From: Eledone cirrhosa
Taxonomy: Eukaryota
DNA: 64,000 nucleotides
NCBI GenBank assembly: GCA_964016885.1
Contig: OZ024747.1
Location: 29,202,001 to 29,266,000 of the forward strand
Direction of reading: 5' to 3'
Part shown: positions 1-64,000 of the stretch, piece after piece
Layout: the number at the start of each line of letters is the position of its first letter
Position numbering within the stretch: position 1 is the stretch's first letter
Translations under genes and position numbers: made by a program
The notes under the pieces: generated by a model
Seen by the model: the letters and a program-made list of their open reading frames with translations, nothing else
Told to the model about the DNA's origin: nothing
Database searches by the model: none

Positions 1-2127
1 GAGGCGAGGTGTTGCGAAAAGCCGATAACAGCCGCTGAAGTACGGGAGGCAATGACTGGCTGCACAAGGGGTAAATCGCCTGGTTTGGATGGTCTGCCCT
101 ATGAACTTTACGTACAGATGCCAGACTTGTTCGGAGGCCTCTTGGCGGACGTCTACTGCAACTGGCAACAGAACGGGAGAATTCCCAGTTCTGTGAGCCG
201 AGGAGCGGTGGCACTGCTGAGAAAGGATCCGAACAAGGGGGATAACATAGACAATTTCCGGCCCATAACTCTGCTAAACACAGAGTTTAAGATTTTGGCC
301 AAGGTGCTAGCAAAGAGGTTGGCGCTTGTCGTTGGTGGTCTGGTGGGAGAGGCGCAGACATGCGCCATTCCCGACAGATCCATCCACGACAACCTCCACC
401 TCATGCGATACATCGTAGAGAGGGTAGCTAGGGAACCTGGCACGGGTGGGTCCTTGATCAATTTAGATCAGTCGAAAGCTTTCGATAGGGTCGACCATCG
501 TTACCTAGCGGCAGTCCTGAGGGCGGCTGGCTTTGGGCCCGTCTTCAGAGGCTGGATCGCTGCCATGCACAGCGACATCTGCTCTGTGGTGAGAGTGAAC
601 GGTCACCTGTCGGAACCGTTCAACATCATGCGCTCGGTCCGCCAAGGATGTCCCCTCTCGTCCCTCTTGTACGTATTGACTCTCGAGCCATTACTGCACA
701 AACTGGAGACGTTGAGGGGAGTCCCGCGCGAACTAGGATGCGGAAGATCCGTGTCAGCATATGCGGACGATGTCACCGTAGTGGTGTCGAACGCCAAACA
801 CATCGAGGCGATCGGCACTACACTAAGAGAATACGAAGCGGTGACAGGAGCAATGATCAACCAGGAAAAGTCAGTGGGCCTGCAGCTCGGCACCTGGAGA
901 GGCAGGTCCATGCCGTCCAACAGCGTCGTCGGGCGCTGGACGGACGGACCGGTTAAATTGCTAGGGGTCTGGTTCGGTCCGGACCTCCAGACGGACAAAA
1001 ACTGGGACGAGGTGACGAGCAGGGTGGCTTCTCTCACCCAGAAATGGGCGGAGAGGAAGCTATCCCTGAAAGGTCGAGCGGAGGTGGCTAACGCGTACAT
1101 CGCGTCTGTCATCTGCTACCGCCTAACCGTCGTACCTTGTCCTAAGCCTCGCCTGACTGCGCTGGAGCGTTTGCTCTTTCGCTTTTTGTGGAAGGGACGT
1201 GCTCCGATGGTCAGGCGGTCCATCTGTTGTCAACACCCGCTACGTGGAGGGCTGGGCATGCCGTGGCTGATGATGCGCAGGCACGCGCTCAGGCTACGAC
1301 ATCTCCACCTCTTCCTCGACGGTGATCAGGTGTGGTCGCCGTTTGCTAGACGCGTTTTTCCCCAGCTCGTTTCCTTGACGGAGCTGCAGTCCTGGGTCAA
1401 GCGAAGACCGAGAGGGAGCGCCTGGAGACTGGAATGTCTTCAGGCGCTCACAGCCCTCGACCAATCGGGCAATGTGATCGGTGGAAACTCCACCTCGGCG
1501 TTCTATAGAGGATTAGTGGAGGGGAAGAGCGACGACGTACTTGGGGAAACTCTAGGCGTCGACGAAAATCAACTAGCCAATCTCTTCGGAAGAACTTTCG
1601 GGCCGGGGCCTATGGACAACTTCCAGAAATCTCTGGCCTGGCAGTGCTACCGAGGAGCCTTGCCAGTTCGGGATAAACTCTACAGGCATGGAGGTGCCGT
1701 CAGCCGGGCATGTCCGAGATGCGCGCAGGGCGACGAAACCGTCCTGCACGCACTCGTCCAGTGTCCGAAAATTGCTGACTTGTGGGTTTATGTCGAACAC
1801 CTGCTGTCGCGTTTAGGACGGATCCGGCTATCATCTGAGTCCATCGTGAGGATTGCCCCGCCCTCCTCCTTTAGCCGGGAAGGGCAGGCAGTTTTTATCT
1901 GCCTGGTGGCCATGGCGAAAGAGATAGTATGGTGGACACGTTTGAAAGGGCTGAAGACGAGCACTTACCTCTTCGGTGATGCTCTGATTGACTTTTTCAA
2001 ATTTCATTTGAAAAGGAAAATCAGAGTAGAGAGGGAAGTGCTCTCTTCCCAGCATTTTGTTGAAAGATGGGTGAGAGAAGCAAGAATGGCCCGAGTGAAT
2101 GGGCCTACTCTGAGCATATATCTGTAA
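1..2127 (+). CDS. Tx1-type ORF2, partial (reverse transcriptase plus C-terminal zinc-binding region)
   Basis: The frame is open from base 1. Motifs KSPGLDG, FRPITLLN, DQSKAFDRV, RQGCPLS, AYADD and CPRC-x8-H-x4-C are present. Confidence 0.93.
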   Translation, partial: EARCCEKPITAAEVREAMTGCTRGKSPGLDGLPYELYVQMPDLFGGLLADVYCNWQQNGRIPSSVSRGAVALLRKDPNKGDNIDNFRPITLLNTEFKILAKVLAKRLALVVGGLVGEAQTCAIPDRSIHDNLHLMRYIVERVAREPGTGGSLINLDQSKAFDRVDHRYLAAVLRAAGFGPVFRGWIAAMHSDICSVVRVNGHLSEPFNIMRSVRQGCPLSSLLYVLTLEPLLHKLETLRGVPRELGCGRSVSAYADDVTVVVSNAKHIEAIGTTLREYEAVTGAMINQEKSVGLQLGTWRGRSMPSNSVVGRWTDGPVKLLGVWFGPDLQTDKNWDEVTSRVASLTQKWAERKLSLKGRAEVANAYIASVICYRLTVVPCPKPRLTALERLLFRFLWKGRAPMVRRSICCQHPLRGGLGMPWLMMRRHALRLRHLHLFLDGDQVWSPFARRVFPQLVSLTELQSWVKRRPRGSAWRLECLQALTALDQSGNVIGGNSTSAFYRGLVEGKSDDVLGETLGVDENQLANLFGRTFGPGPMDNFQKSLAWQCYRGALPVRDKLYRHGGAVSRACPRCAQGDETVLHALVQCPKIADLWVYVEHLLSRLGRIRLSSESIVRIAPPSSFSREGQAVFICLVAMAKEIVWWTRLKGLKTSTYLFGDALIDFFKFHLKRKIRVEREVLSSQHFVERWVREARMARVNGPTLSIYL

Positions 2128-2387
2128 ATTAAAGGTGGAAAACTGGGAGAGGGCACTTGCCTTGGTGGTCAGGGTCATTGTGGCTTTTTACTGGGCTTTC
2201 TCCACAAATGTCCCTCCGAAGTCTCCCCCCTATTGGGGAATTTTTCATTGTTATTTTCATTGTTATTTTTGTTACATCCTCTGTTTTTGTTTTTTACACG
2301 CAGAAATGCCCATTTGTACCGTCCTGCATTGTCCTGCACTGTCCTTAATGTCTACTTTATGTAAACCCTTGTGGTTAATAAAGAAAT
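1..2387 (+). mobile_element. L1/Tx1-clade non-LTR retrotransposon, copy 1 (3' part; begins before the window)
   Basis: Near-identical to 5953-8322 (offset 5952). It has an RT ORF, a 3' UTR with AATAAA, and then an (ATT)n tract. Confidence 0.93.
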
Positions 2388-2388
2388 C

Positions 2389-2430
<42 letters not shown>
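2388..2430 (+). repeat. (ATT)n microsatellite between Tx1 copies
   Basis: Read directly from sequence; one ATT>AGT interruption. Confidence 0.95.
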
Positions 2431-2638
2431 GGCGACCTACGTAGTAAATCGTATCATCGTGAGCTCCGCAAAGGTCTGTTATTTCCGTTTGTTAAAAATT
2501 GCCATTTATGGAAAATTTTATTGTTAACTGTTTATAAGCACACGTACATTGTTTTCCAAAAAGGACACCCAAAAAGATTGGGGCCTTGTGCCCAAAATTT
2601 TAACTTTTATTATTATCCAAAAATTTCTTTGAAAAAAA

Positions 2639-4625
2639 ATGGCTAATTCCCCTCTGCACGAAGCAGCTGAAAGCCTTCCTCACAAAATAACACCTCACAC
2701 CGACACCACCATTGTAAATGTTACTACGTTTGCCAACACAAAAAAAAATATAAGCAGTAGCAATATTTTAAATTTGTCTCAGGCAGACATTCATTTCCCG
2801 CCATTACCAATGACTGCAGGTGTTAAACCCTCCACCACCACCACCACCACCGCGACAACCACCACCACCACCACCACCGCGACAACAGAAACAAAAGAAG
2901 AAAAAAATAAATTAACTCGTGACGTCGAAATGAAATCAAGCAAAATGGACTCTTCCCCACCAAAGACGACTGACGTCACCACCACCACAACTGAAAATAA
3001 AATTAATATTAACGATAGCAACAACAACAACAATGACATTATAAAACCGACCCTCAGTTTCGCCATCGTAGCAAAACAATTCGAAGCGTTCACGGTAACA
3101 CAAGAAGATTTAGAAAATGCCAAACAAATGGTAAAGAAAGATGGGTACAGGGTCAGCCTCACCCCCACCTAATAAAATGGAGCATCGGCGCCTGTGCACC
3201 GTGTCGTATAGAACAATAAATGTAAAATCGCGCCGAGTGGAACGGGCATCCGAGTCCCAAATCCAAAAAGCTTTGGGACATGTGTGGGCAAGAAAAACTC
3301 ACATCAGACGTGGGCAAAAGTATGGAACCGTGGATGTGTTCTTTGAAACACCAGAGGAGGCTAGAGAACACTCCATGGCCCCATTAAAAAGTGACGACCT
3401 CACACTCGTCCCAAGCTATTGTGGCCAGAGACTCGTAAAGATCAAGGTGACCCACGTTCCACCGGCCATCGAAATTCCCTGGCTAATAGCGGCTGTCCTC
3501 GCCGGCATCGAAGCCAACACGAAAATAATAGCAGTAGCAAAAGAAAAGCAGGAAAACTGGTCCGGATCTGGGATGGAGCTCCTGATCCAAGCGGACCAAA
3601 AAAGCATTGAGGAGATCCCAGAGGTAATAGACCTCACTGACGGCAGCCACCTCACGGTAATTGTCGAGGGCAGAAGACCTAGGTGTGTCGTTTGTGGTGA
3701 AGGAACCCACCTAAGGGCTTTCTGCCCTCAGGCTAAAAGGTTGAGGCCACCTCTCCTACCCACCCCAGTGACACAACCATCAACACCACCAGTAGCAGAG
3801 ATGGCAGCAACAACTGTAGCAGCAACAACAGAAGCAACTATAACAGCAACAACCCCAGCAACAGTAGCAAAACCAACACCACTACCACCACCAGCAAAAC
3901 CAACACCACCACCACCCAACGCTTCAGAACTAGCACCAGCGCCTACACCATCCACCACACCACAACCAAAACTAACGGCTGTGGAGGATTTTCCACTCCC
4001 CGGCCTATCACAACTGGAGACAGATTGTGACAACGAGGAGTGGGAAACGATATCCGGAAAAAAAAAAAGAAACCAAAAAAGAAAAAATTCTCTTCCTTCC
4101 CCCTCCAAAAACAAAATACAGAGGGAAACAAATAAACTAAGAAACAAAAAAGTTAGGACAGATATGCCACCATCCACACCAGCATCACCAACCCCATCAA
4201 CCCAAACACCAACACCATCACCATCATTATCCCCAGCACCACCATCACCTACACCACAAAAGTCACCAAAATGCGAAACAGAAACAAACCCACAACAAAC
4301 GCAAACAAAACAAAACAACCAAAACGATACACACTACGCAGCATTAAATTTGAACAACAAGCAATTATTACACTACATCCAACACAACACCAGCATCACA
4401 GAAAAAGACTACACAACAACCCCAAAATTCACACCACCTCCACACATACAAATCACTCGCATCACACAGAAAACGTACATGACACTAAAACAAAAATTCC
4501 CCAAAGACATCGGAGACTTCCGACAAGCACTCTCCAGGAGGATTTATAAGGACATCCTTCCTGAGGAGGCCACAAGCAGTGAAAAGGATGGAAAAGCCGT
4601 CCTTCCCCTACGAGAAGTAAGGTAA
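2639..4625 (+). CDS. Tx1 ORF1 (gag-like nucleic-acid-binding protein), split by a +1 frameshift near 3162-3170
   Basis: ORFs 2639-3172 and 3141-4625 overlap. The downstream part has RRM-like segments (YGTVDVFFETPEEA; VKIKVTHVPP), a CCHC knuckle CVVCGEGTHLRAFC, and Pro/Thr-rich and basic tails. Confidence 0.85.
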
Positions 4626-4659
4626 GTGGTCTTTCCCATCTTTTCCACTCCTTTTCAAC

Positions 4660-7600
4660 ATGACCTCACTCAGAATAGGCAGCATAAATGCGCGTGGCTT
4701 GGGGTCGTCATGGAAGCAGGGCCACCTGCTCAACGACCTCAGGTCACTAAACATAGATGTAGTGGCCATCAGCGAGACCAGAATCTCCGAAGCACAGGCT
4801 TTCGCACCGATCTTCGGCGGCTACGATGTGTACGCATCTCCCAGCCGTCCGGGATCGGGGGGAGGAGTTGCTGTGCTTTTTCGGAGAGGTTTGGATCTTG
4901 CCATACGGGCCATCTTCCTGGACCCAGAAGGTAAGTTGGTGGTGCTGGACGTGACCAGCGGAGACGGGCAAGCTTTCAGGTTAGTGGCCGTCTATGCCCC
5001 GACAGGAGCAGGGCGGCCTGATTTCTTCCGGCGTCTGGAGACCTTTCTTGGAACGTCCCGCTCTTTAGTGTTAGTGGGCGACTGGAACGGGATCTTAGAT
5101 GCACGCTGGGATTGTGTGGGATTAGTGGATAGGGAAGGAGGGTGCAAGAGTCTCACCAACCTGCTCAGACGTTTTGAACTGTCTGACAGGTACCGAATGG
5201 ATTTCCCGAATGTACCAATGTGGACTTGGACAAATCGCATAGGGTCATCCAGATCATATCTAGATAGAGTATTTTGTAGGGAAATAGATAGGTCTAGCAT
5301 AGGCTGTCCACAATTCAAGATAGTCAGCTACACGGACCACAAATTCGTGATCTGTGTACTTGACTTAGATAGGCTTCATAGACGAGGACCCGGCTACTGG
5401 AAGTTAAACGCGTCCTTACCAGCGCGCAAGGCTTACAGAGACCGGATTAGCGAACTAGTTAAGCGGGCGTTGACGGGGGCCATCGTCAACAACAAGTGGT
5501 GGTTAGCTCTGAAAAGAGCAATTAGAATAGAGTCCATTAGGTTTAGTAAGACTTTAGCAATAGAGAAAAATAGAGCAGAGGGAGAATTAGTTAGAAAATT
5601 AGATGAGGCGCTTAGCAAAGGCATCGCGACCGACGTACTTGCGGCGAAATTGGCCCTTGACCAATTCTTCAATGCAAAGCACGAAGGCTGCGTTGTCAGA
5701 GCTAGGGTGCGTGCTCTCAGACACGAGGGGACGAAAGCCGTTCAATGGGCCCGAGTGGCGGAGGCGCGTCGTGGCAACAAAGCCACGATCCGGTCTTTGG
5801 TGGACCACGACGGGCGCATGCTACTCGATCCCGGGCAAATGTGTGAAGCTTTTCAGCGACACTTCGCTCAACTGTTCGGGGGCAGTGGCGGGCCGGATCG
5901 AGGGATGGACTTTAGTGTCTACCTCGACGGACTGCCGCGGCTTTCGGCCACTGAGGCGGAGTGTTGCGAAAAGCCGATAACAACCGCTGAAGTACGGGAT
6001 GCAATGACTAGTTGCACAAGGGGTAAATCGCCTGGTTTGGATGGTCTGCCCTATGAACTTTACGTACAAATGCCAAACTTGTTCGGAGGCCTCTTGGCGG
6101 ACGTCTACTGCAACTGGCAACAGAACGGGAGAATTCCCAGCTCTGTGAGCCGAGGAGCGGTGGCGCTGCTGAGAAAGGATCCGAACAAGGGGGATAACAT
6201 AGATAATTTTAGGCCCATAACTCTGCTAAACACAGAGTTCAAGATTTTGGCCAAGGTGCTAGCAAAGAGGTTGGCGCTTGTCGTTGGTGGTCTGGTGGGA
6301 GAGGCACAGACATGCGCCATTCCCGACAGATCCATCCACGACAACCTCCACCTCATGCGATACATCGTAGAGAGGGTAGCTAGGGAACCTGGCACGGGTG
6401 GGTCTTTGATCAATTTAGATCAGTCGAAAGCCTTCGATAGGGTCGACCATCGTTACCTAACGGCAGTCCTGAGGGCGGCTGGCTTTGGGCCCGTCTTCAG
6501 AGGCTGGATCGCTGCCATGCACAGCGACATCTGCTCTGTAGTGAGAGTGAACGGTCACCTTTCGGAACCGTTCAACATCATGCGCTCGGTCCGCCAAGGA
6601 TGTCCCCTCTCGTCCCTATTGTACGTATTGACTCTCGAGCCATTACTGCACAAACTGGAGACGTTGAGGGGGGTCCCGCGCGAGCTAGGATGCGGAAGAT
6701 CCGTGTCAGCATATGCCGACGATGTCACCGTAGTGGTGTCGAACGCCAAACACATCGAGGCGATCGGCACTACACTAAGAGAATACGAAGCGGTGACAGG
6801 AGCAATGATCAACCAGGAAAAGTCAGTGGGCCTGCAGCTCGGCACCTGGAGAGGAAGGTCCATGCCGTCCAACAGCGTCGTCGGGCGCTGGACGGACGGA
6901 CCGGTTAAATTGCTAGGGGTCTGGTTCGGTCCAGACCTCCAGACGGACAAAAACTGGGACGAGGTGACGAGCAGGGTGGCTTCTCTCACCCAGAAATGGG
7001 CCGAGAGGAAGCTATCCCTGAAAGGTCGAGCGGAGGTGGCTAACGCGTACATCGCGTCCGTCATCTACTACCGCCTGACCGTCGTACCTTGTCCTAAGCC
7101 CCGCCTGACTGCGCTGGAGCGTTTGCTCTTTCGCTTCTTGTGGAAGGGACGCGCTCCGATGGTCAGGCGGTCCATCTGCTGTCAACACCCGCTACGTGGA
7201 GGGCTGGGCATGCCGTGGCTGATGATGCGCAGACACGCGCTCAGGCTACGACATCTCCACCTCTTCCTCGACGGTGATCAGGTGTGGTCGCAGTTTGCAA
7301 GACACGTTTTTCCCCAGCTCGTCTCCTTGACGGAGCTGCTGTCCTGGGTCAAGCGAAGACCGAGAGGGAGCGCTTGGAGACTGGAATGTCTTCAGGCGCT
7401 CACAGCCCTCGACCAATTGGGCAATGTGATCGGTGGAAACTCCACCTTGGCGTTCTATAGGGGATTAGTGGAGGGGAAGAGCGACGACGTACTTGGAGAA
7501 ACTCTAGGCGTCGACGAAAATCAACTAGCCAATCTCTTCGGAAGGACTTTCGGGCCGGGGCCTATGGACAACTTCCAGAAATCCCTGGCCTGGCAGTGCT

Positions 7601-8079
7601 ACCGAGGAGCCTTGCCAGTTCGGGATAAACTCTACAGGCATGGAGGTGCCGTCAGCCGGGCATGTCCGAGATGCGCGCAGGGCGACGAAACCGTCCTGCA
7701 CGCACTCGTCCAGTGTCCGAGCATTGCTGACTTGTGGGTTTATGTCGAACACCTGCTGTCACGTGTAGGACGGATCCAGCTATCAGCTGAGTCCATCGTG
7801 AGGATTGCCCCGCCCCCTTTTTTTAGCCTGGAAGGGCAGGCAGTTTTTATCTGTCTGGTGGCCATGGCGAAAGAGATAGTATGGTGGACACGTTTGAAAG
7901 GGCTGAAGACGAGCACTTACCTCTTCGGTGATGCCCTGATTAACTTTTTCAAATTTCATTTGAAAAGGAAAATCAGGGTAGAGAGGGAAGTGCTCTCTTC
8001 CCAGCATTTTGTTGAAAGATGGGTGAGAGAAGCAAGTATGGCCCGAATGAATGGGCTTTCTCTGAGTATGTGTCTGTAA
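4660..8079 (+). CDS. Tx1 ORF2, 1139 aa: apurinic-like endonuclease + reverse transcriptase + zinc-binding domain
   Basis: APE motifs SINARG, SETR, VYAP, GDWN, LDRV and TDH; RT motifs QGCPLS and YADD; C-terminal CPRC..H..C. The ORF is uninterrupted. Confidence 0.96.
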   Translation: MTSLRIGSINARGLGSSWKQGHLLNDLRSLNIDVVAISETRISEAQAFAPIFGGYDVYASPSRPGSGGGVAVLFRRGLDLAIRAIFLDPEGKLVVLDVTSGDGQAFRLVAVYAPTGAGRPDFFRRLETFLGTSRSLVLVGDWNGILDARWDCVGLVDREGGCKSLTNLLRRFELSDRYRMDFPNVPMWTWTNRIGSSRSYLDRVFCREIDRSSIGCPQFKIVSYTDHKFVICVLDLDRLHRRGPGYWKLNASLPARKAYRDRISELVKRALTGAIVNNKWWLALKRAIRIESIRFSKTLAIEKNRAEGELVRKLDEALSKGIATDVLAAKLALDQFFNAKHEGCVVRARVRALRHEGTKAVQWARVAEARRGNKATIRSLVDHDGRMLLDPGQMCEAFQRHFAQLFGGSGGPDRGMDFSVYLDGLPRLSATEAECCEKPITTAEVRDAMTSCTRGKSPGLDGLPYELYVQMPNLFGGLLADVYCNWQQNGRIPSSVSRGAVALLRKDPNKGDNIDNFRPITLLNTEFKILAKVLAKRLALVVGGLVGEAQTCAIPDRSIHDNLHLMRYIVERVAREPGTGGSLINLDQSKAFDRVDHRYLTAVLRAAGFGPVFRGWIAAMHSDICSVVRVNGHLSEPFNIMRSVRQGCPLSSLLYVLTLEPLLHKLETLRGVPRELGCGRSVSAYADDVTVVVSNAKHIEAIGTTLREYEAVTGAMINQEKSVGLQLGTWRGRSMPSNSVVGRWTDGPVKLLGVWFGPDLQTDKNWDEVTSRVASLTQKWAERKLSLKGRAEVANAYIASVIYYRLTVVPCPKPRLTALERLLFRFLWKGRAPMVRRSICCQHPLRGGLGMPWLMMRRHALRLRHLHLFLDGDQVWSQFARHVFPQLVSLTELLSWVKRRPRGSAWRLECLQALTALDQLGNVIGGNSTLAFYRGLVEGKSDDVLGETLGVDENQLANLFGRTFGPGPMDNFQKSLAWQCYRGALPVRDKLYRHGGAVSRACPRCAQGDETVLHALVQCPSIADLWVYVEHLLSRVGRIQLSAESIVRIAPPPFFSLEGQAVFICLVAMAKEIVWWTRLKGLKTSTYLFGDALINFFKFHLKRKIRVEREVLSSQHFVERWVREASMARMNGLSLSMCL

Positions 8080-8322
8080 ATTAAAGGTGGAAAACTGGGA
8101 GAGGGCACTTGCCCTGGTGGTCAGGGCCACTGTGGTCTTTTAATGGGCTTTCTCCACAAATGTCCCTTGGAAGTCTCCCCCCTATTGGGGAATTTTTCTT
8201 TGTTATTTTATTTCAACCTCTGTTTTTTTACACGCAGAAATGCCCATTTGTACCGTCCTGTATTGTCCTGTACTGTCCTTAATGTCTACTTTATGTGAAC
8301 CCTTGTGGTTAATAAAGAAAAC

Positions 8323-8347
8323 ATTATTATTATTATTATTATTATTA
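8323..8347 (+). repeat. (ATT)n tract at the tail-to-tail Tx1/Dong junction
   Basis: Read directly from sequence. Confidence 0.95.
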
Positions 8348-11300
8348 CAGTTGCATTTATCTTGCTTTATGTTCATACGAGTTATCACCAAGTCACAACC
8401 AGTGACCTCAAGAGACAACAAGGTCCGCCATGTTCAAGAAAGAACATACATATTCACACATGCATCTTTAGTGTTTAGACTTGTGATGTACTTATATTGA
8501 CAGAATCTTCCTTAGTATATGGGCAGTTCCCATTAGTACTATCTTTTGTATTTCTCCTATACGCGGGTTTCCTGGGATTTGCGATAAGTAATCATTAGAC
8601 CCCTTAGGTATCATTCCCAGAGCGCCTACAACCACTGGTATTGTTTTAGTTCTCAATTTCCACATTTTTCCAACTTCTATCTCCAGGTCCTTATACTTGC
8701 TCAATTTTTCAAATGTTTTTATAGATACATTCTTGTCTATTGGAACAGACATATCAATTAGCAGGCATACCCTCTTTTGAAAGTCTTTCAATATTATATC
8801 AGGTCTGTTTGCATCTATTTTTCGGTCTGTTTGGATGCTAAAGTTCCACAAGATTGAGATGTGATCTTTTTCAAGTATGGGAGGTGGTTGATGCTCCCAC
8901 CAATTCTTTTGATGGGGCAGATCAAAATGCTTACACATTATCCAATGTATGTATTGTGCAGCTCTGTCATGCCTGTTTAGGTATTCGGTTGGAGCTATAG
9001 GACTGCACATTGAAATTATATGGTCAATGGTCTCTGGTTGTTTTTTGCATACACGGCATAATGGGCTGCACCCATTTTTTATTATGTTGGCTTGGTAATT
9101 TTTTGTTGGCAGACACTGATCTTGTGCTGATATAATCAGTCCTTCAGTTTCCGATTTCAGTCCAGAGGATGCCAACCACTGATGGGTTAAAGTTTTGTCA
9201 ACATCAGGATTGTTAGCTCGCTCTGGGTATTTTCCATACAGAGGCTTTTCTTGCCATTTCTTAGCCAGTTTCTGTAGCAGTTCTTTCTTTGCAGTTACTT
9301 TTACCTGCTTTGCTTTTTCTGTGTTTTCCATTTCAGCAGTAAATGGGACTTCTCAAATTTGTAGTCCATTACTGTATCTTTGTGCATCTTTTGTAATGGA
9401 ATATGATCTTTTGATGCTTTCGTGTTTCAAAACGAGTTTGATCATCCAATCATGTGATTCCCTTAGATATGTAGATAATCCAATTGTTGCAGTTTTCAAC
9501 GCAATGTCTAACTGGATTAACCCACGTCCTCCTTCTTTCAGAGGGAGATATATTCTATCTATATCTGCCTTAGGGTGATGCATTCTGTGCATGGTTAAGA
9601 ATTTTCGAATTTTTGTATCGAGCCTACGGATCTCTGTGCTTGACCAGTTGATGACATTGTAACTGTAGGTTACTACTGGTATGGCGAGCGTGTTTATGGC
9701 ATCGATCCTATTCCTTGCATTCAATTCCGTTCTTAAGATTGCTCTTACTCTGCGGTAACATTCCTTTCTTATCCTTTCCCTCATTGTCGAGTGCTTGATT
9801 CCGTCTCCTTCACAAACACCTAGATATTTGTAAGTTTTTTCTTGATCAAGTTCTCTTATCACGTTCCCCCGATCAAGATTAATGTCTGAACTCTTCAGCA
9901 GCTTTCCTCTGGTGAACGTTGCTTTGGCGCATTTGTCTAGTCCAAACTCCATTTTAATGTCATCACTGAACTACTCCACAGTGGATAATAGCCCTTGCAA
10001 TTGTTCATCATCTTTTGCAAATAGTTTCAGGTCATCCATGTAGAACAAGTGATTAATGATTTTGTCATAAACTTTATATCCATGTTTTGTTTCATTGAGC
10101 ATTTTACTTAATGGTATAAGTGCGATGCAGAATAAAAGCGGTGATAAAGAGTCACCCTGAAAAATTCCACAATTAATATTAACTTCTCCAGCTTCCAGTG
10201 ATTTTGTTTCACTATTCAAAAGGAGTGTCGTTTTCCATGTCTTCATACTGAATGACAAAAACCTCCTGACAACGGGGGATATTTTGAAAATCTCTAAACA
10301 TTTTTCAATCCAACTGTGTGGCAAACTATCGAATGCTTTTTTATAATCTATCCAAGCAATCGATAGATTTTTGTGTCTATTATGACAATCTTCCGGTATC
10401 ATTTTGTTAACCAAAAGCTGATACTTACAGCCATATGAGCCTCGTTTACACCCTTTCTGCTCAATGGGAAATAGGTCATTTGTTATCAGGTGGTCATATG
10501 TATATTCAGTTAGGACTGATGTTAAAATTTTATACATTGTGGTCAAGCAAGTTATCGGTCTGTAATTTTGGGGATTGTTTGTCTCATCATTCTTCGGGAG
10601 CAGGAATGTAATGCCGTTAACTAGCCATGATGGTATCTTTTCTGGCTCCTTACCTATTTCATTGTAAAGTTGGGCTAACAGCTCACGAGACTCTGTGAAG
10701 GCATTTATCCAAAAGTTTTGTATTTTGTCTTTTCCTGGGGATTTCCATTTGCTGGATTTTCTTAGAGCCAAGCGCAACTGTTCAACTGTTATATTTTCCC
10801 ATGTTTGTTCCTCAAGGTGAGCTGTATCTTTCATTTGTCTGTCTATCCATGGGGCATGTATGTTATGAACTTTTTCTTCGGCCCAGATCTTTTCCCAGAA
10901 TTCTTGCACTTCCTCCTTGGGTGGTATTGATTTAGCAGTTATTGTTGACTTACCAATTTTTCTGTAGAAGTTTCTTTGGTTGTTTTTGAACATATTATTG
11001 TCCTTATAGAATCTAGATCGTTTTTCAAAGCGCCTTACACGAGCAGCTTTGGCCGACACTTTTTGCTTGATTATTTCTATCAGCATGTCTATGTCACTTG
11101 TTGATTTTATACTGTACTTTCTTTTCAATTTTCTAAGTTTAGTTTGTTTAACATGTTCACCTACTTTATAGTTTGTTAAAATTTCTATGTCAGATCGGAG
11201 AAGGTTTATTTGGCGATTGATGTTCTCTTGTCAAGTAGATTTCTTGTGGGAATTCCTTTGTTTTTTCATCTTCACTCCACATAAGTGAGTGGTGACTTTA

Positions 11301-13299
11301 GCCGATGCATAATAGAGATGATTTAAATCAGTAATGTTTAGTTTGTTTGTGATGATAATGTTTTTGAGAATTATGTTAGTCTTGTGTATTATCTTTTGGT
11401 TCTGTTTGGAGTTCTGGATCTTAGGGAGGGTGTCTCGTTGCCCCATGTCAGATTATTTCATTTTCATCCATTCGATCATAATTTCATCCTTCAAGTTGGC
11501 AAGTTCATTCTCATTCATTTCTTTATCATTTACGATCTCATTATTTTCATTTGGAGTTTCATCTTGAGCATGCACTCCCTCCACTTTTTCGATCCTTTCT
11601 TTAATTTGTTCTGTTGCCAGTGATTCCGCCCCAACCCTGGGATTCGAAGAGTTACAATTTACCTCGTTTTCACTGACACATGTTTCATTTTCCCTTCGCT
11701 GACTTTGTGCTAATAGCTTGATCTGATCAATTTCTATATCAGTTAGTAACTTTTTTTTTACAATATTTCTTCGTATATTGGCTAGTTTGTTACTGTCAAT
11801 ATAGCCTCTGTTTTCGGGATGTTTCTTTTTCCAGTTGATATATGTCTGTTCTGTATTCGATGTATTTGATGGGTAGTACATGGCAGTGTAGAAAGCCTCA
11901 AGGACTTCTTTATTATCTTCCCTTGACCATTTTTCTCTCTTTTTCTTTGGATTTCTTGGTGGTGAGCATGGAGGGCCAACAGTAGGAGTATTCCGGTTAT
12001 GGGAGATCTCCAGCTCCGAAGTGATGGGATGGTTTGAACCATTAGCTGATTTTTCGACCCCAGTCTGGTTCCTCTTTGAGGGACGCGGCCCTTTTTTACC
12101 CGGGTGACGGCCGATCCGGTATGAGATTTTATCATTAGACATTTACTTTATTTTGTCGCGTTTTATCCTTATCCGCCAAGGGGTAATCATTTCGAAACCA
12201 CTTCTAGAACGAGTGTCAACCAAGACTAGAGGGGTCGTTCTTCCCTAGAGACACGGCTATTCCCCGCCGGCCGCCATCGCGGTATTTCTTGGTCACGGGG
12301 TTTTCTTTTTTGTTGTTTTTTAAAATTGTTATTATCATGAGTGGTTCCTTAATGTGAGCATTGCGTGGCTTAAGAATGAAATTATTAATAATTGTCTCCA
12401 CTCCAGGCACAAGACCAGCAATTACCCAGTGTATTACAATAATATAATATACTTTTTGCTGAAGTTGCCTGTTATTGTTGTTGGCTATGTCGGTGGTGGT
12501 GCTGGGGCTTTTTATATTGTTGGTGGGGAAGGGGGAGCCAGCAGTGCCATAGTTGTTGACGTTTGGCCGGTGGCCGGGTCACTAAGTCAATCTATTTATA
12601 TCTTTTGCTAGCCTCTCCCTTGTCTAGTGATACCGCCACCTTCCCCTTTCTTAAGTTAACAGGGGAATAGTGGTGGTAGCAATGAAGGAGTGGTGGCGGT
12701 GGTGATGGGATAGTGGTAGCAATGATAGATGGAGTGGTGGCGGCGGTGGCGTTGTCGTTACTGAGTTTTGTTGAATCGACTAGTTTTGTTTGATCTGTAG
12801 TATATATGCGTTTGTGTCGCGTATGTTTAATATATGTGTTGACATATTCCCTTAATATTGGAATTAAACATTTTGTTAAAACTTGAGACAATAATAATAG
12901 TAATTATTATTATGATGCTGGGATTGGTGGTGGTGAAATTGCCGTTATCTGGCTGTTATATTTAGTGTACACAGCGGGGTGATGGGGTAGGTGGTGTATC
13001 TAGTTTCTGGTGTTGGTGAAATTGCTGTTATTTGGCTGTTCTATATAGTGTAGACAGAGGGGGTTTCCTTCCATTTATAACCATTTTCTTTTTTGAATAT
13101 AAAATATATAATACAAAATTGAATATTTGAGCGATATAACAATATATTATGGATCCGAATTTTTATGAGACTTGATTCGGTGATTTATGCATCATTTGTA
13201 CTAAGAATTGTTATTTCACAATTGATTTAAATATGTTAAAAATCAAAAACTTACGGGAGCGATTTCATGACCTTCTACCACCACGTGCGTCATCTTCCC
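8348..13299 (-). mobile_element. R4/Dong-clade non-LTR retrotransposon (RLE type), copy 1, including a ~1.1 kb 5' leader
   Basis: Single disrupted ORF with RT and PD-(D/E)xK endonuclease. Bounded by (TAA)n, the established target of Dong. Paralogous to 13372-18532. Confidence 0.9.
8492..12142 (-). pseudogene. R4/Dong ORF (N-terminal Myb-like region, RT, CCHC, restriction-like endonuclease) with 4 in-frame stops and no frameshift
   Basis: ORF pieces 11453-12142, 11231-11446, 9971-11128, 9353-9952 and 8492-9331 are all in one frame. Motifs KWSREDN, FQGDSLSP, FYMDD, CRVC-x8-H-x4-C, RHD and RPDII..IDMSVP..KY. Confidence 0.9.

Positions 13300-13371
<72 letters not shown>
13300..13371 (+). repeat. 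(ATT)n microsatellite (~24 units) between Dong copies
   Basis: Read directly from sequence. Confidence 0.97.
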
Positions 13372-13372
<1 letters not shown>

Positions 13373-16300
13373 AGTTGCATTTATCTTGCTTTATGTTCAT
13401 ACGAGTTATCACAAAGTCACAACCAGTGACCTCAAGAGACAACAAGGTCCGCCATGTTCAAGAAAGAACATACATATTCACACATGCATCTTGAGTGTTT
13501 AGACTTGTGATGTACTTATATTGACAGAATCTTACTTAGTATATATGGACAGTTCCCATTAGTACTATCTTTTGTATTTCTCCTATACGCGGGTTTTCTG
13601 GGATTTGCGATAAGTAATCATTAGACCCCTTAGGTATCATCCCCAGAGCGCCCACAACCCCTGGTATTGTTTTAGTTCTCAATTTCCACATTTTTCCAAT
13701 TTCTATCTCCAGGTCCTTATACTTGCTCAATTTTTCAAATGTTTTTATAGATACATTCTTGTCTATTGGAACAGACATATCAATTAGCAGGCATACCCTC
13801 TTTTGAAAGTCTTTCAATATTATATCAGGTCTGTTTGCATCTATTTTTCGGTCTGTTTGGATGCTAAAGTTCCACAAGATTGAGATGTGATCTTTTTCAA
13901 GTATGGGAGGTGGTTGATGCTCCCACCAATTCTTTTGATGGGGCAGATCAAAATGCTTACACATTATCCAATGTATGTATTGTGCAGCTCTGTCATGCCT
14001 GTTTAGGTATTCGGTTGGAGCTATAGGACTGCACATTGAAATTATATGGTCAATGGTCTCTGGTTGTTTTTTGCATACACGGCATAATGGGCTGCACCCA
14101 TTTTTTATTATGTTGGCTTGGTAATTTTTTGTTGGCAGACACTGATCTTGTGCCGATATAATCAGTCCTTCAGTCTCCGATTTCAGTCCAGAGGATGCCA
14201 ACCACTGATGGGTTAAAGTTTTGTCAACATCAGGATTGTTAGCTCGCTCTGGGTATTTTCCATACAGAGGCTTTTCTTGCCATTTCTTAGCCAGTTTCTG
14301 TAGCAGTTCTTTCTTTGCAGTTACTTTTACCTGCTTTGCTTTTTCTGTGTTTTCCATTTCAGCAGTAAATGGGACTTCTCAAATTTGTAGTCCATTACTG
14401 TATCTTTGTGCATCTTTTGTAATGGAATATGATCTTTTGATGCTTTCGTGTTTCAAAACGAGTTTGATCATCCAATCATGTGATTCCCTTAGATATGTAG
14501 ATAATCCAATTGTTGCAGTTTTCAACGCAATGTCTAACTGGATTAACCCACGTCCTCCTTCTTTCCTAGGGAGATATATTCTATCTATATCTGCCTTAGG
14601 GTGATGCATTCTGTGCATGGTTAAGAATTTTCGAATTTTTGTATCGAGCCTACGGATCTCTGTGCTTGACCAGTTGATGACATTGTAACTGTAGGTTACT
14701 ACTGGTATGGCGAGCGTGTTTATGGCATCGATCCTATTCCTTGCATTCAATTCCGTTCTTAAGATTGCTCTTACTCTGCGGTAACATTCCTTCCTTATCC
14801 TTTCCCTCATTGTCGAGTGCTTGATCCGTCTCCTTCACAAACACCTAGATATTTGTAAATTTTTTCTTGATCAAGTTCTCTTATCACGTTCCCCCGATCA
14901 AGATTAATGTCTGAACTCTTCAGCAGCTTTCCTCTGGTGAACGTTGCTTTGGCGCATTTATCTAGTCCAAACTCCATTTTAATGTCATCACTGAACTGCT
15001 TCACAGTGGATAATAGCCCTTGCAATTGTTCATCATTTTTTGCAAATAGTTTCAGGTCATCCATGTAGAACAGGTGATTAATGGTTTTGTCATAGACTTT
15101 ATATCCATGTTTTGTTTCATTGAGCATTTTACTTAATGTGCGATGCAGAATAAGTGCGATGCAGAATAAAAGCGGTGATAAAGAGTCACCCTGAAAAATT
15201 CCACAATTAATATTAACTTCTCCAGCTTACAGTGATTTTGTTTCACTATTCAAAAGGAGTGTCGTTTTCCATGTCTTCATACTGAATGACAAAAACCTCC
15301 TGACAACGGGGGATATTTTGAAAATCTCTAAACATTTTTCAATCCAACTGTGTGGCAAACTATCAAATGCTTTTTTATAATCTATCCAAGCAATCGATAG
15401 ATTTTTGTGTCTATTATGACAATTTTCCAGTATCATTTTGTTAACCAGAAGCTGATCCTTACAGCCATATGAGCCTCGTTTACACCCTTTCTGCTCAATG
15501 GGAAATAGGTCATTTGTTATCAGGTGGTCATATGTGTATTCAGTTAGGACTGATGTTAAAATTTTATACATTGTGGTCAAGCAAGTTATCGGTCTGTAAT
15601 TTTGGGGATTGTTTGTCTCATCATTCTTCGGAAGCAGAAATGTAATGCCGTTAACTAGCCATGAAGGTATCTTTTCTGGCTCCTTAACTATTTCATTGTA
15701 AAGTTGGGCTAACAGCTCATGAGACTCTGTGAAGGCATTTATCCAAAAGTTTTGTATTTTGTCTTTTCCTGGGGATTTCCATTTGCTGGATTTTCTTAGA
15801 GCCAAGCGCAACTGTTCAACTGTTATATTTTCCCATGTTTGTTCCTCAAGGTGAGCTGTATCTTTCATTTGTCTGTCTATCCATGGGGCATGTATGTTAT
15901 GAACTTTTTCTTCGGCCCAGATCTTTTCCCAGAATTCTTGCACTTCCTCCTTGGGTGGTATTGATTTAGCAGTTATTGTTGACTTACCAATTTTTCTGTA
16001 GAAGTTTCTTTGGTTGTTTTTGAACATATTATTGTCCTTATAGAATCTAGATCGTTTTTCAAAGCGCCTTATACGAGCAGCTTTGGCCGACACTTTTTAC
16101 TTGATTATTTCTATCAGCATGTCTATGTCACTTGTTGATTTTATACTGTACTTTCTTTTCAATTTTCTAAGTTTAGTTTGTTTAACATGTTCACCTACTT
16201 TATAGTTTGTTAAAATTTCTATGTCAGATCGGAGAAGGTTTATTTGGCGATTGATGTTCTCTTGTCAAGTAGATTTCTTGTGGGAATTCCTTTGTTTTTT

Positions 16301-18532
16301 CATCTTCACTCCACATAAGTGAGTGGTGACTTTAGCCGATGCATAATAGAGATGATTTAAATCAGTAATGTTTAGTTTGTTTGTGATGATAATGTTTTTG
16401 AGAATTATGTTAGTCTTGTGTATTATCTTTTGGTTCTGTTTGGAGTTCTGGATCTTAGGGAGGGTGTCTCGTTGCCCCATGTCAGATTATTTCATTTTCA
16501 TCCATTCGATCATAATTTCATCCTTCAAGTTGGCAAGTTCATTCTCATTCATTTCTTTATCATTTACGATCTCATTATTTTCATTTGGAGTTTCATCTTG
16601 AGCATGCACTCCCTCCACTTTTTCGATCCTTTCTTTAATTTGTTCTGTTGCCAGTGATTCCGCCCCAACCCTGGGATTCGAAGTGTTACAATTTACCTCG
16701 TTTTCACTGACACATGTTTCATTTTCCCTTCGCTGACTTTGTGCTAATAGCTTGATCTGATCAATTTCTATATCAGTTAGTAACTTTTTTCTTACAATAT
16801 TTCTTCGTATATTGGCTAGTTTGTTACTGTCAATATAGCCTCTGTTTTCGGGATGTTTCTTTTTCCAGTTGATATATGTCTGTTCTGTATTCGATGTATT
16901 TGATGGGTAGTACATGGCAGTGTAGAAAGCCCCAAGGACTTCTTTATTATCTTCCCTTGACCATTTTTCTCTCTTTTTCTTTGGATTTCTTGGTGGTGAG
17001 CATGGAGGGCCAACAGTAGGAGTATTCCGGTTATGGGAGGTCTCCAGCTCCGAAGTGATGGGAAGGTTTGAACCATTAGCTGATTTTTCGACCCCAGTCT
17101 GGTTCCTCTCTGAGGGACGCGGCCCTTTTTTACCCGGGTGACGACCGATCCGGTATGAGATTTTATCATTAGACATTTACTTTATTTTGTCGCGTTTTAT
17201 CCTTATCCGCCAAGGGGTAATCATTTCGTGTTACCACTTCTAGAACGAGTGTCAACCAAGACTAGAGGGGTCGTTCTCCCCTAGAGACACGGCTATTCCC
17301 CGCCGGCCGCCATCGCGGAATTTCTTGGTCACGGGGTTTTCTTTTTGTTGTTTTTTAAAATTGTTATTATCATGAGTGGTTCCTTAATGTGAGCATTGCG
17401 TGGCTTAAGAATGAAATTATTAATAATTGTCTCCACTCCAGGCACAAGGCCAGCAATCACCCAGTGCATTACAATAATATAATATACTTTTTGTTGTAGT
17501 TGGCTGTTATTGTTGTTGGCTATGTCGGTGGTGGTGCCGGGGCTTTTTATATTGTTGGTGAGGAAGGGGTGAGCCAGCAGTCCCATAGTTGTTGATGTTG
17601 ACGTTTGGCCGGTGGCCAGGTCACTAAGTCAATCTATTTATATCTTTTGCAAGCCTCTCCCTTGTCTAGTGATACCGCCACCTTCTCCTTTCTCTCTCAA
17701 GTTAACAGGGGAATAGTGGTGGTAGCATTGAAGGAGTGGTGGCGGCGACGATGGGATAGTGGTAGCAATGATGGATGGGGTGGGGTGGTGGCAGCGGTGG
17801 CGTTGTGGTTACTGATATGTAGTATCTATGAGTTTGTGTTCGTATGTTTAATATATATTTTTATTATATTTTGTGTTGACATATTCCCGTAAAATTGGAA
17901 TTAAACATTTTTTTTAAATTTGAGACAATAATAATAGTAATTCTATAATGTGGTGGCAGCAGCCAGCGGGAAGATGTGGGAGACAGTAGCGGCGGTATCG
18001 ATACTGAGACAGTGGTGGTGGTGATGTCGATACCGAGGCAGTGGTGGTGGTGATGTGATCGTATTACTGTAGTGATGGTGTTGTAGCGGTGGTAGCAATG
18101 AAGGAGTGGTGGCGGCGGTGATGGGATAGTGGTGGTAATGATGGCAGTAGTGAGTGGTGGTGGTGAAATTGCCGTTATCTGGCTGTTGTGTTTAGTGTAC
18201 ACAGAGAGGTGATGGGGTAGGTGTTGTATCTAGTTTCTGGTGTTGGTGAGATTGGTGTTGTTTGGCTGTTCTATATAGCGTAGACAGAGGAGGGGGGGGG
18301 TTATTCTTCCATTTATAGCCATTTTCTTTTTTGAATATACAATGTACAATACAAAGTTGAATATTTGAATATTTGAGCCTTATAACAATATATTTTGGGT
18401 CCGAATTTTTTTGGGCTCAAGCCGGATGCTTTACGTAGCATTTGTACTAAGAGTTGTTATTTCACAAATGATTTAAATATGTTAAAAATTCAAAACTTAC
18501 GGGAGCGATTTCATGACCTTCCGCCACCTCGT
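13372..18532 (-). mobile_element. R4/Dong-clade non-LTR retrotransposon, copy 2
   Basis: Same 3' end as copy 1 (cagttgcatttatcttg...). Same ORF remnants, with a longer and more diverged 5' leader. Bounded by (TAA)n. Confidence 0.9.
13518..17176 (-). pseudogene. R4/Dong ORF, copy 2, with stops and frameshifts
   Basis: Three stops are shared with copy 1. Private lesions: stops near 16099 and 15227, a local duplication at ~15139-15170, a 1-bp deletion near 14824, and a 2-bp insertion near 13541. Confidence 0.88.
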
Positions 18533-18570
18533 AATTATTATTATTATTATTATTATTACTATTATTATAT
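18533..18570 (+). repeat. (ATT)n microsatellite
   Basis: Read directly from sequence. Confidence 0.95.
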
Positions 18571-18572
18571 AA

Positions 18573-18800
18573 GGGCGGTGCATTGGCAGTATCGGTTGAG
18601 CGCCGGACAACATGCTTTGTAGCAGAGAGTCACGGCCCTTTACGTTCTGCGTTCAAATCCCGCCGAGGTTAGCTTTGCCTTTCATCCTTACCGGATCGAT
18701 AAAATAAAGTACCAGTAACACACTGGTGTCGATTTAATCGACTTTCCCCTCCCCTCAAATTGCTGGCCTTGTGCCAAAATCAGAAACCATTATTATTATT
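18573..18800 (+). mobile_element. tRNA-derived SINE with (ATT)n tail
   Basis: Pol III A-box TGGCAGTATCGG (~18584) and B-box GTTCAAATCC (18651-18660). The body matches minus-strand relics at 27626-27740 and 28370-28557. Confidence 0.85.
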
Positions 18801-19207
18801 ATATATTCGGTTAGCAATTATTAATTTATTCGGTTTACTTAATAAGCTGTATACACCGTTAGCTTATTAGCATGCAGTTACTAGTTCCTTTCACTTCGTC
18901 AAATGACGTAAATTTAATTCTAGCAAATATCTCTGTATACTTGCAGCGGAAGTTTTTTTGCGCGTCCACGCGTGTATTCATTATGTTTTTCTGAGTTTTC
19001 AATATCATATTTGTACGTTTATATATACGTCCACAAATTTTGAAATATGTCAGTTACCGAAGATCCTGGAGAAGATGGAAGTAAAGATTTTGTGTTAAAA
19101 TTAAAATTTGTTTAAATAATAAATATTTACTCTACGGTTATTTACGCAAGGTCACTGGGATTTTGCCTTTTGAAATGTGTACCTATATATATATATTGTA
19201 TACATGT

Positions 19208-19255
<48 letters not shown>

Positions 19256-19263
19256 ACCTTTTT

Positions 19264-19314
19264 AGTTTCAGAAGATCCCGTTAAGGGTGAAAGCAGCGAT
19301 TCTTTGCTTAAACT
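19264..19314 (+). ncRNA. Type I hammerhead ribozyme-like motif (variant or degenerate core)
   Basis: Stem I AGTTT/AAACT; core CAGAAGA (consensus CUGANGA); stem II CCC/GGG; GAAA; stem III GCA/TGC; cleavage triplet CUU. Confidence 0.5.
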
Positions 19315-19439
19315 TTAATCTGTTATTTTAATAAATATTTGCTCTACGATTCTTATATATTTGATATATATTTATCCTTACCGAGCCCTCTTTGGATTTT
19401 AGTCTTCAAATTTATTATTATTACTATATATATATATAT

Positions 19440-19650
19440 ATATATTGGTAAACGGAATAGAAAATGCTGACAAATTGTTCACAGTTGAAAAATGGTTTAA
19501 TTAGGAATAAAAGAGTATTAGTAATTGTATGGGTTAGTATTCAGTTGTGGTTTTAAGTTTTGAAGTTTTTACCGGTTGCGCATTTCTAAATGCTTTTCAA
19601 AAATAATTTTGAGATAGAGTGTCCGTGTTGTTTGCTCTGATCAGAGCAAA
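19440..19650. repeat. ~200-bp direct copy of 20153-20355 ending in a 20-bp perfect palindrome
   Basis: tatattggtaaacggaatag...gtttgctctgatc is repeated. TTTGCTCTGA|TCAGAGCAAA lies at 19631-19650. Confidence 0.88.
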
Positions 19651-19798
19651 ATAGAATTAAGAAAATATATTTAATTTGAATTTAAATAAAATTCAGAAAT
19701 ATAACTAGATTCTTTAAAATTTAATGAAATCACTGATGGCTTTTTAATTATGCATACACGTCTATCTATGTGTATATAACGTTTCCATATGTGGTGAT

Positions 19799-20123
<325 letters not shown>

Positions 20124-20731
20124 AAAGAATAGAGGTGTAACACACAAGTTATTATATATTGGTAAACGGAATAGAAAATGCTGACAAATTGTTCACAGTT
20201 GAAAAATGGTTTAATTAGGAATAAAAGAGTATTAGTGATTGTATGGGTTAGTATTCAGTTGTGGTTTTAAGTTTTTAACTTGTTACCGGTTGCGCATTTC
20301 TAAATGCTTTTCAAAAATAATTTTGAGATAGAGTGTCCGTGCTGTTTGCTCTGATCTGATTAGTTTTGGGAATTCTACCTGTTTTTATGTTAAAAAAGTG
20401 GCTCCAGCGTTACTTTGGTGTTGCAAAATTTCTTGTGGTCAAAACAATTTTAATTGGTCGGTAGAGGTCATGTGAGTGTAAAAAATTGATTTTGCGCCAA
20501 GACTGTTTTTATGTTAAAAAAGTGGCTCCAGCAACAATTCTTGTGGTCAAAACAATTTTGATTGGTCGGTAGAGGTCATGTGAATAAAAAATTGGTTTTG
20601 CGCCAAGATTGAGAAATGACTCTTTCACAACAAATGTGTGTGTGTGTGTGTGTGTGTGTAGTAGTAGTAGTAGTAAGGTGTTCGATGTTGTGATAATGGT
20701 TAGCAGCGATGTGTGTCAAATGGCTATTGAG

Positions 20732-20814
<83 letters not shown>

Positions 20815-20983
20815 GCAGAGTAATTCGTGGTGGCAGGGATGGTCAGTAAGAATGTGTCTGAAAGCAATGGGGGGTATTTTAGCATGTCAAAAGATATTTT
20901 TCAGCTTTTGTCTTATACGGAGAAGTGCGTGTGTGTGTCTGTGTGTATATAAGTCTCTTTGTATGTTGATGTACGCGTGTGTA

Positions 20984-21072
<89 letters not shown>

Positions 21073-21406
21073 ATGGACCAGTATTTTTTTCCCCCTGGTA
21101 AAATGGTGTACATTATTCGATTTTTTTCAGTAAAATCGGTTCTCTTAATAGAAGATCAAAAATCTTAACAATAAAAGGTGTGAAATGATATCCACTATAT
21201 ATATATACACACATACATATATTCACTATATACATATATATATATATATACATATATACATATATATACACATATATATGCACATATATTTTTTTGTGTT
21301 GCACCATAGAGCATGTGTGTTTACGTATGTCATTGTGTTTATATGTGGGTAGAGATGTGTGCTGATGTAGGTATGTATGTTGACGTGTGTATGTTGTGGC
21401 TTCGTC

Positions 21407-22225
21407 TTAGGGAGAAGTGTTTAGACGGGGTCCGTATTTGTTAATGAAGTAAGATTCCTTGCTGATGCGCTGGGTGTGGGTGGCATTATCTTTAAATTTG
21501 TAGAGGGGAAAGATTCTGAAGTTGGGATGATTTTGGGCGGCACAGGTATCAATGTGTTCACTCAGTGGTATTTTCCTGTATTCCCGTATTTTAATTTGGG
21601 ATCTATGGACAGTCATGCGTTGGCGGAGGTTGTTTTTGGTCTGGCCTATGTATTGTTCTCGACAACCTGAACAAGTTAATACATATATTAGATTTTCCGA
21701 TGCACATGTGAAATTGTGTTTTACTATAAAACGTTGTCCATCTTTGAAATAGAATTCCGAACCCTCTATTAGGTTGATGCAAATTCCACAGATGGGTCTA
21801 TCGCATATTTTTACTGTGGGTTTCGTTGTTGTGGTTGGCAGTACTTTGGCATGTGTTAAGATGTTTTTCATTGACTTGGATTGTCTTTTGCTCTTTATGA
21901 TATCGTGTGTTCGTAGAATTTGGTTCATTCTATGGTCCTTTTTCAATACAGGGATGTTCTGGAGGATGGTGTCAAAGGCCTCATTGTTGAGGGGGTTGTG
22001 TGTGGAGATGTATGGAAGAGCTTTTAGTTTCGGTTGATTTACTTTAGGGTGTCTAAGGTCCTGGGTACTGAGTTTTAGGGCACGTTGGATTCCATTGTCA
22101 ATTAGTGATGCATGGTAGTCCCTGCCTATGAGTGTGTCCTTTAGTTCTTGTAGCCGTAAGTAACATGTGTTTTTATTGGAGACTATAGTACAGATTCTCT
22201 TGGCTAAGTTGTAAGGAATATTAAT
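21407..22225 (-). pseudogene. Penelope-like (probably Neptune-type) ORF C-terminus: end of RT thumb, Cys-rich linker, GIY-YIG endonuclease
   Basis: NIPYNLAKRICTIVS, ALPYISTHNP, CDRPICGIC, NLIYVLTCSGCREQYIGQT, LRQRMTVH and KESYFI..LN. The predicted N-terminus (22226-22348) is minisatellite translation. Confidence 0.88.
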
Positions 22226-22410
22226 TTTATACATACACACGTATTTATACATACACACGTATTTATACATACACATATTTATACATACACACGTATTTAT
22301 ACATACACACCTATTTATACATACACACGTATTTATACATACACACATTTATAGTATAGATATATAGATATATATATAGATATATAGATATATATAAGTA
22401 TAGATATATA
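22226..22410. repeat. 18-bp minisatellite (ATTTATACATACACACGT) plus AT-rich tract; inverted copy at 24575-24845
   Basis: Tandem units are visible, and the reverse complement is at 24575-24845. Confidence 0.88.
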
Positions 22411-22932
22411 TACATACCTACATCAGCACACATCTCTACCCACATATAAACACAATGACATACGTAAACACACATGCTCTATGGTGCAACACAAAAAAAT
22501 ATATGTGCATATATATGTGTATATATATGTATATATGTATATATATATATATATGTATATAGTGAATATATGTATGTGTGTATATATATATAGTGAATAT
22601 CATTTCACACCTTTTATTGTTAAGATTTTTGATGTTCTATTAAGAACCGATTTTACTGAAAAAATCGAATAATGTACACCATTTTACCAGGGGGAAAAAA
22701 TACTGGTCCACCCACACACACACCCCCACACACACACACACACACATATATATATACACACACACATACACACGCGTACATCAACATACAAAGAGACTTA
22801 TATACACACACACACACACACACACACGCACTTCTCCGTATAAGACAAAAGCTGAAAAATATCTTTTGACATGCTAAAATTGCTTTCAGACACATTCTTA
22901 CTGACCATCCCTGCCACCACGAATTACTCTGC

Positions 22933-23071
<139 letters not shown>

Positions 23072-23138
23072 CTCAATAGCCATTTGACACACATCGCTGC
23101 TAACCATTATCACAACATCGAACACCTTACTACTACTA

Positions 23139-23192
<54 letters not shown>

Positions 23193-23259
23193 CTCAATAG
23201 CCATTTGACACACATCGCTGCTAACCATTATCACAATATCGAACACCTTACTACTACTA

Positions 23260-23383
<124 letters not shown>

Positions 23384-24024
23384 TGTGTGTGAAAGAGTCA
23401 TTTCTCAATCTTGTGTTGTGAAAGAGTCATTTCTCAATCTTGGCGCAAAACCAATTTTTTATTCACATGACCTCTACCGACCAATCAAAATTGTTTTGAC
23501 CACAAGAATTGTTGCTGGAGCCACTTTTTTAACATAAAAACAGTCTTGGCGCAAAATCAATTTTTTACACTCACATGACTTCTACCGACCAATCAAAATT
23601 GTTTTGACCACAAGAAATTTTGCAACACCAAAGTAACGCTGGAGCCACTTTTTTAACATAAAAACAGGTAGAATTCCCAAAACTAATCAGATCAGAGCAA
23701 ACAGCACGGACACTCTATCTCAAAATTATTTTTGAAAAGCATTTAGAAATGCGCAACCGGTAACAAGTTAAAAACTTAAAACCACAACTGAATACTAACC
23801 CATACAATCACTAATACTCTTTTATTCCTAATTAAACCATTTTTCAACTGTGAACAATTTGTCAGCATTTTCTATTCAGTTTACCAATATATATATATTT
23901 ATTTGCTTGTTTGTTTATTTTATTTTGTCTTCTTTGCGCATGAGTTATATTGTATCTGTATTATATATATCGGCGATGAATTAGTTTAGCGAGGTTTTTT
24001 ATATGAAATCGTGTGTCGAAACAA

Positions 24025-24572
24025 ATATTGTTATACTTGGGGAGGGTCATATTTGTGTAATATTGCCAGAATTAATAACAGAACACACTCACTGTTTGGT
24101 TGGTTTTCGCTTCTCGCTGTCTTTTATATCTGCGATCTAACTTAATCGGTCCTCAATGTTGCCATTGACTGACCGACGGTCAAAAATAATACAGATACAA
24201 TATAGACACAAACACATATATATAGTTTACATAATTTACATAAATCTTTCGTTGCACATCTGCAACATCGTCAGTGGTGTTATATTTTTTCCTCCTGTTG
24301 TGTTGTATGTCTACGCCATTTTTTATTCAGTCTGTCTATATATTTATTTATTTATTTATTTGCTTGTTTGTTTATTTTATTTTGTCTTCTTTGTGCATGA
24401 GTATCTGTATTATTTTTGACCGTCGGTCAGTCAATGGCAACACTGAGGACCGATCAAGTTAGATCGCAGATATAAAAGACAGCGAGAAGCGAAAACCAAC
24501 CAAACAGTGTGTGTTCTGTTATTAATTCTGGCAATATTACACAAATATGACCCTCCCCAAGTATAACAATAT
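24025..24572. repeat. ~172-bp inverted repeat (24025-24198 / 24401-24572) with ~200-bp spacer
   Basis: atattgttatacttggggagggtc...aatacagatac versus gtatctgtatt...gaccctccccaagtataacaatat. Confidence 0.9.
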
Positions 24573-24574
24573 AT

Positions 24575-24845
24575 ATATATATCTATACTTATATATATCT
24601 ATATATCTATATATATCTATATATCTATACTATAAATGTGTGTATGTATAAATACGTGTGTATGTATAAATACGTGTGTATGTATAAATATGTGTATGTA
24701 TAAATACGTGTGTATGTATAAATACGTGTGTATGTATAATTACGCGTGTATGTATAAATACGTGTGTATGTATAAATACGTGTGTATGTATAAATACGTG
24801 TGTATGTATAATACGTGTGTATGTATAAATACGTGTGTAAATACG
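24575..24845. repeat. AT-rich tract plus 18-bp minisatellite (ACGTGTGTATGTATAAAT)
   Basis: Reverse complement of 22226-22410, with more units. Confidence 0.88.
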
Positions 24846-24944
24846 TTGTAAAGCGACTTGTTAAGGAAAAAATGCTATTTAAGACAAGAGAAAAAACTTT
24901 AAATTGATTTTCTAGTAAATTAATTTAAAATGTGTATGATTATT

Positions 24945-25529
24945 CTGATGATGATGGTGATGATGGTGATGATGGTGATAATAGTGATGATGGTGATGAT
25001 AGTGATGATGGTGATGATGATGATGATGGTGATGATGGTGATGATGATGATGGTGATGATGATGATGGTGATGATGGTGATGATGGTGATGATAGTGATG
25101 ATGGTGATGATGGTGATGATGGTGATGATAGTGATGATGGTGATGATGGTGATGATGATGATGGTGATGATGTTGATGGTGATGATGGTGATGGTGATGA
25201 TGGTGATGATGATGATGGTGATGATGGTGATGATGGTGATGATAGTGATGATGGTGATGATGGTGATGATGGTGATGATAGTGATGATGGTGATGATGGT
25301 GATGATGATGATGGTGATGATGTTGATGGTGATGATGGTGATGGTGATGATGGTGATTATGTGAAAAAAGGGGGCGCAGAAGGATCAGGATGGTGATGGT
25401 TCTCATAATGATAATTATAACAACAATAATTATGATGACGTTGATAACAGTCATCATCGTTATCATCATCATCATCATCATCACCACCACCAACACCACC
25501 ACCACATCATCAGCATCATCAACACCACC

Positions 25530-25560
<31 letters not shown>

Positions 25561-25665
25561 CCACCACCACCACCACCACCACCACCACCACCACCACCAC
25601 CATGACCACATTCTCCCCCCCTCCCCTCCGCCTCCTCCTCATCATCACCATCATCATCATCGCCA
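24945..25665. repeat. (GAT/GGT)n, (CAT)n and (CAC)n trinucleotide repeats
   Basis: Read directly from sequence. Confidence 0.95.
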
Positions 25666-25667
25666 TT

Positions 25668-27552
25668 ATCCTTCTTATTACTCCTTCTTATTAAATAAAG
25701 GAATCATTACTAATGGAATAACTACTTATTAAATAAAGGAATCATTACTAATGGAATAACTCCTTCTTATTAAATAAAGGAATCATTACTAATGGAATAA
25801 CTCCTTCTTATTAAATAAAGGAATCATTACTAATGGAATAACTCCTTCTTATTAAATAAACGAATCATTACAAATGGAATAACTCCTTCTTATTAAATAA
25901 AGGAATCATTACTAATGGAATAACTCCTTCTTATTAAATAAACGAATCATTACAAATGGAATAACTCCTTCTTATTAAATAAAGGAATCATTACTAATGG
26001 AATAACTCCTTCTTATTAAATAAAGGAATCATTACAAATGGAATAACTCCTTCTTATTAAATAAAGGAACCATTACTAATGGAATAACTCCTTCTTATTA
26101 AATAAAGGAACCATTACTAATGGAATAACTCCTTCTTATTAAATAAAGGAATCATTACTAATGGAATAACTCCTGCTTATTAAATAAAGGAATCATTACT
26201 AATGGAATAACTCATTCTTATTAAATAAAGGAACCATTACTAATGGAATAACTCTTTCTTATTAAATAAAGGAACCATTACTAATGGAATAACTCCTTCT
26301 TATTAAATAAAGGAATCATTACAAATGGAATAACTCCTTCTTATTAAATAAAGGAACCTTTACTAATGAAATAACTCCTTCTTATTAAATAAAGGAATCA
26401 TTACTAATGGAATAACTCCTTATTAAATAAAGGTATAATTACTAATGGAATAACTACTTCTTATTAAATAAAGGAACCATTACTAATGGAATAACTCCTT
26501 ATTAAATAAAGGAATCATTACTAATGGAATAACTCCTTCTTATTAAATAAAGGAATCATTACTAATGGAATAACTCCTTCTTATTAAATAAAGGAATCAT
26601 TACTAATGGAATAACTCCTTCTTATTAAATAAAGGAATCATTACTAATGGAATAACTCCTTCTTATTAAATAAACGAATCATTACAAATGGAATAACTCC
26701 TTCTTATTAAATAAAGGAATCATTACTAATGGAATAACTCCTTCTTATTAAATAAACGAATCATTACAAATGGAATAACTCCTTCTTATTAAATAAAGGA
26801 ATCATTACTAATGGAATAACTCCTTCTTATTAAATAAAGGAATCATTACAAATGGAATAACTCCTTCTTATTAAATAAAGGAACCATTACTAATGGAATA
26901 ACTCCTTCTTATTAAATAAAGGAACCATTACTAATGGAATAACTCCTTCTTATTAAATAAAGGAATCATTACAAATGGAATAACTCCTGCTTATTAAATA
27001 AAGGAATCATTACTAATGGAATAACTCATTCTTATTAAATAAAGGAACCATTACTAATGGAATAACTCTTTCTTATTAAATAAAGGAACCATTACTAATG
27101 GAATAACTCCTTCTTATTAAATAAAGGAATCATTACAAATGGAATAACTCCTTCTTATTAAATAAAGGAACCTTTACTAATGAAATAACTCCTTCTTATT
27201 AAATAAAGGAATCATTACTAATGGAATAACTCCTTATTAAATAAAGGTATAATTACTAATGGAATAACTACTTCTTATTAAATAAAGGAACCATTACTAA
27301 TGGAATAACTCCTTATTAAATAAAGGAATAATTACTAATGGAATAACTCCTTCTTATTAAATAAAGGAATCATTACTAATGGAATAACTACTTCTTATTA
27401 AATAAAGGAATCATTACTAATGGAATAACTACTTCTTATTAAATAAAGGAATCATTACAAATGGAATAACTACTTCTTATTAAATAAAGGAGCCATTACA
27501 AATGGAATAACCCCTTCTTATTAAATAAAGGAATCATTACTAATGGAATAAC
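25668..27552. repeat. 41-bp AT-rich minisatellite, about 46 units, with an 814-bp higher-order duplication
   Basis: Unit CTCCTTCTTATTAAATAAAGGAATCATTACTAATGGAATAA, with 38-bp variants. The diagnostic AACGAATC variant recurs at 25861 and 26675. Confidence 0.95.
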
Positions 27553-27625
27553 CACACACTAATTTCCATGAACAAATATTCTTTCCGGTTGTTAGTTGTC
27601 ACAATTTGGTTTACTAGGATTGCGA

Positions 27626-27740
27626 TAATAATTGTTTCAATTTTTGGCACAAGACCAGCAATTACGTAGTGCATTACTGGTACTTTATTTTATTGACGCC
27701 TTAAGGATGAAAGGCAAAGTTAACCTCGGCGGGATTTGAA
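27626..27740 (-). mobile_element. SINE fragment (B-box to 3' tail, internally deleted)
   Basis: Reverse complement matches 18652-18795 (ttcaaatcccgccgagg...aaaataaagtaccag...gctggtcttgtgccaaaa). Confidence 0.8.
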
Positions 27741-27744
27741 TTAC

Positions 27745-28368
27745 GATAATAATGATGGTGATGATGATGTTGATGATGATGATAATGGTGATGGTGATGG
27801 TGATAATGGTGGTGATAATGACATTGATGAAGATAATAATGATGATAATGATGATGTTGATGATGATGTTAATGATTTGATGATGATAATGATGTTGTTG
27901 ATGATAATGATGTTGATGAAGATGATAATGATGATGGTGATGATGATAATGATGTTGATGGTGATGATAAAGATGTTGATAGTGATGATAATGATGTTGA
28001 TGGTGAGATAATGATATTGATGCTAATGATGATGGTGATGATGATAATGATGTTGATGGTGATAATGATGTTGATGATGATGTTGTTGATGATGATAATG
28101 ATGATGGTGATGGTGATGATGATGTTGATGATGACGATGATGATGATAATAATGATGGTGATGATGATATTGATGATGATAATGATATTGATGGTGCTGA
28201 TGATGAGGTTGATGGTGATGATAATTATGAGGTTGATGATAATGATGAGGTTGATGATGATGAAAATGAGGTTCATGGTAATAATAAACATTGATGACGA
28301 TAGTAATGAAGACAGTGATGAAAATAATGAATGATGATGCTGATAATGTTGCTGCTGCTGATGATGAT
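27745..28368. repeat. Degenerate (GAT)n low-complexity tract
   Basis: Read directly from sequence. Confidence 0.93.
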
Positions 28369-28369
28369 T

Positions 28370-28557
28370 TGGCTGGGAGAAAGGAAAGTCAGTTAAATCG
28401 ACCCCAGTATTGGACTGGTACTTTATTTTATCGATCCCGGAAGGATGAAAGACAAAATTGACTTAAGCGAGATTTGAACACAGAACATAAAGATCAGGAA
28501 CAAATACTACACAACATTCTCCCGACCCTCTAAAGCTTCTGCCAATCTACCGCCTTT
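28370..28557 (-). mobile_element. Diverged SINE of the same family, lacking the 3' tail
   Basis: Reverse complement reads ggcggtagattggcagaa...gttcaaatct...ctttcatcctt..ggatcgataaaataaagtaccag. Confidence 0.8.
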
Positions 28558-28700
28558 TTGATGATTATAATGATGTTGATAATGATATTGATGGCGATAA
28601 TGATGATGGTGACAAGTGGGAATACAATACTTTTATTGATTTCCTAACAAGAACAAAATAATAACAAATAAGTTAGGAACAAAATAACAAAACAAACCAA

Positions 28701-28842
<142 letters not shown>

Positions 28843-28929
28843 TGACAAATATCATTTCTTTCAAAAATAACGTGAGAAATTTAAATTATTTAGGAATTTC
28901 TCTTATTTCATACGATTAATTAAATTACT

Positions 28930-29160
28930 CCTCGGTTGACGCCCAAAACGAGCGCCTTCCCGCCCGGGCGGCGTAAAAGTCTGTGCCTTTTCGCCGAACG
29001 TCTCGCGCCGACGCCTCCTCCTCGCCTCTTTTTTTTTCTTTTCTTTAGTTTTCGTTCGCTCGCCGAACCTCGGCCTCGACGACTAGCCGCCTTTCGTGTT
29101 CCGAAAGCAAGAGCTCACGGTAAAAGCTACAGAGCCTTGGGATCCGTCTCCTGGTTCGAG
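28930..29160. other. Unique CpG-rich segment with a pyrimidine tract, abutting the satellite
   Basis: Abrupt AT-rich to GC/CpG-rich switch at ~28930; T-rich run at 29029-29052. Confidence 0.6.
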
Positions 29161-32100
29161 TGGCGCGTGTGTCTTACACGCCGCCGATCCATCGTCCGTC
29201 TTCCGAGTTAGTTTTACGTGCGGCTGTGCGTGTGACACTCCGTCGTCCATCTTCCAAGTTAGTTTTGCGTGTCTCTGTGTGTTACACACCGCCGCCGATC
29301 CGTCATCCGTCTTCCAAGTTAGTTTTACTTCTGGCTGTGCGTGTGACACTGTCGTCCGTCTTCCAAGTTAGTTTTACGTGCGGCTGTGCGTGTGACACTC
29401 CGTCGTCCATCTTCCAAGTTAGTTTTGCGTGTCTCTGTGTGTTGCACGCCGCCGCCGATCCGTCGTCCGTCTTCCAAGTTAGTTTTACGTGCGGCTGTGC
29501 GTGTGACACTCTGTCGTCCGTCTTCCAAGTTAGTTTTGCGTGTCTCTGTGTGTTACACGGCGCCGCCGATCCGTCGCCCGTCTTCCAAGTTAGTTTTCCG
29601 TGCGGCTGTGCGTGACATTCTGTCGTCCGTCTTCCAAGTTAGTTTTACGTGTAGACGGCGTGTGTGTGTCTCTGTGTGTGCTACACGCCGCCGATCCGCC
29701 GTCCGTCTTCCAAGTTAGTTTTACGTGTAAACGGCGTGTGTGTGTGTCTGTGTGTGTTACACGCCGCCGATCCGTCGTCCGTCTTCCAAGTTAGTTTTAC
29801 CTGTAGACGGCGTGTGTGTGTGTCTGTGTGTGTTACACGCCGCCGATCCGTCGTCCGTCTTCCAAGTTAGTTTTACTCCTGGCTGTGCGTGTGACACTCT
29901 GTCGTCCGTCTTCCAAGTTAGTTTTACGTGCGGCTGTGCATGTGACACTCTGTCGTCCGTCTTCAAAGTTAGTTTTACTTATGGTTGTGCGTGTGACGAC
30001 ACTCTATCGTCCGTATTCCAAGTTAGCTTTACGTGTAGACGGCGATGTGTGTTTCTGTGTGTGTTACACGCCGCCGATCCGTCGTCCGTCTTCCAAGTTA
30101 GTTTTACGTGTAGACGGCGTGTGTGTGTCTGTGTGTGTTACATGCCGCCGATCCGTCGTCCGTCTTCCAAGTTAGTTTTACTTCTGGCTGTGCGTGTGAC
30201 ACTCCGTCGTCCATCTTCCAAGTTAGTTTTGCGTGTCTCTGTGTGTTGCACGCCGCCGCCGATCCGTCGTCCGTCTTCCAAGTTAGTTTTACGTGCGGCT
30301 GTGCGTGTGACACTCTGTCGTCCGTCTTCCAAGTTAGTTTTGCGTGTCTCTGTGTGCTACACGGCGCCGCCGATCCGTCGCCCGTCTTCCAAGTTAGTTT
30401 TCCGTGCGGCTGTGCGTGACATTCTGTCGTCCGTCTTCCAAGTTAGTTTTACGTGTAGACGGCGTGTGTGTGTCTCTGTGTGTGCTACACGCCGCCGATC
30501 CGCCGTCCGTCTTCCAAGTTAGTTTTACGTGTAAACGGCGTGTGTGTGTGTCTGTGTGTGTTACACGCCGCCGATCCGTCGTCCGTCTTCCAAGTTAGTT
30601 TTACCTGTAGACGGCGTGTGTGTGTGTCTGTGTGTGTTACACGCCGCCGATCCGTCGTCCGTCTTCCAAGTTAGTTTTAATCATGGCTGTGCGTGTGACA
30701 CTCTGTCGTCCGTCTTCCAAGTTAGTTTTACGTGCGGCTGTGCATGTGACACTCTGTCGTCCGTCTTCAAAGTTAGTTTTACTTATGGTTGTGCGTGTGA
30801 CGACACTCTATCGTCCGTATTCCAAGTTAGCTTTACGTGTAGACGGCGATGTGTGTTTCTGTGTGTGTTACACGCCGCCGATCCGTCGTCCGTCTTCCAA
30901 GTTAGTTTTACGTGTAGACGGCGTGTGTGTGTCTGTGTGTGTTACATGCCGCCGATCCGTCGTCCGTCTTCCAAGTTAGTTTTACTTCTGGCTGTGCGTG
31001 TGACACTCCGTCGTCCATCTTCCAAGTTAGTTTTGCGTGTCTCTGTGTGTTGCACGCCGCCGCCGATCCGTCGTCCGTCTTCCAAGTTAGTTTTACGTGC
31101 GGCTGTGCGTGTGACACTCTGTCGTCCGTCTTCCAAGTTAGTTTTGCGTGTCTCTGTGTGCTACACGGCGCCGCCGATCCGTCGCCCGTCTTCCAAGTTA
31201 GTTTTCCGTGCGGCTGTGCGTGACATTCTGTCGTCCGTCTTCCAAGTTAGTTTTACGTGTAGACGGCGTGTGTGTGTCTCTGTGTGTGCTACACGCCGCC
31301 GATCCGCCGTCCGTCTTCCAAGTTAGTTTTACGTGTAAACGGCGTGTGTGTGTGTCTGTGTGTGTTACACGCCGCCGATCCGTCGTCCGTCTTCCAAGTT
31401 AGTTTTACCTGTAGACGGCGTGTGTGTGTGTCTGTGTGTGTTACACGCCGCCGATCCGTCGTCCGTCTTCCCAGTTAGTTTTACTCCTGGCTGTGCGTGT
31501 GACACTCTGTCGTCCGTCTTCCAAGTTAGTTTTAAGTGCGGCTGTGCATGTGACACTCTGTCGTCCGTCTTCAAAGTTAGTTTTACTTCTGGTTGTGCGT
31601 GTAACGATACTCTATCGTCCGTATTCCAAGTTAGCTTTACGTGTAGACGGCGATGTGTGTTTCTGTGTGTGTTACACGCCGCCGATCCGTCGTCCGTCTT
31701 CCAAGTTAGTTTTACGTGTAGACGGCGTGTGTGTGTGTCTGTGTGTGTCACACGCCGCTGATCCGTCGTCGAAGTTAGTTTTACGTCTGGCCGGGCGTGT
31801 GACGAGACTCTGTCGTCCGTCTTCCAAGTTACTTTTACGTGTAGACGGCGTGTGTGTGTGTGTCTGTGTGTGTGTTACACGCCGCCGATCCGTCATCCAT
31901 CTTCCAAGTTAGCTTTACGTGTAGACGGCGTGTGTGTCTGTCTGTGTGTGTTACACGCCGCCGATCCGTCGTCCGTCTTCAAAGTTAGTTTTACGTGTAG
32001 ACGGCCTGTGTGTGTGTCTGTGTGTGTTACACGCCGCCGATCCGTCGTCCTTCTTCCAAGTTAGTTTTACTTCTGGCTGTGCGTGTGACGACACCCTGTC

Positions 32101-35100
32101 CTCCGTCTTCTAAGTTAGTTTTACTTCTGGCTGTGCGTGTGACGACACTCTGTCGTCCGTCTTCCAAGTTAGTTTTACGTGTAGACGGCGTGTGTGTGTG
32201 TCTGTGTGTGTTACCCGCCGCCGATCCGTCGTCCGTCTTCCAAATTAGTTTCACGTGTAGACGGCGTGTGTGTGTATCTGTGTGTGTTACACGCCGCCGA
32301 TCCGTCGTCCGTCTTACAAGTTAGTTTTACGTGTACACGGCGCGTGTGTGTGTGTCTGTGTGTGTTACGCGCCGCCGATCCGTCGTCCGTCTTCCAAATT
32401 AGTTTTACCTGTAGACGGCGTGTGTGTCTGTGTGAGTTACACGCCGCCGATCCGTCGTCCGTCTTCCAAGTTAGTTTTACATGTAGACGGCGTGTGTGTG
32501 TGTCTGTGTGTGTTACACGCCGCCGATGCGAAATATTTACTGTGCGTGTGACACTCTGTCGTCCGTCTTCCAAGTTAGTTTTACGTGTAGACGGCGTGTG
32601 TGTGTGTCTGTGTGTGTTACACGCCGCCGATCCGTCATCCGTCTTCCAAGTTAGTTTTAAGTGTAGACGGCGTGTGTGACTGTGTGTGTTACACACCGCC
32701 GATCCTTCGTCCGTCATCCAAATTAGTTTTACGTGTAGACGGCGTGTGTGTGTGTCTGTGTGTGTTACATGCCGCCGATCCGTCGTCCGTCTTCCAAGTT
32801 AGTTTTACGTGTAGACGGCGTGTGTGTGTGTCTGTGTGTGTTACACGCCGCCGATCCGAAATATTTACTGTGCGTGTGACACTCTGTCGTCCGTCTTCCA
32901 AGTTAGTATTACGTGCGGCTGTGCGTGTGACACTCTGTCGTCCGTCTTCCAAGTTAGTTTTACTTCTGGCTGTGCGTGTGACGACACTCTGTCGTCCGTC
33001 TTCCAAGTTAGTTTTACGTGTAGACGGCGTGTGTGTGTGTCTGTGTGTGTTACCCGCCGCCGATCCGTCGTCCGTCTTCCAAATTAGTTTCACGTGTAGA
33101 CGGCGTGTGTGTGTATCTGTGTGTGTTACACGCCGCCGATCCGTCGTCCGTCTTCCAAGTTAGTTTTACGTGTACACGGCGCGTGTGTGTGTGTCTGTGT
33201 GTGTTACGCGCCGCCGATCCGTCGTCCGTCTTCCAAATTAGTTTTACGTGTAGACGGCATTTGTTTGTGTCTGTGTGAGTTACACACCGCCGATCCTTCG
33301 TCCGTCATCCAAATTAGTTTTACGTGTAGACGGCGTGTGTGTGTGTCTGCGTGTGTTACATGCCGCCGATCCGTCGTCCGTCTTCCAAGTTAGTTTTACG
33401 TGGAGACGGCGTGTGTGTGTCTGTGTGTGTTACACGCCGCCGATCCGTCGTCCGTCTTCCAAGTTAGTGTTACGTGGAGACGGCGTGTGTGTGTCTGTGT
33501 GTGTTACACGCCGCCGATCCGTCGTCCGTCTTCCAAGTTAGTTTTACGTGTAGACGGCGTGTCTATCTGTGTGTGTTACACACCGCCGATCCTTCGTCCG
33601 TCATCCAAATTAGTTTTACGTGTAGACGGCGTGTGTGTGTCTGTGTGTGTTACATGCCGCCGATCCGTCGTCCGTCTTCCAAGTTAGTTTTACTTCTGGC
33701 TGTGCGTGTGACACTCCGTCGTCCATCTTCCAAGTTAGTTTTGCGTGTCTCTGTGTGTTGCACGCCGCCGCCGATCCGTCGTCCGTCTTCCAAGTTAGTT
33801 TTACGTGCGGCTGTGCGTGTGACACTCTGTCGTCCGTCTTCCAAGTTAGTTTTGAGTGTCTATGTGTGTTACACGGCGCCGCGAATCCGTCGCCCGTCTT
33901 CCAAGTTAGTTTTCCGTGCGGCTGTGCGTGACATTCTGTCGTCCGTCTTCCAAGTTAATTTTACGTGTAGACGGTGTGTGTGTGTCTCTGTGTGTGCTAC
34001 ACGCCGCCGATCCGCCGTCCGTCTTCCAAGTTAGTTTTACGTGTAAACGGCGTGTGTGTGTGTCTGTGTGTGTTACACGCCGCCGATCCGTCGTCCGTCT
34101 TCCAAGTTAGTTTTACCTGTAGACGGCGTGTGTGTGTGTCTGTGTGTGTTACACGCCGCCGATCCGTCGTCCGTCTTCCAAGTCAGTTTTACTCCTGGCT
34201 GTGCGTGTGACACTCTGTCGTCCGTCTTCCAAGTTAGTTTTACGTGCGGCTGTGCATGTGACACTCTGTCGTCCGTCTTCAAAGTTAGTTTTACTTCTGG
34301 TTGTGCGTGTGACGACACTCTATCGTCCGTATTCCAAGTTAGCTTTACGTGTAGACGGCGATGTGTGTTTCTGTATGCGTTACACGCCGCCGATCCGTCG
34401 TCCGTCTTCCAAGTTAGTTTTACGTGTAGACGGCGTGTGTGTGTGTCTGTGTGTGTTACACGCCGCCGATCCGTCGTCGAAGTTAGTTTTACGTCTGGCC
34501 GGGCGTGTGACGAGACTCTGTCGTCCGTCTTCCAAGTTACTTTTACGTGTAGACGGCGTGTGTGTGTGTGTCTGTGTGTGTGTTACACGCCGCCGAACCG
34601 TCATCCGTCTTCCAAGTTAGCTTTACGTGTAGACGTCGTGTGTGTCTGTCTGTGTGTGTTACACGCCGCCGATCCGTCGTCCGTCTTCAAAGTTAGTTTT
34701 ACGTGTAGACGGCCTGTGTGTGTGTCTGTGTGTGTTACACGCCGCCGATCCGTCGTCCTTCTTCCAAGTTAGTTTTACTTCTGGCTGTGCGTGTGACGAC
34801 ACCCTGTCCTCCGTCTTCTAAGTTAGTTTTACTTCTGGCTGTGCGTGTGACGACACTCTGTCGTCCGTCTTCCAAGTTAGTTTTACGTGTAGACGGCGTG
34901 TGTGTGTGTCTGTGTGTGTTACCCGCCGCCGATCCGTCGTCCGTCTTCCAAATTAGTTTCACGTGTAGACGGCGTGTGTGTGTATCTGTGTGTGTTACAC
35001 GCCGCCGATCCGTCGTCCGTCTTCCAAGTTAGTGTTACGTGTACACGGCGCGTGTGTGTGTGTCTGTGTGTGTTACGCGCCGCCGATCCGTCGTCCGTCT

Positions 35101-38100
35101 TCCAAATTAGTTTTACGTGTAGACGGCATTTGTTTGTGTCTGTGTGAGTTACACACCGCCTATCCTTCGTCCGTCATCCAAATTAGTTTTACGTGTAGAC
35201 GGCGTGTGTGTGTGTCTGTGTGTGTTACATGCCGCCGATCCGTCGTCCGTCTTCCAAGTTAGTTTTACGTGTAGACGGCGTGTGTGTATATCTGTGTGTG
35301 TTACACGCCGCCGATCCGTCGTCCGTCTTCCAAGTTAGTTTTACGTGTAGACGGCGTGTGTGTCTGTGTGAGTTACACGCCGCCGATCCGTCGTCCGTCT
35401 TCCAAGTTAGTTTTACATGTAGACGGCGTGTGTGTGTGTCTGTGTGTGTTACACGCCGCCGATCCGTCGCCCGTCTTCCAAGTTAGTTTTACGTGTAGAC
35501 GGCGTGTGTGTGTGTCTGTGTGTGTTACACGCCGCCGATCCGAAATATTCACTGTGCGTGTGACACTCTGTCGTCCGTCGTCCAAGTTAGTATTACGTGT
35601 GGTTGTGCGTGTGACACTCTGTCGTCCGTCTTCCAAGTTAGTTTTACTTCTGGTTGTGCGTGTGACGACACTCTGTCGTCCGTCTTCCAAGTTAGTTTTA
35701 CGTGTAGACGGCGTGTGTGTGTGTCTGTGTGTGTTACCCGCCGCCTATCCGTCGTTCGTCTTCCAAGTTAGTTTCACGTGTAGACGGCGTGTGTGTGTGT
35801 CTGTGTGTGTTACCCGCCGCCTATCCGTCGTTCGTCTTCCAAGTTAGTTTCACGTGTAGACGGCGTATGCGAGTGTCTGTGTGTGTTACACGCCGCCGAT
35901 CCGTCGTCCGTCTTCGAAGTTAGTATTACGTGCGGCTGTGCGTGTGACACTCTGTCGTCCGTCTTCCAAGTTAGTTTTACTTCTGGCTGTGCGTGTGACG
36001 ACACTCTGTCGTCCGTCTTCCAAGTTAGTTTTCCGTGTAGACGGCGTGTGTCTGTGTCTGTGTGAGTTACACGCCGCCGATCCGTCGCCCGTCTTCCACG
36101 TTAGATTTACGTGTAGACGGCGTGTGTGTGTATCTGTGTGTGTTACACGCCGCCGATCCGTCGTCCGTCTTCCAAGTTAGTTTTACGTGTAGACGGCGTG
36201 TGTGTGTGTCTGTGTGTGTTACACGCCGCCGATCCGTCGTCCGTCTTCCAAGTTAGTTTTACGTGTACACGGCGCGTGTGTGTGTCTGTGTGTGTTACGC
36301 GCCGCCGATCCGCCGTCCGTCTTCCAAATTAGTTTTACGTGTAGACGGCATTTGTTTGTGTCTGTGTGTGTTACACGCCGCCCATCCGTCGTCCGTCTTC
36401 CAAGTTAGTTTTCCGTGTAGACGGCGTGTGTCTGTGTCTGTGTGAGTTACAAGCCGCCGATCCGTCGTCCGTCTTCCACGTTAGGTTTACGTGTAGACGG
36501 CGTGTCTGTCTGTGTGTGTAACACGCCGCCGATCCGCCGTCCGTCTTCCAAGTTAGATTTACGTGTACACGGCACGTGTGTGTGTGTCTGTGTGTGTTAC
36601 GCGCCGCCGATCCGTCGTCCGTCTTCCAAATTAGTTTTACGTGTAGACGGCATTTGTTTGTGTCTGTGTGTGTTACACGCCGCCGATACGGCGTCCGTCT
36701 CCCAAGTTAGCTTTACGTGTAGACGGCGTGTGTGTGTGTCTGTGTGTGTTACACGCCGCCGATCCGTCGTCCGCCTTCCAAGTTAGTTTTACGTGTAGAC
36801 AGCGTGTGTGTCTGTGTGTGTTACACACCGCCGATCCTTCGTCCGTCATCCAAATTAGTTTTACGTGTAGACGGCTTGTGTGTGTGTCTGTGTGTGTTAC
36901 ATGCCGCCGATCCGTCGTCCGTCTTCCAAGTTAGTTTTACATGTAGTCGGCGTGTGTGTGTGTCTGTGTGTGTGTGTGTCTGTGTGTGTTACACGCCGCC
37001 GATCCGTCGCCCGTCTTCCAAGTTAGTTTTACGTGTAGACGGCGTGTGTGTGTGTCTGTGTGAGTTACACGCCGCCGATCCGAAATATTTACTGTGCGTG
37101 TGACACTCTGTCGTCCGTCTTCCAAGTTAGTATTACGTGCGGCTGTGCGTGTGACACTCTGTCGTCCGTCTTCCAAGTTAGTTTTACTTCTGGCTGTGCG
37201 TGTGACGACACTCTGTCGTCCGTCTTCCAAGTTAGTTTTACGTGTAGACGGCGTGTGTGTGTGTGTCTGTGTGTGTTACCCGCCGCCTATCCGTCGTCCG
37301 TCTTCCAAATTAGTTTTACGTGTACACGGCACGTGTGTGTGTCTGTGTGTGTTACACGCCGCCTATCCGTCGTTCGTCTTCCAAGTTAGTTTCACGTGTA
37401 GACGGCGTGTGTGTGTGTCTGTGTGTGTTACACGCCGCCGATCCGTCGTCCGTCTTCCAAGTTAGTGTTACGTGGAGACGGCGTGTGTGTGTCTGTGTGT
37501 GTTACACGCCGCCGATCCGTCGTCCGTCTTCCAAGTTAGTTTTACGTGTAGACGGTGTGTCTGTCTGTGTGTGTTACACACCGCCGATCCTTCGTCCGTC
37601 ATCCAAATTAGTTTTACGTGTAGACGGCGTGTGTGTGTCTGTGTGTGTTACATGCCGCCGATCCGTCGTCCGTCTTCCAAGTTAGTTTTACGTGTAGACG
37701 ACGTGTGTGTGTGTCTGTGTGTGTTACACGCCGCCGATCCGAAATATTTACTGTGCGTGTAACACTCTGTCGTCCGTCTTCAAAGTTAGTTTTACTTCTG
37801 GCTGTGCGTGTGACGACACCCTGTCCTCCGTCTTCTAAGTTAGTTTTACTTCTGGCTGTGCGTGTGACGACACTCTGTCGTCCGTCTTCCAAGTTAGTTT
37901 TACGTGTAGACGGCGTGTGTGTGTGTCTGTGTGTGTTACCCGCCGCCGATCCGTCGTCCGTCTTCCAAATTAGTTTCACGTGTAGACGGCGTGTGTGTGT
38001 ATCTGTGTGTGTTACACGCCGCCGATCCGTCGTCCGTCTTCCAAGTTAGTTTTACGTGTACACGGCGCGTGTGTGTGTGTCTGTGTGTGTTACGCGCCGC

Positions 38101-41100
38101 CGATCCGTCGTCCGTCTTCCAAATTAGTTTTACGTGTAGACGGCGTGTGTGTGTGTCTGTGTGTGCTACACGCCGCCGATCCGAAATATTTACTGTGCGT
38201 GTGACACTCTGTCGTCCGTCTTCCAAGTTAGTATTACGTGCGGTTGTGCGTGTGACACTCTGTCGTCCGTCTTCCAAGTTAGTTTTACTTCTGGCTGTGC
38301 GTGTGACGACACTCTGTCGTCCGTCTTCCAAGTTAGTTTTACGTGTAGACGGCGTGTGTGTGTGTCTGTGTGTGTTACACGCCGCCGATCCGTCGTCCGT
38401 CTTCCAAGTTAGATTTACGTGTACACGGCGCGTGTGTGTGTGTCTGTGTGTGTTAAGCGCCGCCGATCCGTCGTCCGTCTTCGAAATTAGTCTTACGTGT
38501 AGACGGCATTTGTTTGTGTCTGTGTGAGTTACACGCCGCCGATCCGTCGTCCGTCTTCCAAGTTAGTTTTACGTGTAGACGGCGTGTGTGTGTGTCTGTG
38601 TGTGTTACACGCCGCCGATCCGAAATATTTACTGTGCGTGTGACACTCTGTCGTCCGTCTTCCAAGTTAGTATTACGTGCGGCTGTGCGTGTGACACTCT
38701 GTCGTCCGTCTTCCAAGTTAGTTTTACTTCTGGCTGTGCGTGTGACGACACTCTGTCGTCCGTCTTCCAAGTTAGTTTTACGTGTAGACGGCGTGTGTGT
38801 GTGTCTGTGTGTGTTACCCGCCGCCGATCCGTCGTCCGTCTTCCAAATTAATTTCACGTGTAGACGGCGTGTCTGTGTATCTGTGTGTGTTACACGCCGC
38901 CGATCCGTCGTCCGTCTTCCAAGTTAGTTTTACGTGTACACGGCGCGTGTGTGTGTGTCTGTGTGTGTTACGCGCCGCCGATCCGTCGTCCGTCTTCCAA
39001 ATTAGTTTTACGTGTAGACGGCATTTGTTTGTGTCTGTGTGAGTTACACACCGCCGATCCTTCGTCCGTCATCCAAATTAGTTTTACGTGTAGACGGCGT
39101 GTGTGTGTGTCTGTGTGTGTTACATGCCGCCGATCCGTCGTCCGTCTTCCAAGTTAGTTTTACGTGTAGACGGCGTGTGTGTGTATCTGTGTGTGTTACA
39201 CGCCGCCGATCCGTCGTCCGTCTTCCAAGTTAGTTTTACGTGTAGACGGCGTGTGTGTCTGTGTGAGTTACACGCCGCCGATCCGTCGTCCGTCTTCCAA
39301 GTTAGTTTTACATGTAGACGGCGTGTGTGTGCGTCTGTGTGTGTGTGTGTCTGTGTGTGTTACACGCCGCCGATCCGTCGCCCGTCTTCCAAGTTAGTTT
39401 TACGTGTAGACGGCGTGTGTGTGTGTCTGTGTGTGTTACACGTCGCCGATCCGAAATATTTACTGTGCGTGTGTCACTCTGTCGTCCGACTTCCAAGTTA
39501 GTATTACGTGCGGCTGTGCGTGTGACACTCTGTCGTCCGTCTTCCAAGTAAGTTTTACTTCTGGCTGTGCGTGTGACGACACTCTGTCGTCCGTCTTCCA
39601 AGTTAGTTTTACGTGTAGACGGCGTGTGTGTGTGTCTGTGTGTGTTACCTGCCGCCTATCCGCCGTCCGTCTTCCGAATTAGTTTTACGTGTAGACGGCG
39701 TGTGTGTGTATCTGTGTGTGTTACACGCCGCCTATCCGTCGTTCGTCTTCCAAGTTAGTTTCACGTGTAGACGGCGTGTGTGTGTGTCTGTGTGTGTTAC
39801 ACGCCGCCGATCCGTCGTCCGTCTTCCAAGTTAGTGTTACGTGGAGACGGCGTGTGTGTGTCTGTGTGTGTTACACGCCGCCGATCCGTCGTCCGTCTTC
39901 CAAGTTAGTTTTACGTGTAGACGGCGTGTCTGTCTGTGTGTGTTACACACCGCCGATCCGTCGTCCGTCTTCCAAGTTAGTTTTACTTCTGGCTGTGCGT
40001 GTGACACTCCGTCGTCCATCTTCCAAGTTAGTTTTGCATGTCTCTGTGTGTTGCACGCCGCCGCCGATCCGTCGTCCGTCTTCCAAGTTAGTTTTACGTG
40101 CGGCTGTGCGTGTGACACTCTGTCGTCCGTCTTCCAAGTTAGTTTTGCGTGTCTCTGTGTGTTACACGGCGCCGCCGATCCGTCGCCCGTCTTCCAAGTT
40201 AGTTTTCCGTGCGGCTGTGCGTGACATTCTGTCGTCCGTCTTCCAAGTTAATTTTACGTGTAGACGGCGTGTGTGTGTCTCTGTGTGTGCTACACGCCGC
40301 CGATCCGCCGTCCGTCTTCCAAGTTAGTTTTACGTGTAAACGGCGTGTGTGTGTGTCTGTGTGTGTTACACGCCGCCGATCCGTCGTCCGTCTTCCAAGT
40401 TAGTTTTACCTGTAGACGGCGTGTGTGTGTGTCTGTGTGTGTTACACGCCGCCGATCCGTCGTCCGTCTTCCAAGTCAGTTTTACTCCTGGCTGTGCGTG
40501 TGACACTCTGTCGTCCGTCTTCCAAGTTAGTTTTACGTGCGGCTGTGCATGTCGTCCGTCTTCAAAGTTAGTTTTACTTCTGGTTGTGCGTGTGACGACA
40601 CTCTATCGTCCGTATTCCAAGTTAGCTTTACGTGTAGACGGCGATGTGTGTTTCTGTGTGCGTTACACGCCGCCGATCCGTCGTACGTCTTCCAAGTTAG
40701 TTTTACGTGTAGACGGCGTGTGTTTGTGTCTGTGTGTGTTACACGCCGCCGATCCGTCGTCGAAGTTAGTTTTATGTCTGGCCGGGCGTGTGACGAGACT
40801 CTGTCGTCCATCTTCCAAGTTACTTTTACGTGTAGACGGCGTGTGTGTGTGTGTCTGTGTGTGTGTTACACGCCGCCGAACCGTCATCCGTCTTCCAAGT
40901 TAGCTTTACGTGTAGACGGCGTGTGTGTCTGTCTGTGTGTGTTACACGCCGCCGATCCGTCGTCCGTCTTCAAAGTTAGTTTTACGTGTAGACGGCCTGT
41001 GTGTGTGTCTGTGTGTGTTACACGCCGCCGATCCGTCGTCCTTCTTCCAAGTTAGTTTTACTTCTGGCTGTGCGTGTGACGACACCCTGTCCTCCGTCTT

Positions 41101-44100
41101 CTAAGTTAGTTTTACTTCTGGCTGTGCGTGTGACGACACTCTGTCGTCCGTCTTCCAAGTTAGTTTTACGTGTAGACGGCGTGTGTGTGTGTATGTGTGT
41201 GTTACCCGCCGCCGATCCGTCGTCCGTCTTCCAAATTAGTTTCACGTGTAGACGGCGTGTGTGTGTATCTGTGTGTGTTACACGCCGCCGATCCGTCGTC
41301 CGTCTTCCAAGTTAGTGTTACGTGTACACGGCGCGTGTGTGTGTGTCTGTGTGTGTTACGCGCCGCCGATCCGTCGTCCGTCTTCCAAATTAGTTTTACG
41401 TGTAGACGGCATTTGTTTGTGTCTGTGTGAGTTACACACCGCCGATCCTTCGTCCGTCATCCAAATTAGTTTTACGTGTAGACGGCGCGTGTGTGTGTCT
41501 GTGTGTGTTACATGCCGCCGATCCGTCGTCCGTCTTCCAAGTTAGTTTTACGTGTAGACGGCGTGTGTGTGTATCTGTGTGTGTTACACGCCGCCGATCC
41601 GTCGTCCGTCTTCCAAGTTAGTTTTACGTGTAGACGGCGTGTGTGTCTGTGTGAGTTACACGCCGCCGATCCGTCGTCCGTCTTCCAAGTTAGTTTTACA
41701 TGTAGACGGCGTGTGTGTGTGTCTGTGTGTGTTACACGCCGCCGATCCGTCGCCCGTCTTCCAAGTTAGTTTTACGTGTAGACTGCGTGTGTGTGTGTCT
41801 GTGTGTGTTACACGCCGCCGATCCGAAATATTCTCTGTGCGTGTGACACTCTGTCGTCCGTCTTCCAAGTTAGTATTACGTGCGGTTGTGCGTGTGACAC
41901 TCTGTCGTCCGTCTTCCAAGTTAGTTTTACTTCTGGTTGTGCGTGTGACGACACTCTGTCGTCCGTCTTCCAAGTTAGTTTTACGTGTAGACGGCGTGTG
42001 TGTGTGTCTGTGTGTGTTACCCGCCGCCTATCCGTCGTTCGTCTTCCAAGTTAGTTTCACGTGTAGACGGCGTGTGTGTGTGTCTGTGTGTGTTACACGA
42101 CGCCGATCCGTCGTCCGTCTTCCAAGTTAGTGTTACGTGGAGACGGCGTGTGTGTGTGTCTGTGTGTGTTACACGCCGCTGATCCGTCGTCCGTCTTCCA
42201 AGTTAGTTTTACGTGTAGACGGCGTATGCGAGTGTCTGTGTGTGTTACACGCCGCCGATCCGTCGTCCGTCTTCGAAGTTAGTATTACGTGCGGCTGTGC
42301 GTGTGACACTCTGTCGTCCGTCTTCCAAGTTAGTTTTACTTCTGGCTGTGCGTGTGACGACACTCTGTCTTCCGTCTTCCAAGTTAGTTTTCCGTGTAGA
42401 CGGCGTGTGTCTGTGTCTGTGTGAGTTACACGCCGCCGATCCGTCGCCCGTCTTCCACGTTAGATTTACGTGTAGACGGCGTGTGTGTGTTTCTGTGTGT
42501 GTTACACGCCGCCGATCCGTCGTCCGTCTTCCAAGTTAGTTTTACGTGTAGACGGCGTATGCGAGTGTGTGTTACACGCCGCCGATCCGTCGTCCGTCTT
42601 CGAAGTGAGTATTACGTGCGGCTGTGCGTGTGACACTCTGTCGTCCGTCTTCCAAGTTAGTTTTACTTCTGGCTGTGCGTGTGACGACACTCTGTCATCC
42701 GTCTTCCAAGTTAGTTTTCCGTGTAGACGGCGTGTGTGTGTATCTGTGTGTGTTACACGCCGCCGATCCGTCGTCCGTCTTCCAAGTTAGTTTTACGTGT
42801 AGACGGCGTGTGTGTGTGTCTGTGTGTGTTACACGCCGCCGATCCGTCGTCCGTCTTCCAAGTTAGTTTTACGTGTACACGGCGCGTGTGTGTGTGTCTG
42901 TGTGTGTTACGCGCCGCCGATCCGCCGTCCGTCTTCCAAATTAGTTTTACGTGTAGACGGCATTTGTTTGTGTCTGTAAGAGTTACACGCCGCCCATCCG
43001 TCGTCCGACTTCCAAGTTAGTTTTCCGTGTAGACGGCGTGTGTCTGTGTCTGTGTGAGTTACAAGCCGCCGATCCGTCGTCCGTCTTCCACGTTAGGTTT
43101 ACGTGTAGAGGGCGTGTCTGTCTGTGTGTGTAACACGCCGCCGATCTGCCGTCCGTCTTCCAAGTCAGTTTTACGTGTAGACGGTGTGTGTGTGTGACTG
43201 TGTGTGTTACACGCCGCAGATCCGTCGTCCGTCTTCCAAGTTAGATTTACGTGTACACGGCACGTGTGTGTGTGTCTGTGTGTGTTACGCGCCGCCGATC
43301 CGTCGTCCGTCTTCCAAATTAGTTTTACGTGTAGACGGCATTTGTTTGTGTCTGTGTGTGTTACACGCCGCCGATACGGCGTCCGTCTCCCAAGTTAGCT
43401 TTACGTGTAGACGGCGTGTGTGTGTGTCTGTGTGTGTTACACGCCGCCGATCCGTCGTCCGCCTTCCAAGTTAGTTTTACGTGTAGACAGCGTGTGTGTC
43501 TGTGTGTGCTACACACCGCCGATCCTTCGTCCGTCATCCAAATTAGTTTTATGTGTAGACGGCTTGTGTGTGTGTCTGTGTGTGTTACATGCCGCCGATC
43601 CGTCGTCCGTCTTCCAAGTTAGTTTTACATGTAGTCGGCGTGTGTGTGTGTCTGTGTGTGTTACACGCCGCCGATCCGTCGCCCGTCTTCCAAGTTAGTT
43701 TTACGTGTAGACGGCGTGTGTGTGTGTCTGTGTGTGTTACACGCCGCCGATCCGAAATATTTACTGTGCGTGTGACACTCTGTCGTCCGTCTTCCAAGTT
43801 AGTATTACGTGCGGCTGTGCGTGTGACACTCTGTCGTCCGTCTTCCAAGTTAGTTTTACTTCTGGTTGTGCGTGTGACGACACTCTGTCGTCCGTCTTCC
43901 AAGTTAGTTTTACGTGTAGACGGCGTGTGTGTGTGTCTGTGTGTGTTACCCGCCGCCTATCCGTCGTCCGTCTTCCAAATTAGTTTTACGTGTACACGGC
44001 GCGTGTGTGTGTCTGTGTGTGTTACACGCCGCCTATCCGTCGTTCGTCTTCCAAGTTAGTTTCACGTGTAGACGGCGTGTGTGTGTGTCTGTGTGTGTTA

Positions 44101-47100
44101 CACGCCGCCGATCCGTCGTCCGTCTTCCAAGTTAGTGTTACGTGGAGACGGCGTGTGTGTGTCTGTGTGTGTTACACGCCGCCGATCCGTCGTCCGTCTT
44201 CCAAGTTAGTTTTACGTGTAGACGGCGTGTCTGTCTGTGTGTGTTACACACCGCCGATCCTTCGTCCGTCGTCCAAATTAGTTTTACGTGTAGACGGCGT
44301 GTGTGTGTCTGTGTGTGTTACATGCCGCCGATCCGTCGTCCGTCTTCCAAGTTAGTTTTACGTGTAGACGGCGTGTGTGTGTGTCTGTGTGTGTTACACG
44401 CCGCCGATCCGAAATATTTACTGTGCGTGTGACACTCTGTTGTCCGTCTTCCAAGTTAGTTTTACTTCTGGCTATGCGTGTGACGACACTCTGTCATCCG
44501 TCTTCCAAGTTAGTTTTACGTGTAGACGGCGTGTGTGTGTTTCTGTGTGTGTTACTCGCCGCCGATCCGTCGTCCGTCTTCCAAGTTAGTTTTACGTGTA
44601 CACGGCGCGTGTGTGTGTGTCTGTGTGTGTTACGCGCCGCCGATCCGTCGTCCGTCTTCCAAATTAGTTTTACGTGTAGACGGCATTTGTTTGTGTCTGT
44701 GTGAGTTACACGCCGCCGATCCGTCGTCCGTCTTCCAAGTTAGTTTTCCGTGTAGACGGCGTGTGTCTGTGTCTGTGTGAGTTACACGCCGCCGATCCGT
44801 CGCCTGTCTTCCACGTTAGGTTTACGTGTAGACGGCGTGTCTGTCTGTGTGTGTAACACGCCGCCGATCCGCCGTCCGTCTTCCAAGTTAGTTTTACGTG
44901 TAGAAGGCGTGTGTGTGTGTCTGTGTGTGTTACACGCCGCCGATCCGTCGTCCGTCTTCCAAGTTAGTTTTACGTGAACACGGCGCGTGTGTGTGTGTCT
45001 GTGTGTGTTACGCGCTGCCGATCCGTCGTCCGTCTTCCAAATTAGTTTTACGTGTAGACGGCATTTGTTTGTGTCTGTGTGAGTTACACGCCGCCGACAC
45101 GGCGTCCGTTTTCCAAGTTAGCTTTACGTGTAGACGGCGTGTGTGTGTGTCTGTGTGTGTTACACGCCGCCGATCCGTCGTCCGTCTTCCAAGTTAGTTT
45201 TAAGTGTAGACGGCGTCTGTGTCTGTGTGTGTTACACACCGCCGATCCTTCGTCCGTCATCCAAATGAGTTTTACGTGTAGACGGCGTGTGTGTGTGTCT
45301 GTGTGCGTTACAGGCCGCCGATCCGAAATATTTACTGTGCGTGTGACACTCTGTCGTCCGTCTTCCAAGTTAGTATTACGTGCGGCTGTGCGTGTGACAC
45401 TCTGTCGTCCGTCTTCCAAGTTAGTTTTACTTCTGGCTGTGCGTGTGACGACACTCTGTCATCCGTCTTCCAAGTTAGTTTTACGTGTAGACGGCGTGTG
45501 TGTCTGTGTGTGTTACACACCGCCGATCCTTCGTCCGTCATCCAAATTAATTTTACGTGTAGACGGCGTGTGTGTGTGTCTGTGTGTGTTACAAGCCGCC
45601 GATCCGTCGTCCGTCTTCCAAGTTAGTTTTACGTGTAGACGGCGTGTGTGTGTGTCTGTGTGTGCGACAGGCCGCCGATCCGAAATATTTACTGTGCGTG
45701 CGACACTCTGTCGTCCGTCTTCCAAGTTAGTATTACGTGCGGCTGTGCGTGTGACACTCTGTCGTCCGTCTTCCAAGTTAGTTTTACTTCTTGCTGTGCG
45801 TGTGACGACACTCTGTCGTCCGTCTTCCAAGTTAGTTTTACATGTAGACGGCGTGTGTGTGTGTCTGTGTGTGTTACCCGCCGCCGATCCGTCGTCCGTC
45901 TTCCAAGTTAGTTTTACGTGTACACGGCGCGTGTGTGTGTGTCTGTGTGTGTTACGCGCCGCCGATCCGTCGTCCGTCTTCCAAATTAGTTTTACGTGTA
46001 GACGGCATTTGTTTGTGTCTGTGTGAGCTACACACCGCCGATCCTTCGTCCGTCATCCAAATTAGTTTTACGTGTAGACGGCGTGTGTGTGTATCTGTGT
46101 GTGTTACATGCCGCCGATCCGTCGTCCGTCTTCCAAGTTAGTTTTACGTGTAGATGGCGTGTCTGTGTATCTGTGTGTGTTACACGCCGCCGATCCGTCG
46201 TCCGTCTTCCAAGTTAGTTTTACGTGTAGACGGCGTGTGTGTCTGTGTGAGTTACACGTCGTCGATCCGTCGTCCGTCTTCCAAGTTAGTTTTACATGTA
46301 GACGGCGTGTGTGTGTGTCTGTGTGTGTTACACGCCGCCGATCCGTCGCCCGTCTTCCAACTTAGTTTTACGTGTAGACGACGTGTGTGTGTGTCAGTGT
46401 GTGTTACCCGCCGCCTATCCGTCGTTCGTCTTCCAAGTTAGTTTCAATTGTAGACGGCGTGTGTGTGTGTCTGTGTGTGTTACACGCCGCCGATCCGTCG
46501 TCCGTCTTCCAAGTTAGTATTACGTGGAGACGGCGTGTGTGTCTGTGTGAGTTACACGCCGCCGATCCGTCGTCCGTCTTCCAAGTTAGTTTTACATGTA
46601 GACGGCGTGTGTGTGTGTCTGTGTGTGTTACAAGCCGCCGATCCGTCGCCCGTCTTCCAAGTTAGTTTTACGTGTAGACGGCGTGTGTGTGTGTCAGTGT
46701 GTGTTACACGCCGCCGATCCGAAATATTTACTGTGCGTGTGACACTCAGTCGTCCGTCTTCCAATTTAGTATTACGTGCGGCTGTGCGTGTGACACTCCG
46801 TCGTCCGTCTTCCAAGTTAGTTTTACTTCTGGCTGTGCTTGTGACGACACTCTGTCGTCCGTCTTCCAAGTTAGTTTTACGTGTAGACGGCGTGTGTGTG
46901 TATCTGTGTGTGTTACCCGCCGCCTATCCGTCGTCCGTTTTCCAAATTAGTTTTACGTGTAGACGGCGTGTGTGTGTATCTGTGTGTGTTACATGCCGCC
47001 TATCCGTCGTTCGTCTTCCAAGTTAGTTTCACGTGTAGACGGCATGTGTGTGTGTCTGTGTGTGTTACACGCCGCCGATCCGTCGTCCGTCTTCCAAGTT

Positions 47101-50100
47101 AGTGTTACGTGGAGACGGCGTGTGTGTGTGTCTGTGTGTGTTACACGCCGCCGATCCGTCGTCCCTCTTCCAAGTTAGTTTTACGTGTAGACGGCGTGTC
47201 TGTCTGTGTGTGTTACACACCGCCGATCCTTCGTCCGTCGTCCAAATTAGTTTTACGTGTAGACGGCGTGTGTGTGTCTGTGTGTGTTACATGCCGCCGA
47301 TCCGTCGTCCGTCTTCCAAGTTAGTTTTACGTGTAGACGGCGTGTGTGTGTGTCTGTGTGTGTTACACGCCGCCGATCCGAAATATTTACTGTGCGTGTG
47401 ACACTCTGTTGTCCGTCTTCCAAGTTAGTTTTACTTCTGGCTATGCGTGTGACGACACTCTGTCATCCGTCTTCCAAGTTAGTTTTACGTGTAGACGGCG
47501 TGTGTGTGTTTCTGTGTGTGTTACTCGCCGCCGATCCGTCGTCCGTCTTCCAAGTTAGTTTTACGTGTACACGGCGCGTGTGTGTGTGTCTGTGTGTGTT
47601 ACGCGCCGCCGATCCGTCGTCCGTCTTCCAAATTAGTTTTACGTGTAGACGGCATTTGTTTGTGTCTGTGTGAGTTACACGCCGCCGATCCGTCGTCCGT
47701 CTTCCAAGTTAGTTTTCCGTGTAGACGGCGTGTGTCTGTGTCTGTGTGAGTTACACGCCGCCGATCCGTCGCCTGTCTTCCACGTTAGGTTTACGTGTAG
47801 ACGGCGTGTCTGTCTGTGTGTGTAACACGCCGCCGATCCGCCGTCCGTCTTCCAAGTTAGTTTTACGTGTAGAAGGCGTGTGTGTGTGTCTGTGTGTGTT
47901 ACACGCCGCCGATCCGTCGTCCGTCTTCCAAGTTAGTTTTACGTGAACACGGCGCGTGTGTGTGTGTCTGTGTGTGTTACGCGCTGCCGATCCGTCGTCC
48001 GTCTTCCAAATTAGTTTTACGTGTAGACGGCATTTGTTTGTGTCTGTGTGAGTTACACGCCGCCGATACGGCGTCCGTTTTCCAAGTTAGCTTTACGTGT
48101 AGACGGCGTGTGTGTGTGTCTGTGTGTGTTACACGCCGCCGATCCGTCGTCCGTCTTCCAAGTTAGTTTTAAGTGTAGACGGCGTCTGTGTCTGTGTGTG
48201 TTACACACCGCCGATCCTTCGTCCGTCATCCAAATGAGTTTTACGTGTAGACGGCGTGTGTGTGTGTCTGTGTGCGTTACAGGCCGCCGATCCGAAATAT
48301 TTACTGTGCGTGTGACACTCTGTCGTCCGTCTTCCAAGTTAGTATTACGTGCGGCTGTGCGTGTGACACTCTGTCGTCCGTCTTCCAAGTTAGTTTTACT
48401 TCTGGCTGTGCGTGTGACGACACTCTGTCATCCGTCTTCCAAGTTAGTTTTACGTGTAGACGGCGTGTGTGTCTGTGTGTGTTACACACCGCCGATCCTT
48501 CGTCCGTCATCCAAATTAATTTTACGTGTAGACGGCGTGTGTGTGTGTCTGTGTGTGTTACAAGCCGCCGATCCGTCGTCCGTCTTCCAAGTTAGTTTTA
48601 CGTGTAGACGGCGTGTGTGTGTGTCTGTGTGTGCGACAGGCCGCCGATCCGAAATATTTACTGTGCGTGCGACACTCTGTCGTCCGTCTTCCAAGTTAGT
48701 ATTACGTGCGGCTGTGCGTGTGACACTCTGTCGTCCGTCTTCCAAGTTAGTTTTACTTCTTGCTGTGCGTGTGACGACACTCTGTCGTCCGTCTTCCAAG
48801 TTAGTTTTACATGTAGACGGCGTGTGTGTGTGTCTGTGTGTGTTACCCGCCGCCGATCCGTCGTCCGTCTTCCAAGTTAGTTTTACGTGTACACGGCGCG
48901 TGTGTGTGTGTCTGTGTGTGTTACGCGCCGCCGATCCGTCGTCCGTCTTCCAAATTAGTTTTACGTGTAGACGGCATTTGTTTGTGTCTGTGTGAGCTAC
49001 ACACCGCCGATCCTTCGTCCGTCATCCAAATTAGCTTTACGTGTAGACGGCGTGTGTGTGTATCTGTGTGTGTTACATGCCGCCGATCCGTCGTCCGTCT
49101 TCCAAGTTAGTTTTACGTGTAGATGGCGTGTCTGTGTATCTGTGTGTGTTACACGCCGCCGATCCGTCGTCCGTCTTCCAAGTTAGTTTTACGTGTAGAC
49201 GGCGTGTGTGTCTGTGTGAGTTACACGTCGTCGATCCGTCGTCCGTCTTCCAAGTTAGTTTTACATGTAGACGGCGTGTGTGTGTGTCTGTGTGTGTTAC
49301 ACGCCGCCGATCCGTCGCCCGTCTTCCAACTTAGTTTTACGTGTAGACGACGTGTGTGTGTGTCAGTGTGTGTTACCCGCCGCCTATCCGTCGTTCGTCT
49401 TCCAAGTTAGTTTCAATTGTAGACGGCGTGTGTGTGTGTCTGTGTGTGTTACACGCCGCCGATCCGTCGTCCGTCTTCCAAGTTAGTATTACGTGGAGAC
49501 GGCGTGTGTGTCTGTGTGAGTTACACGCCGCCGATCCGTCGTCCGTCTTCCAAGTTAGTTTTACATGTAGACGGCGTGTGTGTGTGTCTGTGTGTGTTAC
49601 AAGCCGCCGATCCGTCGCCCGTCTTCCAAGTTAGTTTTACGTGTAGACGGCGTGTGTGTGTGTCAGTGTGTGTTACACGCCGCCGATCCGAAATATTTAC
49701 TGTGCGTGTGACACTCAGTCGTCCGTCTTCCAATTTAGTATTACGTGCGGCTGTGCGTGTGACACTCCGTCGTCCGTCTTCCAAGTTAGTTTTACTTCTG
49801 GCTGTGCTTGTGACGACACTCTGTCGTCCGTCTTCCAAGTTAGTTTTACGTGTAGACGGCGTGTGTGTGTATCTGTGTGTGTTACCCGCCGCCTATCCGT
49901 CGTCCGTTTTCCAAATTAGTTTTACGTGTAGACGGCGTGTGTGTGTATCTGTGTGTGTTACATGCCGCCTATCCGTCGTTCGTCTTCCAAGTTAGTTTCA
50001 CGTGTAGACGGCGTGTGTGTGTGTCTGTGTGTGTTACACGCCGCCGATCCGTCGTCCGTCTTCCAAGTTAGTGTTACGTGGAGACGGCGTGTGTGTGTGT

Positions 50101-53100
50101 CTGTGTGTGTTACACGCCGCCGATCCGTCGTCCCTCTTCCAAGTTAGTTTTACGTGTAGACGGCGTGTGTGTGTGTCTGTGTGTGTTACACGCCGCCGAT
50201 CCGTCGTCCGTCTTCCAAGTTAGTTTTACGTGTAGACGGCGTGTGTGAGTGTCTGTGTGTGTTACACGCCGCCGATCCGTCGTCCGTCTTCCAAGTTAGT
50301 ATTACGTGCGGCTATGCGTGTAACACTCTGTCGTCCGTCTTCCAAGTTAGTTTTACTTCTGGCTGTGCGTGTGACGACACTCTGTCGTCCGTCTTCCAAG
50401 TTAGTTTTACGTTTACACGGCGCGTGTGTGTGTGTCTGTATGTGTTACGCGCCGCTGATCCGTCGTCCGTCTTCCAAATTAGTTTTACGTGTAGACGGCA
50501 TTTGTTTGTGTCTCTGTGAGTTACACGCCGCCGATCCGTCGTCCGTCTTCCAAGTTAGTTTTCCGTGTAGACGGCGTGTGTCTGTGTCTGTGTGAGTTAC
50601 ACGACGCCGATCCGTCGTCCGTCTTCCACGTTAGGTTTACGTGTAGACGGCGTGTCTGTCTGTGTGTGTAACACGCCGCCGATCCGCCGTCCGTCTTCCA
50701 AGTTAGTTTTACGTGTAGACGGCGTGTGTGTGTGTCTGTGTGTGTTACACGCCGCCGATCCGTCGTCCGTCTTCCAAGTTAGTTTTACGTGTACACGGCG
50801 CGTGTGTGTGTGTCTGTGTGTGTTACGCGCCGCCGATCCGTCGTCCGTCTTCCAAATTAGTTTTACGTGTAGACGGCATTTGTTTGTGTCTGTGTGAGTT
50901 ACACTCCGCCGATACGGCGTCCGTCTTCCAAGTTAGCTTTACGTGTAGACGGCGTGTGTGTGTGTCTGTGTGTGTTACACGCCACCGATCCCTCGTCCGT
51001 CTTCCAAGTTAGTTTTACGTGTAGACGGCGTGTGTGTCTGTGTGTGTTACACACCGCCGATCCTTCGTCCGTCATCCAAATTAGTTTTACGTGTAGACGG
51101 CGTGTGTGTGTCTGTGTGTGTTACATGTCGCCAATCCGTTGTCCGTCTTCCAAGTTAGTTTTACGTGTAGACGGCGTGTGTGTGTGTCTGTGTGTGTTAC
51201 ACGCCGCCGATCCGAAATATTTACTGTGCGTGTGACACTCTGTCGTCCGTCTTCCAAGTTAGTATTACGTGCGGCTGTGCGTGTGACACTCTGTCGTCCG
51301 TCTTCCAAGTTAGTTTTACTTCTGGCTGTGCGTGTGACGACACTCTGTCGTCCGTCTTCCAAGTTAGTTTTACGTGTAGACGGCGTGTGTGTGTGTCTGT
51401 GTGTGTTACCCGCTGCCGATCCGTCGTCCGTCTTCCAAATTAGTTTCACGTGTAGACGGCGTGTGTGTGTATCTGTGTGTGCTACACGCCGCCGATCCGT
51501 CGTCCTTCTTCCAAGTTAGTTTTACGTGTACACGGCGCGTGTGTGTGTGTCTGTGTGTGTTACGCGCCGCCGATCCGTCGACCGTCTTCCAAATAAGTTT
51601 TACGTGTAGACGGCATTTGTTTTTGTCTGTGTGAGTTACACACCGCCAATCCTTCGTTCGTCATCCAAATTAGTTTTACGTGTAGACGGCGTGTGTGTGT
51701 ATCTGTGTGTGTTACACGCCACCGATCGGTCGTCCGTCTTCCAAGTTAGTTTTACGTGTAGACGGCGTGTGTGTCTGTGTGAGTTACACGCCGCCGATCC
51801 GTCGTCCGTCTTCCAAGTTAGTTTTACGTGTAGACGGCGTGTGTGTGTGCCTGTGTGTGTTACACGCCGCCGATCCGTCGCCCGTCTTCCAAGTTAGTTT
51901 TACGTGTAGACGGCGTGTGTGTGTGTCTGTGTGTGTTACACGCCGCCGATCCGAAATATTTACTCTGCGTGTGACACTCTGTCGTCCGTCTTCCAAGTTA
52001 GTATTACGTGCGGCTGTGCGTGTAACACTCTGTCGTCCGTCTTCCAAGTTAGTTTTACTTCTGGCTGTGCGTGTGACGACACTCTGTCGTCCGTCTTCCA
52101 AGTCAGTTTTACGTGTAGACGGCGTGTGTGTGTGTCTGTGTGTGTTACCTGCCGCCTATCCGTCGTCCGTCTTCCAAATTAGTTTTACGTGTAGACGGCG
52201 TGTGTGTGTATCTGTGTGTGTTACACGCCGCCTATCCGTCGTTCGTCTTCCAAGTTAGTTTCACGTGTAGACGGCGTGTGTGTGTGTCTGTGTGTGTTAC
52301 ACGCCGCCGATCCGTCGTCCGTCTTCCAAGTTAGTCTTACGTGGAGACGGCGTGTGTGTGTGTCTGTGTGTGTTACACGCCGCCGATCCGTCGTCCGTCT
52401 TCCAAGTTAGTATTACGTGCGGCTGTGCGTGTGACACTCTGTCGTCCGTTTTCCAAGTTAGTTTTACTTCTGGCTGTGCGTGTGACGACACTCTGTCGTC
52501 CATCTTCCAAGTTAGTTTTCCGTGTAGACGGCGTGTGTCTTAGTCTGTGTGAGTTACACGCCGCCGATCCGTCGCCTGTCTTCCACGTTAGGTTTACGTG
52601 TAGACGGCGTGTGTGTGTATCTGTGTGTGTTACACGCCGCCGATCCGTCGTCCGTCTTCCAAGTTAGTTTTACGTGTAGACGGCGTGTGTGTGTGTCTGT
52701 GTGTGTTACACGCCGCCGATGCGAAATATTTACTGTGCGTGTGACACTCTGTCGTCCGTCTTCCAAGTTAGTATTACGTGCGGTTGTGCGTGTGACACTC
52801 TGTCGTCCGTCTTCCAAGTTAGTTTTACTTCTGGCTGTGCGTGTGACGACACTCTGTCGTCCGTCTTCCAAGTTAGTTTTACGTGTAGACGGCGTGTGTG
52901 TGTGTCTGTGTGTGTTACACGCCGCCGATCCGTCCTCCGTCTTCCAAGTTAGTTTTAAGTGTAGACGGCGTGTGTGTGTGTCTGTGTGTGTTACACGCCG
53001 CCGATGCGAAATATTTACTGTGCGTGTGACACTCTGTCGTCCGTCTTCCAAGTTAGTATTACGTGCGGTTGTGCGTGTGACACTCTGTTGTCCGTCTTCC

Positions 53101-56100
53101 AAGTTAGTTTTACTTCTGGCTGTGCGTGTGACGACACTCTGTCGTCCGTCTTCCAAGTTAGTTTTACGTGTAGACGGCGTGTGTGTGTGTCTGTGTGTGT
53201 TACACGCCGCCGATCCGTCATCCGTCTTCCAAGTTAGTTTTAAGTGTAGACGGCGTGTGTGTCTGTGTGTGTTACACACCGCCGATCCTTCGTCCGTCAT
53301 CCAAATTAGTTTTACGTGTAGACGGCGTGTGTGTGTGTCTGTGTGTGTTACATGCCGCCGATCCGTCGTCCGTCTTCCAAGTTAGTTTTACGTGTAGACG
53401 GCGTGTGTGTGTGTCTGTGTGTGTTACACACCGCCGATCCGAAATATTTACTGTGCGTGTGACACTCTGTCGTCCGTCTTCCAAGTTAGTATTACGTGCG
53501 GCTGTGCGTGTGACACTCTGTCGTCCGTCTTCCAAGTTAGTTTTACTTCTGGCTGTGCGTGTGACGACACTCTGTCGTCCGTCTTCCAAGTTAGTTTTAC
53601 GTGTAGACGGCGTGTGTGTGTGTCTGTGTGTGTTACCCGCCGCCGATCCGTCGTCCGTCTTCCAAATTAGTTTCACGTGTAGACGGCGTGTGTGTGTATC
53701 TGTGTGTGTTACACGCCGCCGATCCGTCGTCCGTCTTCCAAGTTAGTTTTACGTGTACACGGCGCGTGTGTGTGTGTCTGTGTGTGTTACGCGCCGCCGA
53801 TCCGTCGTCCGTCTTCCAAATTAGTTTTACGTGTAGACGGCATTTGTTTGTGTCTGTGTGAGTTACACACCGCCGATCCTTCGTCCGTCATCCAAATTAG
53901 TTTTACGTGTAGACGGCGTGTGTGTGTGTCTGTGTGTGTTACATGCCGCCGATCCGTCGTCCGTCTTCCAAGTTAGTTTTACGTGGAGACGGCGTGTGTG
54001 TGTCTGTGTGTGTTACACGCCGCCGATCCGTCGTCCGTCTTCCAAGTTAGTGTTACGTGGAGACGGCGTGTGTGTGTCTGTGTGTGTTACACGCCGCCGA
54101 TCCGTCGTCCGTCTTCCAAGTTAGTTTTACGTGTAGACGGCGTGTCTGTCTGTGTGTGTTACACACCGCCGATCCTTCGTCCGTCATCCAAATTAGTTTT
54201 ACGTGTAGACGGCGTGTGTGTGTCTGTGTGTGTTACATGCCGCCGATCCGTCGTCCGTCTTCCAAGTTAGTTTTACGTGCGGCTGTGCGTGTGACACTCT
54301 GTCGTCCGTCTTCCAAGTTAGTTTTGAGTGTCTATGTGTGTTACACGGCGCCGCGAATCCGTCGCCCGTCTTCCAAGTTAGTTTTCCGTGCGGCTGTGCG
54401 TGACATTCTGTCGTCCGTCTTCCAAGTTAATTTTACGTGTAGACGGCGTGTGTGTGTCTCTGTGTGTGCTACACGCCGCCGATCCGCCGTCCGTCTTCCA
54501 AGTTAGTTTTACGTGTAAACGGCGTGTGTGTGTGTCTGTGTGTGTTACACGCCGCCGATCCGTCGTCCGTCTTCCAAGTCAGTTTTACTCCTGGCTGTGC
54601 GTGTGACACTCTGTCGTCCGTCTTCCAAGTTAGTTTTACGTGCGGCTGTGCATGTGACACTCTGTCGTCCGTCTTCAAAGTTAGTTTTACTTCTGGTTGT
54701 GCGTGTGACGACACTCTATCGTCCGTATTCCAAGTTAGCTTTACGTGTAGACGGCGATGTGTGTTTCTGTATGCGTTACACGCCGCCGATCCGTCGTCCG
54801 TCTTCCAAGTTAGTTTTACGTGTAGACGGCGTGTGTGTGTGTCTGTGTGTGTTACACGCCGCCGATCCGTCGTCGAAGTTAGTTTTACGTCTGGCCGGGC
54901 GTGTGACGAGACTCTGTCGTCCGTCTTCCAAGTTACTTTTACGTGTAGACGGCGTGTGTGTGTGTGTCTGTGTGTGTGTTACACGCCGCCGAACCGTCAT
55001 CCGTCTTCCAAGTTAGCTTTACGTGTAGACGGCGTGTGTGTCTGTCTGTGTGTGTTACACGCCGCCGATCCGTCGTCCGTCTTCAAAGTTAGTTTTACGT
55101 GTAGACGGCCTGTGTGTGTGTCTGTGTGTGTTACACGCCGCCGATCCGTCGTCCTTCTTCCAAGTTAGTTTTACTTCTGGCTGTGCGTGTGACGACACCC
55201 TGTCCTCCGTCTTCTAAGTTAGTTTTACTTCTGGCTGTGCGTGTGACGACACTCTGTCGTCCGTCTTCCAAGTTAGTTTTACGTGTAGACGGCGTGTGTG
55301 TGTGTCTGTGTGTGTTACCCGCCGCCGATCCGTCGTCCGTCTTCCAAATTAGTTTCACGTGTAGACGGCGTGTGTGTGTATCTGTGTGTGTTACACGCCG
55401 CCGATCCGTCGTCCGTCTTCCAAGTTAGTGTTACGTGTACACGGCGCGTGTGTGTGTGTCTGTGTGTGTTACGCGCCGCCGATCCGTCGTCCGTCTTCCA
55501 AATTAGTTTTACGTGTAGACGGCATTTGTTTGTGTCTGTGTGAGTTACACACCGCCTATCCTTCGTCCGTCATCCAAATTAGTTTTACGTGTAGACGGCG
55601 TGTGTGTGTGTCTGTGTGTGTTACATGCCGCCGATCCGTCGTCCGTCTTCCAAGTTAGTTTTACGTGTAGACGGCGTGTGTGTATATCTGTGTGTGTTAC
55701 ACGCCGCCGATCCGTCGTCCGTCTTCCAAGTTAGTTTTACGTGTAGACGGCGTGTGTGTCTGTGTGAGTTACACGCCGCCGATCCGTCGTCCGTCTTCCA
55801 AGTTAGTTTTACATGTAGACGGCGTGTGTGTGTGTCTGTGTGGGTTACACGCCGCCGATCCGTCGCCCGTCTTCCAAGTTAGTTTTACGTGTAGACGGCG
55901 TGTGTGTGTGTCTGTGTGTGTTACACGCCGCCGATCCGAAATATTCACTGTGCGTGTGACACTCTGTCGTCCGTCGTCCAAGTTAGTATTACGTGCGGTT
56001 GTGCGTGTGACACTCTGTCGTCCGTCTTCCAAGTTAGTTTTACTTCTGGTTGTGCGTGTGACGACACTCTGTCGTCCGTCTTCCAAGTTAGTTTTACGTG

Positions 56101-59100
56101 TAGACGGCGTGTGTGTGTGTCTGTGTGTGTTACCCGCCGCCTATCCGTCGTTCGTCTTCCAAGTTAGTTTCACGTGTAGACGGCGTGTGTGTGTGTCTGT
56201 GTGTGTTACCCGCCGCCTATCCGTCGTTCGTCTTCCAAGTTAGTTTCACGTGTAGACGGCGTATGCGAGTGTCTGTGTGTGTTACACGCCGCCGATCCGT
56301 CGTCCGTCTTCGAAGTTAGTATTACGTGCGGCTGTGCGTGTGACACTCTGTCGTCCGTCTTCCAAGTTAGTTTTACTTCTGGCTGTGCGTGTGACGACAC
56401 TCTGTCGTCCGTCTTCCAAGTTAGTTTTCCGTGTAGACGGCGTGTGTCTGTGTCTGTGTGAGTTACACGCCGCCGATCCGTCGCCCGTCTTCCACGTTAG
56501 ATTTACGTGTAGACGGCGTGTGTGTGTATCTGTGTGTGTTACACGCCGCCGATCCGTCGTCCGTCTTCCAAGTTAGTTTTACGTGTAGACGGCGTGTGTG
56601 TGTGTCTGTGTGTGTTACACGCCGCCGATCCGTCGTCCGTCTTCCAAGTTAGTTTTACGTGTACACGGCGCGTGTGTGTGTGTCTGTGTGTGTTACGCGC
56701 CGCCGATCCGCCGTCCGTCTTCCAAATTAGTTTTACGTGTAGACGGCATTTGTTTGTGTCTGTGTGTGTTACACGCCGCCCATCCGTCGTCCGTCTTCCA
56801 AGTTAGTTTTCCGTGTAGACGGCGTGTGTCTGTGTCTGTGTGAGTTACAAGCCGCCGATCCGTCGTCCGTCTTCCACGTTAGGTTTACGTGTAGACGGCG
56901 TGTCTGTCTGTGTGTATAACACGCCGCCGATCCGCCGTCCGTCTTCCAAGTTAGATTTACGTGTACACGGCACGTGTGTGTGTGTCTGTGTGTGTTACGC
57001 GCCGCCGATCCGTCGTCCGTCTTCCAAATTAGTTTTACGTGTAGACGGCATTTGTTTGTGTCTGTGTGTGTTACACGCCGCCGATACGGCGTCCGTCTCC
57101 CAAGTTAGCTTTACGTGTAGACGGCGTGTGTGTGTGTCTGTGTGTGTTACACGCCGCCGATCCGTCGTCCGCCTTCCAAGTTAGTTTTACGTGTAGACAG
57201 CGTGTGTGTCTGTGTGTGTTACACACCGCCGATCCTTCGTCCGTCATCCAAATTAGTTTTACGTGTAGACGGCTTGTGTGTGTGTCTGTGTGTGTCACAT
57301 GCCGCCGATCCGTCGTCCGTCTTCCAAGTTAGTTTTACATGTAGTCGGCGTGTGTGTGTGTCTGTGTGTGTGTGTGTCTGTGTGTGTTACACGCCGCCGA
57401 TCCGTCGCCCGTCTTCCAAGTTAGTTTTACGTGTAGACGGCGTGTGTGTGTGTCTGTGTGAGTTACACGCCGCCGATCCGAAATATTTACTGTGCGTGTG
57501 ACACTCTGTCGTCCGTCTTCCAAGTTAGTATTACGTGCGGCTGTGCGTGTGACACTCTGTCGTCCGTCTTCCAAGTTAGTTTTACTTCTGGCTGTGCGTG
57601 TGACGACACTCTGTCGTCCGTCTTCCAAGTTAGTTTTACGTGTAGACGGCGTGTGTGTGTGTCTGTGTGTGTTACCCGCCGCCTATCCGTCGTCCGTCTT
57701 CCAAATTAGTTTTACGTGTACACGGCACGTGTGTGTGTCTGTGTGTGTTACACGCCGCCTATCCGTCGTTCGTCTTCCAAGTTAGTTTCACGTGTAGACG
57801 GCGTGTGTGTGTGTCTGTGTGTGTTACACGCCGCCGATCCGTCGTCCGTCTTCCAAGTTAGTGTTACGTGGAGACGGCGTGTGTGTGTCTGTGTGTGTTA
57901 CACGCCGCCGATCCGTCGTCCGTCTTCCAAGTTAGTTTTACGTGTAGACGGTGTGTCTGTCTGTGTGTGTTACACACCGCCGATCCTTCGTCCGTCATCC
58001 AAATTAGTTTTACGTGTAGACGGCGTGTGTGTGTCTGTGTGTGTTACATGCCGCCGATCCGTCGTCCGTCTTCCAAGTTAGTTTTACGTGTAGACGGCGT
58101 GTGTGTGTGTCTGTGTGTGTTACACGCCGCCGATCCGAAATATTTACTGTGCGTGTGACACTCTGTCGTCCGTCTTCAAAGTTAGTTTTACTTCTGGCTA
58201 TGCGTGTGACGACACTCTGTCATCCGTCTTCCAAGTTAGTTTTACGTGTAGACGGCGTGTGTGTGTGTCTGTGTGTGTTACACGCCGCTGATCCGTCGTC
58301 GAAGTTAGTTTTACGTCTGGCCGGGCGTGTGACGAGACTCTGTCGTCCGTCTTCCAAGTTACTTTTACGTGTAGACGGCGTGTGTGTGTGTGTCTGTGTG
58401 TGTGTTACACGCCGCCGATCCGTCATCCATCTTCCAAGTTAGCTTTACGTGTAGACGGCGTGTGTGTCTGTCTGTGTGTGTTACACGCCGCCGATCCGTC
58501 GTCCGTCTTCAAAGTTAGTTTTACGTGTAGACGGCCTGTGTGTGTGTCTGTGTGTGTTACACGCCGCCGATCCGTCGTCCTTCTTCCAAGTTAGGTTTAC
58601 TTCTGGCTGTGCGTGTGACGACACCCTGTCCTCCGTCTTCTAAGTTTGTTTTACTTCTGGCTGTGCGTGTGACGACACTCTGTCGTCCGTCTTCCAAGTT
58701 AGTTTTACGTGTAGACGGCGTGTGTGTGTGTCTGTGTGTGTTACCCGCCGCCGATCCGTCGTCCGTCTTCCAAATTAGTTTCACGTGTAGACGGCGTGTC
58801 TGTGTATCTGTGTGTGTTACACGCCGCCGATCCGTCGTCCGTCTTCCAAGTTAGTTTTACGTGTACACGGCGCGTGTGTGTGTGTCTGTGTGTGTTACGC
58901 GCCGCCGATCCGTCGTCCGTCTTCCAAATTAGTTTTACGTGTAGACGGCGTGTGTGTGTGTCTGTGTGTGTTACACGCCGCCGATCCGAAATATTTACTG
59001 TGCGTGTGACACTCTGTCGTCCGTCTTCCAAGTTAGTATTACGTGCGGTTGTGCGTGTGACACTCTGTCGTCCGTCTTCCAAGTTAGTTTTACTTCTGGC

Positions 59101-62100
59101 TGTGCGTGTGACGACACTCTGTCGTCCGTCTTCCAAGTTAGTTTTACGTGTAGACGGCGTGTGTGTGTGTCTGTGTGTGTTACACGCCGCCGATCCGTCG
59201 TCCGTCTTCCAAGTTAGATTTACGTGTACACGGCGCGTGTGTGTGTGTCTGTGTGTGTTAAGCGCCTCCGATCCGTCGTCCGTCTTCGAAATTAGTCTTA
59301 CGTGTAGACGGCATTTGTTTGTGTCTGTGTGAGTTACACGCCGCCGATCCGTCGTCCGTCTTCCAAGTTAGTTTTACGTGTAGACGGCGTGTGTGTGTGT
59401 CTGTGTGTGTTACACGCCGCCGATCCGAAATATTTACTGTGCGTGTGACACTCTGTCGTCCGTCTTCCAAGTTAGTATTACGTGCGGCTGTGCGTGTGAC
59501 GACACTCTGTCGTCCGTCTTCCAAGTTAGTTTTACGTGTAGACGGCGTGTGTGTGTGTCTGTGTGTGTTACCCGCCGCCGATCCGTCGTCCGTCTTCCAA
59601 ATTAATTTCACGTGTAGACGGCGTGTGTGTGTATCTGTGTGTGTTACACGCCGCCGATCCGTCGTCCGTCTTCCAAGTTAGTTTTACGTGTACACGGCGC
59701 GTGTGTGTGTGTCTGTGTGTGTTACGCGCCGCCGATCCGTCGTCCGTCTTCCAAATTAGTTTTACGTGTAGACGGCATTTGTTTGTGTCTGTGTGAGTTA
59801 CACACCGCCGATCCTTCGTCCGTCATCCAAATTAGTTTTACGTGTAGAAGGCGTGTGTGTGTGTCTGTGTGTGTTACATGCCGCCGATCCGTCGTCCGTC
59901 TTCCAAGTTAGTTTTACGTGTAGACGGCGTGTGTGTGTATCTGTGTGTGTTACACGCCGCCGATCCGTCGTCCGTCTTCCAAGTTAGTTTTACGTGTAGA
60001 CGGCGTGTGTGTCTGTGTGAGTTACACGCCGCCGATCCGTCGTCCGTCTTCCAAGTTAGTTTTACATGTAGACGGCGTGTGTGTGCGTCTGTGTGTGTGT
60101 GTGTCTGTGTGTGTTACACGCCGCCGATCCGTCGCCCGTCTTCCAAGTTAGTTTTACGTGTAGACGGCGTGTGTGTGTGTCTGTGTGTGTTACACGCCGC
60201 CGATCCGAAATATTTACTGTGCGTGTGTCACTCTGTCGTCCGACTTCCAAGTTAGTATTACGTGCGGCTGTGCGTGTGACACTCTGTCGTCCGTCTTCCA
60301 AGTAAGTTTTACTTGTGGCTGTGCGTGTGACGACACTCTGTCGTCCGTCTTCCAAGTTAGTTTTACGTGTAGACGGCGTGTGTGTGTGTCTGTGTGTGTT
60401 ACCTGCCGCCTATCCGCCGTCCGTCTTCCAAATTAGTTTTACGTGTAGACGGCGTGTGTGTGTATCTGTGTGTGTTACACGCCGCCTATCCGTCGTTCGT
60501 CTTCCAAGTTAGTTTCACGTGTAGACGGCGTGTGTGTGTGTCTGTGTGTGTTACACGCCGCCGATCCGTCGTCCGTCTTCCAAGTTAGTGTTACGTGGAG
60601 ACGGCGTGTGTGTGTCTGTGTGTGTTACACGCCGCCGATCCGTCGTCCGTCTTCCAAGTTAGTTTTACGTGTAGACGGCGTGTCTGTCTGTGTGTGTTAC
60701 ACACCGCCGATCCGTCGTCCGTCTTCCAAGTTAGTTTTACTTGTGGCTGTGCGTGTGACGACACTCTGTTGTCCGTCTTCCAAGTTAGTTTTACGTGTAG
60801 ACGGCGTGTGTGTGTCTCTGTGTGTGCTACACGCCGCCGATCCGCCGTCCGTCTTCCAAGTTAGTTTTACGTGTAAACGGCGTGTGTGTGTGTCTGTGTG
60901 TGTTACACGCCGCCGATCCGTCGTCCGTCTTCCAAGTTAGTTTTACCTGTAGACGGCGTGTGTGTGTGTCTGTGTGAGTTACACGCCGCCGATCCGTCGT
61001 CCGTCTTCCAAGTCAGTTTTACTCCTGGCTGTGCGTGTGACACGCTGTCGTCCGTCTTCCAAGTTAGTTTTACGTGCGGCTGTGCATGTCGTCCGTCTTC
61101 AAAGTTAGTTTTACTTCTGGTTGTGCGTGTTACGACACTCTATCGTCCGTATTCCAAGTTAGCTTTACGTGTAGACGGCGATGTGTGTTTCTGTGTGCGT
61201 TACACGCCGCCGATCCGTCGTCCGTCTTCCAAGTTAGTTTTACGTGTAGACGGCGTGTGTTTGTGTCTGTGTGTGTTACACGCCGCCGATCCGTCGTCGA
61301 AGTTAGTTTTACGTCTGGCCGGGCGTGTGACGAGACTCTGTCGTCCATCTTCCAAGTTACTTTTACGTGTAGACGGCGTGTGTGTGTGTGTCTGTGTGTG
61401 TGTTACACGCCGCCGAACCGTCATCCGTCTTCCAAGTTAGCTTTACGTGTAGACGGCGTGTGTGTCTGTCTGTGTGTGTTACACGCCGCCGATCCGTCGT
61501 CCGTCTTCAAAGTTAGTTTTACGTGTAGACGGCCTGTGTGTGTGTCTGTGTGTGTTACACGCCGCCGATCCGTCGTCCTTCTTCCAAGTTAGTTTTACTT
61601 CTGGCTGTGCGTGTGACGACACCCTGTCCTCCGTCTTCTAAGTTAGTTTTACTTCTGGCTGTGCGTGTGACGACACTCTGTCGTCCGTCTTCCAAGTTAG
61701 TTTTACGTGTAGACGGCGTGTGTGTGTGTATGTGTGTGTTACCCGCCGCCGATCCGTCGTCCGTCTTCCAAATTAGTTTCACGTGTAGACGGCGTGTGTG
61801 TGTATCTGTGTGTGTTACACGCCGCCGATCCGTCGTCCGTCTTCCAAGTTAGTGTTACGTGTACACGGCGCGTGTGTGTGTGTCTGTGTGTGTTACGCGC
61901 CGCCGATCCGTCGTCCGTCTTCCAAATTAGTTTTACGTGTAGACGGCATTTGTTTGTGTCTGTGTGAGTTACACACCGCCGATCCTTCGTCCGTCATCCA
62001 AATTAGTTTTACGTGTAGACGGCGTGTGTGTGTGTCTGTGTGTGTTACATGCCGCCGATCCGTCGTCCGTCTTCCAAGTTAGTTTTACGTGTAGACGGCG

Positions 62101-64000
62101 TGTGTGTGTATCTGTGTGTGTTACACGCCGCCGATCCGTCGTCCGTCTTCCAAGTTAGTTTTACGTGTAGACGGCGTGTGTGTCTGTGTGAGTTACACGC
62201 CGCCGATCCGTCGTCCGTCTTCCAAGTTAGTTTTACATGTAGACGGCGTGTGTGTGTGTCTGTGTGTGTTACACGCCGCCGATCCGTCGCCCGTCTTCCA
62301 AGTTAGTTTTACGTGTAGACTGCGTGTGTGTGTGTCTGTGTGTGTTACACGCCGCCGATCCGTCGCCCGTCTTCCAAGTTAGTTTTACGTGTAGACTGCG
62401 TGTGTGTGTGTCTGTGTGTGTTACACGCCGCCGATCCGAAATATTCTCTGTGCGTGTGACACTCTGTCGTCCGTCTTCCAAGTTAGTATTACGTGCGGTT
62501 GTGCGTGTGACACTCTGTCGTCCGTCTTCCAAGTTAGTTTTACTTCTGGTTGTGCGTGTGACGACACTCTGTCGTCCGTCTTCCAAGTTAGTTTTACGTG
62601 TAGACGGCGTGTGTGTGTGTCTGTGTGTGTTACCCGCCGCCTATCCGTCGTTCGTCTTCCAAGTTAGTTTCACGTGTAGACGGCGTGTGTGTGTGTCTGT
62701 GTGTGTTACACGACGCCGATCCGTCGTCCGTCTTCCAAGTTAGTGTTACGTGGAGACGGCGTGTGTGTGTGTCTGTGTGTGTTACACGCGGCCGATCCGT
62801 CGTCCGTCTTCCAAGTTAGTTTTACGTGTAGACGGCGTGTGTGTGTGTCTGTGTGTGTTACACGCCGCTGATCCGTCGTCCGTCTTCCAAGTTAGTTTTA
62901 CGTGTAGACGGCGTATGCGAGTGTCTGTGTGTGTTACACGCCGCCGATCCGTCGTCCGTCTTCGAAGTTAGTATTACGTGCGGCTGTGCGTGTGACACTC
63001 TGTCGTCCGTCTTCCAAGTTAGTTTTACTTCTGGCTGTGCGTGTGACGACACTCTGTCTTCCGTCTTCCAAGTTAGTTTTCCGTGTAGACGGCGTGTGTC
63101 TGTGTCTGTGTGAGTTACACGCCGCCGATCCGTCGCCCGTCTTCCACGTTAGATTTACGTGTAGACGGCGTGTGTGTGTTTCTGTGTGTGTTACACGCCG
63201 CCGATCCGTCGTCCGTCTTCCAAGTTAGTTTTACTTCTGGCTGTGCGTGTGACGACACTCTGTCATCCGTCTTCCAAGTTAGTTTTCCGTGTAGACGGCG
63301 TGTGTCTGTGTCTGTGTGAGTTACACGCCGCCGATCCGTCGCCCGTCTTCCACGTTAGATTTACGTGTAGACGGCGTGTGTGTGTATCTGTGTGTGTTAC
63401 ACGCCGCCGATCCGTCGTCCGTCTTCCAAGTTAGTTTTACGTGTAGACGGCGTGTGTGTGTGTCTGTGTGTGTTACACGCCGCCGATCCGTCGTCCGTCT
63501 TCCAAGTTAGTTTTACGTGTACACGGCGCGTGTGTGTGTGTCTGAGTGTGTTACGCGCCGCCGATCCGCCGTCCGTCTTCCAAATTAGTTTTACGTGTAG
63601 ACGGCATTTGTTTGTGTCTGTAAGAGTTACACGCCGCCCATCCGTCGTCCGACTTCCAAGTTAGTTTTCCGTGTAGACGGCGTGTGTCTGTGTCTGTGTG
63701 AGTTACAAGCCGCCGATCCGTCGTCCGTCTTCCACGTTAGGTTTACGTGTAGACGGCGTGTCTGTCTGTGTGTGTAACACGCCGCCGATCCGCCGTCCGT
63801 CTTCCAAGTCAGTTTTACGTGTAGACGGTGTGTGTGTGTGTCTGTGTGTGTTACACGCCGCAGATCCGTCGTCCGTCTTCCAAGTTAGATTTACGTGTAC
63901 ACGGCACGTGTGTGTGTGTCTGTGTGTGTTACCCGCCGCCGATCCGTCGTCCGTCTTCCAAATTAGTTTTACGTGTAGACGGCATTTGTTGGTGTCTGTG
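29161..64000. repeat. Composite CpG-rich satellite (>34.8 kb, roughly 500 monomers by estimate; continues past the window)
   Basis: Core GTCGTCCGTCTTCCAAGTTAGTTTTAC alternates with spacers to give monomers of ~72-78 bp (GTGTAGACGGC(GT)nCT(GT)nTACACGCCGCCGATCC), 48/51 bp and ~63 bp. All monomers share one orientation. Confidence 0.97.

What the first reader, a model, noticed from the sequence alone, without database searches (positions are those of the whole stretch)
1..18800. (TAA)n-anchored retroelement array: two unrelated LINE clades in opposite orientation plus a SINE
Seen: five consecutive elements (Tx1+, Tx1+, Dong-, Dong-, SINE+) are separated only by (ATT)n tracts, all on the same strand (2388, 8323, 13300, 18533, 18789), and none is nested inside another. 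Known: Dong (R4 clade, restriction-like endonuclease) targets TAA repeats, and Tx1-clade families target other microsatellites (Kibi TC, Koshi TTC). TRAS and SART insert into insect TTAGG in opposite orientations. Inference: this APE-type Tx1 family may be TAA-specific, a target I do not recall for Tx1. The two nucleases would then have converged on opposite strands of one microsatellite, and each insertion would leave target sequence for the next, growing the array.
Basis: partly seen in the sequence, partly recalled or inferred. Interest (0 to 1): 0.8.

Follow-up and report, generated by a model that had tools for sequence, protein, structure and literature searches.

The report
Two jumping genes share one microsatellite
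Two unrelated kinds of retrotransposon, plus a short hitch-hiking element, sit in (ATT)n repeats throughout this animal genome in opposite, fixed directions, and each insertion likely duplicates the repeat so that long mixed chains like this one keep growing.

Summary
Confirmed and larger than reported. The window holds the right end of a 52-kb chain of 11 elements joined by (ATT)n. The L1/Tx1-type (APE) LINE is target-specific genome-wide. 84 of 85 full-length 5' ends of three subfamilies follow an ATT tract, 83 in exact ATT|G register; the random background is 0.04%. Two R4/Dong-type (RLE) families use the same repeat in the opposite polarity. ATT is a pre-existing target, not just a tail: a tract inside an RTE element is empty in 33 of 39 copies and filled in 6, all in the predicted direction. 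The SINE shares a compensated 3' hairpin with the APE LINE and makes ~16-17-bp duplications starting ATTA. The five tandem copies are independent insertions, not local duplicates. The same 5' flank appears in 4 of 4 other organisms checked. Limits: truncated copies often lack upstream ATT; nick positions are inferred; Tx1 versus L1 clade was not resolved; Repbase and two key papers were unreadable. Verdict: new variant of a known kind (site-specific LINEs in microsatellites; TRAS/SART-like opposite polarity, here with two nuclease folds).

The parts
1..2388 (+). 3' part of an APE-type LINE, subfamily B (fifth of five tandem B copies; it starts 3.6 kb left of the window). ORF2 ends at 2127; 3'UTR ends AATAAA-GAAATC without poly(A).
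2389..2430 (+). (ATT)14 spacer with one AGT unit; target and duplication remnant
2431..8322 (+). Full-length APE-type LINE, subfamily A (5.9 kb), starting with G directly after ATT
2633..4625 (+). ORF1 of subfamily A in two frames (2633-3172, 3135-4625; frameshift near 3160-3175); one CCHC knuckle; resembles ZCCHC3-type RNA-binding/CCHC proteins
   Evidence: lead only; Pfam gave no significant match
4660..8079 (+). ORF2, 1139 aa, open: APE (PF03372), RT (PF00078), zf-RVT (PF13966); best solved relative human L1 ORF2p, E 8e-53
8298..8310 (+). 3' stem-loop (4-bp stem, CUUGU loop) shared with subfamilies B, C, D and with the SINE, with compensatory changes
8323..8347 (+). (ATT)8 spacer, tail-to-tail junction of the APE LINE and Dong
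8348..13299 (-). R4/Dong-type LINE (family 1), full length; single ORF 12142-8492 broken by a frameshift and two stops; RT plus C-terminal CCHC and PD..D-type RLE
13300..13371 (+). (ATT)24 spacer ((TAA)24 on the Dong strand)
13372..18532 (-). Second Dong family-1 copy, 97% identical over 4.56 kb. Its 5'-most 380 bp are only 86% identical and read like the 5' end of Dong family 2 (likely recombinant).
18534..18568 (+). (ATT)~11 spacer, head-to-head junction of Dong and the SINE
18575..18788 (+). 214-bp SINE (7235 first-look candidates); 3' end shared with the APE LINEs (hairpin 18764-18776); flanked by a ~17-bp duplication
18789..18800 (+). (ATT)4, right copy of the SINE's duplication and right end of the array

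Best explanation
An L1/Tx1-type LINE with an AP-like endonuclease and two R4/Dong LINEs with a restriction-like endonuclease occupy the same (ATT)n/(AAT)n microsatellite genome-wide in fixed, opposite directions, likely because each nicks and primes on a different strand first and likely leaves a 15-18-bp duplication of the repeat that serves as the next target. Shown: the flanks, the polarity, the exact ATT|G register, pre-existing empty targets, the independence of tandem copies, and the two nuclease types. Inferred: target-primed reverse transcription in which the APE enzyme first nicks the AAT strand at T^A and then the ATT strand 5-6 units away, while the RLE enzyme primes from the ATT strand. 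Also inferred: that the SINE is mobilised by the APE LINE through the shared 3' hairpin, with a looser target (ATTA plus A/T-rich DNA), and that slippage lengthens spacers afterwards.
For: Full-length 5' ends after an ATT tract: A 29 of 30, B 30 of 30, D 25 of 25; each set includes its query copy; 83 of 85 are exactly ATT|G. Copies picked by their 3' end only: of 36 extended, 34 reach a full-length 5' end and all 34 follow ATT. 3' ends: 30 of 30 begin ATT. Dong1 5' flanks: 30 of 30 have (AAT)3+ on the sense strand and none ATT. Dong2: 18 of 20. Dong 3' ends: 42 of 44 and 50 of 51 AAT, none ATT (de-duplicated by sequence). Background 0.044%. RTE-internal tract: 33 of 39 non-query sites empty (median 27 nt) and 6 filled, all in the predicted polarity; the RTE resumes after the insert in 5 of the 6. 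Two young D insertions there add 15 and 18 nt over the empty median. Tandem spacers bottom out at 5-7 units. SINE duplications: median 16.5 bp in the 18 of 29 copies with a call; 23 of 29 junctions begin ATTA. One truncated LINE joins non-repeat target directly, with no tail (L048). Each of the five B copies is closest to a dispersed copy (0.15-0.6%), not to an array mate (0.4-1.35%). The ATT 5' flank is seen in 4 of 4 runs of other organisms. Hairpin: 23 of 24 cells paired, 3 of 4 pairs with two-sided change.
Against: 5'-truncated copies are less clean. A-type: 7 of 9 have upstream ATT. C-type: only 6 of 15 credible boundaries do (6 further boundaries dropped as low-complexity or internal junctions, 9 copies ran past the locus). 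In five non-ATT cases with a 3' end no duplication was found, so target-site deletion is assumed, not shown. The array's own leftmost element has no 5' ATT. One full-length A copy sits in non-repeat DNA (L002), at a site with microhomology to its first bases. L048 has a 27-bp duplication with ~20 extra bases, longer than the model. Junction registers are blurred by microhomology. Hits are the best-scoring 40 per search, so young copies are over-represented. The hairpins are not more stable than shuffles (z -0.1 to -1.4) and rest on six related sequences. No biochemistry.
Confidence: 0.85

Rival explanations
1. ATT is an element-made tail (3' slippage synthesis, like the I factor's TAA), and the elements merely insert into A/T-rich DNA, including each other's tails.
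For: Every LINE 3' end is followed by ATT. 9 of 15 truncated C copies and the array's founder have ATT only on the 3' side. Flanks are often longer than a duplication explains, e.g. 10+14 units at an RTE site whose empty median is ~9. The SINE uses non-repeat sites.
Against: Full-length 5' ends have ATT regardless of the upstream neighbour, including unique DNA. The RTE tract exists empty in 33 of 39 copies. L048 and four SINEs with exact 16-17-bp duplications have no added tail. A tail cannot set the exact 5' register.
Confidence: 0.05
2. Same-family tandem runs (five B here; B and D triplets elsewhere) arise in single events, by reverse-transcriptase template jumping from one RNA to the next or by read-through multimeric RNA, rather than by repeated independent targeting.
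For: Same-subfamily runs recur (D follows D in at least 5 of 25). L048 shows a short 3' fragment of another subfamily at a 5' junction.
Against: Mixed neighbours are as common. Head-to-head and tail-to-tail Dong/APE junctions cannot form this way. A read-through copy of one array would show array-like similarity, and the B copies do not. Jumping between RNAs of different source copies is not excluded.
Confidence: 0.08
3. The array is a local tandem duplication (unequal crossing-over) or an assembly artefact.
For: Five head-to-tail copies with a ~6.06-kb period, more than 99% alike.
Against: The copies differ by 21-58 nt and share variants with different dispersed copies. Spacers differ (8, 10, 11, 8, 9, 14 units). 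The same junction types recur on many contigs and in another organism's reads.
Confidence: 0.02

Closest known systems
Kibi, Koshi and crocodilian microsatellite-specific Tx1 families; Tx1-1_ACar
   Same: APE-type two-ORF LINEs inserted specifically into a simple repeat: (TC)n, (TTC)n, (TTCC)n/(TTTC)n (PMC4494074, passages and section 15; PMC3812793, passages) and telomeric repeat (PMC10088271, passages).
   Different: The target here is (ATT)n, not named for a Tx1 in any passage seen. It is a cephalopod-type lineage with no named close relative, and the target is shared with RLE elements.
Dong (Bombyx), DongAg, DongBg; Rex6 (R4 clade)
   Same: RLE-type single-ORF LINE in TAA repeats (PMC3812793, PMC1635306, passages). 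The 5'-junction primer in PMC3774820 (passages) shows the same polarity: (TAA)n on the sense strand. Dong-R4 is known and recently active in octopus (PMC13282606, PMC9115989, passages).
   Different: Two families only 41% identical co-occur. 17 of 30 5' junctions carry a purine, mostly (GAA)n, run between target and element. They interleave with APE elements.
TRAS and SART in insect telomeric repeats
   Same: Two LINE families in one tandem repeat in opposite orientations, forming arrays (PMC10088271, passages).
   Different: TRAS and SART are both R1-clade APE elements at telomeres. Here the partners have different nuclease folds and the target is a dispersed microsatellite.
SINEU / Tx1-Mar
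   Same: A SINE sharing the target of a Tx1-type LINE with weaker specificity, often in tandem around a duplication (PMC4494074, passages).
   Different: Here the SINE also shares a 3' stem-loop with the LINE. Its head looks tRNA-like (A/B-box-like motifs by eye, recalled consensus; ARAGORN and Rfam found nothing). It may be one of the octopus SINEs of Ohshima and Okada 1994 (seen only as a reference entry).

Membership tests
L1 group (L1 + Tx1 clades) | ORF2 with N-terminal AP-like endonuclease, RT and C-terminal zinc-binding region | tested here: met
   Pfam PF03372, PF00078, PF13966; human L1 ORF2p E 8e-53 over residues 5-856 versus R2 E 6e-21, RT only
L1 group (L1 + Tx1 clades) | Separate upstream ORF1 with nucleic-acid-binding (RRM/CCHC) motifs | tested here: met
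   ORF1 with a CX2CX4HX4C knuckle in A, B, D; Atlas lead to ZCCHC3-type RBD/CCHC clusters; Pfam significant only for the sister family's knuckle
Tx1 clade | RT groups with Xenopus Tx1, Kibi, Koshi, Keno rather than L1 | tested here: inconclusive
   Quick RT tree of 90 rows (careful search unfinished; 7 candidates dropped for a short RT) has no named Tx1 reference; look-ups named none. A, B, D form a 100% clade sister to a cuttlefish-containing clade.
Tx1 clade | Sequence-specific insertion (typical, not universal) | tested here: met
   84 of 85 full-length 5' ends after ATT
Tx1 clade | Endonuclease cleaves the target in vitro | not testable with these tools
   needs purified protein
R4 clade (Dong) | Single ORF with RT and C-terminal CCHC plus restriction-like endonuclease | tested here: met
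   Profile matches R2 proteins to their C-terminus, E 1e-52; model pLDDT 82 matches R2 structures, TM 0.58-0.67 for most; CCHC and PD..D motifs in the sequence
R4 clade (Dong) | Insertion in (TAA)n with TAA on the sense strand | tested here: met
   polarity as in the Bombyx Dong primer of PMC3774820
R4 clade (Dong) | RT phylogeny with R4/Dong rather than R2, NeSL or HERO | not tested
   no named R4 or Dong protein among the 120 listed homologues; the clade label rests on architecture, target and recall
R4 clade (Dong) | 5' HDV-like ribozyme | tested here: inconclusive
   no Rfam match and no hit with a crude descriptor; both insensitive
tRNA-derived SINE partnered with a LINE | Short, high-copy, target-site duplication, 3' end shared with a LINE | tested here: met
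tRNA-derived SINE partnered with a LINE | tRNA-derived head with pol III boxes | tested here: inconclusive
   ARAGORN none, Rfam none; box-like motifs by eye only

The most novel reading that the evidence does not exclude
This is an undescribed guild: at least four APE-type subfamilies, two RLE-type families and a SINE that converged on one trinucleotide repeat from opposite sides. They manufacture most of the long (ATT)n tracts of the genome (5 of 6 tracts of 6+ units in a random 200 kb touch a guild element) and build self-extending landing pads in several related species. It would be a cross-nuclease analogue of TRAS/SART away from telomeres, with a base-exact 5' junction.
Probability: 0.5. 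Interest if true: 0.72.

Novelty: new variant of a known kind. Interest (0 to 1): 0.58.

Why it matters
It adds a new target to APE-type site-specific LINEs and gives a matched pair of unrelated nucleases reading one repeat with opposite polarity. That is a direct test system for how target choice and first-strand choice evolve; a 44%-identical sister family with a different junction serves as contrast. It offers a concrete cause for transposon hotspots and for long ATT microsatellites in cephalopod-type genomes. Such arrays would also hide insertion polymorphism from short-read callers, which may bear on a report of low Dong activity in octopus (inference; PMC9115989 passages). The SINE-LINE hairpin names a likely mobiliser for an abundant SINE.

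Tried and rejected
Local duplication or misassembly: rejected. Tail-only origin: rejected as the sole cause. Two 150-bp genome searches returned nothing because common words are skipped; longer queries worked. A single-sequence fold of the Dong C-terminus was useless (pLDDT 34) and its single-sequence PDB search was empty; an alignment fixed both. The first metagenome scan was empty; the second gave only distant relatives, 26-46%, whose flanks were not examined. Attempts to obtain named Tx1, Kibi, Koshi or Dong proteins failed. HDV-like ribozyme at 5' ends: nothing found. No RNA holder listed. The raw-read run X21 covered only a low-complexity patch. Earlier scan notes: none. Papers not held: Kojima and Fujiwara 2004, Fujiwara 2015, the Tx1L endonuclease paper, the Dong paper, Kojima's review, Ohshima and Okada 1994. 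Supplements of PMC4494074 were not readable; its Fig. 3, which lists Tx1 targets, is not held and could already name (ATT)n. Repbase could not be searched.
Full report
Observation. The + strand elements encode APE, RT and zf-RVT, closest among solved structures to human L1 ORF2p. The - strand elements encode an R2-like RT and a C-terminal domain. A 15-sequence profile aligns that domain to the end of R2 proteins, and its model (pLDDT 82) matches R2 structures. The two ORFs share only 22% identity, in RT alone. The host is a 3.0-Gb animal genome. I infer a coleoid cephalopod, probably an octopod, from named homologues (cuttlefish 50% in RT; a short Octopus match) and from the statement that R4-Dong is almost confined to cephalopods among molluscs (PMC10294476, passages).

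The array is larger than the window. Neighbouring stretches show 11 elements over ~52 kb: a 5'-truncated C-type APE LINE, a truncated second Dong family (Dong2, 41% identical to Dong1), five B-type copies, the A copy, two Dong1 copies and the SINE. B differs from A in 5'UTR and ORF1 but has a 96%-identical ORF2. Three B copies have both ORFs open. The five B copies differ by 21-58 nt in ~6,025. Over the first 2 kb each is nearest to a copy on another contig (0.15-0.6%), not to an array mate (0.4-1.35%). They are therefore separate retrotransposition products.

Target specificity of the APE LINE. Each end search had 988-1,396 first-look candidates, of which the best 40 were scored and 25-30 fetched. 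Full-length 5' ends follow an ATT tract in 29 of 30 (A), 30 of 30 (B) and 25 of 25 (D, 75% identical to A in ORF2). 83 of the 85 are exactly ATT|G. To avoid choosing by the 5' end, I extended 36 of 40 copies chosen by their 3' end. 34 are full length and all follow ATT; one is clipped by 21 nt at a short ATT run; one is unresolved. The other four were short truncations. All 30 3' ends begin with ATT. In 200 kb of random genome the chance of 12 nt of pure ATT before a position is 0.044%. In four runs labelled as four other organisms, the contigs carrying the A 5' end continue into (ATT)n, one of them into the 3' end of another copy. Runs of 12 coded organisms hold at least a fifth of the ORF2 words (organism A may be the window's own species).

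Opposite polarity of Dong. All 30 Dong1 5' ends have (AAT)3+ upstream on the sense strand and none has ATT. 11 join directly, 17 through a purine, mostly (GAA)n, run and 2 through short A/T gaps. For Dong2, 18 of 20 do. 3' ends are followed by AAT in 42 of 44 and 50 of 51. This is the polarity of Bombyx Dong, judged from the junction primer in PMC3774820 (passages).

Target or tail. An RTE family carries an ATT tract in its 5' region, which gives a natural experiment. Of 39 non-query copies, 33 are empty (median 27 nt) and 6 are filled: one D-type LINE and one SINE fragment in the ATT direction, three Dong2 and one Dong1 reversed. The RTE resumes after the insert in five of the six. Two young D insertions at this site carry 45 and 42 nt of tract in total, 15-18 nt over the empty median. 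Spacers between tandem copies bottom out at 5-7 units. The SINE gives the same figure directly. 18 of 29 copies yield a duplication (median 16.5 bp; four exact at 16-17 bp with no added repeat), and 23 of 29 junctions start ATTA. One truncated LINE joins non-repeat target directly (L048). So ATT is a pre-existing target that insertion duplicates. Longer flanks (10+14 units in L150) show later slippage or some added repeat.

Results against a strict reading. Truncated copies are less clean: 7 of 9 A-type but only 6 of 15 C-type boundaries have upstream ATT (six further boundaries dropped as low-complexity or internal, nine copies ran past the locus). Several non-ATT junctions lie inside a neighbouring guild element. 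Of 14 copies extended, 9 had a recognisable 3' end, and in the five non-ATT cases followed by an ATT tract no duplication was found. This fits target-site deletion during 5' joining but does not prove it. The array's leftmost element is such a case. The single full-length exception (L002) sits where the host sequence continues with nearly the same bases as the element's start. L048 has a 27-bp duplication with an extra fragment, suggesting a template jump. All samples are biased to young, high-scoring copies.

The SINE. Its last ~25 nt align with those of A, B, C and D. A 4-bp stem around a CUUGU loop is kept in 23 of 24 cells with two-sided changes in 3 of 4 pairs, though it is not unusually stable and the six rows are related. 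With the shared polarity and the ATT-starting junctions, I infer that the APE LINE mobilises it, with a looser target, as for SINEU and Tx1-Mar (PMC4494074, passages).

Mechanism (inferred from junctions and established TPRT). The APE enzyme nicks the AAT strand at T^A and primes cDNA there on an RNA that ends a few bases after AATAAA. It then nicks the ATT strand 15-18 nt away, again at T^A, leaving 5-6 units on each side. The preference for T^A steps recalls L1 endonuclease (recalled, not tested). The RLE enzyme primes from the ATT strand. Each event turns one site into two, usable by either enzyme, so chains grow from within without nesting. A sister family 44% identical in ORF2 forms tandem arrays with a similar 3' end but no ATT repeat, so repeat targeting arose or was lost within this lineage.

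Comparison and novelty. Microsatellite-specific Tx1 families (TC, TTC, TTCC/TTTC, telomere), TAA-specific Dong and opposite-orientation TRAS/SART arrays are all in print (PMC4494074, passages and section 15; PMC3812793, PMC1635306, PMC4640811, PMC10088271, passages). Octopus repeat papers list L1-Tx1 and Dong-R4 as abundant or recently active, without targets in the passages seen (PMC13282606, PMC8967140, PMC9115989). PMC3747384, PMC4758252 and PMC3531059 (passages) added nothing on an octopus SINE-Tx1 pair. Searches found no ATT-specific Tx1 and no shared APE/RLE target. But Repbase, Kojima and Fujiwara 2004, Fujiwara 2015 and the target-listing figure and supplements of PMC4494074 could not be seen, so prior mention cannot be excluded. 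Membership: L1 group met; Tx1 clade unresolved for lack of named references; Dong-like by architecture and target, without a tree. Verdict: real, well supported, a new variant of a known kind; interest 0.58.

Noticed in passing
L061-L090 (Dong1 5' junctions); also L463, L468: 17 of 30 Dong1 5' junctions carry a variable purine run, mostly (GAA)n up to ~25 units, between the (TAA)n target and the element's start, which itself begins with GAA units. Possibly slippage during second-strand joining that seeds new GAA microsatellites.
   Followed up: partly
L380-L415, L420 (CAXXMW01 contigs); L421: A GTDB genome labelled Arenicella holds many contigs of tandem copies (period ~6.4-6.8 kb) of a eukaryotic LINE 44% identical to this ORF2: likely mis-binned animal DNA. 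Its junctions have no ATT repeat but a conserved ~250-bp segment with a TATA-like box, unexplained.
   Followed up: partly
P0254, P0405-P0414: Limpet (Patella caerulea) has a run of neighbouring locus tags encoding near-identical 1153-aa L1/Tx1-type ORF2s, suggesting another tandem array.
   Followed up: no
L221-L249, L254-L263: An RTE family (2489 first-look candidates) carries a variable (ATT)n then poly(T) in its 5' region and acts as a mobile carrier of the target; 6 of 39 copies were already hit.
   Followed up: yes
window 2431-4620 versus L129:6363-8640 and L253: Subfamilies swap 5'UTR/ORF1 and 3'UTR modules around a shared ORF2 (A and B 5' halves occur with either 3' end); all three full-length starts are G directly after ATT.
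   Followed up: partly
window 17943-18532: The second Dong copy has a ~200-bp extra segment and a 5' end reading like Dong family 2; the two families share related 5'UTRs despite 41% protein identity.
   Followed up: partly
window 21407-22348 (-): 313-aa ORF with a GIY-YIG domain (Pfam E 2e-7), likely a Penelope-like element fragment.
   Followed up: no
window ~29100-64000: A ~35-kb satellite of mixed ~50-76-bp units with higher-order periods; also a 41-bp x46 tandem at 25680-27552.
   Followed up: no
window 4700-7700 in public runs: Near-identical ORF2 words are held by runs of 12 coded organisms at shares of 0.21-0.92, implying a recent shared burst among close species or transfer; not resolved.
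   Followed up: partly
L200-L219: 3 of 20 random 10-kb stretches held a 95%+ copy of the APE LINE, so copy number is probably far above the ~1,300 candidates per search.
   Followed up: no

What the first reader, a model, noticed from the sequence alone, without database searches (positions are those of the whole stretch)
29161..64000. Modular satellite: constant core with ACTAAC plus hairpin spacers, a candidate architectural RNA or protein-binding array
Seen: hundreds of copies of a ~28-bp core are retained across several spacer types. In long monomers the core is bracketed by CCGTCT/AGACGG. The minus strand then reads CCGTCT-ACACGTAAAACTAACTTGGA-AGACGG, placing ACUAAC in a loop. Spacers form their own stems: CGGCGTGT/ACACGCCG around a (GT)n loop, and GACGACA-CTC-TGTCGTC. 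CpGs are abundant. Known: ACUAAY is the STAR-family (QKI/SF1) site, (UG)n binds TDP-43/CELF, (CA)n binds hnRNP L, and repeat-rich RNAs such as Xist, Rsx, roX and SatIII scaffold proteins. Inference: this is a multivalent RNA scaffold, a centromeric array or a spacer array. There is no expression evidence here.
Basis: partly seen in the sequence, partly recalled or inferred. Interest (0 to 1): 0.72.

Follow-up and report, generated by a model that had tools for sequence, protein, structure and literature searches.

The report
Runaway ribosomal-spacer repeat array
This stretch is a tandem array of a short repeat that normally sits in small blocks just behind the large ribosomal RNA gene, here multiplied to about 690 copies beside a broken ribosomal gene copy; the big array is probably inert, and its conserved core likely marks a protein-binding site of the ribosomal spacer rather than an RNA scaffold.

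Summary
There are 491 same-strand copies of the core in the window and 692 over 48.9 kb in the genome, with 76-, 51-, 54-, 60- and 104-bp monomers. The stated inverted repeats and CpG richness are also present.

The array is an rDNA intergenic-spacer (IGS) subrepeat. The same monomers form blocks of 2-17 copies about 0.48 kb downstream of the 28S 3' end in rDNA units on many chromosomes. On C7 the array is bracketed by two copies of the repeat that normally lies upstream of 18S. It is followed by an 18S/5.8S unit with a gutted, insertion-bearing 28S.

The array grew by recent block duplications that are 98.9-99.9% identical.

- **Within the 76-bp class:** core and spacer positions vary equally (4.6% against 4.5%).
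- **Between 21 arrays:** the core (93-97% identity) and the 3' block (90%) are conserved. The linker that holds the AGACGG stem arm is not (66%).

The ACUAAC-loop hairpin shows no covariation, is absent from short monomers and would lie antisense to the rDNA. The RNA-scaffold and centromere readings are not supported.

This is a new member of a known kind, the IGS-derived satellites. Earlier notes of this scan describe other rDNA-derived repeats in this genome, but not this satellite.

The parts
28922..29103 (+). Copy of the repeat that in rDNA units lies 0.7-1.5 kb upstream of 18S (2-3 tandem copies, spaced about 260-360 bp apart, in the four units compared). Here it is joined directly to the pre-satellite spacer. 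The rDNA-like DNA begins abruptly at 28922.
   Evidence: 80-93% identity to copies upstream of 18S in the C1, C2, C3, C4, C7 and C14 units. Contigs of runs X1-X3 bridge the junction at 29074-29181/29190 with 0 differences.
29102..29189 (+). Canonical 'pre-satellite' spacer segment. In rDNA units it directly precedes the first monomer, about 0.4 kb after the 28S 3' end.
   Evidence: 87-90% identity to the segments just before the monomer blocks in C14 (five places). One search shows the same upstream text and the same first monomers (50/51, 60, 51 bp) in L045-L047.
29190..64000 (+). Tandem array of IGS subrepeat monomers, all in one orientation. There are 491 cores in the window. The array continues 14.1 kb beyond the window to C7:29280148.
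   Evidence: Classes over the whole array (691 intervals): long 69-81 bp 457, 49-52 bp 91, 53-55 bp 84, 104 bp 37, 58-61 bp 15, 92 bp 4, other 3.
32781..32856 (+). Representative 76-bp long monomer, identical to the majority sequence of the 311 copies of 76 bp. It has block A (core, positions 1-32), a variable linker with the AGACGG arm, a (GT)n run, and block B (TCTGTGTGTGTTACACGCCGCCGATC).
32885..32989 (+). Representative 51-bp and 54-bp short monomers, the recurrent 's-t' pair that follows each 104-bp unit.
   Evidence: Their folds are no better than shuffles.
29401..29460 (+). Representative 60-bp monomer. It is an edge-type variant also found at the 5' edge of the short C14 blocks.
29450..31753 (+). 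804-bp higher-order unit (pattern smsmsLLLsstLL) repeated about three times. The interval is 29450-30949 plus its copy 804 bp further on.
   Evidence: 98.9% ungapped identity at offset 804 over 29450-30949.
44200..50168 (+). 3.0-kb block duplicated at offset 2969 with 99.9% identity, one example of the recent multi-kb duplications that built the array.
   Evidence: Other offsets: 17447 (99.2% over 4.5 kb) and 20396 (99.85% over 2 kb). 86% of the array lies in exact 120-mers that occur more than once.

Best explanation
The array is a ribosomal-DNA intergenic-spacer subrepeat amplified to 692 head-to-tail copies (48.9 kb) next to a decayed rDNA unit. It most likely grew by repeated unequal exchange or segmental duplication, and probably has no function of its own.

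**Shown**
- The same monomers form blocks of 2-17 copies about 0.48 kb downstream of the 28S 3' end in rDNA units on many chromosomes.
- The array starts with the canonical 5' edge of such a block, including the order of its first short monomers.
- The array is bracketed by two copies of the 18S-upstream repeat. It is followed by 5'ETS-18S-5.8S and a 28S that has large deletions and a 10.6-kb insert.
- Large blocks inside the array are 98.9-99.9% identical.

**Inferred**
- The 'constant core with several spacer types' reflects one ancestral monomer made of two conserved blocks. Block A is the core and block B is the 3' part.
- The length classes would come from ancestral edge variants of the block, slippage of the (GT)n run, and deletions. 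Block duplication then copied them many times.
- In its native short blocks, the monomer is predicted to be a repeated protein-binding element of the spacer. The most likely role is a Pol I terminator or replication-fork barrier, with block A as the recognition site (my odds about 0.35). The basis is its position just behind 28S, its fixed orientation, and the conservation of block A across diverged rDNA lineages.
For: **Identification as rDNA**
- Rfam finds SSU, 5.8S and LSU in the 12-kb dispersed unit.
- Rfam finds SSU and 5.8S directly after the array on C7, and LSU 3' parts before the short blocks in L023 and L024.
- Monomer blocks follow 28S in L023, L024, L029, L033, L034 and L036.
- In L024 the LSU match ends at 4413 and the first monomer starts at about 4895.

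**Edges of the array**
- Window 29102-29200 matches the pre-satellite segment of the C14 blocks.
- Window 28922-29103 matches the 18S-upstream repeat.
- The array ends 71 bp before another copy of that repeat, which ends 726 bp before 18S.

**The neighbouring unit is broken**
- Against the C1 unit, only 28S pieces 8791-9084, 10777-11308, 11322-11913 and 12319-12808 (C1m coordinates) are present.
- A 10.6-kb gap separates the pieces ending at 11308 and starting at 11322.
- The 5.8S match is partial: model positions 40-151, 54 bits against 103 in C1.

**Recent growth**
- 86% of the array lies in repeated exact 120-mers, and block duplicates are 98.9-99.9% identical.

**Variation within the 76-bp class (311 copies)**
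- Mean minor-letter fraction is 4.6% in the core and 4.5% elsewhere.

**Conservation between 21 arrays on 9 chromosomes**
- Mean pairwise identity is 92.7% for block A (97.3% without three rows that carry a rearranged core), 66% for the linker and 90.5% for block B.
- The flanking spacer between 28S and the first monomer is 87.5% identical in aligned columns (69% counting gaps) between the C14 and C1 lineages.

**Independent reads**
- Contigs of X1-X3 bridge the left junction. They give monomer words a depth several hundred times that of the unique flank, roughly in line with the assembled copy number. These may come from the same sample as the assembly.
Against: - No expression, binding or termination data exist here, so 'probably inert' and 'terminator or fork barrier' are both inferences.
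- Block A conservation could come from gene conversion among rDNA loci rather than selection. The alignment has only 21 related rows and about 32 core columns.
- Three arrays (88-91-bp family) carry a rearranged 5' half of the core, so the core is not inviolable.
- The CGGCGTGT/ACACGCCG stem shows one compensatory pair between arrays, and 3 of 500 shuffles reach the score. A second compensated variant occurs inside the array (30 copies of the intact pair, plus 6 with one further change). This hints that the dyad is maintained by something, but most variants are uncompensated.
- The layout on C7 (upstream-repeat copy, array, upstream repeat, 18S) also resembles a spacer-promoter/enhancer layout, so a regulatory or transcribed role is not excluded.
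- I did not identify the main, active rDNA array of this genome. 'Canonical' therefore rests on dispersed units that are 73-95% alike.
Confidence: 0.75

Rival explanations
1. Pol I regulatory array. The left copy of the 18S-upstream repeat would act as a spacer promoter. The array would then act like enhancer repeats or be transcribed in sense towards the 18S unit, as in the Xenopus spacer promoter plus 60/81-bp repeats.
For: - The order on C7 is upstream-repeat copy, array, upstream repeat, 5'ETS, 18S, all on the + strand.
- Length variants share one core, which is analogous to the 60/81-bp elements. That paper title was seen only in the reference list of PMC12326227.
- Passages of that review state that spacer promoters and short enhancer repeats occur in Xenopus, Drosophila and mammals.
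Against: - In the rDNA units examined, the block sits next to 28S, not next to the promoter region.
- No core copy lies in the 18S-upstream region of the C1, C2, C3 or C4 units.
- The 18S unit behind the array has a gutted, interrupted 28S and a partial 5.8S, so there is little left to regulate.
- No promoter has been mapped.
Confidence: 0.1
2. Architectural RNA. A - strand transcript would display hundreds of ACUAAC loops and (CA)n or (UG)n tracts that bind STAR-family and other RNA-binding proteins.
For: - 351 ACTAAC on the - strand of the array.
- The long monomer's - strand folds somewhat better than shuffles: z -2.63, with 4 of 200 shuffles as good.
- The ACUAAC region is mostly unpaired in that fold.
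Against: - The stem that should close the ACUAAC loop has 0 compensatory pairs and is paired no more often than shuffles.
- Its 3' arm is the least conserved part of the monomer.
- It is absent from the 51/54/60-bp monomers, whose folds are no better than shuffles.
- In the fold it is reduced to 3 bp.
- The strand is antisense to the adjacent rRNA genes.
- There is no Rfam match at gathering score.
- The origin as an IGS subrepeat explains the repeat without any RNA role.
Confidence: 0.04
3. Centromeric or other chromosome-architecture satellite.
For: - A long homogeneous array with higher-order structure.
- It lies in a repeat-rich neighbourhood with a 41-bp satellite, microsatellites and retroelements in 1-28900.
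Against: - Only one large array was found.
- All other matches are short blocks, mostly attached to rDNA units, on C1-C4, C6, C10, C12-C14 and others. That search gives lower bounds only.
- 49 kb is small for a 94-Mb chromosome.
Confidence: 0.03
4. The array's length is inflated or collapsed by the assembler, and the true locus differs greatly.
For: Near-identical multi-kb duplicates are what mis-assembly of a tandem array can also produce.
Against: - Word depth of monomer sequence in X1-X3 is several hundred times the depth of the unique flank, the same order as the 692 assembled copies plus dispersed ones.
- The left junction is bridged at single-copy depth.
- Depth from contigs is only a rough guide, and the runs may be the assembly's own sample.
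Confidence: 0.05

Closest known systems
IGS-derived satellite DNAs: tomato rDNA-derived satellite (PMC2679016, abstract and outline read) and As51 of characiform fishes (PMC13170303, abstract and outline read)
   Same: - A subrepeat of the rDNA intergenic spacer is amplified into a long array.
- Neighbouring spacer and rRNA coding sequence are lost.
- Growth is by segmental duplication.
- rDNA units interrupted by retroelements sit at the transition.
   Different: - The animal here is called cephalopod-like only in earlier AI notes, which I did not test.
- The array is a single 49-kb locus still attached to a broken 18S/5.8S unit, so it may be an early stage.
- Several length classes are kept, not one homogenised subrepeat.
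Repeated Pol I terminators that double as replication-fork barriers downstream of 28S (mouse 18-bp repeated motif bound by TTF-I; seen only as reference titles and review passages in PMC12326227)
   Same: - A short motif repeated in one orientation in the spacer shortly after the 28S 3' end.
- The motif is conserved while the sequence around it drifts.
   Different: - No sequence likeness to those motifs was tested.
- No factor, termination or fork arrest is shown.
- Monomers are 51-104 bp with a (GT)n run and a dyad, not bare 18-bp boxes.
Xenopus 60/81-bp spacer enhancer repeats with spacer promoters (review passages and reference titles in PMC12326227; abstract of PMC2120851 in the listing)
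   Same: - Length variants of one monomer share a common core.
- On C7 the array lies between a duplicated upstream-region repeat and the gene.
   Different: - No copy of the core occurs in the 18S-upstream region. That the Xenopus core is shared with the gene promoter is recalled knowledge, not taken from a call.
- The native position is next to 28S.
   Same: Many copies of a short motif that could bind a protein, if transcribed.
   Different: - No transcription evidence.
- The proposed presenting stem fails the covariation test.
- The motif is antisense to the rDNA.

Membership tests
rDNA IGS subrepeat / IGS-derived satellite | Monomers homologous to subrepeats lying in the spacer of rDNA units | tested here: met
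   Blocks of the same monomer follow the LSU 3' end in the C1, C2, C3, C4, C7 and C14 units (Rfam; monomer listing; alignment A1).
rDNA IGS subrepeat / IGS-derived satellite | Array edges match the spacer context | tested here: met
   The left edge equals the canonical pre-satellite segment plus the s-m-s monomer order. The right edge lies 71 bp before the 18S-upstream repeat, 5'ETS and 18S.
rDNA IGS subrepeat / IGS-derived satellite | Amplified far beyond the copy number seen in ordinary units | tested here: met
   692 cores against 2-17 in 27 other blocks.
rDNA IGS subrepeat / IGS-derived satellite | Independent of a working rRNA gene (satellite status) | tested here: inconclusive
   The adjacent unit has a deleted and interrupted 28S and a partial 5.8S. 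Activity of the locus cannot be judged from sequence.
Pol I terminator / replication-fork-barrier repeats | Lies shortly downstream of the 28S 3' end, in one orientation relative to transcription | tested here: met
   About 0.48 kb after the LSU end in L024. It is on the same strand as the rRNA genes in every unit examined.
Pol I terminator / replication-fork-barrier repeats | Short motif conserved while the surrounding spacer diverges | tested here: met
   Block A is 92.7-97.3% identical, against 66% for the linker. The flanking spacer is 87.5% identical, or 69% counting gaps.
Pol I terminator / replication-fork-barrier repeats | Bound by a TTF-I/Reb1-type factor; stops Pol I or replication forks | not testable with these tools
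   Needs EMSA or ChIP, run-on assays and 2D gels.
Xenopus-type spacer enhancer repeats | Core shared with the gene promoter region | tested here: not met
   No AAGTTA(T)GTTT core in the 18S-upstream part of the C1, C2, C3 or C4 units. No hits of the 21-nt core in L031, L032, L035 or L037.
Xenopus-type spacer enhancer repeats | Located between a spacer promoter and the gene promoter | tested here: inconclusive
   This holds for the C7 layout only. In ordinary units the block is next to 28S. No promoter has been mapped.
Architectural / scaffold lncRNA repeats | Conserved RNA structure presenting the motif (covariation) | tested here: not met
   Stem CCGTCT/AGACGG has 0 compensatory pairs and is 71% paired, and 247 of 500 shuffles match or exceed that paired percentage. 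The other stem has 1 compensatory pair and is only suggestive.
Architectural / scaffold lncRNA repeats | Stable transcription of the array | not testable with these tools
   No run on record as RNA was listed. That is no evidence either way.
Centromeric satellite | Large arrays at one site per chromosome, on most chromosomes | tested here: not met
   One large array on C7. Elsewhere there are only short blocks. The search gives lower bounds.
Centromeric satellite | CENP-A occupancy | not testable with these tools
   Needs ChIP or CUT&Tag.

The most novel reading that the evidence does not exclude
Block A (the 32-nt core) is the recognition site of the still unknown Pol I termination or fork-barrier factor of this animal lineage. 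The 692-copy C7 array would then be a giant decoy that soaks up that factor or tethers the locus to the nucleolus. Its copy number would tune rDNA transcription or replication.
Probability: 0.12. Interest if true: 0.55.

Novelty: new member of a known kind. Interest (0 to 1): 0.25.

Why it matters
The finding turns an apparently exotic 'modular satellite' into a datable example of a satellite being born from a ribosomal spacer. The short parental blocks, the intact 5' edge, the deleted gene body and the broken neighbouring gene are all still visible.

It also points to a conserved 32-nt block just behind 28S as a candidate cis element of rRNA transcription or replication. My one library search on cephalopod rDNA spacers found no paper on the topic among the 15 of 24 listed.

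It does not open a new kind of biology.

Tried and rejected
- **Transposon-borne repeat.** The satellite and the left-flank repeat co-occur about 10-11 kb apart at many loci, which first suggested a 12-kb mobile element. There were no long ORFs, and Rfam showed the unit to be 18S-5.8S-28S. Rejected.
- **Core derived from a 28S fragment.** The 28S contains CCGTCGT...GGTTAGTTTTAC. However, the best local alignment of the monomer to the 18S-28S span scores 25-26, against 24.2 +/- 2.4 for 300 dinucleotide shuffles, and 77 of 300 score as high. Not significant.
- **Rfam.** There were 0 matches at gathering score in the window.
- **Coding potential.** Stop-to-stop frames in the array are at most 322 aa, and the 76-bp period shifts the frame. 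Not coding.
- **RNA evidence.** No RNA holder was listed. Three runs of unknown kind from one sample hold 28-43% of the words. This says nothing on expression.
- **Read laying.** A shorter part was laid. It consists of contigs of short DNA-like records, so it gives no strand or level.
- **Self-BLAST of the array.** This timed out. It was replaced by exact 120-mer offsets and ungapped identity scans.
- **Earlier findings by sequence.** Look-ups for the monomer and for the left flank found nothing. The look-up by place near the window also found nothing.
- **Main rDNA array.** I did not identify the main, presumably active, rDNA array. A search with the 28S 3' end plus spacer returned dispersed units 73-91% alike.


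Full report
**1. The observation**

The window holds 491 copies of the 21-nt core CGTCTTCCAAGTTAGTTTTAC. I allowed up to 5 substitutions, but none of the hits had more than 3. All are on the + strand, from 29197 to 63952, and none are on the - strand.

Core-to-core spacings fall into classes:
- 76 bp: 211 (316 for 69-80 bp together)
- 51 bp: 55
- 54 bp: 64
- 60 bp: 12
- 104 bp: 30
- 92 bp: 4

Tandem Repeats Finder reports the same periods.

- CCGTCT-N20-AGACGG: 226 times
- CGGCGTGT...ACACGCCG: 157 times
- GACGACACTCTGTCGTC: 34 times
- GTTAGT (ACTAAC on the - strand): 351 times

CpG observed/expected is 1.53, against 0.58-0.72 in the left part of the window. The 104-bp class is a long monomer fused to a short one that has lost its core.

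**2. Extent**

The window is G000:C7:29202001-29266000 in a genome of about 3.0 Gb. The array continues for 139 + 61 more cores in the next two stretches. Over window + L021 + L022 there are 692 cores, ending at C7:29280127, which makes 48.9 kb.

The 691 intervals divide as follows:
- 457 long (69-81 bp)
- 91 of 49-52 bp
- 84 of 53-55 bp
- 37 of 104 bp
- 15 of 58-61 bp
- 4 of 92 bp
- 3 other

**3. What it is**

The monomer also occurs in short blocks on C1, C2, C3, C4, C6, C10, C12, C13, C14 and others. The 180 bp just left of the array (28922-29103) is itself a dispersed repeat, and at many loci it lies 10-11 kb upstream of such a block.

Four such loci share about 12 kb at 88-97% identity over the long shared blocks with no long ORFs. 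Rfam identifies that unit as 18S, 5.8S and 28S.

The monomer blocks therefore sit in the intergenic spacer just after 28S. In L024 the LSU match ends at 4413 and the first monomer starts near 4895. The left-flank repeat sits 0.7-1.5 kb upstream of 18S.

Each ordinary block has the same edges:
- a conserved pre-satellite text ending in ...CACGCCGCCGATC
- a last monomer truncated after ...ACGTGTAGACGGCGG
- a conserved post-satellite text

**4. The C7 locus**

From left to right the locus reads as follows:
1. Non-rDNA sequence up to 28921.
2. A copy of the 18S-upstream repeat (28922-29103).
3. The canonical pre-satellite segment (29102-29189), joined directly to that repeat.
4. First monomers of 51, 60 and 51 bp, as in the C14 blocks.
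5. The rest of the 48.9-kb array.
6. 71 bp, followed by another copy of the upstream repeat (L022 4219-4362).
7. 726 bp, followed by 18S (L022 5088-7804) and a partial 5.8S.

Against the C1 unit, the following 28S keeps only four pieces. A 10.6-kb insert separates the pieces that end at C1m position 11308 and start at 11322 (C1m is the C1 unit read with the rRNA genes on the + strand). A normal spacer with 9 monomers then follows, along with the 700-800-bp spacer repeats.

The same 28S position is also broken by a 1.36-kb insert in the C3 unit. That fits an earlier AI note about an R2-site element, but I did not analyse it.

Read against an ordinary unit, the left junction is a deletion of the whole transcribed region. 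The right junction is a deletion of the distal spacer.

Contigs of three coded runs bridge the left junction without differences, at the depth of the unique flank. They give monomer words a depth several hundred times higher. These runs may be the assembly's own sample.

**5. How it grew**

The monomer-class string shows recurring patterns such as XstLLL... and smsmsLLLsstLL. Here L is a long monomer, s is 49-52 bp, t is 53-55 bp, m is 58-61 bp and X is 104 bp.

86% of the array lies in exact 120-mers that occur more than once, with preferred offsets of 2969, 17447, about 20400 and 804 bp. Ungapped identity at those offsets is as follows:

| Offset (bp) | Identity | Span |
|---|---|---|
| 2969 | 99.9% | 3.0 kb |
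| 17447 | 99.2% | 4.5 kb |
| 20396 | 99.85% | 2.0 kb |
| 804 | 98.9% | 1.5 kb |

A gapped comparison of the two halves gives 96-98% over 1.3-4.6 kb, with rearrangements. This is the signature of recent multi-kb duplication. It shows that hundreds of intact cores need no long-term selection.

**6. Core against spacer**

Within the 311 copies of exactly 76 bp, the mean minor-letter fraction is 4.6% in the 25 core positions and 4.5% in the other 51. Spacer CpG positions are the most variable, at 6.6%.

Between arrays the picture differs. I aligned one real monomer from each of 21 arrays.
- In one search I had 23 loci.
- I dropped L034 and L050 as degenerate and mis-phased, and L056 because it belongs to the same family as L055/L057 and was out of phase.
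- L047 was left out earlier as a near-copy of L046.
- For L024, L026 and L036 I used well-phased monomers.

Mean pairwise identity between arrays:

| Region | Identity |
|---|---|
| Block A, columns 1-34 | 92.7% (97.3% without three rows of the 88-91-bp family, whose core 5' half is rearranged) |
| Linker, columns 35-60, holding the AGACGG arm | 66% |
| (GT)n run | 96% |
| Block B | 90.5% |

For scale, I compared the C14 and C1 lineages:
- last 260 nt of 28S: 95% identical
- spacer between 28S and the first monomer: 87.5% in aligned columns, 69% counting gaps

The monomer is therefore one conserved unit with two kept blocks and a hypervariable linker. It is not a core with free spacers. The short classes keep block A but have a different or shortened 3' part. 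They are found only in the C7/C13/C14 lineage, where they also mark the 5' edge of ordinary blocks.

**7. The hairpins**

*Stem 1 (CCGTCT/AGACGG).*
- Among 20 distinct rows, 71.1% of cells pair, against 70.7% in shuffles (247 of 500 as high).
- There are 0 pairs with a change on both sides.
- Inside the array, 308 of the 489 long-type monomers parsed (out of 498) have perfect arms. Every variant listed is an uncompensated single change.

*Stem 2 (CGGCGTGT/ACACGCCG).*
- 86.3% of cells pair.
- One pair changes on both sides (G-C in 5 rows, U-A in 8, unpaired in 5).
- 3 of 500 shuffles reach the score. The tool warns that related sequences can give such numbers without any structure.
- Inside the array, one compensated variant (CGGCGCGTG/TACGCGCCG) has 30 copies. 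The other common variants are uncompensated (30, 24, 20, 13, 10, 10 copies and so on).

*RNA folds.*
- Long monomer: z -1.35 on the + strand and z -2.63 on the - strand. On the - strand, stem 2 takes the shared CGG and stem 1 shrinks to 3 bp.
- 51+54-bp pair: z -0.35 and +0.58.
- 60-bp monomer: z +0.58 and +1.18.

The dyad around the (GT)n run is real and perhaps maintained, at the DNA or the RNA level. The ACUAAC-presenting stem is not.

**8. Mechanism**

*Shown:* the origin, context, orientation and mode of growth.

*Inferred:* the large array is most likely a by-product of unequal exchange in a dead rDNA remnant.

In its native blocks the monomer has three features:
- It sits close behind 28S.
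- It always has the same polarity as the rRNA genes.
- It has a block conserved across rDNA lineages whose flanking spacer has drifted.

These are features of repeated Pol I terminators, which in mammals double as replication-fork barriers. I saw this only as review passages and reference titles in PMC12326227. I give that reading about 0.35.

A Xenopus-like enhancer role is less likely. The core has no copy in the 18S-upstream region, and the native position is next to 28S. The C7 layout does mimic a spacer promoter followed by repeats, and sense transcription from 28922-29103 into the array cannot be excluded.

**9. What is known**

Satellites born from IGS subrepeats are well documented. 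Examples are tomato (PMC2679016, abstract and outline) and As51 in characiform fishes (PMC13170303, abstract and outline). Others appeared in the listing.

The tomato account parallels this locus in three ways:
- amplification of one subrepeat by segmental duplication
- loss of neighbouring spacer and coding sequence
- retroelement-interrupted units at the transition

A search for cephalopod + rDNA + intergenic spacer returned 24 papers. None of the 15 listed was on the topic. The taxon label itself comes only from earlier AI notes.

Those notes also describe other rDNA-derived repeats in this genome.

**10. Verdict**

This is a new member of a known kind, with a testable by-product: a conserved 32-nt block behind 28S. 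Interest 0.25.

Noticed in passing
window 1-8079: There are two tandem copies of a non-LTR retrotransposon. One has an open 1152-aa frame (4621-8079, +) with endonuclease, reverse-transcriptase and zf-RVT domains, preceded by a 496-aa frame with no Pfam match. The other copy is cut by the window start. The long open frames suggest a young element.
   Followed up: partly
window 8492-17176 (- strand): Two copies about 5 kb apart of a second reverse-transcriptase-bearing element. Its frames are split into several pieces (RVT_1 in 9971-11230).
   Followed up: partly
window 21407-22348 (-): A 313-aa frame with a GIY-YIG domain, possibly the endonuclease part of a Penelope-like element. It is embedded in microsatellites.
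   Followed up: no
window 20600-24850: Repeat arrays occur in mirrored orientation. (TG)n at 20635-21071 faces (CA)n at 22709-23382. An 18-bp repeat at 22226-22346 faces its reverse complement at 24638-24839. GC skew flips from +0.40 to -0.39 around 22 kb. This may be a large inverted duplication.
   Followed up: no
window 25680-27552: A separate 41-bp AT-rich satellite has 46 copies at 93% matches. It is flanked by a TGATGATGG array (24949-25361) and (ATG)n-like arrays (27752-28365).
   Followed up: no
L022+L042+L023 (C7:29285767-29296370): A 10.6-kb insert interrupts the 28S of the rDNA unit behind the array, at the same 28S position where the C3 unit carries a 1.36-kb insert. An earlier AI note places an R2-type element at such a site. 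The content of the 10.6 kb was not examined.
   Followed up: no
C28:124.72-125.09 Mb (L038-L041): A 76-nt piece of the 18S-upstream repeat recurs every 29-77 kb (mostly 36-42 kb), each time with 4-5 subrepeats spaced about 170 bp apart. One such unit holds a histone 3' stem-loop (Rfam, L039 6844-6888). This looks like a large tandem unit that has captured a piece of rDNA spacer.
   Followed up: no
C14:23819001-23859000 (L044-L047): There are short monomer blocks, each with its pre- and post-satellite spacer, 3.9-8.8 kb apart. Rfam finds no rRNA gene between them. These are spacer-only repeats, a possible intermediate between ordinary rDNA and the C7 array.
   Followed up: partly
L031 2561-5412; L022 5088-7804: The 18S matches span 2.7-2.85 kb against a model of 1831 positions, so this genome's 18S carries large expansion segments.
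   Followed up: no
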